Shown here: piece by piece, positions 1 to 34,976 of the stretch | Layout of the letters: every line of letters starts with the position of its first letter | How positions within the stretch are numbered: position 1 is the first letter of the stretch | Source: a virus | Taxonomy: Duplodnaviria > Heunggongvirae > Uroviricota > Caudoviricetes | Length of the DNA: 34,976 nucleotides | Strand: one strand, 5' to 3' | IMG/VR virus record: IMGVR_UViG_2548876698_000017 | Made by a program: the position numbers and the translations under genes | The notes under the pieces: generated by a model | Seen by the model: the letters and a program-made list of their open reading frames with translations, nothing else | The model's database searches: none | Told to the model about the DNA's origin: nothing

Positions 1-1251
1 GTGCTTACCGATACAAAATTAAAGAACCTCAAGCCACAGGACAAACTGTACAAAGTTTCCGATCGTGACGGGCTGTATGTAGCTGTGCTTACGTCAGGTA
101 CGGTCTCGTTTCGCTATGACTACCGTATCAACGGTCGCCGCGAAACACTGGTAATCGGGCAGTATGGGCGTGACGGTATCAGCCTGGCAGAAGCGCGGGA
201 AGAACTGATTGCTGCAAAGAAGCTGCTTAAAGCAGGCCAGTCGCCGGCTGCGGCTAAACGTGACGGTATCAAAAAGATTCGTGGTGCCGAGACATTTGCG
301 GTACATACCGACAGTTATATGAAACACGTCATCCTGGCTGAAAGTACCCGCGCAATGAAGCAGGCGGTGATCGACCGTGACATACTTCCGGTTCTTGGCA
401 ACAAAATGATGGCTGAAATTACCACATCGATGGTTCGTGATTTGTGTGACCGGATTGTCGAACGCGGTGGCCGGGCAACAGCAGTGCAGGCCCGGGAGAT
501 CATCAGCAGCGTATACCGTCACGCCAATGACCGTGGTCATGGTTTGTTTAATCCTGCGGCTGACATTAAACCTTCGTCTATCGCCATATTTAAACCACGA
601 GAGCGAACACTGACACCAGAAGAAATTGGCCTGTTCTTCCGCACGTTGGATGCCATTGGCGCTATGGGCACTATGAAAATGGCTTTAAAGCTGGTGCTTA
701 TCACTATGGTTCGTAAAGGCGAATTCACCAATGCAACGTGGGATGAAATAGATTTTAAAAAATGGACATGGACAATTCCTTCAGACCGTATGAAGGGAAG
801 TCGGGCGCACGTTATTTACCTGCCTAAACAGGCACAGGATATATTGGTCGGGTTGCAGATGTGCGCTGGTGGAAGTGAATATCTGGTTCCTGGTCGTTAC
901 AATTTCCGGAAGCCATTATCTAATGCCGCGCTGAACTCTCTGATCGACAGAACGGTGAAAATAATAAATGAAGATGGTGAGCATATTCAGGACTTCACCG
1001 TACACGATATGCGCCGTACAGCCAGTACGTTGTTGCATGAGGCTGGTTATCCTTCAGACTGGATTGAAAAGGCTCTGGCACATGAGCAGAAAGGTGTGCG
1101 CGCCGTATATAACAAAGCGGAATACGCCAGACAGCGCGCCTACATGTTGCAGCAGTGGTCCGATATGATTGATTCCTGGATTAACGGGGAGCATACGGAT
1201 CTGATTCCGTTCTCCCCGTCGAAGTTTGAGAAGTGGATGGCGGGGGAATAA
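1..1251 (+). CDS. int: Phage tyrosine integrase (P4/lambda-type); start may lie at or just before the window edge
   Basis: 416-aa ORF starting with GTG at base 1. N-terminal LTDTKLKNLKPQDKLYKVSDRDGLY arm-type segment; C-terminal HDMRRTAST (H-x-x-R) and downstream Tyr in YNKAEYARQRAY typical of tyrosine recombinases. Confidence 0.9.
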   Translation: MLTDTKLKNLKPQDKLYKVSDRDGLYVAVLTSGTVSFRYDYRINGRRETLVIGQYGRDGISLAEAREELIAAKKLLKAGQSPAAAKRDGIKKIRGAETFAVHTDSYMKHVILAESTRAMKQAVIDRDILPVLGNKMMAEITTSMVRDLCDRIVERGGRATAVQAREIISSVYRHANDRGHGLFNPAADIKPSSIAIFKPRERTLTPEEIGLFFRTLDAIGAMGTMKMALKLVLITMVRKGEFTNATWDEIDFKKWTWTIPSDRMKGSRAHVIYLPKQAQDILVGLQMCAGGSEYLVPGRYNFRKPLSNAALNSLIDRTVKIINEDGEHIQDFTVHDMRRTASTLLHEAGYPSDWIEKALAHEQKGVRAVYNKAEYARQRAYMLQQWSDMIDSWINGEHTDLIPFSPSKFEKWMAGE

Positions 1252-1282
1252 TTTTGCCCGGCACGTCCCTGTGCCGCCGCCG

Positions 1283-1939
1283 TCAGAAGAACCCTGCCTT
1301 GTCGTTGATGTACTCCGCGTGGGTCTGGATATCACGCAGGCATTTGCTCACACCGACGATGTAGCAGAACATGGTGGTCAGCTCCGCCGCCGCGCCCGAT
1401 ACGTCGTGCCCGTCTTCCTGTAACTGGTTCAGCAGATTCATCAGCAGTGAGTTCTCCGTCAGGCCGAGAACACCAGACGGAGAATGAATCAGGCTGCGGT
1501 AGCCGGGCTTCAGTGGGGCGCTGTATTCTTTTTTGTCTTCCAGCTTGATCGCCTCCATAATGGCGGGCATGAAGCCTGACAAGACCTTCTCCACTTTTGT
1601 TTCTTGTTGTCTTAAACGTTTCTCGCATTCAATGAAGTAGCGTCGTACCTGACGACCTTTTTCGTTACGCTCGACCATTGCTAGTTCTTTGGCTGTATCG
1701 AGGGTGAGGTGGTACTCTTTGCGGTTGTGGCCGCCTCTACCAGATGTTTGCTTTCCCAAATTGGAAAGCAAAATATAGTCTTGATTTTCAATGAATTCGT
1801 ATTCTGAAATGCGATTTGTAATCCATGCTGCAAACACCTTTTTAACACCTAAAAAAGCGTGCAGATCGCGGGCATTGCAAAGTAGGGATGTTTCGTTAGA
1901 TATAGTGCCGTTGAATACGGGGATGAGTTGACTGGTCAT
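1283..1939 (-). CDS. AntA/Bro-N-type phage antirepressor-like protein
   Basis: ORF track gives 1283..1969 from a TTG; I prefer the ATG at 1939 ([11 protein letters not shown]...) preceded by AGGAGG. N-terminal region ([10 protein letters not shown]...[17 protein letters not shown]...[14 protein letters not shown]) resembles the AntA/Bro-N antirepressor domain. Confidence 0.6.
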
Positions 1940-2263
1940 GATGACCTCCTTTGAAGTTTTAGTTAGCAATCACCAGTTAGTAGCTGGTGATCGGGTGTCA
2001 ACTAGAGCCTTCAAAGACGCTCCGGGCATATTCCCCTTTTGGGTATTGTATTACGCCTCTCCACCCGACCTTTGTACGGATGTGACTATGCCAAATTGCA
2101 GGCATAAAAAAGCCGCAAAGCTATCGGGTGCGGGTGACCGCTTTGAAGTTCTAGTGCGGTCAGTATGCGATAGCTCTGGCGGCATTGTCAAATCATGCGC
2201 CACTGAGTCCAGCAATCTCTGCAATACCAATAGCGAGATAATCGCGATTCGTCAGGCGTGATT

Positions 2264-2512
2264 TTATTGCATATGTCTTAGCTCCACTGAAGTTGTGATT
2301 TTATATGGGTTGCCTTTTACCTCAATAACACGATGAGGATCATTTTTTAGCTCTTCCGTAATCTTCCGTAATCTTCTAACAGCTGAACTTCGGTGTTTAT
2401 AACGGTAAGTTACAGTTTCTTTTCTCTGCAATACCTCATCATTGCGGTACTTAGTCAAAACCATGACGACTTCAAACCTGACGCCGTTGTGTGCAACCAT
2501 AATCTGCTTCAT
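2264..2512 (-). CDS. Hypothetical 82-aa protein, translationally coupled to the methyltransferase
   Basis: Internal ATG (MKQIMVAHNGV...) of the listed ORF 2264..2632; its ATG overlaps the methyltransferase stop as ATGA (rc of 2509-2512). Contains a 10-bp tandem duplication at 2352-2376. No recognisable family. Confidence 0.35.
   Translation of the reverse strand: MKQIMVAHNGVRFEVVMVLTKYRNDEVLQRKETVTYRYKHRSSAVRRLRKITEELKNDPHRVIEVKGNPYKITTSVELRHMQ
2352..2376. repeat. 10-bp tandem direct repeat (TCTTCCGTAA x2.5)
   Basis: Exact copies at 2352-2361 and 2362-2371 plus partial third; inside the predicted 82-aa ORF. Confidence 0.8.
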
Positions 2513-3159
2513 GCTGCACGCTCCCGCCCCTGGTTGTCTGTTGGTGACAGCGGAGCATTGCTGAATGCATTTGTTAATCCGCCAATATCCAACGCGTATC
2601 CAGGGTGTAGTTGCACTGCCGGGTCTTCGCACTGATTACCCCAAACATCGAAACCATGAGACGACTGGCGGGCGAACAGTTCAATGCGAGAAACATCGCC
2701 TAACAATTGCACAAGTTTTTCACGAACGATATCTGGTTTTCTTGAATGCTCAAGCCGCGGTGCGGTAAATGACTGAACGATCCCTGCATTAATGCGCGTA
2801 GGTAGTTTTCCCTTTACCGCAAACAGGCAATCTTCACTATTGGCGCGAGTCATGTGCCCCATACCCATAACCAGTTTATCTGGTTGTCGACTACCACATT
2901 TTATCCACGTGAAGCCCTTCATGGTCATCAGACGGAATCCCCAGGCTTCAACAACTTTTAGTGCTTCGAGTGGTTGTGTTGGCACCCACCACATGGCCAA
3001 CAGACAGTTTTCATCGGCCAAATCCCACACAGGAAGGCGGCAGATATCCAGCACACTCATAACCGGATATTTAAAACCGGCACCGCGATTACCATCTGCG
3101 GCTTTGTCCCGGTATACCCAGGGTGGATCTGCATAGATTAGTGTGTATTTCTTAGTCAT
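2509..3159 (-). CDS. MT-A70 family DNA N6-adenine methyltransferase (phage Dam-like orphan MTase)
   Basis: 216-aa ORF; N-terminal LIYADPPWVY (DPPW catalytic motif) and GFDVWGNQ region typical of MT-A70/phage adenine methyltransferases. GGGGTGG RBS upstream of the ATG. Confidence 0.85.
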   Translation of the reverse strand: MTKKYTLIYADPPWVYRDKAADGNRGAGFKYPVMSVLDICRLPVWDLADENCLLAMWWVPTQPLEALKVVEAWGFRLMTMKGFTWIKCGSRQPDKLVMGMGHMTRANSEDCLFAVKGKLPTRINAGIVQSFTAPRLEHSRKPDIVREKLVQLLGDVSRIELFARQSSHGFDVWGNQCEDPAVQLHPGYALDIGGLTNAFSNAPLSPTDNQGRERAA

Positions 3160-3451
3160 AAACCACCCCGCAACATCCTATGCCGCTATAGTCGCCACGG
3201 CGAAGGCCGTTACCTTTTGTGATACATTGGTCCCTGCGAACCGCGATCCTTGCACGCTCAACATCACCAGAAGCAACATCCATACACTGAAGCCAAAGGT
3301 GGGCGGCAATGCGGAACTGCCCTTTTTTCTCTCTTTCAATCGCGCGTTTTTCGATCTCTATCGCCGCAGGAGTAACGGCAACAACCTTTGAAGGGCTGCG
3401 CATTGAAACCTTGTTCATGTGATATTTTTCAAGTCGGCTTAACTTTCTCAC
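3152..3451 (-). CDS. Hypothetical protein; 3' end overlaps the methyltransferase start by 8 bp
   Basis: 99-aa ORF with GTG start at 3451 (alternative ATG at 3418); no strong RBS for either. First gene of the apparent operon; no recognisable family. Confidence 0.35.
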   Translation of the reverse strand: MRKLSRLEKYHMNKVSMRSPSKVVAVTPAAIEIEKRAIEREKKGQFRIAAHLWLQCMDVASGDVERARIAVRRDQCITKGNGLRRGDYSGIGCCGVVYD

Positions 3452-3560
3452 TTAATCCAACCATCTCTGAAAATTAATGCCAGCAGATAAAGCCATGCAG
3501 AAACAGAGGCCAGGAATAAGTACCATCCTGACCATTTGCTCCAGTGCCTTAGCAGCACAC

Positions 3561-3809
3561 TCATGCCGCGTTGCTCACGGGACGATATACACGTTGCTGA
3601 ACAGGAGGTTTTTTACCCTGGAACTCTGCCGGGCTTGCTGCCTGACGTTCATCAAGCCAACGCTCAACTTCATCACGGTTCCATGCGCAGCGTTTATCGG
3701 TGATATACCAGCGTTTAGGAAATTCCCCTGCGCGCTCCATACGGTCGATAGTGCTCCATGACAGTGGCACCACCGCCAGGAGTTCCTTCTTACCTAATGC
3801 ACCTTTCAT
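3561..3809 (-). CDS. AlpA-family HTH protein / putative excisionase
   Basis: 82-aa ORF; LLAVVPLSWSTIDRMERAGEFPKRWYITDKRCAWNRDEVERWL matches the AlpA/Xis pattern (S-x-S-T-I-x-R ... FPK ... W ... EV-x-x-WL). Confidence 0.65.
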   Translation of the reverse strand: MKGALGKKELLAVVPLSWSTIDRMERAGEFPKRWYITDKRCAWNRDEVERWLDERQAASPAEFQGKKPPVQQRVYRPVSNAA

Positions 3810-3858
3810 AAATACCTCTCTTGGTTGCAGTGCGGCGCGCGTGGCGCCGCGGTGGTGG

Positions 3859-4740
3859 TTACATAGATGTTTCGTTTAATTCTTCCCGACGAACGCTGTA
3901 AACGTCGGTGGCTTTTGCCAGCAGTTCGTCATCATCTGAAAGTTTTTGTGCAATGTATTTGTAAGCCTTATCCAGTTCGGAGACAGTGCTGTAATTCATC
4001 GCTGCGCTGGTAAAGGCCATCAGCATTTCTTCTGGATCACGGCTATCCGCTTTACGCGTTTGCTCATCAGGCTTTTTCGCTGGTTTAGCGTTGATCAGAC
4101 TGTTCATTCCCGCAGCAGTGGTCGTTTGCGGAGTAATGTCTCGCTCAACGCGCGGTGCCGTTTCCTGTAATTCGTCAGGGGTGTAAACACCGAGAAGTAC
4201 ATCAGGAGCGTGCAGGCGAGCCCATCGTTTCGTGCAAAGATAGGCAAGCTGCTGGCGCGGATCCTGTTCCCACAATGGAGAGTTACGCACTCCGGCTTGC
4301 GCCATACTGATGGTAAGCTCACGGGGTTCTGCTTCTCCTTTAAGAACTGCTGACACAGTTACCGTCAGATTCGGTGATTTATCTGTTTTGCCGTTAACAT
4401 TCGACCAGTCACCGCTCCAGCGATAATTCAGGCGTGTCGCTAGCAGGCTGGAAGAGGATACGACCGCGTTTACCAACTGTGCTTCGTAGCCTAACGTTCC
4501 GTTTACCACATGCGTTTTCTGCGCCACGGCGAAAGGATTCATTCCCCACTGTGCCGCCTGCATGGTCACCGCCAGACAATCGGCAGGTTTGCCTTCAAGA
4601 TGTTTCGGTACAGTCGCTTTGCTTTGTGACATCAACTCCGCGAAACGCACCAGTTGATTCATGCCCTCCGGGCTGAAGATTGCCGCAGCAGTACCTACAG
4701 TTGCGCCTGGTTGTGATGTGATTGCGATATCATTGCTCAT
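3859..4740 (-). CDS. recT: RecT-family single-strand annealing recombinase
   Basis: 293-aa ORF with RecT-like core (MQAAQWGMNPFAVAQKTHVVNGTLGYEAQL). Start ATG overlaps the upstream exonuclease stop as ATGA. Confidence 0.85.
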   Translation of the reverse strand: MSNDIAITSQPGATVGTAAAIFSPEGMNQLVRFAELMSQSKATVPKHLEGKPADCLAVTMQAAQWGMNPFAVAQKTHVVNGTLGYEAQLVNAVVSSSSLLATRLNYRWSGDWSNVNGKTDKSPNLTVTVSAVLKGEAEPRELTISMAQAGVRNSPLWEQDPRQQLAYLCTKRWARLHAPDVLLGVYTPDELQETAPRVERDITPQTTTAAGMNSLINAKPAKKPDEQTRKADSRDPEEMLMAFTSAAMNYSTVSELDKAYKYIAQKLSDDDELLAKATDVYSVRREELNETSM

Positions 4741-5558
4741 ACGTACATATCCTGTTTACGTGCCCAGTCAGGGCGTTTAATAATTTCCACTCCGCCCCAC
4801 TCATCGTTGATGCGGCATTCGTGATAGGTATTCAGATCCCGGCGGAACAGAGCGTGCCCGGCATCGACATCCGGCGCATCCAGCTCGAACACGCGTACCG
4901 GATACCGACCACAATCAATGCTTTCGCTCACGGCAAGAAAGAAAAAACCATGTGGCTGACCAGTAACCCTCATTGCGCCTTCGCGGTACATTGCGTCCTG
5001 CACGTGGTAGCGGAACTCCTCGATGTGGCGTGCAAAACGGTCCATATCTGCAACCTTTTTCACGTCGACGATCACGTTGTGCTCGTTCAGCCATTTGTCT
5101 GGACGAATTCGGCACAACTCACCCGTATCTTCATCGTTCCAGTACATTGATGCTTCGCAGTAACCATGTGCTTCCAACATCCAGCGTGCCGCCGGGTGAG
5201 CCATTGCGCTATCACGCATCAGCTCCAGTTTTCGCCACTGCTCTGCATCAAGTACCGAAATCCCCATATCCGCTACATCACGAATAAATGCCTCTTCGTC
5301 AGCTTTACCTTGTTTTGTCCGACGATCGAATTTCGGTGAAACGATGAAGCGTTTGTCAAACTCTCCAGGTTCCAGAAGCAGACAGTGCAGAGCAGTACCC
5401 ATGTCCAGTGCAGACTTCTTCTCTTCGTCTTCCGGAGCAGCCTTCACCCATTTCAGAAGGGCAGGGTTCTTAGCCACCATATCTAGCTGCGACTTACTCA
5501 CGCCGTCACCGGCGTGGTAGTCCTCGTTGCTGATATCGAAATAAATTCCCGGATTCAT
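4737..5558 (-). CDS. RecE-like PD-(D/E)XK exonuclease (exodeoxyribonuclease VIII-like domain)
   Basis: 273-aa ORF; RIRPDKW ... VIVDVKK gives a PD...D-x-K nuclease motif pattern. Sits immediately upstream of recT with ATGA overlaps on both sides. Confidence 0.75.
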   Translation of the reverse strand: MNPGIYFDISNEDYHAGDGVSKSQLDMVAKNPALLKWVKAAPEDEEKKSALDMGTALHCLLLEPGEFDKRFIVSPKFDRRTKQGKADEEAFIRDVADMGISVLDAEQWRKLELMRDSAMAHPAARWMLEAHGYCEASMYWNDEDTGELCRIRPDKWLNEHNVIVDVKKVADMDRFARHIEEFRYHVQDAMYREGAMRVTGQPHGFFFLAVSESIDCGRYPVRVFELDAPDVDAGHALFRRDLNTYHECRINDEWGGVEIIKRPDWARKQDMYV

Positions 5559-5854
5559 GCCGCGTCCCTCTGCCCATCAAGCTGATCCGCCAGCTCCCAG
5601 CGGGCGATAATTGCCATTGCCTCTCGCCGATAGGCATCCATCAGTTCTTCGAACTCAGGGCTGTCTTTAGCAGCCTCCAGCACTTCCTGACGAACGCCTT
5701 TGCCTGTTACAACGTCAAAAGTTGAGGCCAGTTGATGAAGCCGGATACTCTCAATCAGTTCGACTTGTCGGTCATATAGCTGTTCTGACAGGCGGTAGTC
5801 CTTGTCGAATGCCAGCATGATTTTTTGAAGATTTTTCTGCTGATTAACGTTCAT
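5555..5854 (-). CDS. Hypothetical protein, first long gene of the recombination operon
   Basis: ORF track 5555..5869; I prefer the ATG at 5854 (MNVNQQ...) with GGAGGG RBS 8 nt upstream. Stop overlaps the exonuclease start (ATGA). Function unknown. Confidence 0.45.
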   Translation of the reverse strand: MNVNQQKNLQKIMLAFDKDYRLSEQLYDRQVELIESIRLHQLASTFDVVTGKGVRQEVLEAAKDSPEFEELMDAYRREAMAIIARWELADQLDGQRDAA

Positions 5855-5856
5855 TA

Positions 5857-6009
5857 TCAGCCCTCCCATATCTCGTTATCGTTGGCCACATCGCGAGCTT
5901 CTTTGCTGACGAAAGCCCACTTAATACCTTCCTGTAAGGTGCGGAACTTCCAGCTCATGAATCCGCATGCAGTAACGCAGTACCAACCGTTGATGATTTT
6001 CCACTGCAT
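5857..6009 (-). CDS. Possible 50-aa ORF (MQWKIINGWYCVTACGF...), not in the supplied ORF track
   Basis: ATG at 6009 with GAGG upstream; stop TGA at 5857-5859 lies 2 nt before the next start. Below the ORF-track size cut-off; coding status uncertain. Confidence 0.25.
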   Translation of the reverse strand: MQWKIINGWYCVTACGFMSWKFRTLQEGIKWAFVSKEARDVANDNEIWEG

Positions 6010-6090
6010 AACTTGTTGCCTCGGCCTGTTATCGTTGAGGTAATAATTATGCGTATCTGGTTTGATGTCAATAGATATGAGTTAAAAAAA

Positions 6091-6105
6091 TTACCCATTA
6101 GGTAA
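6091..6105. promoter_or_regulatory. Operator-like palindrome TTACCCATTAGGTAA (perfect TTACC-N5-GGTAA)
   Basis: Between the repressor terminator and the leftward recombination operon, about 80 bp upstream of the first minus-strand ORF (pL-like position). Confidence 0.6.
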
Positions 6106-6112
6106 TCGAATA

Positions 6113-6141
6113 GGCAATAAAAAAGCCGCCTTCTGGCGGCT
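6113..6141 (-). terminator. Intrinsic terminator downstream of the repressor gene
   Basis: Hairpin AGCCGCC-TTCT-GGCGGCT followed on the minus strand by TTTTTATT; 22 bp past the repressor stop. Confidence 0.6.
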
Positions 6142-6162
6142 TACTTACTGAAAAATATGATT

Positions 6163-6747
6163 TTATTGTTTGTTTTTTTCGTTCTGGTTGATGACAAATT
6201 CAATGTAACTTTCGATCTTTGCTTTCTCGGTTTCGGGTAACAATGCGTAGCGCGAGCGATCATAGTTGATGGTCGCAGGGTCGTGCGGGTGAATCAGTAA
6301 TTCATAGCCGTGACGCCCGAATGCGGATGCAACATTCTCCAGGGTGGAAATGGAAACGCTGACCTCATTGTTTAACAGGCGGCTGATTGTCACTTGGGCG
6401 ACGCCGGATGCGCGGTGTAGTTTTCCCTGCGTTGAAAGGTCGCGGCTTTCGCTCATCCAGCGTTCCAGGTTGTGAGCCGCCAGCTGACCTATATCGCTCG
6501 GGCCGACAGGCTGAAAACCCTCCTGAGAAAGCGAGCGATCAATATCAAGCCAGTTACGGGGTTTATTGGCGGCAGCTTCAATTTTTCGTGCAACCTGGTC
6601 GCCGATAACCTTCTTGCCAAGAGCCCAGCGGTTTACCAGATTTGCCTGAGTTCCAAGTTTTTCTGCCATCCGCGTCTGAACACCATTGAATTCACGGTCG
6701 ATCAAGTCGTTGAGATTTTGCCTGCGGACGTCCTGGATACTTTTCAT
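6163..6747 (-). CDS. Putative prophage immunity repressor with two HTH regions and no LexA-like peptidase domain
   Basis: 194-aa ORF divergent from a Cro-like gene with three operator palindromes between them. HTH-like segments MAEKLGTQANLVNRWALGKK and ASGVAQVTISRLLNNEVSVSISTLENVASAF; no S24 peptidase motif seen. Confidence 0.6.
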   Translation of the reverse strand: MKSIQDVRRQNLNDLIDREFNGVQTRMAEKLGTQANLVNRWALGKKVIGDQVARKIEAAANKPRNWLDIDRSLSQEGFQPVGPSDIGQLAAHNLERWMSESRDLSTQGKLHRASGVAQVTISRLLNNEVSVSISTLENVASAFGRHGYELLIHPHDPATINYDRSRYALLPETEKAKIESYIEFVINQNEKNKQ

Positions 6748-6802
6748 TTTCTGGAAAATCGCCTCATATATGAATCAGTAGATGATTCAATTTAAAGCAA
6801 TA

Positions 6803-6817
6803 TTACCCAACAGGTAA
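6803..6817. promoter_or_regulatory. Operator-like palindrome TTACCCAACAGGTAA (perfect)
   Basis: First of three sites in the 154-bp repressor/cro intergenic region. Confidence 0.65.
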
Positions 6818-6819
6818 AT

Positions 6820-6834
6820 GCACCTCATAGGTAA
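6820..6834. promoter_or_regulatory. Operator-like site GCACCTCATAGGTAA (degenerate left half)
   Basis: Second site in the repressor/cro intergenic region, 3 bp from the first. Confidence 0.5.
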
Positions 6835-6850
6835 CTATCCTTGATTTTTG

Positions 6851-6865
6851 TTACCTTATGGGTGA
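6851..6865. promoter_or_regulatory. Operator-like site TTACCTTATGGGTGA (one mismatch in right half)
   Basis: Third site, about 40 bp upstream of the cro-like start; overlaps a candidate -35/-10 (TTGATT ... GAATAT). Confidence 0.55.
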
Positions 6866-6901
6866 ATATTTATTATCTGAAATAAATATCAGGCAATAGC
6901 T

Positions 6902-7132
6902 ATGAGCGATAACGGACATTTCGATTTCAAAAAGCACTGGCTTGCACTTACTCCGGATGAGCGTGAAGCCTTCGCACAGGAAGCCGGAACAACGAGTCAC
7001 TATATCCAGACTCACTTAACAGGTAAGCGCAAAATGCCAGGTAAGGTATTGATGAATGGGCTTTTTAAAGCCTGTAAAACAAGACAATGGCTGCGCTCAA
7101 AAGCAGAACTGGCATACTTCTTCTACTCATGA
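6902..7132 (+). CDS. Cro/YdaS-like small HTH regulator
   Basis: 76-aa ORF divergent from the repressor; HTH-like EAFAQEAGTTSHYIQTHLTGKR; followed by an intrinsic terminator at 7155-7178. Confidence 0.5.
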   Translation: MSDNGHFDFKKHWLALTPDEREAFAQEAGTTSHYIQTHLTGKRKMPGKVLMNGLFKACKTRQWLRSKAELAYFFYS

Positions 7133-7154
7133 TATCCAGCTACAACCCTCTGTA

Positions 7155-7178
7155 GACCGCCACCCGGCGGTCTTTTCA
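7155..7178 (+). terminator. Intrinsic terminator after the cro-like gene
   Basis: GACCGCC-ACCC-GGCGGTC followed by TTTTCA. Confidence 0.6.
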
Positions 7179-7187
7179 TATCTATTC

Positions 7188-7202
7188 GTACCTCAAAGGT
7201 AA
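7188..7202. promoter_or_regulatory. Operator-like site GTACCTCAAAGGTAA (one mismatch)
   Basis: Immediately after the cro terminator, upstream of the small zinc-binding gene and O-like gene. Confidence 0.45.
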
Positions 7203-7282
7203 TAAAAAACCAAATCTGGTTGATCTTTTTTTTGTGTCAGCACAAAATGACCGTAATCCCAATACTAATAACAGGGCTTACC

Positions 7283-7483
7283 ATGGAAATCATTACACGT
7301 ATTGATGCCGCAAAGCGCGGACTTAAACGCTACTACACCGGAAAACCATGTAAGCATGGACATGACAGTGAACGCTGGGTTTACAACGGACACTGTGTTG
7401 AGTGCACCATGGAATCAAACCGTCGCATCAGGGCAGAGATTAAGCAGATCATGATTAATTCCTCCCCACAACACTCAAGCTGA
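7283..7483 (+). CDS. Small Cys/His-rich (zinc-binding) hypothetical protein
   Basis: Internal ATG at 7283 (MEIITRIDAAKRGLKRYYTGKPCKHGH...NGHCVECT) of listed ORF 7220..7483; C-x-x-x-H ... C-x-x-C motif. Confidence 0.4.
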   Translation: MEIITRIDAAKRGLKRYYTGKPCKHGHDSERWVYNGHCVECTMESNRRIRAEIKQIMINSSPQHSS

Positions 7484-7498
7484 TAGCGGAGATTAATC

Positions 7499-8314
7499 AT
7501 GAGCAGACATGCAACAGATTGGGCCTGGGAGACAGATCCAGGTAGCTCATCATTAAAGCTCATACTGCTCTCGATGGCTGACAGAGCCGATGAATATAAC
7601 CTCTGCTACCCCAGCATAGAACGCCTCGTTAAAGACACTTGCCTGAATAAAAAAACCGTGCAGGCCGGGCTTATATCGCTCATGAAAATGGGGCTTATTT
7701 CAGATACCGGAGAGAGAAAGGGAGCGACGAAAAGAGTGCGGGTTTTCTCTCTTAATATAACCAAAAACGGGAACATTAAAGGCAACCGGGAAGGGGGTAA
7801 TGAACCCGAAAACGGTAATGTTACCGAAAACGGGAATATACCCAAAAACGGGATGTTGAATGATCCCAAAAACGGGATGTTGAATGATCCCAAAAACGGG
7901 ATCCAGAACCAGTCATATAACCAGTCATTTAACCAAGAGAGGGAGAGCAGGACAAAAAGCGGGGATTCTGTGCCTCATGACCCCGGCGCAAACAACGCCG
8001 TGATGAATAACTTTGTTCCTCCTGGTGGGCCAGGGCAATTAGGCAAATTTGTCATGCATGAACAATGGCAACCATCAGATGACTTTCTTCGGAAAAGCTC
8101 ATTGCAGGGGATCTACCTGGACAGTCTGCCAACGGCACAGGAACTTGCAGAGTTCAGAATTTACTGGATGGCTGAGGGTAAGGCATACCATCAGGCGCAG
8201 TGGGAGCAGAAGCTGGCAAGGCGGCTGCAGATTAGCAGACAGAAGCAATCAACATTACCTGATAACAACGTTCCGCACTGGAACAGCCCTGAAGCATGGG
8301 AGGATTTCTTGTGA
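7499..8314 (+). CDS. Replication initiator (lambda O-like role) with N-terminal winged-helix domain; origin iterons inside the gene
   Basis: 271-aa ORF; N-terminal LKLILLSMADRADEYNLCYPSIERLVKDTCLNKKTVQAGLISLMKMGLIS resembles replication-initiator HTH domains. Central KNG-repeat peptide is encoded by six DNA iterons. Stop overlaps the next gene start. Confidence 0.7.
   Translation: MSRHATDWAWETDPGSSSLKLILLSMADRADEYNLCYPSIERLVKDTCLNKKTVQAGLISLMKMGLISDTGERKGATKRVRVFSLNITKNGNIKGNREGGNEPENGNVTENGNIPKNGMLNDPKNGMLNDPKNGIQNQSYNQSFNQERESRTKSGDSVPHDPGANNAVMNNFVPPGGPGQLGKFVMHEQWQPSDDFLRKSSLQGIYLDSLPTAQELAEFRIYWMAEGKAYHQAQWEQKLARRLQISRQKQSTLPDNNVPHWNSPEAWEDFL
7761..7910 (+). repeat. Six iterons, core CC(A/G)AAAACGG(G/T)A, inside the O-like gene (candidate replication origin)
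   Basis: Copies start at 7761, 7806, 7824, 7841, 7865, 7889; the last three are 24-bp units, two of them identical (CCCAAAAACGGGATGTTGAATGAT). Followed by the direct repeat CCAGTCAT(A/T)TAACC. Confidence 0.6.
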
Positions 8315-9096
8315 ACAACGTTTTTACCGCAATACAAAACCGTGACGGAGAAGCTCTTTCTCGCATGTCAGGTTATGAGCATCAGTACGTCAACAATGAC
8401 AACGTAGTGAACATGTCAGCAGAGAGGCTTGTTGATGCCCTTTTCAAACAGTTGAAACAACTGTTTCCGGCGGCAGTGGTAACCAACCTGAAGACGCCAG
8501 AGCAGGAAGTTGCTGCAAAACAGCAGTGGATTGCTGCGTTTGCCGAAGGGGGGATCCGAACCCGTGAACAGGTTTCTGCTGGTATGCGCCACGCCCGCGC
8601 CAGTGATTCTCCGTTCTGGCCGTCGCCAGGGCAATTCATCAAGTGGTGCAAAGACAGCAAGATGGTTCTTGGCGTCACCATTGACGATGTGATGACGGAG
8701 TTTCACCGGTACAGCAAGGAAAAAAGTTTATATCCTGGTGGTCCCGAAAGATTCCCGTGGCGGCATCCGGTTATGTACTGGGTCGTATGTGATACCCGCC
8801 GTGCAATGTATCAGCGCCAGCTTAGCGAGATAGAGGTTGAGAAACACGCGCGCAGGCTGCTCGATGATTGGGCGAAAAAGGTGGCTTCCGGACAGCAGAT
8901 ACCCGATCCGGTGATCAGCATACAGGCAAAGCCAGAACCCATGAGTACGCCTCCGGACACAGGGAGAGACGTTTACCATCCACCAGGGCGAAGTTTCGGG
9001 TGCATGCCTAACGCCGCCACCCTTGGGGGAATAACACCGGCGCAGTGGCTGATGGAGGAATACAGGCGAGGAAAGGCGGAAGGATTTATCAAGTAA
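8311..9096 (+). CDS. Lambda P-like replication protein (helicase loader)
   Basis: Pattern match to lambda P as I recall it: FPAAVV...QQWIAAFAEGGIRTREQVSAGMRHARA...PFWPSPGQFIKWC. I prefer GTG at 8311 (GGGAGGA RBS 6 nt upstream, GTGA overlap with O stop) over the track's ATG at 8296. Confidence 0.8.
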   Translation: MNNVFTAIQNRDGEALSRMSGYEHQYVNNDNVVNMSAERLVDALFKQLKQLFPAAVVTNLKTPEQEVAAKQQWIAAFAEGGIRTREQVSAGMRHARASDSPFWPSPGQFIKWCKDSKMVLGVTIDDVMTEFHRYSKEKSLYPGGPERFPWRHPVMYWVVCDTRRAMYQRQLSEIEVEKHARRLLDDWAKKVASGQQIPDPVISIQAKPEPMSTPPDTGRDVYHPPGRSFGCMPNAATLGGITPAQWLMEEYRRGKAEGFIK

Positions 9097-9133
9097 TACC
9101 AGCGCGATAGCGCATTTTTTTACGTTTCGATAA

Positions 9134-9148
9134 TTACCTGTTAGGTAA
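9134..9148. promoter_or_regulatory. Operator-like palindrome TTACCTGTTAGGTAA (perfect)
   Basis: Intergenic region after the P-like gene, upstream of the DUF1064 gene. Confidence 0.55.
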
Positions 9149-9195
9149 TAAAATATTCTAAAATCTATTGATTTCGTGTCTTACGTGGTTTTTAA

Positions 9196-9210
9196 TTACC
9201 TCAGGGGTAA
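9196..9210. promoter_or_regulatory. Operator-like palindrome TTACCTCAGGGGTAA (perfect)
   Basis: 62 bp from the previous site and 4 bp before the DUF1064 start codon, overlapping its RBS region. Confidence 0.55.
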
Positions 9211-9213
9211 ATC

Positions 9214-9558
9214 ATGAGAAAACAGATACAGGCTCTTGGTCGACTCAAAACAGGCCAGATGAACAAAACAGAATCTGCGTATTGCCAGCACCTTGAGCTG
9301 CGTAAACGTGCAGGAGAAATCGTCTGGTATCGATTTGAGGGTATCAAGCTTCGGTTAGCTGACAACACGTTCTATACGCCCGATTTTGCTGTGATGCTCG
9401 CCACCGGCGAGATGGAACTGCACGAAGTGAAAGGTTTCTGGACCGACGACGCCAGGGTGAAAACCAAAGTCGCCGCAGATCAGTATCCGTTCCGAATCAT
9501 CGGGGTAACGGTTAAACCAAAGAAAGCAGGTGGTGGCTGGAATATCGAAGAGTTCTGA
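9214..9558 (+). CDS. DUF1064-type protein (predicted PD-(D/E)XK-fold nuclease)
   Basis: 114-aa ORF; YTPDFAVMLATGEMELHEVKG gives a PD...E-x-K signature as in DUF1064 proteins near phage replication genes. Two perfect operator palindromes lie just upstream. Confidence 0.55.
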   Translation: MRKQIQALGRLKTGQMNKTESAYCQHLELRKRAGEIVWYRFEGIKLRLADNTFYTPDFAVMLATGEMELHEVKGFWTDDARVKTKVAADQYPFRIIGVTVKPKKAGGGWNIEEF

Positions 9559-9619
9559 ATCGACGATCTTTTTAGTTATCAATGTAATCAATAAGTTATG
9601 TGGATAAGCGAGGGTAAAG

Positions 9620-10321
9620 ATGGAAAGTAATATCAAAGGGTTAGTTGCCGCCGGGCATGAGATGGCTTCGGAACTGAAAGCAGAATGTGGTGCCGTTGAT
9701 ATGCGCAGTGTGGCAAAGCTGATCAGCGATTTGGCAACGCAACTGGAAGTGCAACTGGTGCGTGCTAATGCGCTGGCCGAAGACCAGCAGAAAGCGATTG
9801 AGTCAATTAAGCAGGCTGATTCGGCTGTTAAGTTGGCACACGAGAAGTTTTCGGCGCTGGCGGCGGAGAATGCGGGGCTTAAGACCTTCAAAACCGCCGT
9901 TTATCAGCAGATGGGCGTCGGATGTGATGCTCCTGAATTCTCCATTACGGTAGGTTTGAGTAACTTACGTCGTTTTGCTGACACACTCCACGCCATTGAG
10001 CGTGAGTTCTTTACCAAAGAGCTACCTGATGAAGAGCACGAAGGCGAAACATTCAATGAATGTCCACTTAGCTGGGGAATGAGCGTCGAACAGTACGTTT
10101 CCGAGTTTCGCAAATGCCTGGCTGAAGTGCGGGCGCAGGGGGTGGATGCTGCTATAGAAACTGCAAAAAATCTGGTGGCCCAAGAATATGAGTATAAGGA
10201 TTTCAAAGCGGCGCAGAGTGATTGCTGTATGCACCCTGGTTCAGACCTGGTAGGGAAGGTTGAAATGACAGAGTGGTTAGTTGACTTTGCTTCCCAGCTT
10301 CGCAAAGGAGGCAACCAGTGA
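9620..10321 (+). CDS. Hypothetical phage protein
   Basis: 233-aa ORF, predicted helical N-terminus; stop overlaps next start. No recognisable motif. Confidence 0.5.
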   Translation: MESNIKGLVAAGHEMASELKAECGAVDMRSVAKLISDLATQLEVQLVRANALAEDQQKAIESIKQADSAVKLAHEKFSALAAENAGLKTFKTAVYQQMGVGCDAPEFSITVGLSNLRRFADTLHAIEREFFTKELPDEEHEGETFNECPLSWGMSVEQYVSEFRKCLAEVRAQGVDAAIETAKNLVAQEYEYKDFKAAQSDCCMHPGSDLVGKVEMTEWLVDFASQLRKGGNQ

Positions 10322-10875
10322 GCAAGATTGACTATCAGGCACTGCGCGAGGCGGCAGAGAAAGCAACGTGGGGTGACTGGGACTCATATAAACCACACCG
10401 TGGCGCACGTGGTTATGAAGTCCGGCTAAGTAGTCAGGCCATTGCGCAACACGTTCTGAAAAACAACGCTGAATTTATTGCTGCCTTTAATCCCAAGATT
10501 GCTTTGGCACTACTGGATGAACGGGAAAGAAACCAGCAATACATCAAAAGCCGCGACCAGGAGAACGAGGATATTGCGCTAACGGTAGGGAAGCTGAGAG
10601 TTGAGCTTGAGGAGACAAAATCAAAACTCAACGAGCAGAGTGAGTATTACGAAGGTGTTATCTCGGATGGAAGTAAGCGCATAGCAGAGTTAGAAAGTGA
10701 TTCTCAGGCACAAAAGTTAGTTGAAGCAATCATTGTTGCGATAGAAAACGAACAGGAACGTCTTTTTGATGAAGATTACCTAATGGATTCGAAAGAATGC
10801 ATTGACGTAATTCGTGAAGAAGTAAAGCGATGGAATGATTCCCGCGCCGCTGGCATTCGCATCAAAGGAGAGTGA
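10318..10875 (+). CDS. Ead/Ea22-like family protein (tentative)
   Basis: 185-aa ORF starting MSKIDYQALREAAEKATWGDW, which resembles the N-terminus of lambdoid Ead/Ea22-like proteins as I recall them; acidic helical C-terminus. Confidence 0.5.
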   Translation: MSKIDYQALREAAEKATWGDWDSYKPHRGARGYEVRLSSQAIAQHVLKNNAEFIAAFNPKIALALLDERERNQQYIKSRDQENEDIALTVGKLRVELEETKSKLNEQSEYYEGVISDGSKRIAELESDSQAQKLVEAIIVAIENEQERLFDEDYLMDSKECIDVIREEVKRWNDSRAAGIRIKGE

Positions 10876-10876
10876 T

Positions 10877-11092
10877 ATGGCTATCGCTGCAAGTTACACC
10901 ATGCATCTCTATTGTGACTGCTGCCAGTGTACGGAAGGTGTATATCCAGTGCCAGACTTCGGAGAGTATATCGGTACGTCATGGGCTGGTTGTGCAAAAG
11001 AGGCGCGTAAGGATGGCTGGCGAATAAGCAAAGACAAAACACGTGCTTTTGCGCCTGGGCATAAAGTTTTGAGGAGCATCAAAGGAGAGTGA
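10877..11092 (+). CDS. Hypothetical Cys-rich small protein
   Basis: ATG at 10877 (MAIAASYTMHLYCDCCQCTEG...) preceded by AAAGGAGAGTGAT; listed ORF 10835..11092 extends upstream without an RBS. Confidence 0.45.
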   Translation: MAIAASYTMHLYCDCCQCTEGVYPVPDFGEYIGTSWAGCAKEARKDGWRISKDKTRAFAPGHKVLRSIKGE

Positions 11093-11093
11093 T

Positions 11094-11357
11094 ATGGCAA
11101 CTTTAACAAAAAAAGAACGGGCATGGTTGAACGAATTACAGGACGTTCTTGATCGCTGCCCATCACCGAAAAAAATTGGTTTTTACACCATTGGCGATAA
11201 AAGCATTTACCTGTATGACCTGCGCCGCATGGATGAAATCATGGAGGCTCTTGATAATCGTTCGTCGATGGATTGGTGTGTTGCTGTTCATGATATGAAT
11301 GCAGGGTTTGATGAAAAGATTTTGTTCCCCTCATCAGTTGAAAGCACAGCAGGATAA
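11094..11357 (+). CDS. Hypothetical protein
   Basis: 87-aa ORF preceded by the same AAAGGAGAGTGATATGGC initiation context as the previous gene. Confidence 0.45.
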   Translation: MATLTKKERAWLNELQDVLDRCPSPKKIGFYTIGDKSIYLYDLRRMDEIMEALDNRSSMDWCVAVHDMNAGFDEKILFPSSVESTAG

Positions 11358-11393
11358 GGACTAACACATGACAACATGGGAAAGGAAAGTGAT

Positions 11394-11909
11394 ATGGCGT
11401 TAACACACCACGAACTCTGTCAGATTGCGTACAAGTTCCTTAAGCGCAACGGGTTCAAGGTTTGCTTTCATGACCGCTTTGTTGCTGTAACCAGTACCGG
11501 AGAACAGCCAGATGCTATGGGATTCAGAAATTCAGCATCATGCCTGATAGAGGCGAAGTGTTCTCGTACTGATTTGTTGGCAGATAGAAAAAAGCGTTTC
11601 CGTAAAAATCCCTCACTTGGCATGGGCGACTGGCGATTCTTTATTAGTGAGCCGGGAATTATTTCAATTGAGGATTTACCTCCTGGCTGGGGATTACTTC
11701 ACGTTGTTAACGGAAGAGTACGGAAAGTACATGGATGGCCCAAGGGGAATTGCTGTTGGGGTAACCCTGAAGATAAACCTTTTATTGGGAATAAGCAGGT
11801 TGAATGCGATTACATGTTATCTGCATTAAGGCGCATGGAGTTGAGAGGGCACCTTAATGAAATATATGACGGTGTAATTGTTAATAAGAAAGAAGGAAAC
11901 GCGGCATGA
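11394..11909 (+). CDS. Hypothetical protein with PD-(D/E)XK-like motif (candidate nuclease)
   Basis: ATG at 11394 (MALTHHELCQ...) with GGAAAGTGATATGGC context; EQPDAMGFRNSASCLIEAKC gives PD-x12-E-A-K, compatible with a restriction-endonuclease-like fold. Confidence 0.4.
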   Translation: MALTHHELCQIAYKFLKRNGFKVCFHDRFVAVTSTGEQPDAMGFRNSASCLIEAKCSRTDLLADRKKRFRKNPSLGMGDWRFFISEPGIISIEDLPPGWGLLHVVNGRVRKVHGWPKGNCCWGNPEDKPFIGNKQVECDYMLSALRRMELRGHLNEIYDGVIVNKKEGNAA

Positions 11910-12997
11910 TCACTATTACCAAAGAGCGACTGCTGACAATCAAGGAGTGGCGCGAAACATACGGACCTGGTAGCAACGTTGTACTGCCAGCAGAAGAAGC
12001 GGAAGAGCTGGCACGGATTGCGCTGGCATCACTGGAAGCAGAGCCGATAGCAATGGTAGTGCCTGATGAAATGGATTTGCTTACCTGCCATCTCGACGGT
12101 GTAACTAAAACATATGCTGATGGCTGGAACGCCTGCCGCGTCGCCATGCTTCAGGCCGGAAACTTTCGGGAAAATAAGAATTCGTCAATCAATAATTTTC
12201 GGATAACCTCGGAAACGTCAACCAACTCTCCGGCAATCCCTGATGAGGTGTTGTCCGCAATCCTGAAGGTCGCCAGGGTTCGTGCAGATTTCGATGCTTC
12301 TGAAGGTGACAGGCGAGGTATCGGTGATTGTCTGGATGAGGCTGAGCAAGAGCTTATCGTTACCATTAACAAACATGCCAGTCAGTTGGCAGCAGGACCG
12401 ATAGCGCCTAATGACGTTCGAGAGCAAACAGCCGTTCCGCCAGTTCCTGTAATACAGGCTGATGTCGCGCAGGCAATTGAAAAACTCAAACGGAAATTAG
12501 TGGAATGCAATCGCTATAACTACTGCGCAGATGCAGTTAAGGGCGTAGAGGATGCCTGCCACGCTGCCATGCTTCAGGGTAGCCAACCTGTAAGCCAAAC
12601 TTACAAGTTGCCAGTTAATACACCTTGCCAGGATGCGCCAGCCCATATCTGGCTGCAAACAGCTGGAGTATGGCCAGAAGATGGCGAGTTAAGCGAATTA
12701 ACGTGGTGCAGCCACAATCAGCACCATGATGACACGCTATATGTTCGAGCTGACTTGGTAAATGGCAATTCTCCGGTAACTCCGGATGGTTGGATAAGCT
12801 GTAGTGAGCGAATGCCGGATGATGGTCAGCACGTAATTATTTTATGTGATGGCGCATTCGTTCTTTATGCGCAATATCGAGACGGTGAGTTTTTTGATGT
12901 AGTCCGTAATGGTGATGAATTTTTCGAAACACAGAGCCGCAATGTAACCGACTGGATGCCGCTACCAGAACCGCCGCAGGAGGTTAACCATGGCTAA
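11906..12997 (+). CDS. DUF551-domain protein
   Basis: 363-aa ORF; C-terminal GWISCSERMPDDGQHVIILCDGAFVLYAQY...VTDWMPLPEPP matches the DUF551 signature common in lambdoid nin regions. Confidence 0.6.
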   Translation: MITITKERLLTIKEWRETYGPGSNVVLPAEEAEELARIALASLEAEPIAMVVPDEMDLLTCHLDGVTKTYADGWNACRVAMLQAGNFRENKNSSINNFRITSETSTNSPAIPDEVLSAILKVARVRADFDASEGDRRGIGDCLDEAEQELIVTINKHASQLAAGPIAPNDVREQTAVPPVPVIQADVAQAIEKLKRKLVECNRYNYCADAVKGVEDACHAAMLQGSQPVSQTYKLPVNTPCQDAPAHIWLQTAGVWPEDGELSELTWCSHNQHHDDTLYVRADLVNGNSPVTPDGWISCSERMPDDGQHVIILCDGAFVLYAQYRDGEFFDVVRNGDEFFETQSRNVTDWMPLPEPPQEVNHG

Positions 12998-13271
12998 CCT
13001 GCAACTTGCCGTCAAAGGTGAATACTTCGATGCCATGATTCGCGGAGAGAAAACGGAAGAGTATCGCCTGTGTAATGACTACTGGAAAAAGCGCCTCGTT
13101 AACCGTAAGTATGACCGTCTGATTATCACAAAGGGATATCCGAAGCGCGACGACTCCAGCCGCAGAATTAACGTCCCGTATGACGGATATGAAATCAAGA
13201 CAATCACACATCCCCACTTCGGTGATAAACCGGTAAAGGTGTTCGCGATAAAGGTAAATATTGATGGCTAA
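12990..13271 (+). CDS. Small ASCH-like/PUA-fold hypothetical protein (tentative)
   Basis: 93-aa ORF (LAVKGEYFDAMIRGEKTEEYRL...ITKGYPKRDD...ITHPHFG); pattern resembles small ASCH-domain phage proteins. Stop overlaps next start. Confidence 0.4.
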   Translation: MANLQLAVKGEYFDAMIRGEKTEEYRLCNDYWKKRLVNRKYDRLIITKGYPKRDDSSRRINVPYDGYEIKTITHPHFGDKPVKVFAIKVNIDG

Positions 13272-13602
13272 ATCAGCAGCAGAGCGCAAAGCCGCTCAGA
13301 GAGCCAGACAAGCTGCATCTGGTGTGCGTAAGCTGGAAATTGTGCTTGATGCTCAGGAAATTGAAATGCTGGAGCGTAACTGTGCCACGCGTCGCCCCGG
13401 GCGTGCGCCTTACGAATTTGGTGAGTATATAGCGTTACTGATCCGCCAGGATGATGCACGCGTGCGCGGGCGTATAAAATCGATCAGCAGAAAACGTTGC
13501 GGTAAGTGCGGCGAGAGAGTTCCAGTTAATTCATGCCCGTGCAATGGTGACTCGCAATGCTGGGTGACTAAAGGCTGGCATGAAACGAAATTAATAGTGT
13601 GA
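13264..13602 (+). CDS. Zinc-ribbon hypothetical protein just upstream of the late-operon terminator (candidate late regulator)
   Basis: ATG at 13264 (MAKSAAERK...); C-terminal CGKCGERVPVNSCPCNG zinc-ribbon motif. Stop codon lies inside the 12-bp palindrome GTGACATGTCAC. Confidence 0.45.
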   Translation: MAKSAAERKAAQRARQAASGVRKLEIVLDAQEIEMLERNCATRRPGRAPYEFGEYIALLIRQDDARVRGRIKSISRKRCGKCGERVPVNSCPCNGDSQCWVTKGWHETKLIV

Positions 13603-13610
13603 CATGTCAC
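13599..13610. promoter_or_regulatory. Perfect 12-bp palindrome GTGACATGTCAC
   Basis: Overlaps the stop codon of the zinc-ribbon ORF and lies about 40 bp upstream of the terminator preceding the terminase genes. Confidence 0.4.
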
Positions 13611-13651
13611 GAGTGGATTATGCATGATGAATTTGATGTGTTTTGAATACT

Positions 13652-13678
13652 GCCGCCAACTATGGCGGCTTTATTTTG
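13652..13678 (+). terminator. Intrinsic terminator immediately upstream of the terminase genes (tR'-like position)
   Basis: GCCGCC-AACTAT-GGCGGC followed by TTTATTTTG. Confidence 0.65.
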
Positions 13679-13723
13679 CATGGTACTATTACCACAACGG
13701 TAACTATTACCACGGTGGTTATG

Positions 13724-14317
13724 ATGCCTGCTGAACCTAAAACCTATAAACGCAAATCAACGCAATTTAAGCCACTAACAGCAATGCAGGAGGCTTATTG
13801 CCAGTCATACATCAAAACGCCTGAAAACCAGACTCAGGCAGCGATTAACGCAGGATTCTCCCCAAATACAGCGGCAGTTAAAGCCAGTGTCATGATGCGC
13901 GATGAACGCATTCAAAAACGGATTGCCGAGTTGATGGAGGAGCGCAACAAACGAATGCGCGTCAGTGCTGATTACGTTCTCATGCGCCTGGTGGAGATCG
14001 ACCAGATGGACGTGATCGATATCCTCAACGACGATGGGAGCCTTAAACCAATCCGTGAGTGGCCGAAAATCTGGCGCACTACGCTTAGTGGCTTTGATCT
14101 GTCATCGACCATCATGAACATGAACGAGGATTCGATAGAGACAATCCTCAAAAAAATTAAATGGCCTGACAAGGTGAAGAACCTCGAACTGATTGGTAAG
14201 CACGTCGACGTCAACGCATTCAAAGAACGCCTGGATGTTAATGTGAATGTGACAATTGCTGATCGCATAGCGGCAGCCAGGAAGAGACTGAAAGAACGTC
14301 AGGATGGCAATCAGTGA
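13724..14317 (+). CDS. Terminase small subunit (Terminase_2-like)
   Basis: Listed ORF 13643..14317 would include the intrinsic terminator hairpin; I prefer ATG at 13724 (MMPAEPKTYK...). KPLTAMQEAYCQSYIKTPENQTQAAINAGFSPNTAAVKASVMM matches the TerS N-terminal DNA-binding pattern. GTGA overlap with TerL start. Confidence 0.7.
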   Translation: MPAEPKTYKRKSTQFKPLTAMQEAYCQSYIKTPENQTQAAINAGFSPNTAAVKASVMMRDERIQKRIAELMEERNKRMRVSADYVLMRLVEIDQMDVIDILNDDGSLKPIREWPKIWRTTLSGFDLSSTIMNMNEDSIETILKKIKWPDKVKNLELIGKHVDVNAFKERLDVNVNVTIADRIAAARKRLKERQDGNQ

Positions 14318-15789
14318 CAGATACAGCGTTATCTCCTGAAGAGCAGTTAATCGAGGATATTGCAGGGTTCACTCACGATCCGCTTGGCTATGCCCTCTAT
14401 GCGTTCCCGTGGGGGGAAGAGGGTACTGAACTGGCACATGCCACCGGTCCACGTCAGTGGCAGGCCGATGCGTTCCGAGAGATACGTGATCACCTGCAGA
14501 ATCCAGAGACGCGATATCAGCCGCTTATGCTGTCACGTGCTTCTGGTCACGGTATTGGTAAATCCGCATTCATCTCAATGCTGATCAACTGGGGCATGTC
14601 CACTTGCGAGGATTGTAAGGTCGTGGTGACCGCCAACACCGACAACCAGCTACGAACGAAGACTTGGCCGGAAATTATCAAGTGGTCGAACCTTGCTATC
14701 ACGAAAGACTGGTTTACCTGTACCGCTACCGCGATGTACAGCAATGACCCTGGGCACGACAAGCGGTGGCGAGCTGACGCAATCCCCTGGTCTGAGCACA
14801 ACACTGAGGCATTCGCCGGACTACACAACGAGCGCAAACGCATCATCGTGGTATTCGACGAAGCATCCAACATTGCCGATCTGGTGTGGGAGGTAGCAGA
14901 GGGTGCGCTGACGGACGAAGACACTGAGATTATCTGGGTGGCATTCGGAAACCCTACACGTAACACCGGGCGTTTCCGCGAATGTTTCCGCAAATATAAA
15001 CACCGCTGGAAAACTGCGCAGATTGACAGCCGGACGGTGGAAGGCACTAACAAACAGCAGTTGCAGAAATGGGTTGATGACTACGGGGAAGACAGCGACT
15101 TCGTTAAAATCCGTGTGCGCGGCATATTCCCGGATGCATCTGAATTGCAGTTTATCCCTACCGGCCTTACTGACGAGGCAATGAAACGGGTGGTAACCGC
15201 TGCGCAGGTTGCACATGCTCCGGTGATAATCGGCGTTGACCCGGCATACTCCGGCGTTGATGACGCTGTGATATACCTGCGGCAGGGGCTGCACAGTAAG
15301 GTGCTATGGACTGGTAACAAGACCACCGACGATCTGATTATGGCGAAGCGTATCGCTGACTTTGAAGACCAGTATCAGGCTGACGCGGTGTTCATCGACT
15401 TCGGTTATGGAACCGGTTTGAAGTCAATCGGTGATGGCTGGGGACGTACATGGCAACTTGTTCCGTTCGGCGGTGCGTCCACTGACCCGCAGATGCTTAA
15501 CAAGCGTGGGGAGATGTTCAACTCATGTAAGACATGGCTGAGGCTGGGCGGCATGCTGGATGACCAGGAAACTGCAGACGACCTGTCGGCGGCAGAGTAC
15601 AAAGTTCGTGTGGACGGTAAAATCGTTATCGAACCGAAGGAAGATATCAAAGAGCGTCTTGGGCGTTCTCCTGGTAAAGGCGATGCGCTACTGCTGACGT
15701 TTGCTTTCCCGGTCTCGAAACGCATAAATATACCAGGACAGCAAAGCCAGCAGGGAAGGGCCATAACGGATTATGACCCTTATGCTTAA
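14314..15789 (+). CDS. Terminase large subunit
   Basis: 491-aa ORF; Walker A-like SRASGHGIGKS, Walker B-like IIVVFDEAS, C-terminal nuclease region; position immediately after TerS. Confidence 0.9.
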   Translation: MTDTALSPEEQLIEDIAGFTHDPLGYALYAFPWGEEGTELAHATGPRQWQADAFREIRDHLQNPETRYQPLMLSRASGHGIGKSAFISMLINWGMSTCEDCKVVVTANTDNQLRTKTWPEIIKWSNLAITKDWFTCTATAMYSNDPGHDKRWRADAIPWSEHNTEAFAGLHNERKRIIVVFDEASNIADLVWEVAEGALTDEDTEIIWVAFGNPTRNTGRFRECFRKYKHRWKTAQIDSRTVEGTNKQQLQKWVDDYGEDSDFVKIRVRGIFPDASELQFIPTGLTDEAMKRVVTAAQVAHAPVIIGVDPAYSGVDDAVIYLRQGLHSKVLWTGNKTTDDLIMAKRIADFEDQYQADAVFIDFGYGTGLKSIGDGWGRTWQLVPFGGASTDPQMLNKRGEMFNSCKTWLRLGGMLDDQETADDLSAAEYKVRVDGKIVIEPKEDIKERLGRSPGKGDALLLTFAFPVSKRINIPGQQSQQGRAITDYDPYA

Positions 15790-15832
15790 TCCGCTGGTGG
15801 GGATAATGTCGTTGATATCCTCTGGTGAGGAT

Positions 15833-15867
15833 AAAACAAAGCCAGCTCATAGGCTGGCTGTTTGTGA
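15833..15867. terminator. Bidirectional intrinsic terminator between convergent TerL and moron genes
   Basis: AAAACAAA-GCCAGC-TCATAG-GCTGGC-TGTTTGT: hairpin flanked by an A-run and a T-rich run. Confidence 0.6.
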
Positions 15868-15879
15868 CATGCCACGGTG

Positions 15880-16251
15880 TTATTGCTCGCTTAACTTCTG
15901 CTTCAGCAAGTAACCTTCGAGCATCCAGATTTTGTTTACAGCATTCTGCCGGGCAATCTTCCGACCAATTTCTGCATCAAAATTTTCCGGACTTGCACAG
16001 GAACTCTCTCCGGTGACGGTGAAGCCGTTGCGCAGCACCAGGACGCAGAACGTCAGCAGAGAAAGTGATTCGTGCGGCTGGTAGTTTACCTCTCCGCCAG
16101 TATGTTTCGCTTTTATGGCTTTGCCAAAGGCACCATCTTCTGCTGTGAAATATGCCTCCTGAGCAATAATGCCTTCGATATGGTCTGGCGTAACGCGCGG
16201 TGCCGTTTTGCCTTTCTCAACGATTTCTTTTTCGATTTGCTGGTCGTTCAT
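15880..16251 (-). CDS. Moron: Gp49-like (N4 gp49/Sf6 gp66-type) hypothetical protein (tentative)
   Basis: 123-aa ORF convergent with the terminase genes; AGGTGA RBS. Family assignment from recalled pattern (LLTFCVLVLRNGFTVTGESSCASPENFDAEIGRKIA) and is tentative. Confidence 0.45.
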   Translation of the reverse strand: MNDQQIEKEIVEKGKTAPRVTPDHIEGIIAQEAYFTAEDGAFGKAIKAKHTGGEVNYQPHESLSLLTFCVLVLRNGFTVTGESSCASPENFDAEIGRKIARQNAVNKIWMLEGYLLKQKLSEQ

Positions 16252-16261
16252 AATCTCACCT

Positions 16262-16285
16262 TAAAAAAATGCCCGGCGAACCGGG
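16262..16285 (-). terminator. Terminator-like hairpin downstream of the tRNA, immediately upstream of the moron RBS
   Basis: GCCCGG-CGAA-CCGGGC followed on the minus strand by a run of seven T. Confidence 0.5.
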
Positions 16286-16449
16286 CGAACTGGAAGCAAT
16301 GAGTTATGCCTTCCGTGGCTGTACGGGTTTACAGCATGAAGTCATCGCAATGGCGTCCTGCTGTAAAAAGGGCGGTGATAGTCCTTCAAGGGAAACTATC
16401 ACCGCCAAGCACCTGGAACTTCTGGCATCACGGTCCTTAGGCGTGATTC

Positions 16450-16526
16450 TGGCGTGGCATGCAGGATTCGAACCTGCGACCAACCGCTTAGAAGGCGGTT
16501 GCTCTGTCCAACTGAGCTAATGCCAC
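16450..16526 (-). tRNA. tRNA-Arg (anticodon UCU, reads AGA)
   Basis: Minus-strand 77 nt: GTGGCATTAGCTCAGTTGGACAGAGCAACCGCCTTCTAAGCGGTTGGTCGCAGGTTCGAATCCTGCATGCCACGCCA. Folds as a cloverleaf with 7-bp acceptor stem, GGTTCGAATCC T-arm, anticodon loop CTTCTAA and encoded 3' CCA. Confidence 0.9.
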
Positions 16527-16848
16527 AACGCTGAGAGCACTTAGCCTGTTAAGGCGCCACACTTTGTCGCGGCTCCATAAATGCTCTCATCGTTGTACCC
16601 TCGTCTCTTCCGAGGCGTCACACCGAATCGCCGGGATGGTGAATCCCCGTGCGCGGAATAAAACCGCTCGACTTGCACATTCCGGCTACCTGGTTCGTTT
16701 GCCCGAGCAAGGGAGGGTGCCCCTTAAACGTATCCAGACCGCTATCGGCGCATGTGCCATACGCCGTACTGCTCAAAATAAAAGCTCACTCCACCTGTTC
16801 AATTTAACGACAAGCCAGTCAGGTTAATAACCGGAATGAACCCTTTGA

Positions 16849-16863
16849 TTACCTGAAAGGTAA
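16849..16863. promoter_or_regulatory. Operator-like palindrome TTACCTGAAAGGTAA (perfect)
   Basis: Noncoding region between the tRNA and the 6.7-like/portal genes, about 90 bp upstream of the first structural ORF. Confidence 0.5.
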
Positions 16864-16953
16864 TAATTTGTGCGTTAAATGTCAACTATCTACGATAAAT
16901 AAATCATATGTGGTTAAATTGGTAATAATTTAATTGCGTACGGAGTCATTGAT

Positions 16954-17160
16954 ATGTGCATGGGTAGCTCACCATCAGTGCCTGCAACACCAGAAGTTCA
17001 GGCAGCACCACAGGAGCAGGATGCCGCCGTTGTTGATGCCCGCGACGAAGAAACACGTCGCCGTCGCGCTGCTGCTGGTCGTAGTTCTACGCTGCTTACC
17101 GGTTCTCAGGGCGACACATCAACCGCTAATACCAGCGGTAAAACGCTGCTTGGTCAGTAA
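16954..17160 (+). CDS. Small head-associated protein with N-terminal Met-Cys (T7 gp6.7-like position; tentative)
   Basis: 68-aa ORF (MCMGSSPSVPATPEV...), low complexity and Arg-rich; lies directly upstream of the portal gene and shares the initiation context GGAGTCATTGA-N-ATG with it. Confidence 0.45.
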   Translation: MCMGSSPSVPATPEVQAAPQEQDAAVVDARDEETRRRRAAAGRSSTLLTGSQGDTSTANTSGKTLLGQ

Positions 17161-17174
17161 CCGGAGTCATTGAA

Positions 17175-18854
17175 ATGGCGGAAACAACTAAAGAGCGATT
17201 GAACAAACAGTTCGCACAACTTGAAAGCGAGCGTCAGTCGTTCGAGCCGCACTGGCGCGAGTTGAGTGATTACATCAACCCGCGTGGTTCCCGCTTTCTG
17301 ACTTCTGAGGTCAACCGTAACGATCGACGCAATACACGCATTATTGATTCGACCGGGACTATGGCGGCGCGCACTCTCGCCAGCGGCATGATGTCAGGCA
17401 TCACAAGCCCCGCGCGTCCGTGGTTTCGCCTGGCTACGCCAGATCCTGAAATGATGGATTATGGCCCTGTTAAGTTGTGGCTTGAGGCGGTGCAGAACCG
17501 CATGAATGATATGTTCAATAAGTCGAATCTCTACCAGTCTCTTCCGCAGTTATACGGAAGCCTCGGCACATACAGCACTGGTGCAATGGCGGTGCTGGAG
17601 GATGACGAGGACATCATTCGCACAATGCCATTCCCGATAGGTAGTTACTACCTGGCTAACTCACCTCGTGGCAGTGTGGACACCTGTTTTCGCAAGTTCT
17701 CTATGACTGTTCGTCAGCTTGTTCAGGAGTTCGGGCTAAATAACGTCAGCGAATCCGTAAAAAGCATGTGGGAAATTGGCACCTACGAGAAGTGGATTGA
17801 GGTGATGCATTCGGTTTACCCGAACATTGACCGCGATACATCGAAGCTGGATAGCAAGAACAAGCCATTCAAATCGGTTTATTACGAGGTTGGCGGCGAT
17901 AACGACAAGTTGTTGCGTGAGTCCGGATTCGATGAGTTTCCAATTATGGCTCCGCGCTGGGAAGTTAACGGCGAAGATGTTTATGGATCATCATGCCCGG
18001 GTATGCTGGCGCTTGGACCTGTTAAGGCATTGCAGCTTCTTCAGAAGCGCAAGTCGCAGTTGATTGATAAAGCCACCAATCCGCCGATGGTTGCTCCGAC
18101 TTCCCTCAAGAATCAGCGCGCCTCCCTTCTTCCTGGCGACATCACGTATATCGATCAGATTACTGGTCAGGATGGTTTCAGGCCTGCTTATCTGGTTAAC
18201 CCCAGTACAGCAGATCTGGTAGCAGACATTCAGGACACTCGTCAAATCATTAACAGCGCCTACTTTGTCGATCTGTTCATGATGTTGCAGAACATCAATA
18301 CCCGCTCGATGCCTGTTGAAGCGGTGATCGAAATGAAAGAAGAAAAACTTCTGATGTTGGGGCCGGTTCTGGAGCGTCTGAACGACGAATGTCTTAATCC
18401 TCTCATTGACCGCGCTTTCTCGATGATGGTGCGTAAAAACATGCTGCCGCCACCGCCTGACGCGATGGAAGGCATGCCCCTGAAGGTCGAATACATTTCC
18501 GTCATGGCTCAGGCGCAGAAGTCTATCGGCCTGTCCAGTCTGGCGTCCACGGTTAACTTCATTGGTCAACTTGCGCAAGCGAAACCAGAAGCTCTCGACA
18601 AACTCAACGTTGATCAGGCGATCGATGCATTCGCTGATATGTCCGGAGTGTCTCCAACCGTCATTGTTCCGCAGGAACAGGTTGATCAGGCTCGCCAGCA
18701 ACGGGCACAGCAGCAACAGCAGCAACAAATGATGGCGATGGGGATGGCGGCGGCACAGGGTGCCAAGACGCTAAGCGAAGCTAAAACTTCGGATCCGAGT
18801 GTTTTGTCAGCTATGGCGAATGCAGTTAGTGGTCAGGGTGGGCAATCACAATGA
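17175..18854 (+). CDS. Portal (head-to-tail connector) protein, T7 gp8-like
   Basis: 559-aa ORF directly after the terminase/moron block; C-terminal Gln/Ala/Met-rich tail (QQRAQQQQQQQMMAMGMAAAQGA) resembles the T7-type connector C-terminus; followed by scaffold and capsid genes. Confidence 0.8.
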   Translation: MAETTKERLNKQFAQLESERQSFEPHWRELSDYINPRGSRFLTSEVNRNDRRNTRIIDSTGTMAARTLASGMMSGITSPARPWFRLATPDPEMMDYGPVKLWLEAVQNRMNDMFNKSNLYQSLPQLYGSLGTYSTGAMAVLEDDEDIIRTMPFPIGSYYLANSPRGSVDTCFRKFSMTVRQLVQEFGLNNVSESVKSMWEIGTYEKWIEVMHSVYPNIDRDTSKLDSKNKPFKSVYYEVGGDNDKLLRESGFDEFPIMAPRWEVNGEDVYGSSCPGMLALGPVKALQLLQKRKSQLIDKATNPPMVAPTSLKNQRASLLPGDITYIDQITGQDGFRPAYLVNPSTADLVADIQDTRQIINSAYFVDLFMMLQNINTRSMPVEAVIEMKEEKLLMLGPVLERLNDECLNPLIDRAFSMMVRKNMLPPPPDAMEGMPLKVEYISVMAQAQKSIGLSSLASTVNFIGQLAQAKPEALDKLNVDQAIDAFADMSGVSPTVIVPQEQVDQARQQRAQQQQQQQMMAMGMAAAQGAKTLSEAKTSDPSVLSAMANAVSGQGGQSQ

Positions 18855-19147
18855 CAGATTACGAAGACGATCAACTGAAAGAAGAAAACGCCCGTAAGCA
18901 ACGTGACATGGCACAGCGTGAAATTGATGACATTCGCTTTGTCATGAGCAGTGAACAGGGGCGTCGCGTTGTCTGGTCTGTGCTGGAGAAAGGCCGGGTG
19001 TTTTCCGCTATCTCTCCGATGGATGCTATGGCAATGGCATTTAATGAGGGGCAACGCAATCTGGCGCTGGAACTGTTTCAGCGCGTTATGGCTCATTGCC
19101 CTGAACAGTATTTGAAGATGGCCAAAGAGGCCAGTGAACAGGAGTGA
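18851..19147 (+). CDS. Hypothetical head-assembly protein
   Basis: 98-aa ORF between portal and scaffold; overlaps the portal stop. Confidence 0.45.
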   Translation: MTDYEDDQLKEENARKQRDMAQREIDDIRFVMSSEQGRRVVWSVLEKGRVFSAISPMDAMAMAFNEGQRNLALELFQRVMAHCPEQYLKMAKEASEQE

Positions 19148-19149
19148 TC

Positions 19150-19845
19150 ATGAATTTATTTGAGCGTTTGCTGTATCGCCGTCTTTGCAATGAGCAACCA
19201 GTCGATGGTGGAGCAGCTCCGGCTGCGTCAGAACCGTCAGCGCCTGCAGGTGATAACCCTGCTCCAGTTGGTGATCCATCACAACAGGAAGGTGATAAGC
19301 CACAACCTGTTGCTGATGGCGATAAACCTGCTGATGACAAAAAGCCTGAAAACGATAAGCAGGATGAAAAAAAGGACGGCGATAAACCAGAGGGTGCGCC
19401 TGAGAAGTACGAGTTTCAGGCTGCCGAAGGCGTAGAGCTGGATACAGAAGCGTTGAAGGAGTTCGAGCCGGTGGCGCGAGAACTTAACCTGACCAACGAG
19501 CAAGCGAAAAAGCTGGTTGATGTTTATCCGAAGATTCTGGCAGGTGTGCAGCAGCGCCAGGCAGAAGCCTGGCAGAAAACAACCGAGCAGTGGGCTGCTG
19601 ATGTAAAAGCTGACAAAGAAATCGGTGGCGACAAGTTGATTTCTAACCTTAGCGCCGCACAGCGTGCGCTTGACCAGTTCGGGACACCTGAACTCAAAGA
19701 ATATCTGAACACCACCGGACTGGGTAATCACCCTGATCTGGTCAAAACGTTCGTGAAAATCGGAAAGGCGATGTCTGAAGATGGCATGGTCACCGGTGGT
19801 AATGAAGGCCAGCGTAGTGCGGCCGAAGTGCTCTATGGCAAATAA
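19150..19845 (+). CDS. Scaffolding protein (acidic, low-complexity N-terminus)
   Basis: ATG at 19150 with AGGAG 6 nt upstream; Pro/Asp/Lys-rich N-terminal segment and helical C-terminal region; sits between portal and major capsid gene. Confidence 0.6.
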   Translation: MNLFERLLYRRLCNEQPVDGGAAPAASEPSAPAGDNPAPVGDPSQQEGDKPQPVADGDKPADDKKPENDKQDEKKDGDKPEGAPEKYEFQAAEGVELDTEALKEFEPVARELNLTNEQAKKLVDVYPKILAGVQQRQAEAWQKTTEQWAADVKADKEIGGDKLISNLSAAQRALDQFGTPELKEYLNTTGLGNHPDLVKTFVKIGKAMSEDGMVTGGNEGQRSAAEVLYGK

Positions 19846-19859
19846 GAGAGGAAATGACA

Positions 19860-20846
19860 ATGGCTGTTAAAGGCTTAACTGCGCTAACGCTGGCTGACTG
19901 GGGTAAGCGCGTCGATCCAAACGGGAAAGTCGATAAGATTATCGAGCTTCTCGGTCAAACTAACCCGATCCTTCAGGATATGCCTTTTGTCGAAGGGAAC
20001 CTTCCTACCGGACACCGAACCACCATTCGTTCTGGTTTACCTTCAGCTACCTGGCGTTTGCTGAACTATGGCGTACAGCCAAGCAAATCAACCACAGTGC
20101 AGGTAACCGATTCCGTTGGCATGCTGGAAACCTATGCTGAAGTCGATAAGTCACTGGCTGATCTGAACGGCAATACCGCCGAATTCCGCCTGTCTGAAGA
20201 CCGCGCATTTATTGAAGCGATGAATCAGCAGATGGCGCAGACGCTGTTTTATGGTGATTCCAGCGTTAACCCTCAGCAGTTTATGGGACTGTCCTCCCGC
20301 TATTCCAGCCTGTCTGCAGGTAATGCTCAGAACATCATTGATGCTGGTGGCACGGGTACAGATAACACCTCAATCTGGTTAGTGGTGTGGGGCGAAAACA
20401 CAGTGCATGGCATCTTCCCGAAAGGGCAGAAGGCTGGCATTCAGATGGAAGATAAAGGCCAGGTGACACTGGAAGATGCTAATGGCGGCAAGTACGAAGG
20501 CTACCGTACCCATTACAAATGGGACAACGGACTTGCTCTGCGTGACTGGCGTTATGTTGTTCGCATTGCAAACATCGATGTCAGCAATCTTTCAGAACCT
20601 TCCTCTGCCGCAAATATTGCGAAGTTGATGGTTAAAGCACTGCATCGCATTCCAAATCGTGGCATGGGTCGCCCGGTGTTCTACATGAACCGCACTGTAG
20701 GCCAGGCTCTTGATCTGCAATCTCTGGAGAAAACATCTCTGGCGATCAGCGTAAAAGAGACAGAAGGCGAGTGGTGGACTTCATTCCGTGGTGTACCAAT
20801 CCGTGAAACTGATGCGCTTCTGGAAACAGAAGCCCGCGTGGTGTAA
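19860..20846 (+). CDS. Major capsid protein
   Basis: ATG at 19860 (MAVKGLTAL...) with AGAGAGGA RBS; about 330 aa, directly after the scaffold gene and followed by a stem-loop at 20863-20882. Confidence 0.75.
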   Translation: MAVKGLTALTLADWGKRVDPNGKVDKIIELLGQTNPILQDMPFVEGNLPTGHRTTIRSGLPSATWRLLNYGVQPSKSTTVQVTDSVGMLETYAEVDKSLADLNGNTAEFRLSEDRAFIEAMNQQMAQTLFYGDSSVNPQQFMGLSSRYSSLSAGNAQNIIDAGGTGTDNTSIWLVVWGENTVHGIFPKGQKAGIQMEDKGQVTLEDANGGKYEGYRTHYKWDNGLALRDWRYVVRIANIDVSNLSEPSSAANIAKLMVKALHRIPNRGMGRPVFYMNRTVGQALDLQSLEKTSLAISVKETEGEWWTSFRGVPIRETDALLETEARVV

Positions 20847-20897
20847 CGCCTGTTATTAACCTGTGGGTCGTAACAGACCCACTAATGGAGAAAGAAG

Positions 20898-21335
20898 ATG
20901 ATCACCGACAAACTGTTGATGTTCTCCGAAGCTCAGGCGGTTACGAATACCGCGGCTTCTACTGACGTAATCGATCTCGGTCCAATTGATGGAAACCGTC
21001 GCGATATCGGTGTGGGTTACCCGCTTGAGTTTTGGGTGCTGGTTAACGAAGCCGCCACGGCAAGTGGTGAGGCAACTGTAAACATCCAGTTGCAGACGAG
21101 TGAGAATAACAGCTCTTGGACCACTATTTATGATAGTGGTGCGTTGGCAAAGGCCACCCTGACAGCAGGTAAGCGAGTTGTTTCTGCAAAGGTGCCAGCC
21201 GGTGTTCAGCGATATCTGCGTGTTAACTACTCCGTCGCAACTGGCCCACTAACGGCCGGCAAATTCACTGCGGGTATCAGTCTGGATGTTGATGCCAATA
21301 CGCCGTACCCGATCCGCTCAAAAGTAACTGGTTAA
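20898..21335 (+). CDS. Candidate capsid decoration/stabilisation protein
   Basis: 145-aa Thr/Ala/Val-rich ORF immediately after the major capsid gene; assignment by position only. Confidence 0.35.
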   Translation: MITDKLLMFSEAQAVTNTAASTDVIDLGPIDGNRRDIGVGYPLEFWVLVNEAATASGEATVNIQLQTSENNSSWTTIYDSGALAKATLTAGKRVVSAKVPAGVQRYLRVNYSVATGPLTAGKFTAGISLDVDANTPYPIRSKVTG

Positions 21336-21345
21336 GGTGATATCG

Positions 21346-21681
21346 ATGTCAGGTGAGAAACCAAGATACCGCGTTCTGCGCCTCTCTCATATCCATAACA
21401 CTCTGTGGCCGGAGGGGGCAGAAATCGAATACGAAGGTGAGCCTGGTAGCGCACTGGAACCTGTTAACGATGCAGCCAGACAGGCAAAAGCAAAAGTTGC
21501 AGGAAAGGTGTCAATGGCAGCAACCAGCACCAAAATCATCAACGATGTGTCAGATGATGGTGAACTGGATAAGCTCCGTGAAGAGTACGAATTGCTCTTT
21601 AACGAGAAGCCACACCATAACGCCAAAGCCGAAACGCTCCGCGAGAAGATCGCAGATAAGCGTAAAGAACTGGGCGTGTAA
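21346..21681 (+). CDS. Hypothetical virion/assembly protein
   Basis: ATG at 21346 (MSGEKPRYRVL...) with AAGGTGA RBS; followed by an intrinsic terminator at 21699-21719. Confidence 0.4.
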   Translation: MSGEKPRYRVLRLSHIHNTLWPEGAEIEYEGEPGSALEPVNDAARQAKAKVAGKVSMAATSTKIINDVSDDGELDKLREEYELLFNEKPHHNAKAETLREKIADKRKELGV

Positions 21682-21698
21682 GCCTCGCGAATCAGACA

Positions 21699-21719
21699 AG
21701 GGGCTTCGGCCCCTTTATT
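21699..21719 (+). terminator. Intrinsic terminator within the late operon after the head genes
   Basis: AGGGGC-TTCG-GCCCCT followed by TTATTG. Confidence 0.55.
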
Positions 21720-21731
21720 GCAGGAGTGTAT

Positions 21732-22055
21732 ATGGAACTCGTAAACCTCAAAACCGGCACTGACAGCTACCAGGATGAGAGCGGAGAAACCAGAACTCGC
21801 GATGAATACCCGTGGGGGCTGTGCATCACGCTGAATAACGACACATTGAATAAGCTGAAGGCGCAACCTAAGGGCGTCGGAACAGAAGTGATGATAACTG
21901 CAAAGGCTGTTATTCGAGGCCTGTCAGCCAGAGAAACTGACGATGGCGTTAATCGCAGCGCCGATCTGCAGATCACTGATATGGCGATCGCTCCTGTTTC
22001 CGGGGATGTAGAAAAATCAGCGGCTGAAACTCTGTACGGTAACGGAGGTGAGTGA
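21732..22055 (+). CDS. Hypothetical virion protein
   Basis: ATG at 21732 (MELVNLKTG...) with CAGGAG RBS; stop overlaps next start. Confidence 0.4.
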   Translation: MELVNLKTGTDSYQDESGETRTRDEYPWGLCITLNNDTLNKLKAQPKGVGTEVMITAKAVIRGLSARETDDGVNRSADLQITDMAIAPVSGDVEKSAAETLYGNGGE

Positions 22056-22660
22056 TGGCCTCTGTAGTAGAGATCTGTAATCGTGCGCTGTCCAATATTG
22101 GCAATAGCCGCAGCATTAACAGCCTGACGGAAGCCAGCAAGGAAGCGGGGGAATGTTCGCTGCACTTTGAGGCCTGCCGTGATGCTGTGCTTTCTGATTT
22201 TGACTGGAACTTTGCTACCAAACGCGTGGCGCTTGCAGATACGAGCAATCCACCGCCTGACTGGGAATATGCGTACCAGTACCCGTCCGATTGTCTGCGC
22301 ATTACTGAAATTATGCTTCCTGGTGTACGCAATCCAGCAGCACCAATGCGCGTTCAGTACGAAGTTGGTGCAGACACCAACGGAACAGGAAAGTTGATCT
22401 ACACAGACCAGCCTCAGGCATGGCTCAAGTATGTCTCTCGCGTTACAGATGTGAACATGTTTGATGCCATTTTTATGGAGGCGTTGGCCTGGCGTCTTGC
22501 GGCAGCTATTAACATGGCGCTGACTGGGAATGCAGACCTCGGTACGTTTGCCCTCAATATGTACAATCGCGTGATTCTTAGTGCTGGCTCGCATAGCCAG
22601 AATGAATCACAGGAACCACAGCCACCGGTTGACGAGTTTACCATTGCGAGGTTGTCCTGA
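22055..22660 (+). CDS. Tail adaptor / tail tubular protein A-like (T7 gp11-like; tentative)
   Basis: ATG at 22055 with GGAGG 6 nt upstream; N-terminal EICNRALSNIGNSRSINSL pattern resembles gp11-type adaptors; position before a large gp12-like ORF. Confidence 0.5.
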   Translation: MASVVEICNRALSNIGNSRSINSLTEASKEAGECSLHFEACRDAVLSDFDWNFATKRVALADTSNPPPDWEYAYQYPSDCLRITEIMLPGVRNPAAPMRVQYEVGADTNGTGKLIYTDQPQAWLKYVSRVTDVNMFDAIFMEALAWRLAAAINMALTGNADLGTFALNMYNRVILSAGSHSQNESQEPQPPVDEFTIARLS

Positions 22661-25131
22661 TGGCTATCAGTTGGATCCAGCCCAGCTTTGCCGGTGGTGA
22701 GATTGGACCATCGTTGTATGGTCGTATCGACATGGCGAAGTACCAGGTGGCATTGCGCAAGTGCGATAACTTTATCGTGCGGCAGTATGGCGGCGTTGAG
22801 AATCGACCTGGTACGCGTTTTGTTGGTGCCGCCAAATACCCAAATCGGAAATGCCGCCTGATCCCGTTCCAGTTCTCGACGGTTCAGACCTATGCTCTGG
22901 AGTTCGGACACCAGTACATGCGCGTTATCAAAGATGGTGCGTTGGTGCTGAACAGCAGCAATGTTATTTATGAAATTGCCACGCCATATACTGAAGCTGA
23001 TCTGTTCCGAATTAAATTCACGCAAAGCGCTGACGTGCTTACGCTGGTTCACCCGGAATACCCGCCGAAAGAGTTGCGGCGCTATGCGCATGACAACTGG
23101 CAACTTGTTGATGTGGTAACGAAGAACGGGCCATTTGAAGATATCAATATTGACGAGTCAGTGACGGTTTATGCCAGCGCCAGCACCGGGACAATTACGT
23201 TAACGGCAAACGCCTCTATTTTTGGCGCGGAGCAGGTAGGCAAATTGTTCTATCTGGAACAGCCTGCAGTGGATTCAGTGCCGGTATGGGAAACCAGTAA
23301 GAGTACGTCGATTGGCGATATTCGCCGTGCAGACAGTAACTACTATCGCGCCGTTACAGCAGGCAAAACAGGCACTTTGCGCCCTTCTCATACAGAAGGC
23401 ACATCATGGGATGGCTGGGGCGGATCCGGTGATGATGATACCGGCATTGAGTGGGAGTATCTGCACAGTGGTTTTGGCATTGCCCGTATCTCTGCTGCAA
23501 ATGGAACTACTGCAACTGCCGAGGTGATTTCCTATATCCCTTCGCAGGTCGTTGGCGAGGATAATGCCAGCTATAAATGGGCTAAATATGCCTGGAACAG
23601 TGTTAATGGTTATCCTGGCACTGTTGTTTATTATCAACAACGTCTTTACTTCGCCGCATCGACTGCGTTCCCTCAGACTATCTGGGCCAGCCGTACTGGT
23701 GATTATAAGGATTTTGGCAAAAGCAATCCTACGCAGGATGACGACAGAATTATCTACACCTATGCCGGGCGTCAGGTTAATGAGATCCGCCACCTGATTG
23801 ATGTTGGTTCGCTGGTGGCGCTGACTTCCGGAGGTGAGTACGTCATCACTGGAGACCAGAACAAAGTGCTTACCCCATCATCATTTGCATTCAGCTCTCA
23901 GGGATCAAATGGCTCGAGCAATGTCCCACCAATTGCCGTGGCGAATATTGCTCTGTTCGTCCAGGAGAAAGGCAGTGTTGTCCGTGATCTGGCCTACTCA
24001 TTCGATGTTGACGGCTATCAGGGGAACGACCTTACTATCCTTGCCAATCATCTTTTTCAGAAGCACAGCATTGTTGACTGGTGCTTCTCGATAGTCCCTT
24101 ACTCCAGCGCCTTCTGCATCCGTGATGACGGTAAATTACTGGTGATGACCTATTTGCGTGATCAGCAGGTTTTTGCATGGGCACCACAATCCAGTACCGG
24201 AAAATATGAAAGCACATGCAGTATCAGCGAAGGCAATGAAGATGCGGTGTATTTCGTCGTTAACAGAACCGTTAACGGGCAAACAGTGAGATACATCGAG
24301 AGACTGTCCAGCCGTTTATTTACCAGCGATGAAGATGCTTTCTTTGTTGATTCTGGCCTTAGCTATGATGGAAGAAATACGTCTGACAGAACGATGACCA
24401 TCACTGGTGGTTCTGGCGAATGGGATTATCGCGCGGAATATACAATCAGTGTTTCTGGTGGTGCGTACTTCACCAGTAGTGATGTCGGCGCGCAACTACA
24501 GTTCCCTTATGCCGGAACTGATCCTGGTACTGGCGATGAAGTGTCAAAAGAATTACGTTGCGACATTATTTCTGTAACCAGCAATACCGCTGTAGTGGTT
24601 CGTGCCAACAGGAACGTCCCGCCATCCCTCAGGAATGCGGCCACCATGAACTGGCAGATGGCGCGCCGGACATTTGGAGGCCTGTCTCATCTTGAAGGCC
24701 AGACCGTAAACATTCTCTCTGATGCGAACGTGGAACCACAGAAAGTGGTTTCCGGAGGTGCCGTCACGCTGGAATCACCGGGGGCTGTAGTGCACATCGG
24801 CCTGCCAATAACTGCTGAATTCGAAACACTGGATATCAACATTAACGGACAGGAAACGCTGCTGGACAAAAAACAGGTGATCCCGTCCGTTACTCTGGTT
24901 GTGAATGCCAGCCGCGGCATCTGGGCGACTACGCCAGGCGGTAAATGGTACGAATATCCACAGCGTGAATTCGAGTTCTACGATGATCCTGTTGATGACG
25001 CTACCGGAAAAGTAGAAGTGAAACTGGACAGTAACTGGGGCAAAAACGGACGTGTAAGAATCCGTCAGCTTGACCCGTTGCCGCTGTCTGTTCTTGCCGT
25101 TATTCCTCGCCTTACTGTTGGGGGATTTTGA
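22660..25131 (+). CDS. Tail nozzle / tail tubular protein B-like (T7 gp12-like; tentative)
   Basis: 823-aa ORF following the adaptor-like gene; size and order match podovirus nozzle proteins. Confidence 0.5.
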   Translation: MAISWIQPSFAGGEIGPSLYGRIDMAKYQVALRKCDNFIVRQYGGVENRPGTRFVGAAKYPNRKCRLIPFQFSTVQTYALEFGHQYMRVIKDGALVLNSSNVIYEIATPYTEADLFRIKFTQSADVLTLVHPEYPPKELRRYAHDNWQLVDVVTKNGPFEDINIDESVTVYASASTGTITLTANASIFGAEQVGKLFYLEQPAVDSVPVWETSKSTSIGDIRRADSNYYRAVTAGKTGTLRPSHTEGTSWDGWGGSGDDDTGIEWEYLHSGFGIARISAANGTTATAEVISYIPSQVVGEDNASYKWAKYAWNSVNGYPGTVVYYQQRLYFAASTAFPQTIWASRTGDYKDFGKSNPTQDDDRIIYTYAGRQVNEIRHLIDVGSLVALTSGGEYVITGDQNKVLTPSSFAFSSQGSNGSSNVPPIAVANIALFVQEKGSVVRDLAYSFDVDGYQGNDLTILANHLFQKHSIVDWCFSIVPYSSAFCIRDDGKLLVMTYLRDQQVFAWAPQSSTGKYESTCSISEGNEDAVYFVVNRTVNGQTVRYIERLSSRLFTSDEDAFFVDSGLSYDGRNTSDRTMTITGGSGEWDYRAEYTISVSGGAYFTSSDVGAQLQFPYAGTDPGTGDEVSKELRCDIISVTSNTAVVVRANRNVPPSLRNAATMNWQMARRTFGGLSHLEGQTVNILSDANVEPQKVVSGGAVTLESPGAVVHIGLPITAEFETLDININGQETLLDKKQVIPSVTLVVNASRGIWATTPGGKWYEYPQREFEFYDDPVDDATGKVEVKLDSNWGKNGRVRIRQLDPLPLSVLAVIPRLTVGGF

Positions 25132-25595
25132 TGATCGACGTTAAAATTATTCCCGCTACCGAAGAGCATCTTCAGATGATTTTGCCGGATGTTCGTCAGG
25201 CTGATATTGACGAACTGTATGCAGTATCACTGATGACTACCGAAGATGCGCTACGTGTTGGTCTTCGCACTGCGACTATGGCCTGGTCAGGGTTCGCGAA
25301 CGGAGAACTGGTAACCATGTTTGGTGTATCTCCGGCGTCAATGATCGGTGGCAATGGTACGCCCTGGCTGGTAGGAACCAGCCGTATTGAAAAATATCAG
25401 AAGACATTTCTTCGCCACTGCCGCCCTGTATTGCAGCAGATGCTGGCAGTTTATCCGCGCCTGGAAAACTACGTCGACGAGCGAAACCATGTTGCCAAAG
25501 CATGGCTGCACTGGCTTGGATTCAGGCTTGAAGAAGCCGCGCCTTATGGTGCTCTTGGTCTTAATTTCCACAGATTTCACATGGAGAGAAAATAA
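25131..25595 (+). CDS. Internal virion/assembly protein (gp13-like position)
   Basis: ATG at 25131 (MIDVKIIPA...) overlapping the previous stop as TGATG; assignment by synteny. Confidence 0.4.
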   Translation: MIDVKIIPATEEHLQMILPDVRQADIDELYAVSLMTTEDALRVGLRTATMAWSGFANGELVTMFGVSPASMIGGNGTPWLVGTSRIEKYQKTFLRHCRPVLQQMLAVYPRLENYVDERNHVAKAWLHWLGFRLEEAAPYGALGLNFHRFHMERK

Positions 25596-26140
25596 TGTGC
25601 GATCCGGTTATTGCTGGTGGCGCAATGCTCGCCATGAGTGGCATTCAGGCATACACCCAGTACCAACAGGGAAAGTATGCCTCGAAGGTTGCAGAAGCGA
25701 ACGCAGATATAGCCACAGCTCAGGCAAATGATGCAATAAACAGAGGTAACGCTGAAGCTGAGCAACGACGCAGAGAGACCCGACAGCGGCTTGGTACACA
25801 GGCGGCGACAATGGGGGCTACCGGCGCTGATTTATCTACAGGTAACGCGCTGGATATATTTGGCGACACTGCCCAGTTTGGCGCTCTTGATTCGCTGACG
25901 ACGGTGAATAACGCGCAACGCGAGGCTTACGGTTATCAGGTTCAGGCTGCCAACTATAAAGCAGAAGCCAGTTCAGCCCGTAAACAGGGGAATGTGGGAG
26001 CAGCAACAACATTGCTCACTGCGCCTCTGAAGGCATACGGTGCGTACCAGATGTTTGGTGGGACGTGGAGTCCGTTTACTCAAAGCACTCCTGCGCCAAT
26101 CGGGGCAGCAGCAGGAACCAGATTACCCGGAGGATTATAA
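25595..26140 (+). CDS. Internal virion protein (gp14-like position)
   Basis: 181-aa Ala/Gln-rich ORF; start overlaps previous stop (TAATG); assignment by synteny. Confidence 0.5.
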   Translation: MCDPVIAGGAMLAMSGIQAYTQYQQGKYASKVAEANADIATAQANDAINRGNAEAEQRRRETRQRLGTQAATMGATGADLSTGNALDIFGDTAQFGALDSLTTVNNAQREAYGYQVQAANYKAEASSARKQGNVGAATTLLTAPLKAYGAYQMFGGTWSPFTQSTPAPIGAAAGTRLPGGL

Positions 26141-28653
26141 TGCCAGTCGTACCAACAGTATCCGGACGTCAGGTTGAGAGTCGTGGAGTTCAGTCAGCAG
26201 GCTTGCAGACGTTTTCTCAGCAAGGTATTGGTGATGCTTTTGTTCGGGCAGGGACAGAGGCAATTGATGTTTTGGGGCAGGCAAAACAGCGTGCCAATAT
26301 CGCTCTGGCTCAGGAGGCATCTCTTAACCTCAGTCAGATAAGCAGCGATCTGCTGAATAATCCTGAAACAGGATTGCTTAACCTGAAAGGGAAAAATGCT
26401 ATTGGAAAAGGCCATGAGTATACGCAGCAGTTTGATGCTCAGGTCGAACAACTGGCTATGTCGCTGCCGGATGAACAGGCTCGTAATGCTTTCATGCAGC
26501 AGGCGCAGCAGCAGCGCATTCAGTTCACTACGCAGGCCGGGCGACACGAGATAGGGCAAATTAATGCCTACGAAGAAGGCCAGTTTCAGGCGACACTGCT
26601 GAACAATGGTAAAAATGCCGCAGCATTGTATGGCGACAACGCCGCATACGTATTGGCTAACAAGCAAACTTTCCAGCAAATTGAGGAGTACGGTGTTGCA
26701 CATGGCTGGAGCAACGAGCAAATCCATGCCAAGAAAATCGAGTTTAAAGAGAAGGTTGCTGATGCTGCATTGTCCCAGTGGTCGGCAAACAATGCGACCG
26801 CATTCATCCAAAGTAATGGCGAGTTAAGTGATACTGCTGCTGGAGCTCGCCGTGCTGTAGCAGATAGTGACTCTTCCGAGCGTGCCCGTGGCATACGCAA
26901 CAATAACCCAGGAAATCTCGAATACAGCAAAACTAATCCGTGGGTAGGCCAGACCGGTGATGATGGTCGATTTGCTAAATTCGAAACACCTGAACACGGG
27001 ATTCGTGCATTAGGGCGGAACCTGATGTCGTATCAGAGGCAGGGTATTGATACCGTCAGCGAGATAATTAATCGCTGGGCACCGCCTGCTGATAAAAATG
27101 ACACTATGTCGTATATCAAAGCAGTGTGCGAACAACTTGGCGTTTCTGCTGATGAGCCTCTCGATGCATCTAATCCTGATACCCTGAAGGCGCTTTGTGC
27201 AGCCATTATCCATCATGAGAACGGTAGCCAGCCATACAGTGATCAGCAGTTAACTGCTGGTGTCAGTGCAGCACTTGGTTTATCAACAATTCCAACCAAC
27301 ACCAAACGCTATACCGGTAATGCAGCATTCGATGCGGCATCTCCTGAGGCGCAGGCAAGTTTTATGCGACAGGCGGATCAACTGCGTCGGCAGCAGCAGG
27401 CTGAATATAAAACGATGATTGACAGCCAGGTTCGCGATGCTACAGCTGCGTATATGCGTGGCGTTGAATTTCCTAACCCACCTGGTGAGGCTGATTTTAT
27501 TGCAGCTTATGGAGTAAGAGAAGGAAACCTGCGATATACCGAGTTCAGAAATACGCAAATCGCCGGACAGTATATAGGCTCTTTCCGCAACATGCCGACA
27601 AGCAGCATTACAGCATATGTTGAGCAATTACGCCCGGATACTGGTGAGACAGGGGAGGGTTATGCGGCACGAGCCGCTCTTTATGACAACGTTGTGTCGG
27701 CTGCAAGTCAGGTGATAAAGCAGCGACAGGCTGATCCTGTACAGTTCTCTCTTGCCGCCGGACAGGCAAAGCCTATCGACATGAGCAATAAGGATAACTT
27801 TGGACAGAGCGTTGCCTTGCGTGCTGCTCAGGTCAGTGACCTTGCTAAGTCATATGGCACTCCACTGACGTTCTTTTCCAAAGACGAGGCCAATCAGATC
27901 GGTGTTTTCTTTCGTGATGCGCCCGTTTCCCAACAGGCAGCATATCTCGATACCATCAGGCAGAGCACTGGTGGTGGGCAGGTGTATATGTCAGCACTAC
28001 AGCAGATCAGTGCCAACGCTCCATCTGCTGCCGTTGCCGGGATACTGATGGATAAGCCAGGTGGTATTTTGGCAGAAAAAAACTGGTTTAATCCGGATGT
28101 TTCCGTGTCTCCAGAAACCGCTGCGCAGACAATTCTTGCTGGCGCGGCGGCTCGTAAAGGTACTGATGACGCGAAAGGTATTCCGATGCCTAAAGATGCT
28201 GATCTTCGCCTTGAGTTTTCTGACATGGTGAAGGATGCATTTGCTGGTGATGCTCAGGGGGCATCAATGGCATACGAGATCGCAAAGGACTATTACGCTG
28301 GTGTGATGGCGAAAAAAGGCGTGGTATCAGGCGAAATTGACAATGATATCTGGAAACAGGCTGTTAACGTAGCTACAGGTGGCGTGCATGACTATAACGG
28401 AATGGGGAATGTTCTTTTGCCGTGGGGAATGTCTGCAGAGCAATTCGATAAGCAGGTTAATCAGGCTTGGAATGAACAAGTTGTTGGCACAGGGATAAAA
28501 ACACCGCCTGGTCAGTATGGTTTGCAAAGTTACGGCGATAGTCAGTACCTGGTGAAACTTGGTACTGGTTATCTGCTAAAAGATGATGGTTCTCCCGTTG
28601 TTCTTGATCTGACACAGAAGCGTCAGAGATTCTCCGGAGATATTCCGCAATGA
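26140..28653 (+). CDS. Large internal virion/ejection protein with a possible peptidoglycan-degrading domain
   Basis: Listed ORF 26065..28653; I prefer ATG at 26140 (MPVVPTVSG...) with GGAGGA RBS. Central segment GIRNNNPGNLEYSKTNPWVGQTGDDGRFAKF may be a muralytic domain, as carried by ejection proteins of T7-like phages. Confidence 0.55.
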   Translation: MPVVPTVSGRQVESRGVQSAGLQTFSQQGIGDAFVRAGTEAIDVLGQAKQRANIALAQEASLNLSQISSDLLNNPETGLLNLKGKNAIGKGHEYTQQFDAQVEQLAMSLPDEQARNAFMQQAQQQRIQFTTQAGRHEIGQINAYEEGQFQATLLNNGKNAAALYGDNAAYVLANKQTFQQIEEYGVAHGWSNEQIHAKKIEFKEKVADAALSQWSANNATAFIQSNGELSDTAAGARRAVADSDSSERARGIRNNNPGNLEYSKTNPWVGQTGDDGRFAKFETPEHGIRALGRNLMSYQRQGIDTVSEIINRWAPPADKNDTMSYIKAVCEQLGVSADEPLDASNPDTLKALCAAIIHHENGSQPYSDQQLTAGVSAALGLSTIPTNTKRYTGNAAFDAASPEAQASFMRQADQLRRQQQAEYKTMIDSQVRDATAAYMRGVEFPNPPGEADFIAAYGVREGNLRYTEFRNTQIAGQYIGSFRNMPTSSITAYVEQLRPDTGETGEGYAARAALYDNVVSAASQVIKQRQADPVQFSLAAGQAKPIDMSNKDNFGQSVALRAAQVSDLAKSYGTPLTFFSKDEANQIGVFFRDAPVSQQAAYLDTIRQSTGGGQVYMSALQQISANAPSAAVAGILMDKPGGILAEKNWFNPDVSVSPETAAQTILAGAAARKGTDDAKGIPMPKDADLRLEFSDMVKDAFAGDAQGASMAYEIAKDYYAGVMAKKGVVSGEIDNDIWKQAVNVATGGVHDYNGMGNVLLPWGMSAEQFDKQVNQAWNEQVVGTGIKTPPGQYGLQSYGDSQYLVKLGTGYLLKDDGSPVVLDLTQKRQRFSGDIPQ

Positions 28654-30452
28654 GTTACTTTGGCCTTAATCCAGTAAACCAGAATCAGCAGCTTGACGAA
28701 GCAGCATCAAATCCAGTTGGCTTTAACAGCGATGTTGGTTTTTTCGACAATGCTGTAGGAGCGGCATTGTCTGGTTTGTACTCCGGGCTGGTGGCAAAGC
28801 CAGATCAGTTGCTCTGGGCAGGGATGGATAAAATCGTATCCCCGATTGCTCAGTTTGTTAACGAAAACACCTCGCTCAATGACACTTCAGTTTCATACAT
28901 TGCCGAGCAGAGAAAACTAGCAGAGCAGCAGGTTAAGCGGCTGACGCCTGATGCCGCGACAACCGGAACCGCCGGGCAGGTTCTTTATGGGTTGTTCGAT
29001 ATGGGCGGGCAGGCTGTTATCGGTACAACGCTCGGTGGTCCGGTCGGAGGTGCTGCGGCGGTAACTTCGCTACAGGGTTTTTCTGAGTTTGAACGGCTGA
29101 CAGCACAGGGTGTTGATTTCAGGACGGCGCAGGAAGCGGGATTAGTGCAGGGTATTACTGCTGGTGCCGGAACACTGATCCCTATGAGCCTCGGGTTACG
29201 TGCTGGTGGTGCGCTGGCGGAAGGTGTGGCGGCTCAGCTTGCGCGGACGGGTGAAAGTTCAGTGCGACGCGCCGCAGCAACAGCAGTACGTGCAACGCCA
29301 GATATTGCCTATGCCGCAGGTACAAATATTGCGTTCGGTATGGCACAGCGTGGGCTTACTGCAAAAACGCTTCGTGATGGTGGCTATAGCGAAATGGCTA
29401 ACCAGTATGATGTGTTGGATCGACAGGCAATTGCTATTGATGCTGTTCTTGGGGTGGCGTTTGGTGGTGTCGGCAGATTTATTAACTCTCGCGGTGAGGC
29501 TACAAGCACCCCCAATTTTTCACCAGTTGATGTCGATGCGGCACTGGCGGCGAATGCCGCTCATCATGCTGAAATTGATATTTCTCCCGGCGTGCCGATC
29601 AACGTGCTTTCGCGCAATTCTCACATTCAGGCTCTGCGAAAAGCTATGTCTGATGTTAGCCAGGGGAGACCTGTAGACGTTGCCAGCATTGTTGAGTCTG
29701 CATCTTTCAGTGAAATTCCTGGGCGCAAGAGTCTGCTGTCTCAGGCAGTTAATGAGGCTCTGTCATCTGTAGATGATGGAGTAACGGCGCGCGCTATAGA
29801 AAATCGGTTGCTTGAAGAACAGGCCGCGCAGCTTTTGCCGCGTGGAGATAGACAGGTTTACCAGTCTGAAATCGCTAATAGCCAACGAATTATTGAAAAT
29901 CTCACTGAACAGCGTGCACAAATTCTTGCAGAAGAGCCAACCGGTAGCGGTAAAGCTTTGTCTCGTGCTCGATCAGATAAACAGGCCAGACTTCGCGATA
30001 TTGACCAACGAATCCGGCAGGCACAAGAACGCCTGGAATTTTCTCGTAACGCGTTGGCACCGCATGAGCCTGGCGGTCAGTTTTTTGAAGCTCGAGCAGA
30101 ACTGGCTCGGAGACAGCAGGCAGAAAGTGAACTTAATGCTCAGGCTGTTTCATTCTATAAAACAGCAGAGGTCAGGACGCCAGACGAAGTAGCTCCTTTT
30201 GAGCCCGGTAAGATATTGCAACAGACAGAACAAAAAATGATGGCAGATCCGGCAGGAGATATTGATCTGCGTATAGCTGAAGACTCGCTGCTTGAATCTC
30301 CGGACATGATAATCACCGTGCTGGATGATGATGGTAATCCACAATCGCGCAGTGCGCGTGAAGTACTGGATGAAGCGAACAGGGAAAGTGAGCAGGCAAT
30401 ACAGGATTCCAGCCTGTTTGATGTTGCTGTGGCGTGTTTCTTGAGAGGTTAA
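28650..30452 (+). CDS. Internal virion/ejection protein
   Basis: 600-aa Ala/Gly-rich ORF overlapping the previous stop; assignment by synteny. Confidence 0.5.
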   Translation: MSYFGLNPVNQNQQLDEAASNPVGFNSDVGFFDNAVGAALSGLYSGLVAKPDQLLWAGMDKIVSPIAQFVNENTSLNDTSVSYIAEQRKLAEQQVKRLTPDAATTGTAGQVLYGLFDMGGQAVIGTTLGGPVGGAAAVTSLQGFSEFERLTAQGVDFRTAQEAGLVQGITAGAGTLIPMSLGLRAGGALAEGVAAQLARTGESSVRRAAATAVRATPDIAYAAGTNIAFGMAQRGLTAKTLRDGGYSEMANQYDVLDRQAIAIDAVLGVAFGGVGRFINSRGEATSTPNFSPVDVDAALAANAAHHAEIDISPGVPINVLSRNSHIQALRKAMSDVSQGRPVDVASIVESASFSEIPGRKSLLSQAVNEALSSVDDGVTARAIENRLLEEQAAQLLPRGDRQVYQSEIANSQRIIENLTEQRAQILAEEPTGSGKALSRARSDKQARLRDIDQRIRQAQERLEFSRNALAPHEPGGQFFEARAELARRQQAESELNAQAVSFYKTAEVRTPDEVAPFEPGKILQQTEQKMMADPAGDIDLRIAEDSLLESPDMIITVLDDDGNPQSRSAREVLDEANRESEQAIQDSSLFDVAVACFLRG

Positions 30453-30457
30453 ATTAA

Positions 30458-32932
30458 ATGAGACAGGAATGTATACAAGCGGTCCAGCAGGCGGCGCAGC
30501 GCACGTTAACGGCGCGAGAAATACAGAACATTGAAGACCGCATTTATCGAAATATGCGCTCCATTGCTCGTGATGACCCGATGTCGTGGCGACAACTTTC
30601 CGAATCAGAACGGTTGTATCGTGCAGCACAATTGGCATCTGAAGAATTACAGCGAGAAGCGGCATTAAAGAAACGTCGTGTGGCCCTCACTATAGCCGCA
30701 CGTCAGAGATTGGATAAATTTATCAATAGCTATCAAGGGGCTGATGGGAAACTTGGCGCTCTTAACCGTACTATTGCTTTTAATGCAGACGGTAAATCGA
30801 ATTTCCTCTCTGTTGAATCCAGAACAAAAGCCACTCGTGATTATGCATTGAGTCAATTGCAGGAGGCATTTGAAGCAGTTGATCCTCGCTTTTTTGGCCT
30901 GTTTGAAGATGAAGCGGGCGTGCGTGACCTGGTATATGAAATGCGAGGGCAAAATACTGGCAATGCTAAAGCAAGAAAAGGTGCTAAGGCGTGGAGAGAA
31001 GTGACAGATCTACTGCGCCGCCGGTTTAATGATGCTGGTGGGGACATTGGCTATCTCGAAAACTGGGGGATCCCTCAACATCATTCTATGGAAAAGGTTG
31101 GGGCGGTATCAAAAGATAAATGGGTTAGCGATGTTATAGGTAAGCTGGATCGCAAATATTATACCCGAGCCGATGGACAACTGATGAACGATGCCGAGTT
31201 GTCTGCATTTCTTGGAGAGGCTTATAACACGATCGCTACTGGTGGGCTGAATAAGCTTACTGATACCGGAATGCGAATTTCCGGCGTACGTGCTAACCGT
31301 GGTAATGCATCACGACAGATACATTTCAAAGATGCAGATTCCTATCTGCAATATCAGCAACTTTATGGCGATCGCTCTCTATGGGAAATCATGGTCGGTC
31401 ACCTGGAAGGTATCAGTAAAGATATTGCGCTGGTGGAAACATATGGCCCAAACCCCGATCATGTTTTCCGCTCTCTTCTTGATCAGGTTAAGGCAGAAAC
31501 GGCAACAGCTAACCCGAGTAAAACCGGTAGCGTCGAGCGTCTGGCGAACAAAACAGAGAACTTGTACAACTTTATTTCCGGAAAAACACAGCCTGTAGCG
31601 AATCCGCACATCGCGCGATGGTCTGACAATATCCGCAACTGGCTGGTTGCCAGCAGACTCGGATCCGCGTTGCTGTCATCGTTCTCTGATCTTGGAACCA
31701 TGTATCTGTCTGCGAAGGTTACCAACCTTCCAATGAACCAGTTATTTCGCAACCAGCTTGAAGCTATGGACCCAACGAACCGTACTGAGCTTGCGCGGGC
31801 GCGCCGCGCTGGCCTGGCGATGGAATCTCTACTTGGCAGCGTTAACCGCTGGGCGATGGATAATATGGGGCCGTCTGTGTCTCGTTGGGCGGCAACGGCG
31901 GTAATGCGTGCCAGTGGGCTTACAGCATGGTCAGGTGCGCACAAGCGCGCCTATGGCGTAACCATGATGGGAAGCCTGGGAGAAGTAGTGTCACGGACAC
32001 CAGACCTTCGTAGCCTCGATGACTCTGATTTTCGTATCCTGAAAAGTAAAGGGATTACTGACACAGACTGGAGCGTATGGAAGCTGGCGCAACAGGAGGA
32101 CTGGGGGAACGGTAATAATACGATGCTGACACCGGAAAGCATTATGCGTATCCCTGATTCAGCAGTTAAACATCTTGGTGAGCCTGAACGCGTGAAATTT
32201 GAGGCAATGCGTAAACTGCTCGGTGCCGTAACTGAAGAAGTTGATATGGCTGTTATTACACCGGGAGCACGTGAGCAACTGATAACCGGTTCTGGTATTC
32301 AGCGTGGAACATGGAAAGGTGAATTAACGAGAAGTGTTTTCCTGTTTAAATCGTTCCCTATCTCGGTTGTTATGCGTCACTGGTCACGCGCTATGGGTAT
32401 GCCGTCTGCTGGTGGGCGTGCGGCATATATTGCGACGTTTATTGCCAGTACGACCATTCTTGGCGCTTTGTCGCAGCAACTTAACGACCTTGCGTCTGGT
32501 CGTAATCCTCGAGAGATGACAGGAGAAGATGCCGCAAAATTCTGGCTTGGTGCTCTACTGAAAGGTGGTGGTCTTGGCCTTTACGGTGACTTTTTATTGT
32601 CAGATCACACTAGGTACGGAAGCGGCGCGCTGGCGTCGATGCTTGGCCCGGTAGCTGGTCTGGTTGATGACGTAGTGAAGATTGCTCAGGGCATACCGTT
32701 AAATGCTGTGGAAGGGAAGAGTGAGCAGACTGGTGGTGATCTGGTGAAGCTGGGGAAAGGTTTGATGCCTGGTGCGAATCTCTGGTACTTGAAGGCGGCT
32801 CTCGATCACATGATCTTTAACCAGATGCAGGAGTATTTTTCACCAGGCTATTTGCGTAAAATGGAGCAACGTTCGAAGAAAGAGTTTAACCAGACATACT
32901 GGTGGCGACCTCAGGATGTCACTCCGCAATAA
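30458..32932 (+). CDS. Internal virion/ejection protein (large)
   Basis: 824-aa ORF; last of three consecutive large ORFs before the tailspike; assignment by synteny. Confidence 0.5.
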   Translation: MRQECIQAVQQAAQRTLTAREIQNIEDRIYRNMRSIARDDPMSWRQLSESERLYRAAQLASEELQREAALKKRRVALTIAARQRLDKFINSYQGADGKLGALNRTIAFNADGKSNFLSVESRTKATRDYALSQLQEAFEAVDPRFFGLFEDEAGVRDLVYEMRGQNTGNAKARKGAKAWREVTDLLRRRFNDAGGDIGYLENWGIPQHHSMEKVGAVSKDKWVSDVIGKLDRKYYTRADGQLMNDAELSAFLGEAYNTIATGGLNKLTDTGMRISGVRANRGNASRQIHFKDADSYLQYQQLYGDRSLWEIMVGHLEGISKDIALVETYGPNPDHVFRSLLDQVKAETATANPSKTGSVERLANKTENLYNFISGKTQPVANPHIARWSDNIRNWLVASRLGSALLSSFSDLGTMYLSAKVTNLPMNQLFRNQLEAMDPTNRTELARARRAGLAMESLLGSVNRWAMDNMGPSVSRWAATAVMRASGLTAWSGAHKRAYGVTMMGSLGEVVSRTPDLRSLDDSDFRILKSKGITDTDWSVWKLAQQEDWGNGNNTMLTPESIMRIPDSAVKHLGEPERVKFEAMRKLLGAVTEEVDMAVITPGAREQLITGSGIQRGTWKGELTRSVFLFKSFPISVVMRHWSRAMGMPSAGGRAAYIATFIASTTILGALSQQLNDLASGRNPREMTGEDAAKFWLGALLKGGGLGLYGDFLLSDHTRYGSGALASMLGPVAGLVDDVVKIAQGIPLNAVEGKSEQTGGDLVKLGKGLMPGANLWYLKAALDHMIFNQMQEYFSPGYLRKMEQRSKKEFNQTYWWRPQDVTPQ

Positions 32933-32941
32933 GGAAGTGTT

Positions 32942-33115
32942 GTGTTTTTAATTATTTTGAGTGTGATAATTTCTGGTGGATTGTTATTTATTGACCGCTA
33001 CAAATATTTTCTTAACCCTCAGACTCAAGCTATTTGCTGGTTCATCTTTGTTGTGCAGGGAGTAGTTCTTGTTGCAAGCCTTATTGAGGGGAGGCCTCTT
33101 ATTTTTACTGGGTAA
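32942..33115 (+). CDS. Possible 57-aa hydrophobic ORF, not in the supplied ORF track
   Basis: GTG at 32942 preceded by AAGGAAG; predicted product VFLIILSVIISGGLLFIDRYKYFLNPQTQAICWFIFVVQGVVLVASLIEG... has two hydrophobic segments. Short and GTG-initiated, so uncertain. Confidence 0.25.
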   Translation: MFLIILSVIISGGLLFIDRYKYFLNPQTQAICWFIFVVQGVVLVASLIEGRPLIFTG

Positions 33116-33127
33116 ATAGGTGACTAC

Positions 33128-33424
33128 ATGCAAGCTATAGGATTCATTGTTTATATCGTCGTTGGTCTTTTTCAGTTGGCAGCAATTATGGCTGGGCTTG
33201 AATCATGGTGGGGATTGCACTGGATAATTGCAGCCCCCATTGCTTTCATCGTGAGCTATATTCCATTTGTTGGAGCGATTGTTGGTATGGTTGGCGCTGT
33301 GGATGTATGGCGGTGGGAGTGGTGGCAGGCTGGCCTTCTCTTCTTTGGTGGGATCATCTTTGCTATTGTCTGCGGTGGAATGTCATCATTTTTCGAATGG
33401 CTATCATTCAGAAAAGGGACGTGA
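33128..33424 (+). CDS. Small integral membrane protein with about three hydrophobic segments (holin-like or exclusion-type moron; function unknown)
   Basis: 98-aa ORF (MQAIGFIVYIVVGLFQLAAIMAGL...WIIAAPIAFIVSYIPFVGAIVGMVGAV...LLFFGGIIFAIVCGG); lies between ejection-protein genes and the tailspike; no adjacent endolysin. Confidence 0.5.
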   Translation: MQAIGFIVYIVVGLFQLAAIMAGLESWWGLHWIIAAPIAFIVSYIPFVGAIVGMVGAVDVWRWEWWQAGLLFFGGIIFAIVCGGMSSFFEWLSFRKGT

Positions 33425-33455
33425 CATGTCACAGGCCGCTTTCGCGGCCTTTTCT

Positions 33456-33713
33456 TTATGTGGTTTGTTTTCGTAATTGTTCGGCACAATAGTCGAGATG
33501 TGTTTGCAGATCCTGCATAGACATCTGTGAGCTGGTGACGTAGTTAATCAGTGCAGTCAGTTCGGCAAGTGGGCCATCGACATTAAATCCATCCTTATCG
33601 AGATCCCGGAGTAATTTCATCAAGTGCGATCCCTCCACCAGTGACCTGACGCCTCCCGGCGTGTGAATCCTTTCGGTAAATCCGTCTTCCAGTGGATAGT
33701 GATACTGCTGCAT
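33456..33713 (-). CDS. LexA-box-associated small protein (candidate SOS-induced antirepressor or other SOS moron)
   Basis: Listed ORF 33456..33731 starts at TTG; I prefer ATG at 33713 (MQQYHYPLEDG...) with GGAGAAG RBS. A near-consensus LexA box lies 22-37 bp upstream of that ATG. Confidence 0.55.
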   Translation of the reverse strand: MQQYHYPLEDGFTERIHTPGGVRSLVEGSHLMKLLRDLDKDGFNVDGPLAELTALINYVTSSQMSMQDLQTHLDYCAEQLRKQTT

Positions 33714-33732
33714 CTTATCTTCTCCATGCAAT

Positions 33733-33752
33733 AACTGTATAAATATACAGTA
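33733..33752. promoter_or_regulatory. LexA (SOS) box AACTGTATAAATATACAGTA
   Basis: CTGT-N8-ACAG with AT-rich spacer, close to the consensus TACTGTATATATATACAGTA; 22-37 bp upstream of the preferred ATG of the 33456..33713 minus-strand ORF. Confidence 0.8.
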
Positions 33753-33789
33753 TCAAATAATTTGTTTGCTATCCAGCACGTTTTGCGAA

Positions 33790-33804
33790 TCACCTGAAAG
33801 GTAA
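33790..33804. promoter_or_regulatory. Operator-like site TCACCTGAAAGGTAA (one mismatch; ACCTGAAAGGTAATA is shared with the 16849 site)
   Basis: Between the LexA-box gene (minus) and the tailspike gene (plus). Confidence 0.45.
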
Positions 33805-33908
33805 TATCTGTTCGTATTTATGGGTTATATATCCATATGTGGTTTTTCAGGTAATAGAATAACCGGATATGCGGCGCAACGGGTGCTGCGACTATCTGGA
33901 GATTTAAC

Positions 33909-34976
33909 ATGACGGTCTCAACCGAAGTTGACCACAACGAATACACCGGTAACGGTGTTACAACGACATTCCCTTATACCTTCAGGATTTTTAAGAAGTC
34001 TGATCTGGTAGTCCAGGTTGTAGACCTGAACGATAACATCACTGTTCTGACGCTAGATACTGACTACACAGTAACCGGCGCAGGTGGGTATGTAGGTGGT
34101 AATGTAATACTGGCAACAGCTCTTGCTAATGGTTACCAGATTTCCATATCACGTGAATTGCCGGTTACGCAGGAAACGGATCTCCGTAACCAGGGTAAGT
34201 TCTTTGCTGAGGTGCATGAGGATGCGCTTGATAAGTTGACAATGTTGATTCAGCAGGTTCGTAGTTGGTTTAGCCTGGCGCTACGTAAGCCGTCATTTGC
34301 TGCTAACTATTACGACGCAATGGACAACTATATTCGTAATCTTCGTGCCCCATCCAGGCCGAAAGACGCAGCAACGAAAGATTATGTTGATATTCTTTCT
34401 GGTGCCAGCCTAAGCAGAAGCTTGAGAGTACCTGAATCGTTTATAAATGAGTTACCTGATGCGGATGGGAGAAAGAATAAAACACTGAGTTTTGATAATT
34501 CTGGATCACCGCTTCTTCTTGATCCTGAAAGTAGTGGGTTATGGGGATATTCCCTTATTGATTCGTTTCAGGATGGTGCTTCAATAACAACTAGATTTCA
34601 GGCACTTCACTGGAAACGTCCTGATGGAAATGGCGAGTACTACCGTTGGGATGGATCTTTACCAAAAGATGTTCCTGAGAATTCAACCCCTGAATCAACA
34701 GGTGGGGTTTCCCTTGGTGCCTGGGTATCTGTAGGGGATGCATCGTTGCGGAGCGACCTGATTAGTCAAGAGACAGATAAAGGCTCCTCAATAGTTACAT
34801 ATACCCCTAAATTTAATGATGCCGTCTCGATGTCGGTATATGAAAAACTTTCTGTAGATTTGGTGACACTTTCAGACTACGGATTTAAAGTTGGCAACAC
34901 CGGTTCTCAGAACAAAGCGGCGTTTCAGAAGGCTATTGATGATGCTACGTTGCCAACTGAGATTGTTATACCAGAG
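33909..34976 (+). CDS. Tailspike protein, 3'-truncated by window end
   Basis: ATG at 33909 with GGAG RBS; open to the last base (356 codons, hence absent from the ORF track). N-terminus MTVSTEVDHNEYTGNGVTTTFPYTFRIFKKSDLVVQVVDLNDN... is consistent with a podovirus tailspike head-binding adaptor domain; assignment by pattern and by position after the ejection proteins. Confidence 0.8.
   Translation, partial: MTVSTEVDHNEYTGNGVTTTFPYTFRIFKKSDLVVQVVDLNDNITVLTLDTDYTVTGAGGYVGGNVILATALANGYQISISRELPVTQETDLRNQGKFFAEVHEDALDKLTMLIQQVRSWFSLALRKPSFAANYYDAMDNYIRNLRAPSRPKDAATKDYVDILSGASLSRSLRVPESFINELPDADGRKNKTLSFDNSGSPLLLDPESSGLWGYSLIDSFQDGASITTRFQALHWKRPDGNGEYYRWDGSLPKDVPENSTPESTGGVSLGAWVSVGDASLRSDLISQETDKGSSIVTYTPKFNDAVSMSVYEKLSVDLVTLSDYGFKVGNTGSQNKAAFQKAIDDATLPTEIVIPE

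Follow-up and report, generated by a model that had tools for sequence, protein, structure and literature searches.

The window analysed here, a stretch of 34,976 nucleotides, is a phiV10/epsilon15-like (Uetakevirus) prophage adjoining guaA in Escherichia coli, and it raises the question of what occupies the 2309 bp between its integrase gene and its AlpA-family gene. The former (int, 1..1251, plus strand) codes for a P4-type tyrosine integrase with the Pfam domains Arm-DNA-bind_3, Phage_int_M and Phage_integrase and is convergent with ant; the latter (3561..3809, minus strand) codes for an AlpA-family excisionase/regulator (PF05930, 24.2 bits, cutoff 21; phrog_66). The DNA was 100% identical to the RefSeq record NZ_OY754353.1, in which the same five genes are annotated and the int CDS lies after guaA. 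The original prediction treated the whole 2.3 kb as cargo inserted between int and the excisionase gene: an antirepressor-like gene plus a methyltransferase operon, whose 99-aa and 82-aa proteins could modulate the methylase or form an unrelated module, at an int-proximal position of a kind that commonly holds anti-restriction or defence cargo. The ORFs, their coordinates and their overlaps proved to be real: an AntA-domain gene and an MT-A70 gene with an intact DPPW motif are both present on the minus strand between int and the AlpA-family gene, and the overlaps within the operon are exactly 8 bp (ATGACTAA) and 4 bp (ATGA). The sequence elements, family memberships, synteny and covariation observed at this locus point to a different, three-layered arrangement: a conserved early-left operon, an exchange slot holding ORF82, and an autonomous ant cassette probably gated by the RNA sRNA-Xcc1. 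We give this reading a probability of about 70%.

The methyltransferase operon and its last cistron

The three genes proposed as a minus-strand operon were confirmed together with their overlaps, but the coupled chain comprises five cistrons and not three, because an overlooked ORF (3448..3564, minus strand; translation MSVLLRHWSKWSGWYLFLASVSAWLYLLALIFRDGWIK) fills the gap between the AlpA- and PerC-family genes. This ORF codes for a 38-aa single-TM membrane protein, shares ATGA and GTGA overlaps with its neighbours that would couple it translationally on both sides, and has PhiV10p35 and epsilon15 gp32 as counterparts; the annotations of phiV10, epsilon15, Tyrion and PAS61 each include a homologue of 117 nt. 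Every cistron junction of the 3809-2509 operon overlaps. The order AlpA, 117-nt ORF, PerC, small genes (0-2), MT-A70, variable gene, int was identical in those four phages, and the shared synteny includes RecT upstream of AlpA. Gene order, sizes and overlaps are those of the Uetakevirus early-left operon (phiV10 p32-p36; epsilon15 gp28-gp33), with 98% nucleotide identity over AlpA, the 38-aa ORF, PerC and the methylase; the differences are that the last cistron of phiV10, DUF1382, is replaced by ORF82 and that a Stx-phage-type ant cassette has been added before int. Judged by this synteny, AlpA, the 38-aa ORF, PerC and MT-A70 are the conserved distal end of the early-left operon of the genus and not inserted cargo. 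The idea of an int-proximal hotspot survives in so far as this slot is a true exchange site and the ant cassette true cargo; it does not extend to the four backbone genes. The operon is probably transcribed from a repressor-controlled early promoter upstream of the exo/recT genes, so that its products would be made on infection or induction.

Both small proteins had been regarded as lacking a recognisable function, which holds for the 82-aa one alone. The 99-aa product (3152..3451, minus strand, GTG start) is a PerC-family small regulator: residues 35-80 matched PF06069 with 30.1 bits (cutoff 22.6), comparison with phrog_868 ('transcriptional activator') gave E=6.5e-62, PGAP names it a PerC family regulator, and its epsilon15 orthologue gp31 scored 24.2 bits on the same Pfam model. 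Its score with the ANR family model (NF033650, NCBIfam) was below the threshold (23.6 bits, cutoff 32). Conservation with gp31 includes the N-terminus, where the epsilon15 gene has an ATG in place of the GTG, and this ORF shows 7 synonymous versus 1 non-synonymous changes. Like PerC of EPEC and the Pch proteins of EHEC prophages, it is a small helical protein with the PerC core motif, and it is prophage-encoded as pchA-E are (PMC6265319); the match, however, spans only half of the PerC profile, and regulation of LEE or host genes is unsupported. PchD and PchE, which are divergent prophage homologues, do not control LEE (PMC6265319). The conserved place of the gene in the phage early operon suggests a phage-directed role. 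The PerC ORF also contains a second CTTCAAAGG, at 3385-3393.

The adjacent gene (2509..3159, minus strand) codes for a predicted orphan MT-A70 (class beta) N6-adenine methyltransferase of 216 aa. Its MT-A70 domain covers residues 5-176 (PF05063, 79.7 bits), the motifs YADPPW (motif IV) and IELFAR (C-terminal, SAM-binding) were aligned to structure 7f4r, Tetrahymena MTA1-type enzymes and METTL3 are fold relatives with which the motifs align, and its position is kept in Uetakevirus. M.EcoGIX, a plasmid ssDNA methylase considered first as a relative, was found to be unrelated. PADLOC classified the enzyme as MTase_II (2.8e-77) and found no nuclease partner; its neighbours are the PerC-family protein and the 82-aa orphan. 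It resembles stand-alone phage MT-A70/class-beta methyltransferases in its DPPW motif, its MT-A70 domain and the lack of a nuclease, and differs from most homologues by a C-terminal extension of about 25 aa. Most likely it would methylate replicating phage DNA, which may protect that DNA from restriction or mark it as phage DNA.

The gene that follows the methylase is a DUF1382 gene in phiV10, a NinI phosphatase gene in PAS61 and a 68-aa ORF in Tyrion, while epsilon15 has a gene for a serotype-conversion repressor of 60 aa there; in this prophage it is ORF82 (2264..2512, minus strand), and then comes the ant cassette. DUF1382 and ORF82 begin at the same ATGA across the methylase stop. By this comparison the last cistron of the early-left operon is an exchange slot, and only the int-proximal slot varies. 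ORF82 was found in 19 of 5426 E. coli genomes, the methylase being carried by hundreds, and it forms one 90% cluster. Its single homologue among 1.84 billion representatives is 52% identical and belongs to a different element, with no MT-A70 neighbour. Its protein matched phrog_9805 (labelled as of unknown function), and its AlphaFold2 model had a pLDDT of 54.6. Relative to its only variant it has 2 synonymous and 6 non-synonymous codon changes, which do not indicate purifying selection. Most carriers of the methylase lack it, and in a sister prophage the ant cassette follows the methylase directly. From these genome comparisons, ORF82 appears to be a rare, weakly constrained orphan and not a methylase partner.

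These results bear directly on the proposal that the small proteins are cargo that modulates the methylase or forms an anti-restriction/defence module with it. Its strengths are the tight translational coupling (8-bp and 4-bp overlaps), the int-proximal position, which is a real exchange hotspot, and a rare database protein (P0008, 297 aa; 3 member sequences from one contig) that fuses PerC and MT-A70. However, nearly every member of the methylase family is a protein on its own, some 195-216 aa long, and the fusion would most simply be a frameshift in the 8-bp overlap. PerC and MT-A70 belong to the genus backbone, where PerC is syntenic with the methylase, with one or two further genes between them in epsilon15 and Tyrion; Stx2 phage F039 carries a homologous methylase without a PerC neighbour; and ORF82 is rare and dispensable in the sister prophage. 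PADLOC gave nothing beyond the generic orphan MTase_II, and no defence or anti-defence family was otherwise recognised. Modulation of the methylase and a defence function are thus both unsupported; the proposal is largely refuted by synteny, and we consider it improbable.

The ant cassette and its RNA leader

The 324-nt gap at 1940-2263, seemingly empty, contains an sRNA-Xcc1 element (1981..2070, minus strand) and its leader. The element matched Rfam RF02221 with 62.9 bits (gathering score 53; E=3e-9 when the whole window was scanned) over the full length of the model (positions 1-87 of 87). It consists of a closing stem, a conserved hairpin 1 and a variable hairpin 2, and the single-sequence MFE fold reproduced this architecture, with the closing stem enclosing two hairpins and with the hairpin-1 core. 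The element lies on the ant strand and ends 41 nt upstream of the ant ATG. The ant gene (1283..1939, minus strand) codes for an antirepressor-type protein of 218 aa with an N-terminal AntA domain (PF08346, 91.8 bits, residues 22-92) and a match to phrog_377 ('anti-repressor Ant', 1.5e-66). TTG 1969 was rejected as its start, since ATG 1939 has a strong SD and the PGAP CDS has the same limits.

The leader elements, all on the minus strand, follow one another in the direction of ant. A sigma70-like promoter (TTGACA-18-CATACT, 2162..2191) agrees with the consensus at 10 of 12 positions, and both hexamers are kept in five diverged leaders. Next comes a sequence, b1/a1 (CUAGAACUUCAAAG, 2141..2154), that duplicates the target sites described below: it contains the same 9-mer as a2 and co-varies with a' and a2. 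It is followed by a terminator-like hairpin read from the sequence, CCGCA-N11-UGCGG plus U6 (2106..2133), identical in five related leaders; with a 5-bp stem and an 11-nt loop it is weak, and a simple scan missed it because the loop exceeds 8 nt. Within sRNA-Xcc1, the loop of hairpin 2 (a', UCUUUGAA, 2009-2017) is complementary to a2, and the 3' junction (b', 1998-2007) carries UAGUUG, complementary to b2. A hairpin TCACCAG-N7-CTGGTGA (1970..1990), which folds at z=-3.1, lies between sRNA-Xcc1 and the target sites; analogous hairpins come after the closing stem in other Xcc1 loci. Target b2 (CUAACUA, 1960..1966) can form 6 bp with the junction UAGUUG, including one G-U. Target a2 (1945..1956), with CUUCAAAGG at 1948-1956 pairing with UCUUUGAA, overlaps the ant SD AGGAGG (1945-1950). 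In the cis fold of 2075-1936 (MFE -41.5), a' and b' are paired with b2/a2 and the SD, and the 1970-1990 hairpin is at the apex.

Homology to Stx phages begins at about 2197, just upstream of the cassette promoter. The cassette is common to these phages (87-97% nucleotide identity), the leader and the N-terminal part of Ant being shared, and it was found in 382 of 5426 complete E. coli genomes (~7%), including the Stx phages of O157:H7 and O104:H4, where it is unannotated in RefSeq. In Stx2 phage F039, sRNA-Xcc1 is annotated beside the antirepressor. In Stx phage Phi24B, the antirepressor that has been studied is P22-Ant-like and is encoded at a different place, near Q (PMC3064807). From its boundaries and content, the segment 2197-1283 is an autonomous antirepressor-type cassette.

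Covariation of the RNA with the next ribosome-binding site

Among 71 non-redundant viral Xcc1 loci, the mean computed duplex energy between the loop plus junction of each locus and its own downstream RBS was -17.8 kcal/mol; permutation gave a mean of -10.66 +/- 0.34, and the observed value was reached in 0 of 10000 permutations. An upstream copy of the locus's own a2 7-mer was present at 44 of 70 loci (1.5 expected). The target of the own locus ranked above all others in only 19 of 71 cases, in part because specificities recur among related loci, and the baseline of complementarity to other loci is raised because all targets share the SD and all loops a pyrimidine-rich 5' side. Close relatives change a1, a' and a2 together while promoter and terminator stay constant, as in the a1/a'/a2 triplets CUUCAAAG/CUUUGAAG/CUUCAAAGG, CUUACAAG/CUUGUAAG/CUUACAAGG, CAAAUAAG/CUUAUUUG/CAAAUAAGG and ACGUCAG/CUGACG/ACGUCAGG. 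The variable Xcc1 loop and 3' junction thus change in step with the region around the next gene's RBS. The RNA structure itself showed a covariation of 0.266 versus 0.156 after shuffling, a value reached in 0 of 500 shuffles (70 loci, with an imperfect MAFFT register); the closing stem was moderately supported, with 71.9% of cells paired and a +1 slide nearly as good in an alignment whose register is partly shifted. Over very diverged loci, hairpin 1 hardly changes (AUACAAnACCC-N4-GGGGAA). The genes 3' of 86 Xcc1 elements are mostly of antirepressor type: P22_AR_C (15), Rha, Bro-N, AntA and KilA-N (10 each), P22_AR_N (6) and ORF6N (5).

Two other explanations of the repeated words can be weighed against this pattern. 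The sites a1, a' and a2 could be DNA operators for a sequence-specific protein and not RNA partners, given that an 8-9-bp word occurs between promoter and gene start twice in direct and once in inverted orientation. Yet many loci are complementary only through G-U pairs (e.g., UCUUUGAA with UUCAAAGG), which would be meaningless for DNA recognition, and the sites coincide with the SD and with the loop of an RNA hairpin that itself co-varies. Nor does the cassette code for a specificity protein that differs along with the sites: over its first ~95 aa, Ant is 93% identical between cassettes whose a1/a'/a2 sites differ. We find DNA operators scarcely credible.

The other explanation is that sRNA-Xcc1 acts in trans on mRNAs of the host or of other prophages and lies upstream of ant incidentally. 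The family was described from a Xanthomonas campestris integron cassette and is filed and treated in the literature as a trans-acting, virulence-associated sRNA; in that original account the RNA is said to act in trans and to be regulated by HrpG/HrpX. The Rfam type 'Gene; sRNA' agrees with this, and the second CTTCAAAGG in the PerC ORF (3385-3393) could be a further site. Against it, the loop varies with the adjacent gene's RBS in ~70 independent loci and in close relatives, and the downstream genes are strongly enriched for antirepressor domains; extra trans targets may exist, yet they would leave the covariation unexplained. An incidental position is therefore very unlikely.

A proposed C4-like gate and its meaning

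Pairing of an antisense RNA with the RBS of an antirepressor is the principle of the C4 system of P1 and P7. C4 RNA is processed by RNase P. In the immI region of P1/P7 (C4, RF01695, clan CL00128), as here, promoter, a1/b1, terminator, antisense RNA, a2/b2 at the RBS and antirepressor lie on one strand, and the order annotated in the P1 record (promoter, a1, b1, c4, a2, b2, icd-ant) is that of the present locus; in a pairwise comparison, the two leaders align colinearly, including a similar terminator between a1b1 and c4. The Rfam C4 consensus shares with Xcc1 the closing stem, a hairpin 1 (with a tetraloop), a hairpin 2 with a large loop and a single-stranded 3' junction; the antisense sites of C4 are likewise in loop and junction, and its CCACC tail is matched by a C-rich tail after the Xcc1 closing stem. 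Xcc1 has three features of a C4-type system: an antisense RNA in the antirepressor leader on the same strand, two segments (hairpin loop and 3' junction) that can pair with two sites on or shortly before the RBS (a'-a2 and b'-b2), and duplicate target sites upstream of the RNA (CUAGAACUUCAAAG). In both RNAs the antisense words vary, and in C4 they define specificity (PMC12197685).

The differences are also clear. The C4, c4-a1b1 and isrK Rfam models gave no match at E<=1 in 1900-2300, whereas the same models match P1 strongly; for this reason we describe Xcc1 as working like C4 and not as a member of the C4 family. Xcc1 has no Rfam clan and is not recognised as belonging to that of C4, and its hairpin 1 contains a long internal loop that hardly varies (AAUACAAnACCC...GGGGAAUA) and is missing in C4. 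Unlike in P1, the target directly precedes ant without an icd-like coupling ORF, the target sites are 3 nt and not 22 nt apart, and no C1-type operator is evident at the cassette promoter. Within RF02221, the element passes the curated threshold over the full model, and what sets it apart is that the linked RBS is identified as its co-varying target. Earlier work had noted sRNA-Xcc1 before an ORF6N gene in APSE phages and, in integron cassettes, before symE; in the literature searched, neither a cis-linked target nor a C4-like role had been assigned to it.

From this parallel we infer the following pattern of transcription, processing, translational repression and its relief. The constitutive-looking cassette promoter would make a leader RNA whose 5' end is the b1/a1 target copy followed by the terminator, and read-through past the terminator would yield sRNA-Xcc1. 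Its a' and b' segments would pair with b2/a2, just upstream of and over the ant SD, in cis, or in trans after processing. In the lysogen, this pairing would keep ant from being translated, just as icd-ant is blocked by C4 RNA in P1/P7, and the specificity of each cassette, its immunity type, would be set by its variable a/b sequences. The antisense mechanism of C4 and its role in P1/P7 heteroimmunity have been described (PMC12197685), and C4-like antisense repression of ant translation by Xcc1 is likely.

A purely cis-acting leader (an attenuator, thermosensor or protein/ligand switch) that sequesters the ant RBS, with no free regulatory RNA, is the closest alternative. The cis fold of 2075-1936, which pairs a'/b' with b2/a2 and the SD, would suit such a switch, as would the near-invariant hairpin 1, which suggests a bound factor or tertiary contact, and covariation reads the same for pairing in cis and in trans. 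However, the sRNA-Xcc1 locus of EHEC EDL933 is strongly transcribed with very low ribosome coverage and is reported to give a discrete, abundant species of 89 nt (PMC5331693), and sRNA-Xcc1 is reported as expressed RNAs in Xylella. The C-rich tail mirrors that of C4, which is excised and trans-acting, and the upstream a1/b1 copy is hard to account for in a simple cis switch. We regard exclusive action in cis as unlikely.

Beyond this prophage, we propose, with the odds about even, that sRNA-Xcc1 is not a Xanthomonas-type virulence sRNA but a programmable immunity RNA of the C4 kind, widespread among proteobacterial prophages. A constant scaffold, made up of the closing stem and the invariant hairpin 1, would carry two variable antisense words that silence translation of the adjacent antirepressor or toxin gene, the target copy in the 5' leader would be a decoy, and the words would define orthogonal immunity types. 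The methylase/PerC part of the locus matters little for this, being the annotated backbone of a described phage genus, and the modulator hypothesis can be dropped. The ant leader, by contrast, offers an Rfam family whose mechanism has been missing since it was described a definite function and target that can be tested, and the natural triple-covarying a1/a'/a2 variants are ready-made compensatory mutants. The P1/P7 paradigm of an antisense RNA gating an antirepressor would be extended to a second RNA scaffold, before at least seven antirepressor domain families. If the proposal is true, at least four immunity types would exist among the Stx-phage cassettes of E. coli and Shigella. Control of the antirepressor bears directly on prophage induction and therefore on Shiga-toxin release; since the Ant gated by the module is shared with Stx phages, the module could couple or insulate induction between co-resident prophages.

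Gene order and the variable position next to int

The prophage located beside guaA in E. coli F1005 was 100% identical to 2.7 kb around the 1252-3560 region, and phage phiV10 and its relatives shared 98-99% identity with parts of the same 2.7 kb. After recT, which ends at 3859, the minus strand carries alpA (3561-3809), a 38-aa ORF with a single transmembrane segment (3448-3564), a 99-aa ORF of the PerC family (3152-3451), the MT-A70 methylase gene (2509-3159), ORF82 (2264-2512) and, after a 324-nt gap, ant (1283-1939), which is convergent with int (1-1251). The successive junctions from alpA to ORF82 are ATGA, GTGA, ATGACTAA and ATGA. Since genes and junctions read in this way, the coordinates and overlaps of the original prediction, including the 8-bp ATGACTAA and the ATGA, were correct; missing from its gene list was the 38-aa ORF, for which phiV10, epsilon15, Tyrion and PAS61 all have an annotated counterpart. 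Between recT and alpA lies a GC-rich stem-loop lacking a U-run (GCGGCGC-CAC-GCGCGCCGC, 3825-3849), and a stem-loop at the equivalent position of epsilon15 is annotated as "transcriptional pausing". Farther upstream, the stretch separating the early-left genes from the repressor gene, which lies at about 6163-6747 and encodes a 194-aa HTH protein, holds a strong terminator (8 bp, 6 GC, then TTTT; 6142-6123, minus strand) and, after it, a TTGACA-17-AATTAT promoter (6071-6043, minus strand). The repressor transcript likely ends at the former, and the latter is likely the PL promoter; a terminator is annotated in phiV10 at the matching place.

The order AlpA, 117-nt ORF, PerC, methylase and int is found in phiV10, epsilon15, PAS61 and Tyrion, with additional small genes separating PerC from the methylase in epsilon15 and Tyrion. 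What varies across the Uetakevirus comparison is the gene or genes between methylase and int: DUF1382 in phiV10, a NinI phosphatase in PAS61, a 60-aa serotype-conversion repressor in epsilon15, a 68-aa ORF in Tyrion, and ORF82 plus the ant cassette in the window. The ATGA over the methylase stop is a common start site of DUF1382 and ORF82. In a sister E. coli prophage the methylase is joined straight to the ant cassette with no ORF82, and in the Stx2 phage F039 a homologous MT-A70 gene is followed by DUF1382, without PerC. The idea that the whole region is cargo at an int-proximal hotspot thus holds for 1252-2512 and fails for the rest, in which AlpA, the 38-aa ORF, PerC and MT-A70 form part of the backbone.

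The methylase and its small neighbors

The 99-aa protein, originally described as having no recognizable function, was assigned to the PerC family by Pfam (30.1 bits; cutoff, 22.6) and by phrog_868, in agreement with its PGAP name. Its GTG start is backed by the ATG-initiated epsilon15 orthologue. Comparison with the GF43 variant revealed seven synonymous changes and one non-synonymous change, and at the sequence level this ORF is clearly under purifying selection. In the methylase the DPPW motif is intact and an ELFAR motif is present; its closest solved relatives are ciliate MTA1-type proteins and METTL3. No nuclease partner of the methylase was found, and from the position of its gene we infer that it would modify phage DNA. 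Two enzymes were considered as functional leads: M.EcoGIX was dropped because it is a plasmid enzyme with single-strand specificity, and M.EcoGII is of class beta, yet it has no link to the methylase of the window. Almost all homologues of the methylase are stand-alone proteins of about 195-216 aa. The only PerC-MT-A70 fusion found was P0008, a 297-aa protein from a Logan assembly that carries both Pfam domains and is 98% identical to the methylase; it is rare (three member sequences, one contig) and is most simply read as a frameshift artefact in the 8-bp overlap.

ORF82 remained without a recognizable function, as originally noted: it had no match in Pfam, NCBIfam or PADLOC, and a single-sequence AlphaFold2 model (pLDDT 54.6) was unreliable and too poor for a fold search. 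In tblastn against phages it matched only HEMP4, and a word-indexed search returned a single 90% cluster. An exhaustive HMMER search of 1.84 billion representatives gave one true homologue, 52% identical, that sits in a different integrative element beside a 353-aa protein without Pfam hits. Two other matches (P0004 and P0005), both to long repetitive proteins, have the look of low-complexity hits. They may be explained by a perfect 10-bp tandem duplication (AAGATTACGG twice, about 2353-2375, minus strand), which encodes RRLRKITEE within ORF82. ORF82 was present in 19 of 5426 complete E. coli genomes, every time in this prophage type. Its sole sequence variant differs by two synonymous and six non-synonymous codons, a pattern that gives no sign of purifying selection on ORF82. 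ORF82 is an unassignable and weakly supported orphan.

Taking together the variation of the slot, the stand-alone homologues and the frameshift reading of the fusion, the proposal that the methylase works with two small partners is unsupported: small genes intervene in epsilon15 and Tyrion, F039 lacks PerC and the sister prophage lacks ORF82. The methylase operon is an ordinary one, already annotated in phiV10-type phages. Overall, the original prediction was mostly correct in what it observed and partly supported in how it interpreted it.

An sRNA-Xcc1 element in the ant leader

The RNA families detected by Rfam within the window were only sRNA-Xcc1, at 1981-2070 on the minus strand (62.9 bits; gathering score, 53), and a tRNA. 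The latter is a tRNA-Arg (anticodon tct) inside the prophage (16450-16526, minus strand; 73.3 bits, with ARAGORN in agreement). Homology to Stx phages (87-97% at the nucleotide level) begins at about 2197 and extends through the leader into the 5' part of ant, and one Stx2 phage record annotates "sRNA-Xcc1" beside "antirepressor". Reading along the minus strand, the leader contains a promoter (TTGACA-18-CATACT, 2191-2162), an upstream copy of the target sites (b1/a1, CUAGAACUUCAAAG, 2154-2141), a terminator-like CCGCA-N11-UGCGG-U6 (2133-2106), Xcc1 (2070-1981), a further hairpin (1990-1970), CUAACUA (b2, 1966-1960), CUUCAAAGGAGG (a2 and the Shine-Dalgarno region of ant, 1956-1945) and the ant AUG (1939). 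No LexA-type box (CTGT-N8-ACAG) was seen by eye at the promoter (2140-2263). The loop of Xcc1 hairpin 2 (UCUUUGAA) is complementary to UUCAAAGG, and the junction 3' of hairpin 2 (UAGUUG) to UAACUA; the computed cis fold makes exactly these loop and junction helices, with the Shine-Dalgarno sequence buried. The ant target word CTTCAAAGG occurs twice in the window (0.23 expected). Its second exact copy (3385-3393, minus strand), inside the PerC ORF and about 25 nt 3' of an internal ATG, may serve Xcc1 as another target or have arisen by chance.

Viral contigs were scanned with the invariant hairpin-1 core, yielding about 120 loci. Duplex calculations used the 71 non-redundant ones in which the closing stem could be parsed and an ORF followed. 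For each locus, hairpin 2 and the junction were paired with its own ribosome-binding-site window; in a first version both partners contained arms of the post-Xcc1 hairpin, and the energies reported here use cleaner segments. The mean own-locus energy was -17.8 kcal/mol, against -10.66 +/- 0.34 for permuted partners, and 0 of 10000 permutations reached the own-locus value. In addition, the own target 7-mer was repeated within 150 nt upstream of the RNA in 44 of 70 loci (1.5 expected). From a MAFFT alignment, RNAalifold retrieved no more than hairpin 2 and the tip of hairpin 1, and an explicit-structure pair count was blurred by a 1-nt register shift in that alignment. In five close E. coli/Shigella leaders, promoter, terminator and scaffold were constant, and the upstream site, the loop and the RBS-proximal site varied jointly, giving four distinct specificities; the b sites showed a coordinated 1-nt deletion. 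Sites that vary together might alternatively be DNA operators. In many cases G-U pairs are what preserves the pairing, and cassettes with different words (the variable a and b sequences) encode Ant N-termini that are 93% identical; both observations argue against operators.

This arrangement resembles immI of phage P1, whose record annotates, in order, P1c4/P2c4, a1, b1, c4, a2, b2 and icd-ant. The Rfam C4 consensus comprises a closing stem, a tetraloop hairpin, a large-loop hairpin 2, a single-stranded junction and a CCACC tail. In P1, the C4 loop UCACUAAC pairs with b2 beside the Shine-Dalgarno sequence and the junction CUGUCAA with a2. Xcc1 has the same topology, and its tail past the closing stem is C-rich (C at position 2 in 60 of 71 loci). 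The P1 and window leaders align colinearly, including a similar terminator segment (265-320 of the P1 locus L134 and 2098-2145 of the window, GCGGnCAnCCGCA...UUGCGGnnUUUUU) that separates the antisense RNA from the upstream copy of its targets; this similarity hints at distant homology of the two leader sequences. Since the Rfam C4, c4-a1b1 and isrK models had no match in the window, Xcc1 is likened to C4 and kept outside the C4 family, and by analogy the ant cassette may work like immI/C4.

Spread of Xcc1 and a proposed mechanism

The genes following 86 distinct Xcc1 elements mostly encode antirepressor-type domains (P22_AR_C/N, Rha, Bro-N, AntA, KilA-N, ORF6N, ANT). Published remarks agree with this: an ORF6N gene in APSE phages, and symE in integron cassettes, have been noted to lie downstream of Xcc1. 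A sizeable subgroup of the Xcc1 elements, in high-GC viral loci (L020, L024, L029, L051 and similar ones), stands in front of a conserved ORF of about 80 aa (MPHGAPSTPGN...) with no Pfam hit and no recognizable antirepressor character. Xcc1 targets may therefore reach beyond antirepressors, as with symE in integrons. The viral contig L100 carries two tandem Xcc1-plus-ORF units (about 8200-9164) with different hairpin-2 words (CUACUUC and CUGAGUU), each fitting the ribosome-binding site of its own downstream ORF, a layout reminiscent of Xylella, for which a cluster of five Xcc1 copies has been reported.

The ant leader with Xcc1 was present in 382 of 5426 complete E. coli genomes, in up to three copies per genome, and no RefSeq feature was annotated beneath these matches. 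They (H111-H122) fell into identity classes of at least 95%, 90-95% and 80-90%, probably corresponding to the window/F039, 75/02 and Sakai-type specificity words. In EHEC EDL933, very high transcription and very low ribosome coverage have been reported for an sRNA-Xcc1 locus (PMC5331693), which we infer to be the 933W ant leader; these data would fit a non-coding RNA that is abundant in lysogens. A literature search, covering papers other than the original Xcc1 description, found none tying Xcc1 to antirepressor control, and a 2025 review of phage sRNAs covers C4 and IsrK, not Xcc1. The antirepressor of Stx phage Phi24B was considered as a model for Ant and rejected: that gene is another one, located near Q and resembling P22 Ant, and thus supplies no functional data on the Ant of the window.

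In the most likely mechanism, judging from gene position, early-left transcription from the PL-like promoter, on infection or induction, would produce AlpA, the 38-aa peptide, PerC, the methylase and ORF82. The promoter of the ant cassette would be active in the lysogen, independently of that operon. Short transcripts of about 50 nt, starting near 2155, would stop at the leader terminator in the U-run (about 2106), with b1/a1 at their 5' end, and read-through transcripts would include Xcc1, predicted to be a discrete species of about 90 nt, which would hold the ant ribosome-binding site closed in cis and, once excised, probably also in trans. Speculatively, relief might follow if the b1/a1 leader RNA titrated Xcc1 or if processing changed. 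Sequence, covariation and analogy are the basis of these RNA conclusions. By analogy with P1/P7 heteroimmunity, words a and b would set the specificity of each cassette. The element of interest in this region would thus be the unannotated, RNA-gated ant cassette rather than the methylase operon.

Follow-up and report, generated by a model that had tools for sequence, protein, structure and literature searches.

A phiV10/epsilon15-like prophage with a probable SPC32H-type repressor, predicted to be released by a LexA-controlled antirepressor

The locus considered here lies in a stretch of viral DNA of 34,976 nucleotides (the window), for which sequences, homology, motif statistics, conservation and synteny were computed. 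It contains the lysogeny repressor gene rep (6163-6747, minus strand; an ATG-started open reading frame of 194 aa), followed by an intrinsic terminator (6123-6142, minus strand) with an 8-bp stem of which 6 pairs are G-C and a T tract; the phiV10 annotation places a terminator at the same position. On the other side of rep lies a cro-like gene (6902-7132, plus strand; 76 aa), a homologue of epsilon15 gp39 matching phrog_35 "transcriptional repressor" with E 5.6e-13, with a terminator behind it at 7154-7173. A promoter of rep itself was sought, and no placement was convincing. The gene ant (33456-33713, minus strand; 85 aa) encodes the antirepressor, which matches PDB 5D50_E.

The window shares 97.7% DNA identity with the E. 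coli O157 phage phiV10 and is 100% identical to prophages of E. coli O26 and other strains; judged by its sequence, it is a phiV10/epsilon15-like prophage of the genus Uetakevirus. A match to the locus occurs in 566 of the 5426 complete E. coli genomes (~10%), O26 and O157 strains included, and the RefSeq name of Rep in E. coli is only "helix-turn-helix domain-containing protein". Other features of the prophage include an Rfam match to sRNA-Xcc1 (RF02221; 1981-2070, minus strand; 62.9 bits against a gathering score of 53) in the leftward region near the integrase end, and a DnaT-like/HTH_36 replication protein (7499-8314, plus strand) with low-complexity NG-rich repeats (NGNIKGNREGGNEPENGNVTENGNIPKNGMLNDPKNGMLNDPKNG) between its two domains. 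A tRNA-Arg gene (anticodon TCT; 16450-16526, minus strand) is found in the ~900 bp of non-coding DNA that separate the terminase operon from the head operon; a tRNA-Arg also occupies the syntenic position in Salmonella phage SPC32H.

The product of rep had been described in the first-pass annotation as a 194-aa immunity repressor, and we believe that this designation is correct. The protein is 100% identical to phiV10 gp40, whose record carries the label [quoted passage not shown], and to ORF21 of phage vB_EcoP_ZX5 (ZX5), which blocks lytic growth: when ORF21 was overexpressed, free phage disappeared and the endolysin and holin transcripts fell by more than 99.9% (PMC9782041). PHROGs assigns Rep to transcriptional regulator and repressor families. 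Residues 1-190 align to residues 2-197 of PDB 5D50_A, the SPC32H "Repressor" (E 4e-42, 43% identity), i.e., Rep is homologous to the crystallised protein over its full length, and its C-terminal half (89-190) matches PDB 5D4Z. The SPC32H Rep/Ant system (PDB 5D50, 5D4Z) was reportedly described by Kim and Ryu in 2013 and by Kim et al. in 2016.

The Pfam search with the full protein gave HTH_3 (E 1.2e-9; 38.5 bits, cut-off 23), strongest over residues 106-147, a match that places Rep among the XRE/Cro-C1 HTH proteins by a score above the gathering threshold. A Cro/YdaS-type HTH (PF15943) at residues 21-61 is sub-threshold (21 bits against a cut-off of 30). Peptidase_S24 was not matched in the full protein at any E up to 1, which agrees with the earlier claim that the repressor has no autocleavage domain. 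The lambda CI/LexA family is defined by a Peptidase_S24 domain at the C-terminus that bears a Ser-Lys dyad, together with a cleavage site; Rep lies outside this family because it has no S24 domain.

The alignment with SPC32H Rep spans all three parts of the protein in the same order. By this alignment, the N-terminal HTH of Rep would bind DNA, the HTH_3-like middle part would dimerise, and the C-terminal part would serve tetramerisation and Ant binding. The secondary source PMC9986798 assigns the same functions to the SPC32H domains (DNA binding, dimerisation, and tetramerisation with Ant binding, from the N- to the C-terminus), and PMC9638917, likewise a secondary source, describes SPC32H Rep on DNA as a tetramer, in which the DNA-binding pairs are drawn from different dimers. 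The two HTH-like regions noted earlier are both present in the sequence, the N-terminal one below threshold; the second, XRE-like one is real as a sequence feature, but by analogy with the solved SPC32H homologue it presumably serves as the dimerisation module. With domain boundaries that are approximate, the identity to SPC32H Rep is ~53% in the N-terminal, 33% in the middle and 51% in the C-terminal part. Because the identity to the solved protein is no more than 43% overall and 33% in the middle domain, the oligomeric state of Rep and its contacts with Ant are extrapolated. The phiV10-type and the epsilon15/SPC32H-type Reps have an identical segment, NLVNRW, in the recognition helix of the N-terminal HTH, an agreement that fits the TTACC half-site that these diverged proteins have in common. 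A single-sequence AlphaFold model of Rep was set aside for its low quality (mean pLDDT 45).

The operator motif is TTACC-N5-GGTAA, and its predicted copies are given below without strand. Three of them lie between rep and the cro-like gene, labelled here from the rep side: OR3 (TTACCCAACAGGTAA, 6803-6817), with exact palindrome arms; OR2 (GCACCTCATAGGTAA, 6820-6834), with 2 mismatches and a degenerate left half; and OR1 (TTACCTTATGGGTGA, 6851-6865), with 1 mismatch. Start-to-start, they are 17 and 31 bp apart in the window. Three operator copies with exactly these starts and spacings had been reported in the first-pass annotation, and they exceed chance expectation by far. In the alignment of the window with epsilon15, SPC32H, Tyrion and Klebsiella phage BUCT711 the three sites hold their position, with a spacing of 17 and 30-31 bp. 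The middle site has the half GCACC in the window and Tyrion, and is exact in epsilon15, SPC32H and BUCT711; the cro-proximal site has one weakened half (TCACC, ACACC or GGTGA) in all five phages. A further 2-mismatch site at 7012, inside the cro-like open reading frame, was taken as chance.

Just upstream of the cro-proximal site, the block TTGATTTTT is invariant in the five-phage alignment. From this conservation we infer a putative early-right promoter PR (6842-6870, plus strand), with a -35 element TTGATT at 6842-6847 inside the block and a -10 element at about 6865-6870. With the -35 element at 6842-6847, the operator at 6851 falls in the promoter spacer. A generic promoter scan offered another placement (-35 at 6848-6853, -10 at 6871-6876); it is not conserved in the relatives, and the TTGATT block is preferred for this reason.

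The other early promoter, PL, probably lies beyond the rep terminator (6043-6071, minus strand), with a -35 element TTGACA at 6071-6066, a 17-nt spacer and a -10 element AATTAT at 6048-6043; its perfect TTGACA sits within the block GTCAATAG, which is invariant in the multi-phage alignment of the OL region. Invariant operator half-sites, too, are seen in the OR and OL alignments. Two predicted operators, labelled OL1 (TTATCGTTGAGGTAA, 6029-6043; 1 mismatch) and OL2 (TTACCCATTAGGTAA, 6091-6105; exact, 62 bp from OL1), are found upstream of the leftward operon. OL1 abuts the -10 element of the putative promoter and covers its start region, and the site at 6091 is 20 bp upstream of the -35 element.

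The motif is not confined to the surroundings of rep. In the window, 6 exact sites were found against 0.034 expected from composition; among all offsets of up to 40 bp from a TTACC to a downstream GGTAA, the offset of 10 occurs six times and the sole other one (27) once. When up to 2 mismatches are allowed, the count rises to 32, compared with 9.0 +/- 2.9 in shuffles. Sites with no more than 1 mismatch number 11 and all lie outside coding sequence, that at 13707-13721 reaching the first base of the small terminase start codon. Apart from those already described, they are the following. An operator-like site with 1 mismatch (GTACCTCAAAGGTAA, 7188-7202) lies after the cro terminator and before a 66-aa gene at 7283, with counterparts at syntenic places in Tyrion and BUCT711. 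Two exact sites follow the replication genes: one (9134-9148) lies in the gap separating the lambda-P-like replication gene from the DUF1064 gene and falls between the -35 (9127) and -10 (TAAAAT, 9149-9154) elements of a predicted promoter, and the other (9196-9210), 62 bp from it, ends 3 nt before the ATG of the DUF1064 gene at 9214 and therefore covers the ribosome-binding region. A pair of sites 18 bp apart (13689-13721; the site at 13689 exact, that at 13707 with 1 mismatch) lies directly upstream of the small terminase start and overlaps it. An exact site (16849-16863) precedes the head/portal operon, and a site with 1 mismatch (TCACCTGAAAGGTAA, 33790-33804) is found in the intergenic region between the divergent ant and tailspike genes.

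Two of these operators (9196-9210 and 13707-13721) end 0-3 nt from the start codons at 9214 and 13721, and lie over the ribosome-binding region rather than over any obvious promoter. Another element, CATATGTGGTT-N5-GGTAATA, occurs exactly twice in the window (16905-16927 and 33834-33856, plus strand; 0.15 expected): one copy precedes the head-operon start by ~50 nt and the other precedes the tailspike ATG, and each follows a Rep-type operator at a distance of 44-56 bp. Epsilon15, SPC32H and Tyrion have it at both syntenic places, and it looks like a putative late-promoter element (-10 TAGAAT or TAATAAT) for some factor.

Seen against these 11 sites, the three-site operator between rep and the cro-like gene is the centre of a set that extends over the whole genome. 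The earlier description of the repressor as served by a three-site operator gave the positions correctly; it is incomplete in that the motif occupies eight further non-coding places and that the left half of the site at 6820 is degenerate. The wide distribution itself is not a new observation, because the epsilon15 RefSeq record already carries dispersed sites, namely, seven features "protein_bind: repressor, lysogeny". These features, among them 12-27 (terminase), 2931-2947 (head) and 19895-19911 (ant/tailspike), are syntenic with the OL, terminase, head, ant/tailspike and post-replication sites of the window; a scan of epsilon15 found the same motif at the annotated sites and additionally at its OR. 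The motif recurs at syntenic positions in SPC32H (18 sites), Tyrion (15) and BUCT711 (13), against ~0.5 expected. In regions that lie outside the window, a one-mismatch operator-like TTACC(C/T)TAAAGGTAT is found just upstream of int (epsilon15 26882, SPC32H 26960, Tyrion 28568), and an operator-like site precedes the lysis cassette (epsilon15 24704, SPC32H 24782, Tyrion 26408).

Some of the spacings are fixed. Pairs of operators 62 bp apart start-to-start occur at two loci, OL (6029/6091) and the post-replication region (9134/9196), and epsilon15, SPC32H, Tyrion and BUCT711 have both pairs as well, with a spacing of 62-63 bp; the conservation covers five phages, whose hosts belong to four genera. 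Pairs 17-18 bp apart are found at OR and before the terminase gene. Considering that 62 bp corresponds to ~six helical turns, it is tempting to conjecture that this spacing would suit one Rep tetramer on two sites. The broader proposal is that one tetramer bridges the fixed-distance pairs, that Rep directly silences nearly all transcription units, and that immunity or cross-induction may extend across genera; we hold it to be possible, albeit somewhat doubtful. If the bridging is real, Rep would silence nearly every phage transcription unit directly, late operons included. As to the last part of the proposal, Reps of 43% identity have the same TTACC half-site, the same NLVNRW segment and a near-identical Ant, and hence the members of this group in E. 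coli, Salmonella, Enterobacter and Klebsiella could be mutually immune and cross-inducible.

The product of ant matches chain E of 5D50, "Anti-repressor protein" (E 1.3e-47), and shares 88% identity with SPC32H Ant; no Pfam family reached threshold for it. The gene adjoins the tailspike gene, as in SPC32H, and a GGAG ribosome-binding site precedes its start. A scan for CTGT-N8-ACAG found one AT-rich exact site, the LexA box aaCTGTATAAATATACAGta (33735-33750; no strand assigned), 22 nt upstream of the ant start codon; it agrees in 18 of 20 positions with TACTGTATATATATACAGTA, the E. coli LexA consensus. The LexA box, the Rep-type operator and the ant start codon align in the window, phiV10, epsilon15, SPC32H and BUCT711. 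Rep and Ant are found in essentially the same 35-37 phage records. The small Ant carries the label "hypothetical protein" in the records of phiV10, ZX5 and most of the related phages. The genome that encodes Rep also encodes its cognate small Ant under a LexA box, as in the SPC32H type. Ant is much better conserved across the genus than Rep (88% against 43% identity to SPC32H), and several E. coli phages give tblastn matches to Ant at 2-3 places in the genome, which suggests additional partial copies or fusions.

The first-pass annotation had reasoned that a repressor unable to cleave itself implies induction by an antirepressor. The presence of Ant and of the LexA box in the window shows that this reasoning was right and allows the partner to be named: an 85-aa Ant, 88% identical to that of SPC32H, behind a LexA box. 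In the SPC32H mechanism, according to PMC9638917, the Rep tetramer is broken up by an Ant tetramer, which binds two Rep dimers; the review PMC7380047, citing Kim and Ryu 2013, states that Ant is made after LexA self-cleavage and that the repressor is inhibited via protein-protein contact.

We consider it very probable that the window is a phiV10/epsilon15-like prophage with an SPC32H-type Rep that does not cleave itself and is released by the LexA-controlled Ant. Repressor activity, tetramer binding, the mode of action of Ant and the LexA control are taken here from the literature, where they are described for homologues or for the identical protein, and the promoter positions and the role of each operator are inferred. 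The proposed course of events would be as follows. The N-terminal HTH of Rep would read palindromes of 15-17 bp, ATTACC-N5-GGTAAT, while its middle XRE-HTH-like domain would dimerise and its short C-terminal domain would form tetramers. In the lysogen, Rep would occupy the operators that overlap or flank the early promoters (OL1 and OL2 at PL, OR1-3 between rep and the cro-like gene) and also the sites before the replication-distal genes, the terminase, the head operon and ant/tailspike, which would keep the prophage silent. Since Rep lacks an S24 protease domain, RecA could not trigger its self-cleavage. Upon DNA damage, LexA would leave the box at 33735-33750 and the 85-aa Ant would be made; Ant would then bind the C-terminal domains of Rep, break the DNA-binding tetramer and free the operators.

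The layout of the region invites a comparison of this mechanism with that of lambda. Rep stands where lambda has cI, flanked by divergent early promoters and with three operators at OR, and this might speak for a repressor of the lambda CI/LexA type that undergoes RecA-stimulated self-cleavage through a cryptic protease domain. We regard such a domain as extremely improbable, given that Peptidase_S24 is not matched at E<=1, that the full length of Rep aligns to SPC32H Rep, so that the C-terminal part corresponds to a dimerisation and tetramerisation module, and that a dedicated, LexA-controlled Ant is encoded in the window. A different candidate for the inducer is suggested by the ZX5 paper, where the protein named as the antirepressor is the Bro-N protein ORF4, whose overexpression lowered the prophage counts and rep transcription (PMC9782041); phiV10 also has such a gene (gp23), beside its small ant. 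Induction by this Bro-N/KilA-type antirepressor in place of the small SPC32H-type Ant appears very unlikely to us. Between the last virion gene, which ends at 32932, and ant, the window has small membrane-protein open reading frames only and no Bro-N gene; ZX5 and phiV10 carry the small Ant as well, annotated as hypothetical; and a conserved LexA box and a crystal structure with a Rep homologue exist for the small Ant only.

The sites themselves could be ascribed to another regulator. In lambdoid phages Cro and CI have operators in common, and several TTACC-N5-GGTAA sites of the window precede late operons, which as a rule need no prophage repressor; both facts agree with a set of sites that serves mainly the Cro-like protein or a late-gene factor, with Rep binding some of them or a different sequence. 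This we find unlikely, if less so than the two possibilities above: the sites are concentrated at the early promoters to either side of rep, the syntenic sites of epsilon15 are labelled as repressor-binding, and both the NLVNRW segment and the half-site are conserved across the diverged Reps, while a sharing of sites with Cro would be compatible with Rep as their main ligand. Release of an SPC32H-type Rep by the small Ant remains the explanation that we prefer.

The system is already known: the repressor, its inability to cleave itself and its antirepressor have been published, both for the identical protein (phiV10, ZX5) and for the solved SPC32H homologue. The discovery value of this report is accordingly small, and its practical use is in annotation; linking rep, ant, the LexA box and the operator set would allow SOS-inducibility to be predicted from sequence in this prophage family.

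Among the known systems, that of SPC32H is similar in its homologous full-length Rep with the same domain order, in its Ant (88% identical), in the position of rep between PL and PR and of ant beside the tailspike gene with a LexA box before it, and in the TTACC-N5-GGTAA operators at syntenic places. It differs in that Rep is just 43% identical and the host here is E. coli; the left half of OR2 is degenerate in the window and Tyrion; and OL comprises two sites in the window but three in SPC32H and epsilon15. In the case of phiV10 gp40 and ZX5 ORF21 the protein is the same, whereas neither their records nor the ZX5 paper connect it with the small Ant or the operator set.

The resemblance to lambda CI, noted in the first-pass annotation as a likeness to lambda OR1-3, is one of layout. 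The repressor gene is divergent from a cro-like gene, with a tripartite operator of three graded sites between them, and a second operator cluster is found at the leftward promoter; the resemblance to the lambda CI/LexA family goes no further than this arrangement. The analogy is incomplete, since Rep, like its homologue, would bind as a tetramer and its sites are dispersed over the genome. Unlike CI, Rep has no S24 autocleavage domain; the SPC32H homologue binds as a tetramer, as opposed to the cooperating dimers of CI; and the spacing is 17 and 31 bp here, with further operators before the late operons. The OR sites of lambda are spaced by 24 and 23 bp.

The pairs of the 186 CI/Tum and Gifsy type, as presented in the review PMC7380047, likewise combine a non-cleavable repressor with a small LexA-repressed antirepressor. 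The likeness to them is one of logic, while the SPC32H Ant acts on the C-terminal domains of its repressor, breaking the tetramer.

Follow-up and report, generated by a model that had tools for sequence, protein, structure and literature searches.

A candidate lambda-type replication origin in the linker-coding region of a phage initiator gene

A short tandem repeat lies inside the replication gene of this phage, a prophage of the phiV10 type, raising the question of whether it serves as the replication origin, as the iterons within lambda gene O do, or has another role in control or in the encoded protein. We analyzed the repeats across the whole stretch of DNA (34,976 bp; hereafter, the window) and compared the locus with homologous phage and prophage genes and with known origins. 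Judged from sequence comparison, positions 7753-7965 are probably the phage's lambda-type replication origin, located within the linker-coding part of the initiator gene.

The iteron array and its initiator gene

Allowing at most one mismatch, CCRAAAACGGKA occurs exactly six times in the window, always on the plus strand and always within 7761-7901 (Table 1), and no further copy was found outside the initiator-gene array at the same tolerance across the 34,976 bp. Dinucleotide-preserving shuffles gave a mean of 0.49 copies, and none of the 100 shuffles reached six. The array is non-random and unique within the window, and the sequence-only reading had correctly reported six direct repeats inside a replication gene. 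The start-to-start spacings are 45, 18, 18, 24 and 24 bp, and TRF detected an 18-bp period at 7796-7851 and a 24-bp period (2.6 copies, 100% identity) at 7841-7902. A decayed iteron copy lies between iterons 1 and 2, at about 7779-7796. All six iterons are in frame with ORF 7499-8314, in which xCC RAA AAC GGK is read as (T/P)(K/E)NG, and this yields the KNG-repeat peptide that had also been noted.

Each iteron is a partial inverted repeat around a central A-tract, with CCRAAAACGG as its core. The 24-bp unit GATCCCAAAAACGGGATGTTGAAT has dyad symmetry of the form ATCCC-N6-GGGAT (ATCCC-AAAAAC-GGGAT). The number of dyad pairs per iteron is 4-7 of 11 in the window's six and 4-8 across nine clades (window/phiV10, GF-2, Vibrio Her, AP22, PPompW, Bcep176 with 23 Burkholderia relatives, an EBPR podovirus, Arsenophonus and Pantoea), compared with an expected 2.75. 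Near-perfect inverted-repeat iterons were found in relatives (GTTCCGAAAACGGAAC and GTCCCAAATTTGGGAC). The everted palindrome GGTAATGTTACC, which had been placed within a single iteron, is present at 7814-7825 but spans two of them; it joins iteron 2 at its right end (..CGGTAA) to iteron 3 at its left end (TTACCG..), and thus stems from the partial dyad symmetry present in every iteron. On the minus strand, the terminator-like hairpins at 7849-7892 are a by-product of neighboring dyad-symmetric iterons. A GATC cluster (7862, 7886 and 7899) was rejected as a Dam/SeqA control element, as Vibrio phage Her does not conserve it.

The gene product matches Pfam HTH_36 (PF13730) at aa 18-67 (E 1.8e-10, 40.9 bits against a cut-off of 25) and Pfam DnaT (PF17948) at aa 184-252 (E 1.2e-15, 57.5 bits against a cut-off of 25), and the iterons encode aa 88-135, between the two domains. 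It also matches PHROG 1032 'replication initiation protein' (E 1e-108), a function that the annotation of the phiV10 orthologue gives as well. The gene was found in 424 of 5,426 complete E. coli genomes, and a prophage of strain E2865 is identical over its length. The AF2 model of the N-domain, built on a 10-sequence alignment, is a winged helix with H-H-H-H topology and a beta-hairpin wing (pLDDT 82); the full-length initiator modeled from a single sequence reached a pLDDT of 38. Foldseek matches of the N-domain were to generic winged-helix DNA-binding folds only, and these weak matches include the RepA-NTD/iteron complexes 4pql and 5kbj. In a phmmer search of the PDB, the DnaT-type domain matched the E. 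coli DnaT CTD (9zbt, 6aep, 4ou6 and 2ru8; E 1e-19 to 1e-21). The NCBIfam DnaT equivalog NF002770 scored 85 bits against a cut-off of 201 and matched at model positions 86-169 (CTD) only. The initiator thus appears to be a carrier of a DnaT CTD and not a full-length DnaT orthologue.

The label 'O-like' given to this gene is apt by analogy, as the iterons are intragenic, but fails by family. Phage_rep_O (PF04492), which detects lambda O (6e-36) and P22 gp18 (7e-38), has no match in the initiator at E<=0.01. The N-domain is of the HTH_36 type and aligned to lambda O with an hhalign probability of only 3.8%, and homology between the two is therefore not claimed. No lambda O C-half homology was found in the initiator, whose C-terminal domain is DnaT-like. 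The gene immediately downstream matches Pfam Phage_lambda_P (E 1.7e-56) and PHROG 109 'P-like helicase loader' (E 2.6e-91), as expected of a lambda-type intragenic origin.

Table 1 Features of the initiator gene, the candidate origin and the downstream gene (window coordinates).
Feature	Position	Strand	Remarks
Replication initiator gene, 271 aa	7499..8314	+	HTH_36 N-domain, repeat-encoded linker, DnaT-type C-terminal domain
Winged-helix N-domain coding region, aa 1-87	7499..7759	+	Presumed iteron-binding domain
Iteron 1	7761..7772	+	CCAAAAACGGGA; 45 bp from iteron 2
Iteron 2	7806..7817	+	CCGAAAACGGTA
Iteron 3	7824..7835	+	CCGAAAACGGGA
Iteron 4	7842..7853	+	CCAAAAACGGGA
Iteron 5	7866..7877	+	CCAAAAACGGGA; inside the 24-bp unit GATCCCAAAAACGGGATGTTGAAT
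Iteron 6	7890..7901	+	CCAAAAACGGGA; closest iteron to the second element
Second conserved element	7905..7937	+	CAG + AACCAGTCATAT + AACCAGTCATTT + AACCAAG
Purine-rich tract GAGAGGGAGAGCAGGACAAAAAGCGGGGA	7937..7965	+	Extends the strand asymmetry rightward from the repeats
DnaT-CTD homologue coding region, aa 181-265	8039..8293	+	phmmer vs PDB
Lambda-P-family helicase loader gene	8296..9096	+	Overlaps the end of the initiator gene

The candidate origin and adjacent DNA

The locus resembles ori-lambda in gene O, and its counterparts in the Stx phages P27 and 933W, in that the candidate lies at the boundary between N- and C-domains inside the initiator gene. Several direct iterons 18-24 bp apart lie at this junction as in lambda, where the iterons are likewise read in different frames (0, 2, 2 and 1 for the annotated ones). 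The iterons share their anatomy, an imperfect inverted repeat around an A-tract (ATCCCTCAAAACGAGGGA in lambda, GATCCCAAAAACGGGATG in the window), with a CCC-to-GGG gap of 6 bp in the window core versus 9 bp in lambda. As in lambda and the Stx phages, the number of iterons varies among relatives with matching insertions in the protein; Stx phages have 6 iterons and lambda has 4 (PMC7466680). Close relatives of the window have 5-9 cores, and every change in copy number is a multiple of 3 nt, which rules out phase-variable frameshifting.

The second short direct repeat reported after the iterons proved to be real, and sets the locus apart from lambda. It was detected by TRF as a 12-bp period (2.4 copies of AACCAGTCATWT, 7907-7935), and the repeat runs to 7937 with AACCAAG. 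Between the window and Vibrio phage Her, 34 of 43 aligned positions of this element (79%) match despite a frame-changing 1-nt indel, compared with 59% DNA identity in the N-domain, and two reading frames are used for the element within the family. It is thus conserved as DNA across the frame change. To the right of the array, the duplex is locally weakest at 7901-7940 (z 1.73, 62% AT), and the element is a candidate for unwinding or helicase loading. A purine-rich, strand-asymmetric tract follows on the right and the lambda-P-family loader gene lies downstream, both as at ori-lambda. Positions 7903-7965 are 68% purine on the plus strand and 52% AT, compared with 69% and 73% in the lambda AT-rich region, and the AT skew is 0.36-0.49 across 7700-7999. 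The flanks of the iterons show only mild instability (62-70% AT, z 1.7-2.6), and their AT content falls well short of lambda's 73%.

Phage P22 provides a further intragenic iteron origin, in gene 18 (annotated rep_origin 32840-32984). A P22 box, AATCAGTCAAAC, lies directly after the last iteron and resembles AACCAGTCAT of the window, and an A/purine-rich tract comes next in P22. Unlike the window, P22 has an initiator of the Phage_rep_O family, iterons of the GGTAAAAC / TTTACC type, and a DnaB-type helicase (gene 12) as the partner instead of a P-type loader.

A natural swap with lambda was seen in Edwardsiella phage GF-2, whose 'replication initiation O-like' protein belongs to the same N-domain family (58% identity). 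Like the window, GF-2 has the iterons in the same place, with a core variant differing by one to two bases (CCCAAAATTGGG), a QNQS-type second element and a lambda-P partner; unlike the window, the C-terminal half of its initiator is the lambda O C-domain and not a DnaT-CTD. Over its last 137 aa the protein shares 62% identity with lambda O starting at nt 39172, a point just past the lambda iterons (39034-39118) and the AT-rich region, and the upstream half consists of the HTH_36 N-domain and CCCAAAA(C/T)(G/T)GGG iterons. GF-2 is a natural chimera, in which the N-domain and its iterons replace the lambda O N-domain and ori-lambda, with the junction at the ori position.

The iterons could also be genuine initiator sites used for autoregulation, copy-number control (handcuffing) or a transcription roadblock in the early operon, with replication starting elsewhere, for example at 9100-9210. 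Plasmid iterons act in control as well as in initiation. Near the replication genes, the most AT-rich and least stable DNA lies between genes (9130-9169, z 4.1 and 82% AT; also 6766-6805 and 6851-6890), and the iteron-adjacent DNA is just 52-62% AT versus 73% in lambda. However, 9100-9210 contains TTACC-N5-GGTAA palindromes of a kind found repeatedly at promoter-like intergenic sites in the window, and these look like an operator set, not an origin. In addition, genomes with unrelated downstream regions have the array and the second element along with the N-domain, and the GF-2 array sits exactly at the position of ori-lambda. We thus consider a purely regulatory array unlikely.

Linkage to the N-domain and selection on the DNA

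A phmmer search with the N-domain recovered 3704 clusters at E<=1e-3, and all 125 representatives (of 50%-identity clusters) match HTH_36. Their C-terminal domains vary, with a DnaT-CTD in 17 of the 125 (most family members do not have this domain), the lambda O C-half in GF-2, and other or unknown domains elsewhere. The partner gene may encode lambda-P, a DnaB-like helicase or a primase-helicase, and the upstream genes differ between clades (methyltransferase, Ant, CII-like, YdaT and others). In SPN1S, an epsilon15-type phage, the same DnaT-CTD is joined to a different N-domain, and such repeats are missing. These comparisons show that the array is linked to the N-domain, and not to the remaining protein or to the neighboring genes. 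A scan of genome contigs with the pattern AAAACGG-N(11-17)-AAAACGG-N(11-17)-AAAACGG found the N-domain at 0 of the 120 loci listed; these were all unrelated tandem repeats, of which only 3 resembled distant initiator linkers, and the pattern is too unspecific. Scans with single proteins yielded close relatives only. A search for N-domain homologues returned mostly truncated ORFs ending within the repeat zone, which served for the AF2 alignment.

The same comparisons bear on whether another protein binds the array, be it a host factor or another phage product, such as that of the small Zn-ribbon-like ORF at 7283-7483 or of the cII/cro-like ORF at 6902-7132. The small upstream ORFs are candidates for DNA-binding proteins, and 6902-7132 matches PHROG 35 'transcriptional repressor'. 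But clades with this N-domain and its iterons have wholly different upstream genes, and the N-domain alone co-occurs with the motif, which makes recognition by one of these other proteins improbable.

The CCRAAAACGG core was found in homologues from the nine clades, on the coding strand only and at aa ~88-155, directly after the N-domain. The phages carrying it infect Escherichia, Edwardsiella, Vibrio, Acinetobacter, Burkholderia, Pantoea and Arsenophonus, and the EBPR podovirus has it as well; a variant core, CCGCAAAAAGCGG, occurs in Tardiphaga. The core is read in all three frames, giving PKNG, QKR or PKT, often inside one gene (frames 1, 2, 0, 1, 0 in the EBPR podovirus, and 0, 2, 1 at 17-bp spacing in Burkholderia), and at least two frames are used by 64 of the 125 representatives. 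The corresponding signature peptides are concentrated in the linker of these representatives, with 387 there versus 12 elsewhere: 265 versus 1 for [STPA][KE]NG, 85 versus 11 for [QR]KR, and 37 versus 0 for PKT[GAVDE]. Among close relatives (sequences above 93% ungapped identity), 1 of 60 core positions and 12 of 84 spacer positions are polymorphic (Fisher p=0.008), the sole polymorphic core site being in iteron 1. Concerted evolution of the tandem repeats could partly explain the low polymorphism of the cores.

The repeats are selected as DNA and not as peptide, and the KNG/ENG peptide is a tolerant, probably disordered interdomain linker whose sequence is dictated by the DNA element, not the reverse. 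The opposite explanation, that the repeats are a low-complexity KNG/ENG linker grown by replication slippage without any cis role, their DNA similarity reflecting recent duplication and common descent, fits the 100% identity of the last three 24-bp units, the different copy numbers of near-identical relatives and the low confidence of residues 90-100 (the first repeat-encoded ones, at the end of the modeled fragment; pLDDT <50, like a flexible linker), but is strongly disfavored and very hard to sustain, as the 10-bp core is kept while the peptide changes with the frame both within genes and across phages, the core-sharing phages have hosts as different as AT-rich Acinetobacter and GC-rich Burkholderia, the variation of the residue preceding K/E (T/P/S) is such that CC stays at codon positions 2-3, iteron orientation is invariant, and cores are less polymorphic than spacers.

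The earlier proposal of a lambda-like origin array inside the initiator gene is thus supported by DNA-level conservation in three frames, by co-inheritance with the DNA-binding N-domain and by the GF-2 chimera. The comparisons further indicate that a very widespread initiator family, different from that of lambda, is found at a probable lambda-type intragenic origin.

Proposed initiation and wider reading

If the array is the origin, dimers of the N-domain would bind the six iterons and form an O-some-like nucleoprotein complex, and the duplex would open at the adjacent element (two copies of AACCAGTCATWT plus AACCAAG, with the purine-rich tract next to them). The array would hold the DnaT-type C-terminal domains at high local concentration, where they may engage the exposed single strand and/or the P-type loader carrying host DnaB, resulting in loading of the helicase. 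As at ori-lambda, transcription of the early-right operon would traverse the site. What the DnaT-type domain does in this scheme, and any contact that it makes with the P-like protein, is conjecture.

The counterpart of this domain is found in E. coli DnaT (primosomal protein I of the PriA-PriB-DnaT replication-restart preprimosome), whose CTD is homologous to the C-terminal 85 residues of the initiator (E ~1e-20). The DnaT CTD forms filaments on ssDNA that mark the helicase-loading site (PMC13377028; PMC4132743). Unlike DnaT, the initiator is without the N-terminal oligomerization domain, and its localization would be sequence-specific, through the winged helix and the iterons, and not through PriA/PriB at forks. 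Direct repeats together with a winged-helix initiator, presumed to bind them in the phage, are also typical of iteron plasmid origins (Rep_3/RepA/pi; RepA_N of pSK41). In contrast to the plasmids, where the iterons are outside the rep gene, those of the window are inside the initiator gene, and the initiator has no Rep_3 or RepA_N family match and one winged helix versus the WH1-WH2 pair.

A broader and more tentative possibility is that the N-domain, the iterons and the 12-mer form a portable origin-plus-recognition cassette placed on interchangeable helicase-recruitment domains. With its almost invariant 10-bp core, it would be common to phages and prophages of thousands of lineages in Gamma- and Betaproteobacteria and, as a variant, in Alphaproteobacteria. 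In phiV10 the cassette would be fused to a DnaT-type ssDNA-filament domain, and the initiator would act like a split DnaA. If so, the winged helices would anchor on the iterons, and the tethered DnaT-CTDs would polymerize on the strand exposed at the AACCAGTCAT repeats, marking the site of P-DnaB loading. With a core so conserved, prophages residing together in E. coli, such as those of phiV10 type and PPompW type, might also fire or titrate one another's origins.

The locus provides a concrete candidate origin of about 200 bp for phiV10/Uetakevirus-type prophages, and predicts the origin position and iteron consensus for the large uncharacterized HTH_36 initiator family (3,704 clusters), whose members are now labeled by pipelines just as 'helix-turn-helix domain-containing' or 'DnaT-like'. 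It also offers a clean natural case in which selection at the DNA level overrides the peptide sequence within a gene, and synonymous recoding would be a simple separation-of-function route for the DNA and peptide roles. The initiator would further link a replication-restart domain (DnaT-CTD) to origin-specific initiation. Possible uses include phage-derived mini-replicons, the prediction of replication cross-talk or incompatibility between prophages, and the avoidance of mis-assembly or false frameshift calls at the repeats.

Literature searches on phiV10/epsilon15 origins, HTH_36 iterons, the core, the 12-mer and the signature peptides returned nothing on this element, and no binding, unwinding or ori-cloning data for any family member were found in the searchable literature. 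A match to the core string in papillomavirus E2 sites is a coincidence, and the 'iterons' of pABTJ2 belong to a Rep_3 plasmid and are irrelevant here. Among deposited sequences, an 8.46-kb circular E. coli 'plasmid' consists of a repressor-cro-YdaT-initiator (PPompW type)-P segment; it is the one hint at initiator-dependent replication of such DNA, and may be an assembly artefact.

The array and the gene that carries it

The window belongs to a phiV10-like (Uetakevirus) prophage of E. coli, and comparative evidence indicates that its iteron array, lying within the initiator gene, is probably the phage replication origin. For lambdoid phages, location of the origin within the initiator gene is textbook knowledge. 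The gene has 96-99% identity to those of phiV10 and relatives, is 100% identical to that of a chromosomal prophage in E. coli E2865, and was found in 424 of 5,426 complete E. coli genomes. An origin annotation for the phiV10 group was absent from every record examined.

Across the whole 34,976-bp window, CCRAAAACGGKA (≤1 mismatch) occurred six times, on the plus strand only and never outside the array; dinucleotide-preserving shuffles gave a mean of 0.49, and 0/100 reached six. The start-to-start distances were 45, 18, 18, 24 and 24 bp, with a decayed copy inside the 45-bp gap between iterons 1 and 2. The iterons are read in frame (xCC RAA AAC GGK, giving (T/P)(K/E)NG). The sequence-only reading had described these repeats, their KNG-type peptide and a second short direct repeat after them, all of which we recovered. 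It had also placed the palindrome GGTAATGTTACC within one iteron; the palindrome in fact bridges iterons 2 and 3 at 7814-7825 (..CGGTAA, TG, TTACCG..), because each iteron has partial dyad symmetry of its own. The symmetry involves 4-7 of 11 pairs per window iteron versus 2.75 expected and is nearly perfect in iterons of some relatives (GTTCCGAAAACGGAAC, GTCCCAAATTTGGGAC, GTCCCGAAATCGGGAC), which fits the predicted binding of a dimer. The idealised iteron ACCGAAAACGGT (window 7806-7835) is identical to the papillomavirus E2 binding site, ACCG-N4-CGGT, a coincidence between two dimeric origin-binding proteins (here predicted) with short arms around an A-tract. GATC (Dam) sites also occur in the iteron units of Edwardsiella phage GF-2 and are absent from those of Vibrio phage Her, so a SeqA/Dam role is possible in enterobacterial members and is not a family feature.

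Features of the window (window coordinates; aa positions are those of the initiator)
Feature	Position	Strand	Remarks
sRNA-Xcc1 (RF02221) match	1981-2070	-	near window left end; 62.9 bits, gathering score 53 (Rfam)
TTACC-N5-GGTAA, 15 bp	6091-6105, 6803-6817, 9134-9148, 9196-9210, 13689-13703, 16849-16863		near-variants around 6826, 6852, 7190
Phage repressor	6163-6747		two HTH motifs
Small ORF	7283-7483	+	66 aa from M22; PHROG 1081, unknown function
Initiator gene	7499-8314	+	271 aa
HTH_36	aa 18-67		Pfam
DnaT C-terminal DNA-binding domain	aa 184-252		Pfam
Iteron starts	7761, 7806, 7824, 7842, 7866, 7890	+	match to CCRAAAACGGKA, ≤1 mismatch
18-bp period	7796-7851		Tandem Repeats Finder
24-bp period, perfect	7841-7902		2.6 copies; Tandem Repeats Finder
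GATC sites	7862-7865, 7886-7889, 7899-7902		three in 41 bp; one in each 24-bp iteron unit
Second element	7905-7937		directly after last iteron; CAG-AACCAGTCATAT-AACCAGTCATTT-AACCAAG
12-bp period	7907-7935		2.4 copies; Tandem Repeats Finder
Lambda-P-family helicase loader	8296-9096		next gene after initiator; clear family match; PHROG 109
Intergenic AT-rich DNA	9130-9169		
tRNA-Arg (anticodon TCT)	16450-16526	-	between terminase and portal-side genes; ARAGORN; Rfam 73 bits

The initiator had been called O-like, which holds for its intragenic array, as in lambda, but not for the protein. The Phage_rep_O model matched lambda O (6e-36) and P22 gp18 (7e-38) and not the initiator, which rules out membership of the lambda O family, and a profile comparison of lambda O with the N-domain (the winged-helix HTH_36 part, aa 1-87) gave a probability of only 3.8%. 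The C-terminal domain shares homology with the E. coli DnaT CTD, structures of which have been solved (E about 1e-20); the initiator is not itself a DnaT orthologue, scoring 85 bits where 201 are required and matching over the CTD alone. AF2 modelled residues 1-100 from a 10-sequence alignment as a confident winged helix (pLDDT 82, falling below 50 at the first repeat-encoded residues), and Foldseek with the N-domain model returned generic winged-helix DNA binders only. The region 5' of the initiator gene holds a divergent repressor with two HTH motifs, a cro/cII-like ORF, a hairpin resembling a terminator, and the small ORF, and the gene order is that of a lambda-like early-right operon. The small ORF, just 5' of the initiator gene, shows a Cys/His pattern, weakly resembles endonuclease VII-type families, and is kept in phiV10 and epsilon15.

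A rival explanation is that the iterons are binding sites for regulation and that initiation occurs elsewhere, the most AT-rich DNA nearby being intergenic. However, that region contains TTACC-N5-GGTAA palindromes, which, with six sites across the window, resemble a set of operators, and the region does not accompany the N-domain. The six copies compare with 0.06 by chance. Most fall between genes, in AT-rich DNA of promoter-like character, and the divergent repressor/cro region is one such place; they are probably operators of the phage repressor or of another regulator.

A DNA element that travels with the N-domain

N-domain homologues were collected by tblastn from phage and plasmid records, and their DNA was then read for the core (CCRAAAACGG, ≤1 mismatch). 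The core was confined to the coding strand directly 3' of the N-domain region, at about aa 88-155. It was carried by phages (GF-2, Her, Acinetobacter phage AP22 and relatives, an EBPR podovirus), by Burkholderia phage Bcep176 and 23 Burkholderia relatives, and by the E. coli PPompW prophage, an Arsenophonus phage-plasmid and a Pantoea prophage. All three frames were used, encoding (T/P/S)(K/E)NG in frame 1, (Q/R)KR in frame 2 and PKT in frame 0, and single genes often mixed them: 1,2,0,1,0 in the EBPR podovirus, 0,2,1 with 17-bp spacing in Burkholderia prophages, 0 then 1 in Her, and 2 then 1 in PPompW, GF-2, Pantoea and Arsenophonus. The residue before K/E varied (T, P, S) such that CC stayed at codon positions 2-3.

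The N-domain family comprised 3,704 clusters at E≤1e-3 (exhaustive phmmer). Signature peptides were counted in 125 cluster representatives of at least 180 aa among the matches listed, comparing the linker (aa 85-190) with elsewhere: [STPA][KE]NG (frame 1) occurred 265 versus 1 times, [QR]KR (frame 2) 85 versus 11, and PKT[GAVDE] (frame 0) 37 versus 0, and 64 of the 125 proteins used at least two frames. In a set of 44 distinct close relatives that share this architecture, 1/60 core sites were polymorphic versus 12/84 spacer sites (Fisher p=0.008). Three-frame conservation, linker-limited signatures and low core polymorphism therefore make a peptide-level explanation very unlikely, and contradict the repeats being a mere slippage-prone peptide linker. 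Whether or not it is the origin, the array is very probably a cis element that acts as DNA and is linked to the N-domain.

In the clades compared, the motif co-occurred with the N-domain and nothing else; binding of the array by another protein is contradicted, as no other gene co-occurs with it. The C-terminal domains of the 125 representatives were DnaT-CTD (17), Phg_2220_C (2) or, mostly, without a Pfam match. The partner gene was lambda P in the window, GF-2, Pantoea and Klebsiella, a DnaB-like helicase in AP22 and a primase-helicase in Arsenophonus, and the genes 5' of the initiator were unrelated between clades sharing the N-domain. SPN1S, an epsilon15-type phage, combines the same DnaT-CTD with a different N-domain and lacks repeats of this kind. 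The most distant homologue examined, on a Tardiphaga plasmid (Alphaproteobacteria; L241 1501-2181; 34% identity), lacks the canonical core and has CCGCAAAAAGCGG and CCGCAAGCTTTGCGG at the same place, then GAACCTATA repeats, a hint that the iteron may co-vary with the recognition domain.

Many database ORFs of the family end at 90-140 aa, within the repeat zone (P0005, P0030, P0151-P0153 and others; locus L242 1501-2300), some are frameshifted so that the iterons read PKT instead of KNG, and stops make a pseudogene of the copy in Acinetobacter sp. ESL0695; the repeats seem to be behind breaks in assembly or gene calling, or behind real decay. NZ_CP148379.1 (E. coli, 8,461 bp, source 'single cell'), deposited as a circular plasmid, is a prophage segment with repressor, cro-like, YdaT, PPompW-type initiator (same N-domain family) and replication protein P genes, followed by hokD, rem and defence-like genes, with no other rep gene listed. 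The record represents either a naturally occurring mini-replicon of the lambda-dv kind or an artefact of assembly.

The GF-2 chimera and likeness to lambda

The GF-2 initiator locus (L002 1501-2343) was compared with lambda 38686-39585. Its last 137 residues have 62% identity to lambda O from nt 39172, just past the four lambda iterons (39034-39118) and the AT-rich region; 5' of the junction lie the HTH_36 N-domain of this family and CCCAAAA(C/T)(G/T)GGG iterons, including CCCAAAATTGGG. The gene is thus a natural chimera in which 'lambda O N-domain plus ori-lambda' has been swapped for 'HTH_36 N-domain plus array' as one unit, the outcome that would be expected if the array were the cognate origin.

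In the iterons of lambda (ATCCCTCAAAACGAGGGA and variants) and in the 24-bp unit of the window, where GATCCCAAAAACGGGATG occurs, an A-tract is flanked by CCC...GGG arms, which are 6 bp apart in the window and 9 in lambda. Lambda is likewise multi-frame, its four annotated iterons occupying frames 0, 2, 2 and 1. Among 80 IMG/VR relatives whose N-domains are 99-100% identical, core number ranged from 5 to 9, with every difference being one of 18 or 24 nt, which parallels the four iterons of lambda versus six in Stx phages, whose O has 13 extra residues (PMC7466680).

The second element and a proposed initiation mechanism

The second element has one 12-mer more in phiV10 than in the window. Its Her counterpart, CAGAACCAGTCATTAGAACCAGTCATAGAACCAAG, matches at 34/43 aligned positions across a 1-nt indel that shifts the frame (NQSYNQSFNQ versus NQSLEPVIEP), and the N-domain coding DNA of the two is only 59% identical. 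Its frame-specific peptide signatures occurred 119 and 39 times in the linker versus 17 and 0 elsewhere (125 representatives), after the last iteron signature in 74/87 proteins. The same position holds GGAACAG(T) repeats in Bcep176 and the EBPR virus and, in the Tardiphaga homologue, the GAACCTATA repeats noted for it. In P22, with a Phage_rep_O initiator and iterons that differ from the window's, the annotated origin in gene 18 (rep_origin 32840-32984; L240 841-985) has AATCAGTCAAAC immediately after the last iteron. This box resembles AACCAGTCAT in the window and AATCAGTCAT in GF-2, and a post-iteron box may be common to several initiator families. The second element is, modestly, the least stable duplex right of the array (62% AT, z 1.73), and the 30 bp after it are purine-rich, not AT-rich; 7903-7965 is 68% purine, like the lambda AT-rich region, but 52% AT versus 73%. 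As a candidate unwinding or loading element, it is the weakest feature of the proposed anatomy.

If the array is the origin, N-domain dimers would bind the iterons to form a bent nucleoprotein complex, and the DNA would open at the adjoining 12-mer and purine-rich stretch, where C-terminal domains concentrated by the array would act. In the E. coli preprimosome, the site at which DnaB is loaded is marked by a helical filament that the DnaT CTD forms on ssDNA (PMC13377028; PMC4132743); plausibly, the DnaT-type domain captures the exposed strand and/or a P-DnaB complex encoded or recruited by the next gene. We found no experimental demonstration of any of these steps in the literature for any member of the initiator family. 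What is new is a specific predicted origin for the phiV10 group, assigned to a different, very large initiator family with a core almost invariant across distant hosts, together with a conserved second element and an initiator fused to a DnaT-type domain.

Elsewhere in the window, the tRNA-Arg has an annotated counterpart in O157 typing phages 9 and 10 but none in the phiV10 RefSeq record.

Follow-up and report, generated by a model that had tools for sequence, protein, structure and literature searches.

A predicted repressor-controlled terminase promoter and a conserved operon-end palindrome linked to a ribbon-helix-helix protein in an epsilon15-type prophage

Several described systems resemble parts of the locus analysed here, the closest being phage epsilon15, in which a gene of the same family (gp49), an intrinsic terminator, an ATTACC-N5-GGTAAT operator and the terminase genes terS and terL follow one another. 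In the GenBank record of epsilon15 (NC_004775) this inverted repeat is annotated as 'repressor', with one copy at 12-27, about 20 nt before terS, and gp49 is labelled merely 'transcriptional regulator, similar to N15 gp46'. The lambda Q cassette likewise combines a small regulator at the end of an early operon with a linked DNA site and a terminator before the late genes, and an earlier note on the present DNA had read the locus as a candidate late switch resembling this Q-qut-pR'-tR' layout. Another type of control is represented by SPC32H, whose lysis-lysogeny switch reportedly consists of a repressor, Rep, and an antirepressor, Ant. In mycobacteriophage L5, dispersed repressor-type sites known as stoperators are bound by gp71, and the bound protein blocks elongation within transcription units or at their ends. 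Ribbon-helix-helix (RHH) repressors such as P22 Arc, Mnt, CopG and antitoxins combine a small size with a palindromic operator and linkage between the gene and its site. Finally, the E. coli protein MatP, which also has an RHH domain, has as its site the 13-bp matS, GTGAC[AG]N[TC]GTCAC, with the consensus GTGACATTGTCAC (PMC3603311, PMC8669397), and a passage in a further paper describes MatP as confined to enteric bacteria (PMC7188993).

The stretch of DNA analysed here (34,976 nucleotides in all, referred to as the window) is an epsilon15/phiV10/TL-2011b-type (Uetakevirus-like) prophage. A megablast search with positions 12900-14400 found 97-98% identity to the Escherichia phages PAS61, O157 typing phages 9 and 10, TL-2011b and phiV10, and the gene order of the window is shared by TL-2011b and epsilon15. 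From the left end, this order runs through an integrase, a leftward early operon, the repressor gene and a rightward early operon ending at 13602, after which come terS, terL, the portal gene and the structural genes. The locus under study is the junction of the early-right and terminase operons, a known arrangement of epsilon15-type prophages, and its features are collected with related ones in Table 1. The terS start at ATG 13724 lies 45 nt past the U-tract of the terminator, with an alternative ATG at 13721. From the letters of this junction the earlier note had singled out a small, regulator-like zinc-ribbon ORF at 13264, a 12-bp perfect palindrome overlapping its stop codon, a strong terminator about 45 bp before terS and a direct repeat present twice within 13685-13713, all of which we found at these places.

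Table 1. Positions of the features discussed in the text.
Feature	Position	Strand	Basis or remark
Prophage repressor Rep, SPC32H type	6163-6747	-	PDB 5D50 chain A, E = 4e-42
Gene for the 112-aa ribbon-helix-helix + zinc-ribbon protein, phrog_536	13264-13602	+	Last gene of the early-right operon
Palindrome site A, GTGACATGTCAC	13599-13610		Holds the TGA of the 112-aa gene; putative binding site of its product
Intrinsic terminator closing the early-right operon	13652-13678	+	Fold and conservation; epsilon15 annotation 39646-39672
Predicted extended -10 promoter of the terminase operon, TGgTACTAT	13681-13689	+	Invariant columns in 8 diverged loci
Predicted Rep operator O1, ATTACCACAACGGTAAC	13688-13704		Core 13689-13703; perfect motif match; same as epsilon15 'repressor' sites
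Predicted Rep operator O2, TTACCACGGTGGTTA	13707-13721		1 mismatch; overlaps Shine-Dalgarno GGTGG, 13714-13718
terS, terminase small subunit gene	13724-14317	+	Pfam Terminase_2, E = 1.1e-29; start aligned to epsilon15 and TL-2011b
Palindrome site B, GTGACATGCCAC	15864-15875		1 mismatch; flanked on one side by the terL stop and its hairpin, on the other by the stop of a convergent moron gene
Palindrome site C	33421-33432		Perfect; includes the TGA of the final gene in the structural operon; epsilon15 ortholog at 19517
Antirepressor Ant homologue	33456-33731	-	PDB 5D50 chain E, E = 1.7e-47

To compare the region upstream of terS, we aligned 8 diverged loci consisting of the window, epsilon15 and prophages of Citrobacter, Superficieibacter, Rahnella and Samsonia. 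While the flanks were variable, the columns TG and TA..AT (together TGnTAnnAT) and the inverted repeat ATTACC-N5-GGTAA were invariant, with TGtTATGAT and TGtTAGTAT among the -10 variants of the other loci. The first of these blocks is a predicted promoter of the extended -10 type, which has no recognisable -35 element and was missed by a simple promoter scan. Transcription from it would be predicted to start at about 13696, giving a 25-nt leader that contains O2 and the Shine-Dalgarno sequence, and we infer that this promoter is in use. O1 overlaps both the end of the -10 element and the predicted start site. The direct repeats (ACTATTACCAC, at 13685-13695 and 13703-13713) proved each to be half of an inverted repeat, TTACC-N5-GGTAA, and the epsilon15 equivalent of O2 (at 30-44, unannotated in the record) carries one mismatch as well.

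Allowing at most one mismatch, TTACC-N5-GGTAA occurs 11 times in the window against 0.57 expected. Copies flank the repressor gene, at 6029 and 6091 on its left and at 6803, 6851 and, more weakly, 6820 between it and a cro-like gene, and they precede each transcription unit, with further sites at 7188, at 9134 and 9196, at 13689 and 13707, at 16849 before the portal operon and at 33790 before a second tailspike-like gene. The window also encodes homologues of both Rep and Ant, and a LexA box, CTGT-N8-ACAG, lies at 33735-33750, just upstream of ant. It therefore resembles SPC32H in its Rep, its Ant, the LexA box at ant and the operators that flank the repressor gene and are scattered before operons, including those at the immunity region and at terS. 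It differs in that Rep control of the terminase promoter is, for the window, a prediction from sequence. The repeats at 13685-13713 are thus inferred to be Rep operators of the OL/OR type, at which Rep is predicted to bind. The earlier note had offered packaging or promoter function for them; they lie on the predicted promoter and are neither packaging signals nor an activator site.

Since these operators are fused to a predicted promoter past the terminator, de-repression, with LexA acting on Ant and Ant on Rep, is the most likely way for the terminase operon to be turned on, rather than antitermination. The suggestion of an unrecognised antiterminator in late control was not supported: in all 8 loci a conserved predicted promoter fused to the Rep operator stands downstream of the terminator, and late transcription need not cross the terminator at all. 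The terminator itself consists of a 7-bp stem with six G-C pairs (GCCGCCA/TGGCGGC, 13652-13669), the loop ACTA and the tail TTTATTTT, which runs to about 13677. As RNA it folds with -16.7 kcal/mol (z = -3.6 against shuffled sequences), and in relatives it is kept together with terS, one G-C pair being replaced by a compensatory A-T pair. The gap between the palindrome and the terminator is about 19 bp longer in the window than in epsilon15.

We next consider the last gene of the early-right operon. Its ORF runs from ATG 13264 to TGA 13600-13602 (113 aa if read from TTG 13261), and its start overlaps the stop of the preceding 93-aa ORF. The 112-aa product belongs to phrog_536 (E = 1.6e-54), while searches of Pfam and NCBIfam gave no family at curated thresholds and just 154 relatives were found among 1.8 billion cluster representatives. 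A high-confidence structure model has the beta-alpha-alpha fold of RHH proteins, with a conserved basic helix at the N-terminus and a Cys-rich domain at the C-terminus. In an alignment of 51-52 family members C79 and C82 are invariant, R8, R13, E54, L59, P87, G95 and C99 are conserved in at least 90%, and the fourth Cys varies in position (C91/C93). Foldseek against the PDB returned no significant match. The protein does not have a C4 zinc finger of the DksA/TraR type (PF01258) following a long helix, and no Pfam match to Ogr_Delta, the domain of the P2 Ogr/Delta activators, was found in it; the Yersinia P2-like phage that carries a homologue also has a separate regulator in the ogr position. 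We conclude that the 112-aa protein is a DNA-binding, regulator-like protein and not a Q protein.

The family was seen in phages and prophages of Enterobacterales, Vibrio and Aeromonas, with one exception in an Advenella-labelled MAG (L021), whose locus is closely similar to Rahnella loci. Epsilon15 gp49 is about 77-79% identical to the 112-aa protein of the window, and lower identities were found for N15 gp46 (35%) and for the homologues of the Yersinia P2-like phage (40%) and of Vibrio siphophages (31%). A proteomics paper on the telomere phage NAR688 reported 'gp46' in lysogens; NAR688 encodes a homologue of the 112-aa protein, which we do not equate with that 'gp46' because the record is unannotated.

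The conservation of the palindrome on the stop codon of this gene, GTGAC-N2-GTCAC, was analysed in two sets of loci. In 141 of 160 loci from epsilon15-like, N15-like and P2-like phages, a set that takes in relatives of the window and of N15 among viral contigs, the palindrome lies on the stop codon of the homologue; in the other 19 it is either nearby (8 loci) or absent (11 loci). Altogether, 275 palindromes were found in 2.65 Mb of related loci against 2.5 expected, a count that overstates the number of independent observations because many of these loci are near-identical. The second set consisted of 21 prophage loci on contigs, one genome per species, with 54-87% protein identity, and here the palindrome was on the stop or else a few to about 200 nt downstream. 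It was kept when off the stop (L009, L011, L018, L022), when the downstream gene was not terS, and when a moron lay between it and the terminator. Across these 21 loci the terminator and the operator-promoter travelled with terS, and the palindrome travelled with the 112-aa gene; the exceptions were one locus with the gene and no site A (L017) and one with terS and no preceding terminator (L005). The arms of the palindrome are constant, whereas the central two bases vary (AT, AC, CT, AG, TG, GC).

The same linkage was seen in more distant phages. The stop codon of N15 gp46 carries GTGACTGGTCAC and that of the Yersinia P2-like homologue GTGACGCGTCAC, while in Vibrio siphophages the palindrome lies not on the stop but about 230 nt downstream of the gene. 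Lambda and P2 have neither the gene nor any perfect palindrome, and no palindrome was found near Providencia homologues in which the beta-strand reads IPQWQVE instead of RKLEIVL, a hint of covariation. A 5-N2-5 palindrome present twice is unremarkable if only the window is considered, as 59% of Markov simulations gave some arm with at least two copies, so the case rests on comparative data. Those data make the palindrome a genuine cis element, conserved and linked to the 112-aa gene, and it is probably the binding site of the 112-aa protein. Such a site would set the family apart from other RHH repressors, in that the putative operator stands at the 3' end of its own gene and at operon ends rather than at a 5' promoter, and the protein also has an added C-terminal Cys-rich domain and N-terminal basic helix.

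Three perfect palindromes per genome were found in epsilon15 (39612, 2142, 19517), N15 (39269, 33237, 28550) and Vibrio phage K233 (33227, 35942, 21342). In phages of the epsilon15 type, each of the three rightward transcription units ends at one of the sites A, B and C, next to a terminator. Site B, 28-75 nt past terL, adjoins the terminator hairpin of a convergent moron gene, and it is perfect and in the same place in epsilon15, in L005, L006, L009, L011 and L013 and in most close relatives. Site C is followed directly by a terminator (33433-33450) and then by the convergent ant gene. A further near-match in the window, GTGACATGGCAC at 18903, was set aside as probably due to chance because it is within a coding region and the equivalent position of epsilon15 has no match. 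The palindrome is unannotated in the epsilon15 record, and a literature search for the site A sequence found it in no paper.

These positions bear on the alternative that the 112-aa protein is a new Q-like antiterminator, which would load onto RNA polymerase at the palindrome and let it read past the terminator to the terminase genes. The gene does occupy the place of lambda Q as the last early gene ahead of the late genes, it is co-inherited with the palindrome as Q is with its binding element, and in most epsilon15-type loci the terminator follows site A by 20-65 nt. In addition, GTGACA is -35-like and a scan matched GTGACA-18-CATGAT at 13599-13628. However, this match scores 9 of 12, which is chance level (9 such matches found against 9.3 expected from shuffles), and it is unconserved in relatives, so the palindrome was rejected as a -35 element. 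The interval between the palindrome and the terminator contains no conserved promoter; its sequence is unconserved, and in relatives it is interrupted by whole morons that bring LexA-box promoters of their own. Instead, the conserved promoter stands after the terminator. If sites B and C were of the Q type they would direct antisense read-through into terL and the structural genes, and with copies at the ends of three operons in each genome, and convergent genes opposite two of these, the palindrome is unlike a Q-binding element. N15 has, besides its gp46 homologue, a separate gp40 annotated as 'late transcription activator' and regarded as a putative Q-like antiterminator in published work on telomere phages. 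The fold of the 112-aa protein is RHH rather than Q-like, and the earlier note was correct that no Q-family protein is recognisable, none having appeared even among weak Pfam and NCBIfam matches. A Q-like role is, in our judgement, very unlikely. Of the lambda layout, the regulator, the linked site and the terminator survive; the window parts from it in having no Q homology and neither a conserved promoter nor a sigma-dependent pause at the site, in its conserved late promoter past the terminator and in its three operon-end sites per genome.

It was also considered that the palindrome might not be bound by the 112-aa protein at all and might be a target of a host factor or of some other phage protein, a recombination signal at module boundaries, or part of terminase recognition (pac). 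Sites A and B bracket terS-terL, one palindrome of Vibrio K233 lies 19 nt before terS and adjoins an HNH gene, and the palindromes coincide with junctions that carry differing morons, all of which would suit such functions. Against this, the palindrome follows the gene into N15-like and P2-like phages, which have other terminases and packaging modes and in which the sites are not near cos or terS, and it is missing from lambda and P2 and where the beta-strand of the homologue is altered. Three copies per genome also misfit a unique pac or cos, and together with the N15 and P2-like contexts they led us to discard a packaging signal. We regard a palindrome independent of the 112-aa protein as quite unlikely.

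The arms GTGAC and GTCAC are identical to those of matS, and the host range of the family, apart from the Advenella-labelled exception, may be set beside that passage in which MatP is said to be confined to enteric bacteria. Both points would suit a view of the 112-aa protein as a phage MatP-like organiser, one that bridges or marks the three matS-like sites so as to fold or insulate the genome, or that disturbs host MatP, matS and MukBEF. However, the spacer is 2 bp instead of 3, making the phage site 12 bp rather than 13, and the window has no 13-bp matS even with one mismatch; phage genomes have about three sites each. No family member matches the Pfam models of MatP (PF06303, PF17414), and hhalign gave a probability of 0.8% against a MatP side made up of near-identical E. 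coli proteins only, with no profile; on these two results homology to MatP was rejected. MatP ranked 30th among the RHH matches, and the model of the 112-aa protein has a zinc ribbon in place of the four-helix bundle and C-terminal coiled coil. Since a relation at the sequence level is undetectable, the half-site identity is kept as a resemblance and not as membership of the MatP family, and we consider a MatP-like organiser improbable.

Another possibility is that the 112-aa protein is an upstream activator, class I-like or looping, of the Rep-controlled late promoters, acting from palindromes 60-1000 bp upstream. These promoters have no -35 element, and sites B and C precede the operators at 16849 and 33790. 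The distances from site A to the -10 element (59.5, 61.5, 78.5-80.5 and 90.5 bp) are loosely in helical phase and would put the site at about -72, -92 and -102, on roughly one face of the helix; such phasing could be a sign of upstream activation. However, with about four independent spacings and a phase spread of about 4 bp the helical argument is weak, and in some relatives morons of 200-600 bp separate the palindrome from the promoter. Extended -10 promoters usually act independently of activators. In N15 a palindrome lies 12 nt ahead of the gp47 ATG, and in Vibrio K233 two palindromes each lie 19 nt ahead of an ATG, one of them that of terS. Here there is no space for a downstream promoter on which an activator could act, and a repressor or roadblock fits better. 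We consider upstream activation unlikely.

The reading that we tentatively favour, and to which we would give somewhat less than an even chance, divides the junction into three modules: the terminator, a Rep-controlled terminase promoter that is turned on by de-repression, and the 112-aa protein (called gp49 here, after its epsilon15 homologue) with its palindrome as a repressor or roadblock. The hairpin at 13652-13678 would end early-right transcription and so insulate the terminase promoter from the early operon. In the lysogen, Rep bound to O1 and O2 would keep the terminase promoter shut. DNA damage would inactivate LexA, allowing Ant to be made and to remove Rep from the DNA, and the terminase promoter would then fire with the other promoters under Rep control (PL, PR and those at 7188, 9134/9196, 16849 and 33790). 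Made at the end of the early operon, gp49 would bind the palindromes as a repressor or roadblock, thereby curbing its own synthesis and keeping polymerase from crossing the boundaries between units. This boundary function of gp49 is speculative. Several observations count against the favoured reading: a strong terminator follows site A at 40 nt, which makes a roadblock look redundant, site B has a mismatch in the window, 19 of the 160 loci have no palindrome on the stop codon, L017 and L005 depart from the linkage, and the terminase promoter has no recognisable -35 element. Candidate roles for gp49 are a boundary or roadblock repressor, an upstream activator, a terminator modulator and a DNA organiser.

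A broader version of the boundary idea is that gp49 and gp46 represent an unrecognised class of phage site-specific boundary factors, acting as a roadblock or terminator modulator or as a MatP-like site-bridging insulator, with the matS half-site due to common ancestry or to mimicry. We see this as unlikely. A parallel is offered by L5 gp71, which is alike in that repressor-type sites throughout the prophage act beyond the immunity promoters. The proteins and motifs are unrelated, and the window would split the task, with Rep operators at the starts of units and palindromes at their ends.

The terminator, the Rep operators and the de-repressed terminase promoter are ordinary components, and the terminator and the repressor site are already annotated in epsilon15. 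What is new is the pairing of a small DNA-binding protein with a conserved, matS-like 12-bp palindrome that accompanies it. This pair is widespread, occurring in epsilon15-like podophages, N15-like telomere phages, P2-like myophages and Vibrio siphophages, and it would place a repressor-type site containing the half-site of host matS at the 3' ends of operons. If the predicted Rep control is correct, this phage group governs its structural genes directly through the lysogeny repressor and not through a Q-type cascade, which would be useful for the engineering of reporter phages of the phiV10/epsilon15 type and for predicting induction. Elsewhere in the window, a PerC-family activator gene on the minus strand at 3152-3451 is a further candidate regulator.

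A second composite of terminator and Rep operator (a site of the SPC32H-type repressor) was found in the window after the cro-like gene, reading GACCGCCACCCGGCGGTC TTTT and then GTACCTCAAAGGTAA at 7188. This composite mirrors the arrangement upstream of the terminase small subunit gene, terS, and suggests a repeated design in which transcription units would be restarted under Rep control.

The region between the palindrome and terS may also hold traces of morons. Flanked by the site A palindrome and the terminator is a mini-ORF (ATG CAT GAT GAA TTT GAT GTG TTT TGA) whose product would be MHDEFDVF. Among related loci carrying a homologue of the 112-aa ORF, L009 has MTDEFDGF at the equivalent position, and L006 has a complete moron ORF ending in ...FDDEFKLI immediately ahead of the same terminator. 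From its sequence, the mini-ORF looks like the leftover 3' end of a deleted moron. In several relatives varied morons separate the palindrome from the terS promoter, each with a promoter (TTGAC-N17-TATACT) overlapped with a LexA box (TACTGT-N8-ACAGTA); one of them encodes a UmuD-like N-terminus (GFPSPAADY). A further moron block, in reverse orientation, lies in the window with terL on one side and the portal operon on the other.

Coordinates of morons and other features in the window and related loci
Feature	Locus	Coordinates	Strand	Remark
PerC-family gene	window	3152-3451	-	Pfam E = 6e-7; phrog_868
Terminator and Rep operator	window	7156-7202		after cro-like gene
Mini-ORF	window	13621-13647		
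Reverse moron block	window	15880-16526	-	
Phage_gp49_66 family gene	window	15880-16251	-	in reverse block; Pfam E = 4.6e-34
Strong terminators	window	16406-16371, 16286-16271	-	in reverse block
tRNA-Arg(TCT)	window	16450-16526		in reverse block
Site C gene	window	33128-33424		phrog_3075, function unknown
Morons 3' of palindrome	L005	3340-3800		
Morons 3' of palindrome	L006	3340-3740		
Morons 3' of palindrome	L011	3540-4000		
Morons 3' of palindrome	L012, L014			
TerL insertion	L008	4291-5253		
Palindrome in repA	N15 (L027)	33237-33248		
gp46 homologue	NAR688 (CP072507.2)	40826-41149		

The palindrome recurs elsewhere. N15 carries a perfect GTGACTGGTCAC within the 5' third of its replication gene repA, as do about 45 N15-like viral contigs at the equivalent position. 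It is kept in all N15-like relatives examined, and its distance to the gp46 homologue varies from 4.3 to 7.1 kb; this internal copy may serve control of repA expression. In the window, palindrome site C falls on the stop codon of the final gene ahead of the convergent antirepressor gene ant; the hydrophobic 98-aa product of this final gene is probably a membrane protein.

The Klebsiella telomere phage NAR688 encodes a homologue with 80% identity to N15 gp46. Proteomics detected a 'gp46' as one of only nine phage proteins in growing lysogens (PMC12042878). If the two are the same protein, the gp49/gp46 family, to which the 112-aa ORF belongs, is expressed in the prophage state.

TerL of the relatives L008, L017 and L020 contains an in-frame insertion of 321 codons within the Walker A motif (GHGIGK / ALRPDD...IVTHN / SAFISM at its borders), which is absent from the window's own TerL. 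This insertion is very probably an intein, given that it includes a LAGLIDADG-like stretch and ends in a C-terminal His-Asn with Ser as the next residue.

Lastly, the early-left operon of the window includes a gene for a PerC-family transcriptional activator, a homologue of epsilon15 gp31; this protein is another candidate for regulating genes of the phage or of the host.

Follow-up and report, generated by a model that had tools for sequence, protein, structure and literature searches.

HK022-type put RNAs suppress transcription termination in cis by way of the zinc-binding domain of the RNA polymerase beta' subunit, and their action is Nus-independent. Temperate phages also carry tRNA genes, among them argO, argN and ileZ near stx in Stx phages, and phage tRNAs have been reported to rescue the tRNA cleavage caused by PARIS and Retron-Eco7. 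On the protein side, PF13876 corresponds to Acb4, a family of viral proteins that act as sponges for the cyclic dinucleotides of CBASS, and 3'3'-cGAMP was bound by all eight Acb4 homologs assayed (bioRxiv 10.1101/2024.12.30.630793).

The window considered here is the whole 34,976-nt stretch of IMG/VR virus record IMGVR_UViG_2548876698_000017, a phiV10/epsilon15-like (Uetakevirus) E. coli prophage. RefSeq genomes that are 100% identical to it across the queried 1.5 kb (15700–17200) annotate a "Gp49 family protein" and a "tRNA-Arg". Both the small minus-strand gene and the tRNA-Arg(UCU) are genuine, and public genomes already annotate them. In a genome with the identical locus the prophage adjoins guaA and not a tRNA, and the integrase (ORF 1–1251, PF00589) is at the window's extreme left, 15 kb from the tRNA, which bears out the preliminary description in treating the tRNA as cargo and not as the attachment site. 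The block had also been said to interrupt the late operon, but it instead occupies a fixed slot that is conserved in relatives from Escherichia, Salmonella, Klebsiella and Enterobacter. We regard it as moderately probable that the region constitutes a single conserved leftward accessory unit, consisting of promoter/operator, leader, RNA core with P5, tRNA, T1, spacer, T2, ORF cassette and T3. The features and the two flanking genes are, in leftward order:

16954–17160, plus strand: small ORF homologous to epsilon15 gp3, the first of the rightward portal/structural block (ORF list, phiV10/epsilon15 annotation, PHROG 831)
16857–16885, minus strand: candidate leftward sigma-70 promoter with −35 TTGACA (16885–16880), 17-nt spacer and −10 TACCTT (16862–16857) (sequence reading)
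16848–16864, no strand: perfect 17-bp palindrome ATTACCTGAAAGGTAAT, candidate prophage-repressor operator, overlapping the leftward −10 (enrichment count)
16770–16850, minus strand: 5' leader of ~80 nt, from the predicted transcription start to the RNA core (placed from the promoter position; partly conserved)
16590–16769, minus strand: RNA core of ~180 nt with helices P1–P4 and a pseudoknot (alignment A3, covariance model R1)
16527–16595, minus strand: P5, a long hairpin CAACGAUGAGAGCA ... UGCUCUCAGCGUUG with a variable tip (paired variants, MFE fold)
16450–16526, minus strand: tRNA-Arg(UCU), argU-like, CCA encoded (ARAGORN and Rfam)
16363–16406, minus strand: T1, a 14-bp hairpin (stem 16406–16371) followed by CUUUUUAC, 3' of the tRNA (scan)
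16287–16362, minus strand: T1–T2 spacer of 76 nt, conserved (alignments A2 and A5)
16263–16286, minus strand: T2, GCCCGG-UUCG-CCGGGC followed by AUUUUUUU, a canonical intrinsic terminator directly 5' of the ORF (scan)
16255–16262, minus strand: Shine-Dalgarno sequence AAGGTGAG of the ORF, abutting the U-run of T2 (read from the sequence)
15880–16251, minus strand: exchangeable ORF cassette encoding a 123-aa Acb4-family (PF13876, "Gp49 family") protein (Pfam, PDB match)
15840–15859, minus strand: T3, AGCCAGC-loop-GCTGGCT followed by UUGUUUUAUC, after the ORF cassette (terminator scan)
14314–15789, plus strand: terminase large subunit, flanking gene (phiV10 and RefSeq annotation)

The tRNA call proved robust, as ARAGORN placed the gene at 16450–16526 with the anticodon tct at position 35, and the Rfam tRNA model (RF00005) matched over its full length with 73.3 bits (gathering score 29, E 2e-14), confirming the tRNA-Arg(UCU) proposed at the outset. 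Compared with K-12 argU, the D-stem, the anticodon loop (CUUCUAA, 7 nt) and the T-arm are identical, and the differences lie mainly in the acceptor and anticodon stems, with substitutions matched on the opposite strand. A tRNA-Arg is annotated in RefSeq and in several phage records (O157 typing phages 9/10, phiv142-3, SPN9TCW and SPC32H), and sister phages have non-tRNA units or decayed tRNA-like ones in its place. The cargos of the lambdoid phages, Tyrion and PAT1 yielded no tRNA or tmRNA call, except for a tRNA(CAT) with a 46-nt insert at locus L098.

AGA makes up 6.0 per 1000 codons and 9.7% of the arginine codons in the ORFs of the window (65 codons in total), approximately three times the frequency in E. 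coli, and AGA and AGG together are enriched; the three flanking host genes contain no AGA among 1343 codons. The 65 AGA codons cluster in early and tail/ejection genes and are absent from the terminase, portal, scaffold and capsid genes, which makes the demand for the tRNA modest. Moreover, the ORF at 15880–16251 contains neither AGA nor AGG, and the tRNA therefore does not serve that ORF. The enrichment supports the phage part of the earlier proposal that an AGA tRNA could aid the translation of phage or adjacent virulence genes.

Just 5' of the tRNA lies a conserved structured RNA that was absent from the preliminary description and is the least ordinary part of the region. In alignment A3, 97.1% of the cells are paired and 11 of the 27 pairs change on both sides, a degree of pairing matched by none of 500 shuffles and compared with 29–50% in slid controls. 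The G-U pairs in P1–P3 are consistent with the minus strand only, and the P3 loop (CACC) pairs with a downstream GGUG to form the pseudoknot. The fold of the RNA core is supported by covariation. Covariance model R1 gave 149.5 bits (E 1.4e-43) at the core as its sole significant match, with no second copy in the window. The adjoining P5 hairpin, the last pair of which uses nucleotide G1 of the tRNA, varies jointly on its two strands among relatives (AGAGCA/UGCUCU vs AGCGCA/UGCGCU).

Rfam 15 returned no match (gathering threshold or E ≤ 5) to the leader RNA, neither in window positions 16527–16950 nor at 17 related loci, and a literature search for its invariant 17-mer, in DNA or RNA form, found no relevant paper. 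A boxA of the rrn/nut type (UGCUCU) in the 3' strand of P5 was considered and rejected, since this string changes together with its pairing partner (UGCGCU with AGCGCA) and is therefore constrained by the helix. Protein coding in the leader, either by the plus-strand ORF at 16564–16827 or by PhiV10p04 over the tRNA, was likewise rejected in view of indels of 1, 2 and 4 nt, variable hairpins and the lack of a Pfam match.

A terminator scan over 1.8 kb detected five sites, compared to 1.9 ± 1.2 in shuffled sequences, with terminator-like hairpins on the minus strand at 16406..16371 (T1), 16286..16271 (T2) and 15859..15840 (T3). A terminator following the tRNA had been described, and is present, but two hairpins rather than one separate the tRNA from the ORF. 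The T1-equivalent hairpin of lambdoid phages displays compensatory changes (GGCGGUGAUAG/CUAUCACCGCC vs GGCGGUACCAG/CUGGUACCGC), and the T1–T2 spacer is kept across relatives whichever ORF comes next. T2 is retained in Klebsiella, Enterobacter and Salmonella relatives, with the compensatory form GCCCAC/GUGGGC in PAT1 and epsilon15, and the epsilon15 record annotates it as a terminator. Its U-run (16269–16263) directly abuts the Shine-Dalgarno sequence and ends 11 nt before the ATG, correcting the previous placement of the T-run end about 10 bp ahead of the ribosome-binding site. T3 lies 50 nt beyond the terL stop codon; it figures as a plus-strand terminator in the phiV10 record, and TL-2011b has a different hairpin at this position. 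Of the bidirectional terminator originally assigned to 15833–15867, the minus-strand orientation passes the scan, but the plus-strand tail GTTTGTGA falls below its T-run criterion, which leaves bidirectionality weakly supported; T3 would act weakly, if at all, on the plus strand.

Upstream of the leader, the −35 and the −10 core (TACC) of the candidate promoter are invariant in six relatives from four host genera, though a simple promoter scan misses the site, as its −10 matches at three of six positions. The 17-bp palindrome that overlaps this −10 is enriched 10-fold in the window, with 11 sites at up to 2 mismatches vs 1.1 expected. One copy, at 6802 in the immunity region, is located between the HTH repressor gene, at 6163–6747, and a divergent ORF, and the epsilon15 record annotates a homologous palindrome as a repressor-binding site. 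The palindrome is thus likely a prophage operator, and a perfect operator-like copy on the leftward −10 predicts repression in the lysogen and early expression in lytic growth. Judged from these sequence features, the leftward unit is probably early and repressed, rather than a moron expressed in the lysogen. Alternatively or in addition, the rightward structural operon could be the target of the operator. No promoter-like site was found by consensus scan between the tRNA and the ORF (16252–16450), the T1–T2 spacer included.

The ORF itself matched PF13876 (Phage_gp49_66) over profile positions 1–82 of 82 with E 4.6e-34 (117.2 bits vs a cutoff of 27), in agreement with its initial description as a Gp49-like minus-strand ORF. 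By this family assignment it belongs to the anti-CBASS sponges (Acb4) and not to a virulence family, and its product is predicted to be a cyclic-dinucleotide sponge against CBASS. The best PDB sequence match was 9e4w, anti-CBASS 4 (phmmer, E 0.0023), in an alignment covering the ligand-binding beta3-alpha4 region. Compared with Acb4 of the Bacillus phage SPO1, with which it shares the PF13876 match, the window protein has an N-terminal extension of ~60 aa; among six mapped residues that contact 3'3'-cGAMP in SPO1 Acb4, F48, F62 and I66 are conserved, whereas three are substituted (E49 to T, Y57 to A and T70 to I). A single-sequence AlphaFold (AF2) model had a pLDDT of 41 and was unusable.

The slot that holds this ORF is variable among relatives. 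The E. coli relative phiv142-3 has kept T2 and T3 around an empty cassette, the Klebsiella phage ST512-KPC3phi13.3 carries a Tad2-like protein (PF11195, E 4e-26) in the same slot, and different ORFs fill it in SPN9TCW, PAT1, Tyrion, TL-2011b and EC.W1-9; most of these alternative cargos had no match to a known family. The data support the view of the ORF as an accessory cassette that can be exchanged and that has a terminator of its own downstream. Replacement or absence in close relatives and the terminator downstream suit the moron that the ORF had been called, although a promoter of its own was not found. Alternation between Acb4 and Tad2-like genes marks the site as a compact anti-defence slot, and the prophage occurs in Shiga-toxigenic E. 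coli lineages, e.g. O26 and O103. The tRNA and moron as first described are ordinary and publicly annotated; what is added here is the sponge family and the structured leader RNA.

That RNA extends well beyond the Uetakevirus group. R1 scored 136–170 bits at 15 further loci, distributed over Kosakonia, Citrobacter, Kluyvera, Enterobacter and Escherichia genomes, viral contigs, an Stx2a phage and P7, and the RNA is common to three unrelated temperate-phage architectures (Uetakevirus, lambdoid and P1/P7) with unrelated genes downstream. A strong terminator-like hairpin was found within 800 nt downstream at 89 of 126 unique loci, and none was detected within that distance of the core at the P1-type loci. 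The P7 copy belongs to the C1-controlled Op(ban) operon, where tRNA-Ile precedes it and ban follows, and in P1 the RNA is likewise upstream of ban. In mEp460 and the Stx2c/Stx2a phages, the cI terminator is followed by operator-like palindromes and a promoter-like sequence, ~60 nt downstream of which lies the RNA; after the RNA come two terminator-like hairpins and then the early-left genes. Wherever the promoter context was readable, the early operon that holds the RNA is apparently under repressor control.

The annotation of the RNA-bearing mEp460 and Stx2c/Stx2a phages includes no N gene, and their first downstream ORF is not N-like; the mEp phages were isolated as Nus-dependent (PMC11893012). 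This Nus dependence counts against a put-like mode of action. An arginine-rich, N-like mini-ORF (MVNAQADARK...) with which the lambdoid cargo would open was rejected, as its downstream frames are unconserved and stop within a few codons in relatives. In epsilon15 and VB_ST_E15, the RNA core and the tRNA have been deleted, yet T2 and an intact Acb4-family ORF are kept, showing that the core is not strictly required for that ORF.

Taken as a single unit, the region would be silent in the lysogen and fire early after induction or infection. Most transcripts would stop at T1 or T2, giving rise to the leader RNA and to a tRNA that matures through RNase P and 3' trimming; at the 65 AGA codons this tRNA would add to the host's scarce argU. 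A minority of polymerases would pass both T1 and T2, allowing the sponge to be made and CBASS signalling to be blunted. In the most speculative step, the leader RNA would favour this read-through in cis, in the manner of HK022 put.

Several other readings compete with this one. It is very unlikely, in our judgement, that the prophage expresses the moron and a cargo tRNA in the lysogen and that the tRNA there improves the decoding of AGA in phage genes or in virulence genes nearby. The presence/absence pattern of the cassette and its own terminator would suit such expression, as would the enrichment of AGA and AGG and the precedent of the Stx-phage tRNAs near stx; however, the sole plausible promoter has its −10 under a perfect operator-like copy, no promoter was found beside the ORF, whose ribosome-binding site abuts a strong terminator, and the ORF lacks AGA and AGG codons and belongs to a family of anti-defence sponges used in lytic growth. 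Furthermore, no virulence gene is evident in the window. In another reading, an unrecognised promoter in the T1–T2 spacer would drive the ORF and the T2 hairpin would serve as a stabiliser of the 5'-UTR rather than as a barrier. The absence of a sigma-70-like site from the spacer, and the structure of T2, a UUCG-capped GC stem with seven U residues that resembles a textbook terminator and not a 5' hairpin, make this distinctly unlikely in spite of the conservation of the 76-nt spacer whichever ORF comes next and the retention of spacer, T2 and ORF in epsilon15 after loss of the RNA core.

The tRNA and the leader RNA could each also have a role of their own. A tRNA that is mainly an anti-defence factor, i.e. 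a replacement tRNA-Arg(UCU) escaping a host tRNA-targeting nuclease by means of its altered acceptor and anticodon stems, would be in keeping with its place in one unit with Acb4 or Tad2-like genes, with compensatory stem differences from argU that preserve the function-defining loops, and with the rescue of PARIS and Retron-Eco7 cleavage by other phage tRNAs. We nevertheless find it unlikely, given that its anticodon loop, the part usually targeted by nucleases, does not differ from that of argU, that no Arg(UCU)-specific defence nuclease was identified in this analysis, and that AGA enrichment offers a simpler rationale. Less unlikely, though still improbable, is a stable, processed leader RNA that acts in trans, e.g. 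on RNA polymerase or as a defence decoy or inhibitor, with its 3' end generated by an RNase P cut at tRNA G1 or by termination at T1 and the ORF expressed solely through ordinary terminator leakage. The RNA always lies beside a tRNA or tRNA-like unit, which would provide defined processing sites (in the window tRNA-Arg follows it, in P1/P7 tRNA-Ile(CAU) precedes it by 17 nt, and in lambdoid phages its neighbour is a stem-closed GUGG...CCAC unit or a decayed tRNA array); a strong terminator usually comes next downstream, the pseudoknotted fold is complex and the adjoining ORFs are anti-defence genes. Nonetheless, the RNA and the downstream ORFs point the same way in all contexts detailed (Uetakevirus, lambdoid and P1/P7), and in P1 it is found inside the ban mRNA leader without a terminator of its own. 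We know of no target or partner of the leader RNA.

Returning to the single leftward unit, the position of the RNA is put-like, and our leading guess, by analogy, is a read-through element that would carry polymerase past T1 and T2. Tentatively, the RNA may found an undescribed class of phage regulators, most attractively as a put-analogous but non-homologous antiterminator or anti-Rho element, or alternatively as a trans-acting anti-defence RNA. If true, such an element would carry RNA polymerase through long untranslated tRNA or tRNA-like arrays and intrinsic terminators into early accessory and anti-defence genes, and it could be the source of early antitermination in those lambdoid phages that have neither N nor put. 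Control of read-through by the RNA would also explain how genes behind strong terminators are expressed.

With regard to known systems, the cassette resembles the morons of Juhala and Hendrix in being a single accessory ORF between conserved modules, with presence/absence and replacement polymorphism and a 3' terminator, but differs in that it has no promoter-like site of its own, stands behind two terminators and is one of several parts of a conserved unit, probably a repressed one in the lysogen. Like the anti-defence clusters at the start of early operons (Tad2 and Acb families), the slot alternates between Acb4-family and Tad2-like genes, whereas it holds one ORF at a time and most of its alternative cargos are without a known family. 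The tRNA, similar to other phage-borne tRNAs (tRNA-Asn/Thr/Ile of P1/P7 and ileZ-argN-argO of Stx phages), is rare-codon cloverleaf cargo in a temperate-phage operon, but in contrast to these it sits between a conserved structured RNA and two terminators.

As for put, the comparison is one of position and not of descent. Homology to HK022 and HK639 put was rejected, as blastn-short found no similarity above chance between the RNA and HK022 putL/putR, and R1 searches with filters off had no match at HK022 putL/putR or at the annotated HK639 putL; what is shared is a short string, ACGGCG...CAUGCGUCG-NN-AGCG, at the base of the first helix. In mEp460, Stx2c and Stx2a_1447, and in the similar layout of the window, a structured RNA lies, as put does, 3' of a putative repressor-controlled early promoter and 5' of terminators. 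The HK022-type put RNA, on the other hand, spans ~70 nt with two stems, compared to ~180 nt with four helices and a pseudoknot here, and unlike put the RNA occurs as one copy per genome and is also present in P1 and in podoviruses.

The window is a prophage of phiV10/epsilon15-like type (Uetakevirus). Over the 1.5 kb that include the tRNA and its neighbouring ORF, it shared 95-96% identity with phiV10 and the O157 typing phages 9 and 10, and this segment was 100% identical in E. coli chromosomes of bovine and human origin, among which several are named O26 or bear STEC-type strain names. In these identical chromosomes, guaA adjoins the prophage and RefSeq gives the gene order as terminase, Gp49 family protein, tRNA-Arg, hypothetical protein and portal protein. 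Near the integrase end, the Rfam family sRNA-Xcc1 (RF02221) matched positions 1981-2070 on the minus strand (62.9 bits; gathering score 53). Four iteron-like direct repeats of 24 nt (GAATxxxCCCAAAAACGGGAT) at 7753-7905, within the ORF 7499-8314, are probably the replication origin. The tRNA and the 'moron' of the preliminary description are real, ordinary and already present in public annotation, and the observation as such (tRNA, Gp49-like ORF, terminators) is correct apart from small inaccuracies. The genuinely interesting element of the region is a conserved, pseudoknotted leader RNA, which had been overlooked. The features concerned are:

1-1251: integrase ORF, far left of the window
15859..15840, minus strand: terminator hairpin T3 (terminator scan)
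15880-16251, minus strand: ORF matching PF13876 (E 4.6e-34)
16286..16271, minus strand: terminator hairpin T2 (terminator scan)
16406..16371, minus strand: terminator hairpin T1 (terminator scan)
16450-16526, minus strand: tRNA-Arg, anticodon TCT (ARAGORN), the sole tRNA found in the window
16590-16769, minus strand: core of the leader RNA
16848-16864: perfect palindrome ATTACCTGAAAGGTAAT, enclosing the -10 of the candidate promoter
16885-16880 (-35, TTGACA), 17-nt spacer, 16862-16857 (-10, TACCTT), minus strand: candidate promoter, the sole one for this strand

On the minus strand, the stretch of approximately 240 bp that precedes the tRNA was conserved well outside the Uetakeviruses: it has around 82% identity to DNA that closely follows cI and bears no annotation in mEp460, cdtI, 2H10, Ayreon and Stx2c/Stx2a phages, and around 80% identity to the tRNA-Ile/ban interval in P1, P7, D6, SJ46 and RCS47. 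A 17-nt seed scan of IMG/VR returned at least 120 stretches, and nine loci in prophages of Kosakonia, Citrobacter, Kluyvera, Enterobacter and Escherichia genomes were located with a two-part pattern. Protein coding was ruled out by indels whose lengths are not divisible by three. Helices P1 to P4 are supported by an alignment of 27 diverse copies, as is a pseudoknot in which the P3 loop (CACC) pairs with a GGUG further downstream; in the lambdoid type, this pair co-changes to AACC:GGUU. In this alignment 97.1% of the cells were paired (29-50% in slid controls), and 11 of the 27 pairs had changed on both sides, which none of 500 shuffles reached. The frequent G-U pairs are compatible with the minus strand only. 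A fifth hairpin, P5, which is long with a variable tip and joins the core to the tRNA, co-varies too. The covariance model of the RNA scored 149.5 bits on the window copy (E 1.4e-43), with no other significant match in the window, and 136-170 bits in 15 independent loci. No Rfam 15 family matched the RNA, even at E<=5, and a literature search with its invariant 17-mer returned no relevant paper. In epsilon15 (locus L006, 1446-1537), just P1 and part of P2 remain (41 bits); the deletion extends from a TTCCCTTGATGCT repeat in P2 to another copy of it in the T1 loop, with loss of the RNA core, the tRNA and half of T1.

In lambdoid phages, the cI terminator is followed by operator-like palindromes and a promoter-like sequence, and the RNA begins approximately 60 nt beyond these. 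On its 3' side come a variable unit that a GUGG...CCAC stem closes, a T1-like hairpin differing from the window T1 by compensatory changes, another hairpin and then the early-left genes. These loci have no annotated N gene, and their first downstream ORF does not resemble N. In P7, the RNA lies within the C1-controlled Op(ban) operon. Wherever the upstream region was readable, the RNA was part of an operon whose repressor operators are annotated (P7) or putative (lambdoid phages); it was co-oriented with the downstream ORFs and adjoined a tRNA or decayed tRNA-like units. In the IMG/VR contigs L104, L098, L016 and L077, the cargo 3' of the core can consist of tandem modules of a P5 hairpin plus a tRNA-like unit, of a tRNA(CAT) carrying an insert of 46 nt, or of fragments that contain a T-arm-like GGTTCGATTCC. 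Each unit terminates in CCACAAC, also the start of the next P5, and the cargo looks like decayed or remodelled tRNA arrays. In mEp460 (L004 4847-5035) and the Stx2c phage (L005 4777-4965), two lambdoid phages bearing the RNA, isrK and C4 antisense RNA also occur, upstream of a gene for a Rha-type antirepressor, which points to a putative P1/P7-like RNA-controlled antirepressor module.

ARAGORN and Rfam covariance scoring (73.3 bits versus a gathering score of 29) both bore out the proposed phage tRNA-Arg(UCU). Alignment with K-12 argU revealed no difference in the D-stem, anticodon loop (CUUCUAA), T-arm or CCA end; changes are mostly in the acceptor and anticodon stems, where each one-strand substitution is matched on the other strand, with additional single differences in the D-loop and variable region. 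This pattern would be expected of a functional paralog, and Klebsiella and Salmonella relatives carry the same gene. The records of phiV10 (L001 2672-2923), TL-2011b (L145 939-1190) and EC.W1-9 (L147 1507-1758) leave the tRNA unannotated and show a hypothetical protein on the opposite strand instead, equivalent to window ORF 16269-16520 (plus strand), likely a mis-annotation. In 47 non-overlapping window ORFs, AGA reached 6.0 per 1000 codons (9.7% of Arg codons) and AGG 4.8 per 1000, and three flanking host genes contained no AGA in 1343 codons. The E. coli average for AGA is approximately 2 per 1000 codons. AGA was concentrated in early genes and large tail/ejection genes and absent from terL, portal, scaffold, capsid and the ORF beside the tRNA. 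From this distribution, the suggested aid to phage translation is plausible as a modest codon supplementation, not one concerning the adjacent ORF.

The top solved-structure sequence match of that ORF was 9e4w, 'anti-CBASS 4 (Acb4)' (E 0.0023), and covered the ligand-binding segment, in which F48, F62 and I66 are retained and E49, Y57 and T70 substituted. PF13876 is the Acb4 family by the definition of Chang et al., whose members are tetrameric and act as sponges of 3'3'-cGAMP and related CBASS signals, and 3'3'-cGAMP was bound by 8 of 8 homologs assayed (bioRxiv 10.1101/2024.12.30.630793). Sequence comparison firmly places the predicted protein in this family. The slot between T2 and T3 holds a Tad2-like protein (PF11195) in Klebsiella phage ST512-KPC3phi13.3 and unrelated small ORFs in SPN9TCW, PAT1, Tyrion, TL-2011b and EC.W1-9, and is empty in phiv142-3, where T3 follows T2 almost directly. 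The ORF without the rest of the unit (15887-16254, almost exactly the ORF boundaries) shares 98% identity with part of the Stx2a-converting phage Stx2_112991, which indicates cassette exchange between podoviral and lambdoid prophages. Because slot contents vary among relatives and the ORF occurs alone in an Stx2a phage, it is a mobile accessory cassette bordered by T2 and T3, in a slot that repeatedly houses anti-defence genes. In Tyrion (L009 450-514), an int-alpA RNA (RF02996, 44 bits) lies between two accessory ORFs of the same terminase-portal slot.

The promoter scan found no sigma-70-like site between the tRNA and the ORF. The -35 of the candidate promoter and the core of its -10 are invariant in six relatives from four host genera. 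The palindrome around its -10 belongs to a 17-bp type, ATTACC-N5-GGTAAT, with 11 window sites at no more than two mismatches (6028, 6090, 6802, 7187, 9133, 9195, 13688, 13706, 16848, 26122 and 33789) versus 1.1 expected; 0 of 100 shuffles reached 11. One copy lies between an HTH repressor gene (6163-6747, minus strand) and a divergent ORF; others are tandem copies just within the start annotated for terS and a copy close to the right end. This scatter suggests a putative P1-C1-like repressor with many operators. In the epsilon15 record, the site homologous to the palindrome at the candidate promoter is annotated as repressor-binding, beside an IHF site. We infer that the leftward unit would be early and repressed in the lysogen, which fits an anti-defence gene, not a lysogenic-conversion moron; with the promoter's -10 inside a candidate operator, the expected expression of the moron in lysogens finds no support. 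The tRNA and 'moron' should be reread as an early accessory unit, probably under repressor control, with a predicted anti-CBASS sponge of the Acb4 family.

Although a terminator does follow the tRNA, as described earlier, the ORF is preceded by two strong ones (T1 and T2) instead of one. The U-run of T2 directly adjoins the Shine-Dalgarno sequence and does not end approximately 10 bp short of it, and T3, likewise a strong hairpin, taken for a bidirectional terminator at 15833-15867, satisfies the scan on the minus strand only. From this anatomy, the predicted sponge gene would be transcribed only by polymerases passing both T1 and T2. The genes downstream of the RNA differ completely by context (ban, recombination genes, Acb4, Tad2-like). 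This makes a gene-specific riboswitch unlikely, and the most economical guess is a general function in transcription elongation.

The leader RNA may be a cis-acting processive antiterminator or anti-Rho element for the long untranslated, tRNA-bearing leader. A strong terminator-like hairpin lies within 800 nt downstream in 89 of 126 unique RNA loci. Several observations count against antitermination: P1-type loci have no such hairpin within that distance, epsilon15 lost the RNA core and kept the ORF, mEp phages were isolated as Nus-dependent (PMC11893012), and tests for homology to put found none. In the main rival reading, the RNA would be processed and stable and act in trans, with one end set by RNase P cleavage at the tRNA and the other by T1. 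For the antiterminator, the likeness proposed is one of function, with HK022 put as one analogue and the rrn leader as a second.

Follow-up and report, generated by a model that had tools for sequence, protein, structure and literature searches.

A very probable Uetakevirus prophage of Escherichia coli with a lambda-style early half and a T7-related structural block

Introduction

The 34,976-nucleotide stretch of viral DNA analysed here (IMG/VR record IMGVR_UViG_2548876698_000017; hereafter, the window) carries lambda-like early genes beside late genes that run in a T7-like order, which raises the question of whether it represents a hybrid, two neighbouring elements or a known kind of phage. 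The first-pass annotation had described a lambdoid early region joined to a podovirus morphogenesis module and had likened the whole to temperate podoviruses of the epsilon15/phiV10 type. We conclude, with a probability of about 0.95, that the window is most of an E. coli prophage belonging to Uetakevirus, the genus of the epsilon15/phiV10 group, whose members are temperate, short-tailed and infect Enterobacteriaceae. The whole prophage would measure roughly 37-40 kb, of which the window very likely holds about 35 kb. Members of this genus normally combine a lambda-style lysogeny and replication half with T7-related genes for portal, tail and ejection proteins, a layout that has been published before. 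The pairing of the two halves is thus real but ordinary, and "joined" does not apply in the sense of a hybrid.

Results

The proposed kinship with temperate epsilon15/phiV10-type podoviruses was borne out by whole-genome comparison. The late region (16954-34976) shows 98.1% DNA identity to the phiV10 late genes across 94% of its length, and phiv142-3, HEMP4 and PAS61 match it as well as phiV10 does; for these four phages and ZX5, identities are 97.5-98.2% over 89-95% of the region. The same phages cover 57-78% of the early half at 96-97% DNA identity. Enterobacter phage Tyrion and epsilon15 are more distant (81% and 75% DNA identity to the late region, respectively). About 86% of the window aligns to phiV10, with which it is collinear throughout as a circular permutation, opening at the integrase start codon and closing inside the tailspike gene, and the gene order is identical to that of phiV10, phiv142-3, PAS61, ZX5, HEMP4 and TL-2011b. 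Considering only the late module at 13603-32935, identity to phiV10 is 98.0%. The window contains no tail genes of siphovirus or myovirus type, and nothing that we found contradicts the assignment to Uetakevirus.

The window nevertheless differs from phiV10 in several respects. Two accessory regions (1252-2507 and 9778-12965) are different, except for two short phiV10 matches of ~200 bases at 10505-11075 within the latter. Unlike in phiV10, an AntA-type antirepressor adjoins the integrase, RecE and RecT are separate genes rather than fused, and two small membrane ORFs take the place of the C4/IsrK and Bro-N antirepressor cassette that separates the gp17-like gene from the tailspike in phiV10. 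From the alignment, we estimate an overall similarity to phiV10 of about 83% over the window, which would place the two, on sequence, in the same genus but below the usual 95% species line. The whole early half was found in none of the complete E. coli genomes or phage records (best coverage about 82% and 78%, respectively); hence, this exact mosaic is a variant of its own.

The early half was claimed to be lambda-like, and most of that description stands. It begins with a P4-type tyrosine integrase (1..1251, plus strand; Pfam Arm-DNA-bind_3, Phage_int_M and Phage_integrase), the single integrase found in the window, whose start codon is the window start and which is 98.8% identical at the nucleotide level to phiV10 p31. 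The AntA-type antirepressor (1283..1939, minus strand; Pfam AntA, 4.5e-26) has an ATG at 1939 preceded by aaggagg and is related, in its C-terminal part, to the Bro-N antirepressor of phiV10 (bases 1273-1558 align to phiV10 19540-19807 at 86.8% identity). The RecET-type block consists of two overlapping minus-strand genes, annotated as a single fused gene in phiV10, encoding RecT (3859-4740; Pfam RecT, 1.3e-31) and a RecE-like PD-(D/E)XK nuclease (4737-5558; Pfam DUF3799, 2.4e-22). The position of phiV10 p40/p41 is occupied by a divergent immunity pair: a minus-strand HTH repressor (6163-6747; Pfam HTH_3), for which Pfam gave no S24 peptidase match at E <= 0.001, and a cro-like plus-strand gene (6902-7132). 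Replication is represented on the plus strand by an initiator (7499-8314) and a true lambda P homologue (8296-9096; Pfam Phage_lambda_P, 1.7e-56). The initiator, previously labelled O-like, is so only by functional analogy, as it combines HTH_36 and DnaT domains (1.8e-10 and 1.2e-15) and has no Pfam match to the lambda O family.

The left half (1-13600) also holds a mosaic set of accessory genes, and its genes are common to lambdoid and Stx phages; the Ead/Ea22 and DUF551 genes, for instance, are shared with Stx phages. As in lambda and the lambdoids, integrase, recombination block, divergent repressor/cro pair, replication pair and accessory region follow in order. In contrast to lambda, the window has a P4-type integrase, yielded no lambda O family match, S24 repressor domain or Q-type antiterminator, and belongs to a group in which, judging from phiV10 and an E. 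coli O26 prophage, the lysis genes follow the tailspike rather than precede the terminase. Next on the plus strand are a small regulator (13261..13602; homologous to epsilon15 gp49 and phiV10 p55; phrog_536 "transcriptional regulator", 8e-55), directly upstream of the terminase genes, and the small (13643-14317) and large (14314-15789) terminase subunits, which match PHROG 51 and PHROG 2, the large subunit being 94% identical in amino acid sequence to epsilon15 gp2. A tRNA-Arg with anticodon TCT (16450..16526, minus strand; ARAGORN; Rfam tRNA, 73.3 bits) is shared with phiV10 and absent from epsilon15.

The late genes form a tightly packed plus-strand train (16954-33424). Position 16954 is the ATG of a 68-aa protein of the epsilon15 gp3 family (16954-17160; phrog_831, 2.4e-36; 88% identity to gp3), with Met-Cys at the N-terminus and KTLLGQ at the C-terminus; the name "6.7-like" fits its position, but the protein has no profile match to T7 gp6.7 or gp7.3 and no match in the PDB. 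It is followed by a T7 gp8-type portal (17175-18854; Pfam PF12236, 622 bits, 6.8e-187; PDB 8ck0_A, 2.4e-178) and a Bbp19-like small protein (18851-19147; Pfam PF25181, 2.8e-17). The product of 19144-19845 (phrog_458, labelled "protease/peptidase" in the database) matched nothing in Pfam, NCBIfam or the PDB and is a scaffold candidate by position and composition, its gene lying between those of portal and capsid in all nine relatives used. The major capsid protein (19854-20846), of the epsilon15 gp7/BPP-1 family and HK97 fold, matches Pfam PF20911 (2.1e-149) and the BPP-1 and epsilon15 gp7 structures (PDB 3j4u, 9.5e-129, and 3j40, 2e-85). Next come a Bbp16-family capsid cement protein (20898-21335; Pfam PF21190, 5.6e-49; so named by RefSeq in the O26 prophage), a conserved protein of the epsilon15 gp9 family (21337-21681; phrog_590; 40% identity to gp9) and a gp10-like capsid staple protein (21726-22055; Pfam PF21628, 7.3e-52).

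The tail begins with an adaptor homologous to T7 gp11, tubular tail A (22052-22660; PDB 8ck1_E "Connector Protein", 6.5e-26; the RefSeq note on epsilon15 gp11 records an HHpred match to T7 3j4b_A), and a nozzle homologous to T7 gp12, tubular tail B (22660-25131; PDB 8ck1_A "Tail Nozzle", 1.3e-216). A 154-aa T7 gp13-like protein (25128-25595; IVP-A, acetyltransferase-like fold; phrog_308 "internal virion protein") precedes a 181-aa core/ejection protein of the T7 gp14 family (25595-26140), which scores 31.2 bits with Pfam PF24072 T7_gp14 (cut-off 27) and whose O26 prophage counterpart is called "virion core protein, T7 gp14 family" by RefSeq. As had been noticed, three large internal proteins (26140-32932) and then the tailspike follow. 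The first (26140-28653; PHROG 992/1044/7182), a presumed ejection protein, contains an embedded muralytic domain at aa 249-398 (PDB 7q47 endolysin, 2.8e-17; 9vvp_L, 5.4e-38). The second (28650-30452; epsilon15 gp16 family, phrog_1145), without a match in the PDB, Pfam or the T7 families, is probably internal on the grounds of synteny. The third, of 824 aa (30458-32932; phrog_684), belongs to the epsilon15 gp17 family and is a weak relative of T7 gp16/IVP-D; it is not the tailspike. The roles of all three, of the scaffold candidate and of the 68-aa protein are suggested by position, family labels and the literature on relatives. Two small hydrophobic membrane ORFs (32942-33115 and 33128-33424, from translation; a phrog_3075 match falls within 32942..33450) complete the train, which is closed by a strong plus-strand terminator (33433-33450; 7-bp stem with 6 G-C pairs, then a T-run, in a terminator scan). 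The following minus-strand gene (33456-33731; phrog_450, 7.5e-48), homologous to epsilon15 gp19 and phiV10 p24 and 94.7% identical to phiV10 in nucleotide sequence, encodes a product weakly resembling the C-terminal part of antirepressors (phrog_1760, 4.3e-7).

The tailspike gene (33909..34976, plus strand; first 356 codons) is cut by the window end, which is all that position 34976 marks. Residues 1-129 match a tail-fibre/tailspike sequence group in the PDB (28lx_A, 5.1e-25) that includes an 8ck1 chain, and residues 220-277 match Pfam Tail_spike_N, a TSP-type N domain. The N-terminus, ahead of the TSP-type domain, is the conserved particle-binding part and is the same as in phiV10, whereas homology to phiV10 ends at position 34391, after about codon 161, where the receptor-binding parts diverge. 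In O26 genomes, the complete gene encodes a beta-helix protein.

The T7-like order was assessed by profile-profile comparison (hhalign) of nine epsilon15-group phages with T7, SP6, phiKMV and P-SSP7. Each of six gene families matched best with the T7-group family at the corresponding position, the order being preserved; probabilities were 81-98% for portal (T7/SP6/phiKMV portals; 98.2%, E 3.8e-14, 494 columns), adaptor (gp11; 81%, E 1.2e-5, 181 columns), nozzle (gp12; 96.4%, E 1.4e-9, central 215 columns) and the 154-aa protein (gp13; 95.7%, E 8.8e-9). The matches were weaker for the 181-aa protein (gp14 over the full length, E 1e-3) and the 824-aa protein (gp16; E 9e-3, 362 columns, only 4.6% probability). 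All off-diagonal comparisons remained below 6% probability, and therefore the order is not a chance pattern. Pairwise BLASTP and phmmer searches of the window proteins against T7 proteins gave nothing significant, indicating that the relationship is ancient. These results agree with the published relationship of the epsilon15-group and T7 modules, which includes the nozzle and assigns epsilon15 gp17 to IVP-D (Hardies 2016, PMC4819975).

The T7-like description accordingly holds for portal and gp11-gp14 and, weakly, for gp16: the T7 group (Autographiviridae) has homologues arranged alike, ahead of the receptor-binding protein. Profile comparison detected no sequence relationship of the capsid protein and scaffold candidate to T7 gp10 and gp9, nor of the first two large proteins to gp15. 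Unlike T7, the window has four additional genes (Bbp19, Bbp16, gp9-like and gp10-like), un-T7-like and counted here between capsid and adaptor; its terminase lies upstream of the module (13643-15789) rather than at the right genome end; its muralytic domain is in the first large protein and not at the gp16 N-terminus; and it has three large internal proteins against two. The window also lacks a phage RNA polymerase and T7-type replication genes, and its phage is temperate, whereas T7 is lytic.

Near-identical prophages occupy the guaA 3' end in E. coli O26 genomes. Strain RM10386 carries one of 37.2 kb between guaA and yfgI that, apart from two variable early segments, is about 98-99.9% identical to the window and is bounded by two copies, 37.2 kb apart, of the att core ATTGAGTGGGAATGATT. 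This core is the published attP/attB of phiV10, epsilon15 and ZX5, that of epsilon15 being reported as the same (PMC9782041). Att sites, the C-terminus of the tailspike, serotype-conversion genes and lysis genes are absent from the window.

Discussion

That the window could be a lambdoid prophage remnant beside a separate podovirus remnant is suggested by the unequal spread of its halves, the early one matching 654 phage records (many of them Stx phages) and the late one 43. However, plaque-forming phiV10, PAS61, ZX5, phiv142-3 and epsilon15 share this junction and gene order, one pair of att cores encloses both halves in E. coli O26, GC content is even (0.44-0.53) and only a single integrase was found. 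Collinearity with phiV10 already refutes such a composite, which we consider exceedingly improbable. A recent, novel chimera, with a lambdoid prophage and a lytic T7-like phage as its parents, would account for true homology to the T7 portal and gp11-gp14, in T7 order, next to a lambda P homologue, yet it is scarcely credible given the ancient relationship implied by the null pairwise searches, the upstream terminase, a capsid protein from a different sequence family, and the recurrence of this layout across diverse hosts, with portal relatives encoded in at least 373 IMG/VR stretches. P22, the classic phage with a lambdoid early region and a short tail, shares distant tail and ejection-protein ancestry with this group (Hardies 2016, PMC4819975), but a P22-like (Lederbergvirus) prophage is a most unlikely identity: portal and capsid match PF12236 and PF20911, and among the matches listed there is no P22 portal or coat family and no P22-like phage, the nearest being phiV10, epsilon15 and their close relatives.

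We consider it unlikely that this Uetakevirus-type prophage is defective in its host and not inducible. In its favour, the O26 relative has pseudogene fragments in the accessory region and a truncated glycosyltransferase gene adjoining gtrA, and the window ends before the lysis genes. Against it, each late ORF equals its phiV10 counterpart in length, the integrase, repressor, replication and terminase genes show no truncation relative to phiV10, and in the O26 relative the holin, endolysin and spanin genes persist along with the two att cores.

For the Uetakevirus prophage, published work on epsilon15, whose virion model comprises portal, internal core, tail hub and six tailspikes, and on T7 suggests how the products may act. 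The capsid protein would assemble around the scaffold on a dodecameric portal, the shell being braced by staple and/or cement proteins. Adaptor and nozzle would form the short tail hub, on which six tailspikes dock via the conserved N-terminal domain, and the gp14-like protein and three large proteins would sit above the portal as the packaged internal core. Binding or cleavage of O-antigen by the tailspike could then trigger ejection of the core, which would form a channel across the cell envelope, and the first large protein would cut the peptidoglycan with its muralytic domain. Lysogeny is set through integration at the guaA 3' end and the repressor; its release probably depends on the antirepressor, since no autocleavage domain was matched in the repressor.

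The structural module is shared with the Bordetella phage BPP-1 group (Rauchvirus) and with Cobetia phage Carin-1, which we take to be the source of PDB 8cjz, 8ck0 and 8ck1; the latter two are the closest solved structures for portal, adaptor and nozzle. The capsid protein is closest to that of BPP-1, with 62-63% identity to a BPP-1-species phage. Hosts and early regions differ from those of the window, and in the BPP-1-type phage a single, very large gene encodes the fused distal ejection proteins, and the annotation lists no gp13-like gene.

Salmonella phage epsilon15, the type member of Uetakevirus, has the same architecture as the window and high amino acid identity in the portal (81%), scaffold candidate (75%), adaptor (84%), nozzle (88%) and large terminase subunit (94%). 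Identity is lower in the capsid-shell cassette (capsid protein 43%, Bbp16 36%, gp9-like 40%, gp10 43%) and in the distal ejection proteins (gp16-like 32%, gp17-like 28%), with sharp DNA breakpoints at 19809/22044 and 27665/33421. Relative to epsilon15, the capsid-shell cassette and the distal ejection genes have been swapped, both blocks being of other lineages. This exchange is the only mildly new point that the window adds to an otherwise established genus layout.

Identity and classification

We searched the late half of the window (16954–34976) against 50,697 phage records by megablast and obtained 43 matches, 10 of which cover at least 80% of the query. Phages phiV10, ZX5, phiv142-3, HEMP4, PAS61 and the O157 typing phages 9 and 10 are 97.5–98.2% identical to this region over 89–95% of its length (98% over 94% for phiV10), followed by Enterobacter phage Tyrion (81% identity) and epsilon15 (75%). 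The early half (1–16953) is covered to 57–78% by the same Uetakevirus-group phages at 96–97% identity, and pieces of it match 654 phage records, many of them of Stx-converting phages. These matches include 64 Synechococcus phage records, which are due only to a tRNA-Arg gene (within 16400–16580) that is 89.7% identical to the tRNA-Arg of S-RIM2.

Direct alignment, the whole-genome comparison called for by the first-pass annotation, showed that the window is collinear with phiV10 once the latter is circularly permuted. The first base of the window, which is also the first base of the integrase gene, corresponds to phiV10 position 26927, 13603–32935 corresponds to phiV10 1–19338 (98.0% identity), and 33456–34391 to phiV10 20543–21478. 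The aligned part amounts to about 86% of the window and is about 97% identical to phiV10, from which we estimate an overall similarity of about 83%. The ICTV guideline for a genus is a genome-wide nucleotide similarity above about 70%; thus, the two belong to the same genus, Uetakevirus, and their similarity lies under the usual species line. The epsilon15/phiV10-type podovirus previously suggested from synteny and motifs is thereby supported. The gene order is that annotated in phiV10 and epsilon15, namely, integrase, early genes, terS and terL (13643–15789), portal, tail and ejection genes, and tailspike, and the genus-typical pair of a gp7-family capsid protein and a gp10-type staple protein is encoded. 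Affiliation with the P22-type phages, which are defined by the Lederbergvirus portal, coat and tail needle, finds no counterpart here: the portal and capsid proteins belong to PF12236 and PF20911, no P22 family is listed, and no P22-like phage occurs among the nearest phages listed for the late half.

The window has an even GC content (0.44–0.53), and its last 2 kb are 100% identical in 13 complete E. coli genomes. In E. coli O26 strain RM10386, a related prophage lies between guaA and yfgI and matches the window at 98.0% in the integrase gene (1–1240), 99.8% in 2508–9882 and 99.85% in 12939–34976, with no long alignment to 1241–2507 or 9883–12938. None of the complete E. coli genomes carries the entire early half (the best covers 82%); thus, this mosaic is a variant of its own. 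At either end, the RM10386 prophage has an exact copy of ATTGAGTGGGAATGATT, the two lying 37.2 kb from each other; this is the att core of phiV10, epsilon15 and ZX5, phages that integrate at the 3′ end of guaA (PMC9782041). The core is absent from the window because the window begins at the integrase start codon and the core lies upstream of int; the P4-type integrase itself is 98.8% identical to that of phiV10. Beyond the window end, the O26 relative encodes the rest of the tailspike, gtrA, a truncated glycosyltransferase, and holin, endolysin and spanin genes. A scan of IMG/VR for the portal protein identified at least 373 stretches encoding a relative, indicating a common phage type; the 80 portal loci listed are all 99–100% identical and hence unusable for profile building. 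The window represents another phiV10-like prophage from the E. coli O26 lineage, and its architecture is already known.

Late genes

The late genes form a single train on the plus strand (16954–33424), followed by a strong terminator (33433–33450), a small gene on the minus strand (33456–33731), and a plus-strand open reading frame (ORF) that starts at 33909 and is open at the window end. The portal protein (17175–18854) belongs to PF12236 (622 bits; PDB 8ck0, 2e-178), and the capsid protein (19854–20846) to PF20911 (2.1e-149), with BPP-1 (3j4u, 9.5e-129) a better match than epsilon15 gp7 (3j40, 2e-85). Between the capsid and adaptor genes lie genes for a Bbp16-family cement protein (20898–21335), a gp9-like protein (21337–21681) and a gp10-type staple protein (21726–22055; PF21628, 7.3e-52). 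Both decoration types are encoded, the Bbp16-type cement found on BPP-1 capsids and the gp10-type staple found on epsilon15 capsids. The adaptor (22052–22660) and nozzle (22660–25131) match the ‘Connector Protein’ (6.5e-26) and ‘Tail Nozzle’ (1.3e-216) chains of PDB 8ck1, respectively. These two genes, together with the lack of a match to tape-measure, tail-tube or sheath families for any protein in the searches run, point to a short-tailed virion.

Downstream, the 181-aa protein (25595–26140) matches the Pfam family T7_gp14 (PF24072, 31.2 bits against a cut-off of 27) and is named ‘virion core protein, T7 gp14 family’ in RefSeq. Large protein 1 (837 aa, 26140–28653) contains a muralytic domain at residues 249–398, and no PDB or Pfam relatives were found for large proteins 2 (600 aa, 28650–30452) and 3 (30458–32932). 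The 824-aa large protein 3 is the homolog of epsilon15 gp17 and not the tailspike. NCBIfam searches with ten late proteins gave no useful match.

The product of 19144–19845 occupies the scaffold position and has a Pro/Asp/Lys-rich N-terminal half, and we infer that it is the scaffold protein. It is labeled ‘protease/peptidase’ in PHROGs and RefSeq, but searches of Pfam, NCBIfam and PDB yielded no match and no domain or motif in support of this label, which looks like an inherited, unsupported annotation.

Relationship to T7

None of the 16 late proteins has a significant match to T7 gp6.7–gp17 in BLASTP or phmmer searches. We therefore built family alignments for profile comparison, from nine phages for the epsilon15 group (the window, epsilon15, and phages of Pseudomonas, Xanthomonas, Vibrio, Pelagibacter, Bordetella, Caulobacter and Acinetobacter) and from T7, SP6, phiKMV and P-SSP7 for the T7 group, and compared them all against all with hhalign. 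Only by such profile comparisons was the T7 relationship recovered. The portal matched the gp8 portal with 98.2% probability (E = 3.8e-14, 494 columns), the adaptor gp11 with 81% (E = 1.2e-5, 181 columns), the nozzle gp12 with 96.4% (E = 1.4e-9, 215 central columns), and the 154-aa protein (25128–25595) gp13 with 95.7% (E = 8.8e-9, 97 columns). The matches of the 181-aa protein to gp14, over its full length (20.8%, E = 1e-3, 180 columns), and of the 824-aa protein to gp16 (4.6%, E = 9e-3, 362 columns) are both weak. Cross-family comparisons all remained below 6% probability. In the same comparisons, gp15, for which an IVP-C relationship to the 837-aa and 600-aa proteins has been proposed, was not detected, and no T7 partner was found for the capsid protein, the scaffold candidate, the small 68-aa protein, or large proteins 1 and 2.

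Thus, of the T7-like order proposed by the first-pass annotation, the part comprising the portal, gp11, gp12 and gp13 (81–98%) and, less strongly, gp14 holds. The capsid assignment is supported by PF20911, and that of the scaffold candidate comes from position; neither has a T7 counterpart in these comparisons, and among the three large internal proteins it is the third that weakly resembles gp16. For the genes of the portal, tail and ejection proteins, the T7-like order is real and has already been published, our hhalign results being in agreement with Hardies et al. 2016 (PMC4819975). According to the same work, the epsilon15 terminase and, in the same pattern, its capsid protein group with those of siphoviruses. 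The order of the block from portal to gp16 reflects shared ancestry of one gene block and not membership in the Autographiviridae. T7 differs from the window in terminase position, capsid sequence family, four extra head genes and lifestyle: here, integrase and repressor genes are present, and terS and terL lie upstream of the portal and not at the right end, behind the tail fiber gene, as in the strictly lytic Autographiviridae. Furthermore, in 1–16900 no ORF has the size or family of a single-subunit RNA polymerase or of T7-type replication genes; most early ORFs fall in other families, and none matches a polymerase.

The small protein at the head of the train (68 aa, 16954–17160), previously called 6.7-like, owes that label to its position only. 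It belongs to phrog_831, with homologs in epsilon15 and in one Vibrio and one Acinetobacter phage; in this family, as seen in phages of Salmonella, E. coli, Vibrio and Acinetobacter, the N-terminal Met-Cys is invariant and the C-terminus carries K(T/N)LLG(Q/G). Alignment to T7 gp6.7 by hhalign covered two residues only, the Met-Cys, and comparison with a set of T7 gp7.3, SP6 gp29 and phiKMV gp29 was null, so that the gp7.3-like appearance of an RRRR-AAAG stretch was not upheld; no PDB relative was found. The Met-Cys start also occurs in T7 gp6.7, in gp14 of T7 and P-SSP7, and in gp14 of most epsilon15-group phages examined.

Probable exchange of structural cassettes

DNA similarity to epsilon15 extends over 16848–19809 and 22044–27665 and resumes at 33421, with sharp gaps at 19810–22043 and 27666–33420. 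Amino acid identity follows the same blocks. It is high for TerL (94%), the small protein (88%), the portal (81%) and the scaffold candidate (about 75%), falls in the capsid protein (about 42–43%), Bbp16 (36%), gp9-like (40%) and gp10 (43%) proteins, rises again in the adaptor (84%), nozzle (about 88%), gp13-like (62%) and gp14-like (78%) proteins and large protein 1 (59%), and drops to 32% and 28% in large proteins 2 and 3. The first cassette (19854–22055, 2.2 kb) consists of the capsid, cement, gp9-like and staple genes, and the second (27666–33420) covers the small membrane ORFs, large proteins 2 and 3, and the C-terminal part of large protein 1. The closest relative of the capsid protein is that of a BPP-1-type Bordetella phage (62% identity), and its counterparts in phages of Pseudomonas and Caulobacter reach 56%; the portal shares only 36–44% with the portals of these phages. 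This identity pattern, together with the sharp gaps, indicates the exchange of two or more cassettes within the genus. We consider it probable (roughly 0.75) that the capsid-shell cassette was exchanged as a unit within the genus and that the second swap involved the distal ejection proteins. An earlier hint of exchange is found in the GenBank notes of phiV10, where the best matches given for these genes are BcepC6B and BPP-1.

Tailspike

The last ORF (33909 to the window end) matches, in residues 1–129, the tail-fiber/tailspike sequence group 28lx_A, to which a chain of 8ck1 belongs, and contains a TSP-type N domain at residues 220–277. Its similarity to phiV10 ends at 34391, at about codon 161. 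The matching N-terminus and this loss of similarity mark the protein as a tailspike whose anchor is typical of the genus and whose receptor-binding part is not that of phiV10. In the O26 genome (L002 8399–11020) the full gene has 2622 bp, corresponding to 873 aa. Its remainder encodes a different beta-helix protein, and 13 complete E. coli genomes, that of an O26 strain among them, have it with 100% identity. phiV10 is O157-specific and carries oac (O-acetyltransferase) where the related O26 prophage has gtrA and the truncated glycosyltransferase gene. Judging from the sequence, the O-antigen specificity of the tailspike may differ from that of phiV10.

Early region

Pfam searches of the early half identified a P4-type integrase, an AntA antirepressor (1283–1939, minus strand), an MT-A70 methyltransferase, PerC, an AlpA-type regulator (the epsilon15 homolog of which is annotated ‘excisionase and transcriptional regulator’), RecT and a PD-(D/E)XK (RecE-like) nuclease (3859–5558, minus strand), an HTH_3 repressor divergent from a cro-like gene, an initiator with HTH_36 and DnaT domains, a clear lambda P homolog (PF06992, 1.7e-56), and DUF1064, Ead/Ea22 and DUF551 proteins. 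The earlier description of this half as lambda-like thus applies to its organization and to several genes shared with lambdoid phages; of the O/P-type replication pair, P has a clear homolog, and the initiator shows no match to the lambda O family in Pfam. Lambdoid phages are further characterized by a CI-type repressor with an S24 autocleavage domain and by a Q antiterminator encoded ahead of their lysis and late genes. Here, Pfam assigns the repressor only HTH domains and no S24 peptidase, the ORFs scanned (10835–11357 and 12990–13271 being outside the scan) gave no Q-family hit, and a phrog_536 regulator precedes the terminase. In contrast to lambdoid phages, the lysis genes of the relatives (phiV10 and the O26 prophage) follow the tailspike and do not precede the terminase.

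The RecT and RecE-like genes are separate and overlap by 4 bases, as in epsilon15; phiV10 is annotated with one fused 586-aa RecE/RecT protein, the sequences differing at 4285–4462. An sRNA-Xcc1 (Rfam RF02221; 62.9 bits, cut-off 53) lies at 1981–2070 (minus strand), directly 5′ of the AntA gene and on the same strand. In phiV10, a C4 antisense RNA and IsrK lie 5′ of a Bro-N antirepressor gene located between the gp17-like gene and the tailspike. Given these differences in position and leader RNA, the antirepressor cassette has moved, and its leader RNA has changed. The sole tRNA gene in the window, tRNA-Arg(TCT) at 16450–16526 (minus strand), is also present in phiV10 (L001 2853–2929, minus strand), where it is unannotated, and is missing from epsilon15. 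In phiV10 it overlaps ‘hypothetical protein’ p04 (2672–2923, plus strand), an annotated gene that was therefore probably called in error.

Predicted infection cycle and implications

Lysogeny would be established by integration at guaA and maintained by the repressor; because the latter has no autocleavage-domain match and the prophage also encodes an antirepressor, relief of repression by this protein would be the likely route. Extending published work on epsilon15 and T7 to the families observed in the window, the gp7-type capsid protein would build on the portal around the scaffold, and the shell would be braced by the staple and/or cement proteins. The adaptor and nozzle would form the tail hub, to which six tailspikes would attach through their N-terminal domain. 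The gp14-like protein and the three large proteins are predicted to form an internal core that, after O-antigen recognition, would be ejected and span the cell envelope, the peptidoglycan being opened by the muralytic domain embedded in large protein 1.

To conclude, the importance of this prophage beyond correct annotation is small. Recognizing the region as a phiV10-like Uetakevirus prophage supplies informative names for about 20 genes, of which many are ‘hypothetical protein’ in the RefSeq annotation of the related prophage of O26 (Shiga-toxin-producing) E. coli. The tailspike, with a receptor-binding part unlike that of phiV10, might yield a new binder or depolymerase with specificity for an O-antigen. 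The cassette swaps present a tidy case of mosaicism inside a structural module, the general principle of which is already well known. If the proposed exchange is correct, the capsid shell set would be swappable against an unchanged portal, scaffold and tail, and such swaps could guide the engineering of capsids.

Follow-up and report, generated by a model that had tools for sequence, protein, structure and literature searches.

Small envelope-protein genes at a swap site behind the last ejection-protein gene and ahead of the tailspike in an epsilon15-like prophage

Described counterparts and setting of the locus

Morons, as understood by Hendrix and colleagues, and other accessory envelope genes are found in phage late operons, as with bor and lom of lambda, gp15 of HK97 and the genes for the Cor lipoproteins of phi80 and N15; classical morons have their own promoter. 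Another described accessory gene is that of SieA in P22, an inner-membrane protein with three transmembrane (TM) segments that blocks DNA injection (Leavitt et al. 2024, PMC10883804). This gene occupies the interval from the last ejection gene to the tailspike, the mutations that escape SieA fall in ejection proteins, and SieA occurs as three sequence types sharing below 30% identity with each other (PMC10883804).

The whole stretch of DNA that was analysed, referred to here as the window (34,976 nt), belongs to an epsilon15-like (Uetakevirus) temperate podovirus prophage of Escherichia coli. Two small hydrophobic ORFs on its plus strand, named here ORF57 and ORF98, had been placed by the original prediction in the late operon, amid the ejection-protein genes and the tailspike; their coordinates (Table 1) and location were confirmed, the two being the closing genes of the ejection-protein operon, both are more than chance ORFs, and a reverse-strand gene was found to intervene as well. 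The product of the preceding gene matches the 'virion structural protein' family phrog_684 over its full length (E 0) and is homologous to the epsilon15-type gp17 (28% identity, E 1e-106), with 26% identity to an 833-aa Salmonella protein (E 1e-60) and 25% to an 849-aa Cronobacter protein (E 1e-38). In relatives, genes for a core protein of the T7 gp14 family and for a protein with an SLT domain lie upstream of gp17. The gp17 stop codon forms the left edge of the cassette and, at the other side, a strong intrinsic terminator in which six of the seven stem pairs are G-C begins 8 nt past ORF98; it is kept in other cassette types and is annotated at the same place in phiV10.

The reverse-strand gene, which PGAP calls as 85 aa (33456-33713), matches phrog_450 (E 7.5e-48), is weakly similar to the C-terminus of the anti-repressor family phrog_1760 (E 4e-7) and occurs in nearly all loci of the gp17-matched IMG/VR set described below; it belongs to the context and lies outside the cassette. 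In relatives, the tailspike is annotated as tail fiber or right-handed beta-helix protein, and oac, gtrA/B/C and an O-antigen ligase family gene are found downstream of it. These are O-antigen modification genes; the proposal of a factor that modifies the receptor in lysogens gains no support. Because the window ends inside the tailspike, the earlier statement that no endolysin is adjacent holds only within it; in a prophage identical over a 561-nt query spanning both ORFs, a lysis cassette is present ca. 3.7 kb downstream, past the reverse-strand gene, the tailspike and gtrA. In these prophages it comprises Phage_holin_8, Phage_holin_3_7, a GH19 endolysin and a spanin. Of the 5426 complete genomes of E. 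coli, 205 have the ORF57+ORF98 form and about 460 have related prophages.

When compared to sieA, ORF57 and ORF98 occupy the same interval of the map, past the last ejection-protein gene and short of the tailspike, and are in the same sort of setting as the P22 gene, which adjoins an antirepressor module. The three TM segments predicted for ORF98 are as in SieA, SieA is non-essential and accessory, as the cassette probably is too, and the several SieA sequence types below 30% identity may be likened to the varied occupants of the slot described below. SieA (162-164 aa) differs in that its gene runs on the opposite strand from a promoter of its own and is expressed from the prophage, whereas ORF57 and ORF98 share the direction of the late operon, start 9-12 nt after the gene ahead of them and have no promoter that could be detected; moreover, gp17-type ejection proteins are unrelated to gp16 and gp20 of P22. 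Homology to SieA was rejected after comparison of the ORF98 family profile (hhalign probability 0.2) and of ORF57 (BLASTP E 34) with the P22 protein, so that ORF57 and ORF98 are better regarded as putative positional and topological analogues.

Table 1. Features of the cassette and of its flanks in the window
Feature	Position	Strand	Remark
gp17-like gene, 824 aa, last large internal-virion/ejection-type gene of the late operon	30458..32932	+	phrog_684
Ribosome-binding site AAGGAAG for ORF57	32931..32937	+	overlaps last bases of the gp17 stop codon
ORF57, 57-aa two-helix hairpin membrane protein (predicted), slot 1 of the cassette	32942..33115	+	GTG start
Ribosome-binding site AGGTG for ORF98	33118..33122	+	read from sequence
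ORF98, 98-aa three-span inner-membrane protein (predicted), slot 2 of the cassette	33128..33424	+	ATG start; phrog_3075
Perfect 12-bp palindrome GTGACATGTCAC	33421..33432		contains the ORF98 stop TGA (33422-33424)
Intrinsic terminator closing the late ejection-protein operon	33433..33460	+	7-bp stem, 4-nt loop, T-rich tail
Convergent gene similar to epsilon15 gp19, 85-91 aa, between cassette and tailspike	33456..33731	-	phrog_450
Start of the tailspike gene	33909..34976	+	open frame to the window end

The two genes of the cassette

ORF57 begins 9 nt past the stop codon of the gp17-like gene and its 57 codons specify a hydrophobic product (GRAVY 1.31), with TM1 at about residues 2-17, a basic loop (D18-R-Y-K-Y) and TM2 at about residues 30-48, K and R being confined to the loop and to the C-terminal tail. 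The corresponding AF2 model has two helices (2-19 and 26-49). Homologues measure 56-58 aa, group in 13 clusters and come from five enterobacterial genera, all starting with GTG or TTG behind a purine-rich ribosome-binding site. Similarity to the hairpins of the phiV10 p21 type or of the epsilon15 type was considered, and homology was rejected on comparison.

That ORF57 is a frame left open by chance within a T-rich spacer, ORF98 alone being expressed, could be argued from its non-ATG start codon, from its omission by PGAP/RefSeq in the identical prophage and in several phage records, from a ratio of synonymous to non-synonymous differences of only ca. 1:1 and from the lack of any PHROG or Pfam model match in profile scans. 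Against this, the frame stays open at 56-58 codons in 69 of 69 related loci and 28 nucleotide alleles, each time behind a strong ribosome-binding site, and the alignment over the five genera, at identities of 67-98%, has 22 invariant columns. Differences also concentrate at third codon positions, a pattern that is gone in both off-frames, a helical hairpin is predicted by AF2, and in other relatives the slot is filled by non-homologous hairpin ORFs. A chance origin is therefore highly improbable, and ORF57 is, as judged from its conservation, a genuine coding gene.

The spacer of 12 nt that separates the two ORFs, ATAGGTGACTAC, is identical in two Klebsiella copies (L006 and L018). ORF98 (98 codons, GRAVY 1.24) differs from the Klebsiella copies by 40-41 synonymous versus 8-10 non-synonymous codon changes, a pattern indicative of a genuine coding gene under strong purifying selection. 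Its AF2 model (pLDDT 90.9) contains helices at 2-28, 32-42/46-59 and 65-97, which would provide three membrane spans, the invariant Pro46 putting a kink in the second helix; hydropathy and the distribution of charges are consistent with three spans, in a predicted N-out/C-in topology. Further features are a small-residue face in TM2 (G49xxxG53xxG56A57) that is glycine-zipper-like, a Trp-rich loop (W61xW63xW65) and a basic tail, K and R (mean 2.5-2.9) occurring in the C-terminal tail only. The helical, membrane-embedded architecture of both products is thus predicted with good confidence, in line with the two segments and three segments originally proposed for ORF57 and ORF98, respectively.

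Scans of Pfam, NCBIfam, PADLOC and PHROG were conducted with both ORFs and with sets of 29 and 32 family members. ORF98, which has close homologues in 52 clusters, matches phrog_3075 from end to end (E 1.6e-54, residues 1-98 on profile positions 1-98 of 98), with no Pfam, NCBIfam, PADLOC or fold match; its family members returned only phrog_3075 and sub-threshold noise (DUF4112, DUF4134, Phage_holin_5_2). For the two ORFs together, NCBIfam gave no match and Pfam a sub-threshold holin match only, none of the Pfam superinfection-immunity families was hit, and PADLOC was negative at E<=1, also for the reverse-strand gene. From the comparisons made, ORF57 and ORF98 are both unrelated to known defence proteins, to SieA and to holins (see below). 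Since phrog_3075 and the three PHROGs of alternative occupants (see below) are all of 'unknown function', membership is uninformative in this respect, and a literature search returned no paper naming the ORF57 or ORF98 proteins. The product of phiv142-3 orf12, which corresponds to ORF98, is absent from the serum-upregulated prophage genes listed for that phage and has no reported phenotype, the study being concerned with orf6 and orf10 (PMC7724020).

A swap site between the gp17 stop codon and the operon terminator

Comparison of related loci identified the stretch from the gp17 stop codon to the shared palindrome and terminator as a swap site. Among 80 IMG/VR loci that share 96-100% identity at the C-terminus of gp17, four cassette types occur between the same left and right junctions. 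ORF57+ORF98 (501-502 nt) accounts for ca. 39 of these loci, a non-homologous 46-aa hairpin with two TM segments standing alone (ca. 170 nt) for ca. 30, and a lipoprotein, by itself or accompanied by another hairpin (401 or 609 nt), for 9. The palindrome GTGACATGTCAC precedes the terminator after p21-type, ORF57+ORF98 and lipoprotein cassettes alike and represents the conserved right junction. Three alternative occupants, namely the p21-type hairpin of phiV10, the hairpin of the epsilon15 type and the lipoprotein, fall in separate PHROGs (phrog_7892, phrog_29212 and phrog_3716).

The content of slot 1 also varies when ORF98 is kept constant: in 80 ORF98 loci, the upstream gene is ORF57 in 65 and a signal-peptide protein in 9, while in the five that were read of the remaining 6 it encodes either a 103-aa protein with two TM segments or a 54-aa hairpin; one further divergent locus has a 175-aa secreted protein ahead of ORF98. 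In Cronobacter prophages ORF98 occurs alone, 1 nt past gp17, and in Salmonella and Citrobacter prophages ORF57 is followed by a lipoprotein, with a gap of 100-240 nt that could hold a promoter. The first cassette gene starts 9-10 nt past gp17 in most lineages, and 35 nt past it in a Salmonella prophage. All occupants that were read are envelope-targeted, and the slot was never empty, each Uetakevirus-like locus examined having some small envelope-protein gene in it. Across lineages ORF98 keeps 52-61% identity even when that of gp17 falls to 25-26%, so that by sequence it is much better conserved than its neighbour, an observation suggestive of mobility.

In ORF57 and the first part of ORF98 the GC content is 0.40-0.43, versus ca. 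0.47-0.55 in the 3' part of gp17; this could be explained by the AT skew of -0.29 to -0.39, a strong T bias expected of membrane-protein codons. A consensus scan detected no sigma-70-like promoter on the plus strand between positions 32000 and 33128, and ORF57 and ORF98 appear to be late-operon genes. Like a moron, the cassette is present, absent or replaced between conserved flanks in close relatives, its occupants are small membrane, lipo- or secreted proteins as are those of lambda, HK97, phi80 and N15, and a terminator lies immediately downstream, though this is the shared terminator of the operon. It differs from classical morons in that no promoter of its own was detected, and the constant occupation of the slot together with fixed junctions, including the 12-bp palindrome, is suggestive of an allelic cassette site more than of an occasional insertion.

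A profile search with the ORF98 family returned 749 clusters at E<=1e-3, including fusions with DUF805 (3), RDD (1) or MORN repeats (1) and one protein with four tandem copies of the domain; hundreds of clusters thus share a domain for which there is no Pfam model. A scan of genome contigs with a single peptide pattern yielded 9 loci. In Mesorhizobium and a soil contig, a DUF805 gene immediately follows the ORF98 relative, while in Microvirga and an alphaproteobacterial MAG the following gene encodes a small membrane protein that resembles, by eye only, the Mesorhizobium DUF6804 product, itself called by Pfam. Some relatives are located in islands of the umuDC type that have no phage genes in the vicinity, and distant ones adjoin integrases or sit in islands; all Enterobacteriaceae copies examined were found in the same slot behind a gp17 homologue. 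DUF805 (PF05656) and ORF98 are both small multi-span membrane proteins of mobile elements, but ORF98 does not match DUF805 in Pfam scans and no DUF805 gene occurs in the cassette of the window, DUF805 being a recurrent neighbour or fusion partner of the domain elsewhere. No functional study of DUF805 was found in a literature search. That the ORF98 domain is so common beyond phages, often adjacent to DUF805 or joined to it, speaks for a broader role in the membrane.

Possible roles of the cassette

ORF57 and ORF98 most likely are non-structural accessory proteins of the inner membrane. The explanation favoured here, tentatively, is that of a swappable accessory cassette acting in superinfection exclusion, a block of DNA injection being the best guess on the basis of position, topology, variability of the cassette and analogy with SieA (PMC10883804). 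Counting against exclusion are the negative comparisons with SieA, PADLOC and the Pfam superinfection-immunity families, the absence of phiv142-3 orf12 from the serum-upregulated genes (PMC7724020), the orientation with the late operon and the negative promoter scan, as a protein made only late would be an unusual exclusion factor, and lastly the wide spread of the ORF98 domain outside phages, often with DUF805. This last observation fits a general role in membrane physiology or lysogenic conversion, ORF98 being cargo that alters the host envelope as a channel, a stress protein or a DUF805 partner, as do the fusions and the four-copy protein, the DUF805 and DUF6804-like neighbours and the islands devoid of nearby phage genes described above; in phiv142-3, the neighbouring variable region contains orf10, with a reported serum-resistance phenotype (PMC7724020). 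The constant slot behind a gp17 homologue in Enterobacteriaceae is, however, hard to explain by generic cargo, and no promoter for expression in the lysogen was detected ahead of the two genes. As DUF805 and the other partners have no known function, this reading makes no specific prediction, and it is considered a possible but somewhat doubtful alternative.

ORF98 also has the traits of class I holins of the lambda S type, with ca. 100 aa (98 in ORF98), three spans, a predicted N-out/C-in topology, a basic tail and late transcription, to which can be added its glycine-zipper-like TM2, its apparent co-transcription with late genes and a weak Pfam match to Phage_holin_5_2 (E 0.027); it could then be a holin, an antiholin or a pinholin-like factor of lysis timing in the inner membrane, possibly modulated by ORF57. 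A small TM protein with a charged C-terminal tail is nevertheless a generic feature that does not discriminate holins, and the Pfam match reaches 15.2 bits when compared to a gathering cut-off of 29.2 and concerns 2 of 29 family members. The gene is not adjacent to an endolysin, a complete lysis cassette with its own pair of holin-like genes already exists after the tailspike, and close relatives devoid of ORF98 such as phiV10, where a hairpin or lipoprotein occupies the slot, lyse normally. Homology to the two holin-like proteins of the prophage was rejected (hhalign probability 0.4-0.5). Given also the family members in non-phage settings, the holin reading, including that of a holin displaced from its lysin as put forward in the original prediction, is unlikely. 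It is quite improbable that the cassette encodes a membrane-anchored helper of morphogenesis or ejection that assists in the handling, assembly or cooperation of gp15-gp17. The start of the first cassette gene follows the end of gp17 closely even where gp17 is ca. 25% identical, and every Uetakevirus-like locus examined has a small envelope-protein gene there; yet at least six mutually non-homologous occupants (TM hairpins, a three-TM protein, a lipoprotein and secreted proteins) lie behind essentially identical gp17 alleles, which is not expected of an essential specific partner. From virion mass spectrometry, gp18 of epsilon15 is not known to be a virion protein.

Under superinfection exclusion, ORF57 and ORF98 would become embedded in the infected cell's inner membrane, possibly also in that of the lysogen, and would disturb the trans-envelope conduit for DNA delivery that is made by the ejection proteins of incoming related phages. 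Exclusion at this step of DNA entry would match what P22 SieA does from a corresponding place in its genome. ORF98, whose TM2 is glycine-zipper-like, would probably form a homo-oligomer or act with the variable partner encoded in slot 1. In a more far-reaching version, which is rather unlikely, the swap stretch would be a dedicated, recombination-prone 'exclusion cassette' site and the ORF98 domain a new and widespread conduit-blocking membrane module whose interchangeable partners set specificity; those proposed are ORF57, the secreted proteins and DUF805-type proteins.

Should ORF57 and ORF98 be ordinary cargo, they would represent a routine pair of hypothetical membrane proteins. For annotation, the data are of value in that ORF57, with its GTG or TTG start, is missed in the RefSeq annotation of an identical prophage and that the frame given for ORF98 is too long in one phage record or more. 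Were exclusion indeed mediated by the cassette, this would offer a compact and tractable locus for understanding how the ejection conduits of podoviruses cross the inner membrane, a handle on why Uetakevirus prophages differ in cross-immunity, and a route to the role of the large, unnamed membrane-protein family to which ORF98 belongs.

Gene order and coding capacity of ORF57 and ORF98

In its 3' part, the window gives matches to temperate, epsilon15-like podoviruses of the genus Uetakevirus (phiV10, phiv142-3, HEMP4, TL-2011b and Klebsiella phage BUCT711), and a 561-nt query covering ORF57 and ORF98 (32900-33460) is 100% identical to a prophage of E. coli E2865. Both ORFs were found exactly where and as originally predicted; they are co-oriented, tightly spaced membrane-protein genes that end the late ejection-protein operon.

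Gene order and sequence features around ORF57 and ORF98
Feature	Position	Strand	Remarks
T7-gp14-family core protein			first in gene order
SLT-type protein, ca. 840 aa			after the T7-gp14-family core protein
600-aa protein			between the SLT-type protein and the gp17-like gene
gp17-like protein, 824 aa	30458-32932	+	phrog_684 'virion structural protein'
ORF57	32942-33115	+	after the gp17-like gene
Weak hairpin and T-run	33085-33101		within ORF57 3' end, just 5' of ORF98; 7 pairs, 3 G-C
ORF98	33128-33424	+	starts 12 nt past the ORF57 stop codon
12-bp perfect palindrome, GTGACATGTCAC	33421-33432		contains the ORF98 stop codon; directly 5' of the terminator
Intrinsic terminator	33433-33450 and T-run		8 nt past ORF98
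Reverse-strand gene	33456-33731	-	similar to epsilon15 gp19; phrog_450
Intergenic region	33732-33908
Tailspike	33909 to window end

ORF98 is clearly coding: it has 40-41 synonymous versus 8-10 non-synonymous codon differences from Klebsiella copies, with third positions holding 45-46 of the 52-57 differences, it has 52 close homologue clusters, and its match to phrog_3075 (E 1.6e-54) is full-length. The AF2 model (pLDDT 90.9) predicts helices at residues 2-28, 32-42/46-59 and 65-97 with a kink at the invariant Pro46; since lysine and arginine are almost confined to the C-terminal tail of the homologues (29 to 47 compared; mean 2.5-2.9), a three-span topology with N-out/C-in orientation is predicted. 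In the phiv142-3 record (MN187550.1 7094-7450), ORF98 is over-extended upstream to 118 aa as 'Orf12', overlapping ORF57.

ORF57 starts with GTG, 9 nt past the TAA of the gp17-like gene and preceded by AAGGAAG, and AF2 predicts two hydrophobic helices (2-19 and 26-49) joined by a basic D-R-Y-K-Y loop. That it is not a gene is scarcely credible: homologues of 56-58 aa from Escherichia, Citrobacter, Klebsiella, Salmonella and Enterobacter group into 13 clusters and share 22 invariant alignment columns, its frame is open in all 69 loci and across 28 nucleotide alleles, and differences are enriched at third positions, an enrichment which is lost in the two other frames. The start is always GTG or TTG with a strong ribosome-binding site (69 loci); PGAP did not call ORF57 in the identical E2865 prophage. 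On these sequence data ORF57 is coding, although less constrained than ORF98 (12 synonymous versus 13 non-synonymous codon differences). The weak hairpin at its 3' end could attenuate read-through into ORF98 or be due to chance.

Downstream, the gp19-like reverse-strand gene is conserved and its C-terminal part resembles the anti-repressor family phrog_1760 (E 4e-7). In relatives, genes for Bro-N antirepressors, HicAB, DUF2335 or DUF4760 are inserted between it and the cassette, and the layout here resembles the P22 immI region (mnt-arc-ant) located between genes 16 and 9. In the E2865 prophage (L017 12670-13130), gtrA and then a truncated glycosyltransferase pseudogene follow the tailspike, beyond what corresponds to the window end, so that the O-antigen-modifying module of that prophage looks decayed.

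A slot with fixed junctions and exchangeable occupants

In 80 IMG/VR loci with a gp17 C-terminus 96-100% identical to that of the window, the interval from the gp17 TAA to the palindrome and terminator comes in discrete length classes, while the junctions stay the same. ORF57 plus ORF98 (501-502 nt) occupy it in ca. 39 loci and a phiV10 p21-type 46-aa two-TM hairpin alone (ca. 170 nt) in ca. 30, while another hairpin-like ORF followed by a lipoprotein (609 nt) is found in 8 and the lipoprotein alone (401 nt) in one. No homology among the hairpin types of the cassette was detectable. The palindrome is common to all cassette types (same place in L032, L033, L042 and L111) and also contains the lipoprotein stop codons; recombination may take place there, a protein may bind it, or it may contribute to a tandem hairpin.

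Another 80 loci, chosen by ORF98 (79-100% identity), have a gp17 homologue upstream wherever upstream sequence is available. In 65 of them slot 1, ahead of ORF98, contains ORF57; 9 have a signal-peptide protein of 123 aa there and 6 have neither. Five of these six were read and encode a 103-aa two-TM protein or an intact 54-aa hairpin, and one further divergent locus (L191) has a 175-aa secreted protein before ORF98. Cronobacter prophages carry the ORF98 homologue alone, with gp17 1 nt upstream; in prophages of Salmonella Muenchen and Citrobacter freundii, a 126-128-aa lipoprotein stands behind ORF57 in place of ORF98. In a Salmonella prophage of different genome architecture, an ORF98 homologue lies directly behind the gp17 homologue. 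Across lineages, ORF98 homologues share 52-61% identity versus 25-26% for the adjacent gp17, which indicates that ORF98 moves between slots without co-diverging with gp17.

Every slot occupant read is an envelope-targeted protein, and those with a PHROG all belong to 'unknown function' families. Close relatives carry unrelated envelope proteins instead of ORF57 and ORF98, which are therefore accessory; that the two are inner-membrane proteins occupying an exchange site is very probable.

The lipoprotein that stands in for ORF98 in some Uetakevirus prophages of Salmonella, Citrobacter and E. coli (L029 6418-6804, L031 6279-6659, L111 3910-4290, L042 4084-4500) has an LVGC lipobox and belongs to phrog_3716; it is sometimes preceded by a 100-240-nt gap, in which a promoter of its own might lie. 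A fourth hairpin-type slot-1 ORF, intact in L173 (54 aa, 4800-4964), appears split over two frames in L042/L064 (3884-4072); a sequencing error or decay by frameshift into a pseudogene may be the cause.

The wider ORF98 family

When 1.84 billion representative proteins were searched with the family profile, 749 clusters passed E<=1e-3 and 320 passed E<=1e-10; most are stand-alone proteins of ca. 100 aa. Conserved features are G13-x-x-Q16-x-x-A19, Y-I-P46-x-x-G49-x-x-x-G53-x-x-G56-A57, W61-x-W63-x-W65 and L-F-F. The family has no name in any source and no recorded Pfam domain, and fold searches gave no match. Fusions involve DUF805 (3), RDD (1) and MORN repeats (1), and one protein (P0059) has four tandem copies of the domain, which hints at an oligomeric function. 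Outside Enterobacteriaceae, a DUF805 gene often lies directly 3' of the ORF98-type gene (neighbours and fusions: L014 7001-8024, L015 7001-7666, L020, L022; P0059, P0070, P0075). The ORF98-type gene is followed by a Pfam-called DUF6804 gene in Mesorhizobium (L014) and by a small membrane protein, DUF6804-like by eye only, in two alphaproteobacterial loci (L020 and L022). Some distant members adjoin integrases and others occur in umuDC-type islands.

Possible roles of the cassette proteins

The leading idea, still tentative and drawn by analogy, is superinfection exclusion, with ORF57 and ORF98 acting on phage entry from within the inner membrane. Envelope proteins diversely replaced behind a constant ejection-protein gene are the expected product of a conflict between exclusion and counter-exclusion. 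The closest precedent is P22 SieA, a protein with three TM segments in the inner membrane, whose gene lies between gene 16, the last ejection gene, and the tailspike, next to the antirepressor module; the protein blocks DNA injection, is escaped by mutations in the ejection proteins gp16 and gp20, and comes in three sequence types with less than 30% identity (PMC10883804). However, sieA lies on the opposite strand with its own promoter, whereas ORF57 and ORF98 are co-oriented with the late operon; a consensus scan detected no promoter upstream on the + strand, and the 9- and 12-nt gene spacing implies late-operon expression. ORF57 and ORF98 have no detectable homology to SieA and are unrelated to holins or catalogued defence proteins.

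Copies of the ORF98 domain outside phages suggest that its activity in membranes is more general, which counts against exclusion. A role in general membrane physiology or conversion, supported by these copies and by the link to DUF805, is a less probable alternative. A lysis-timing role is compatible with the size and topology of ORF98 but improbable, as is the displaced holin originally proposed: the Pfam holin score is sub-threshold, similarity to the resident holins is lacking, a complete lysis cassette is already present past the tailspike, and close relatives lack ORF98. Even less likely is a helper of morphogenesis or ejection, since identical gp17 genes are trailed by non-homologous occupants. 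Receptor modification in lysogens, also proposed originally, is unsupported because oac, gtr and an O-antigen ligase family gene follow the tailspike in relatives.

Both proteins already exist in databases as hypothetical, and it is not new for a late operon to carry small accessory envelope proteins. What is new is the cassette site with fixed junctions, which has at least six different occupants, and its junctional palindrome; new, too, are the evidence that ORF57 is a genuine gene, prone to be overlooked in annotation, and the finding of how large the unnamed ORF98 family is and that it is linked to DUF805. Exclusion, if true and demonstrated, would raise the interest of this cassette.
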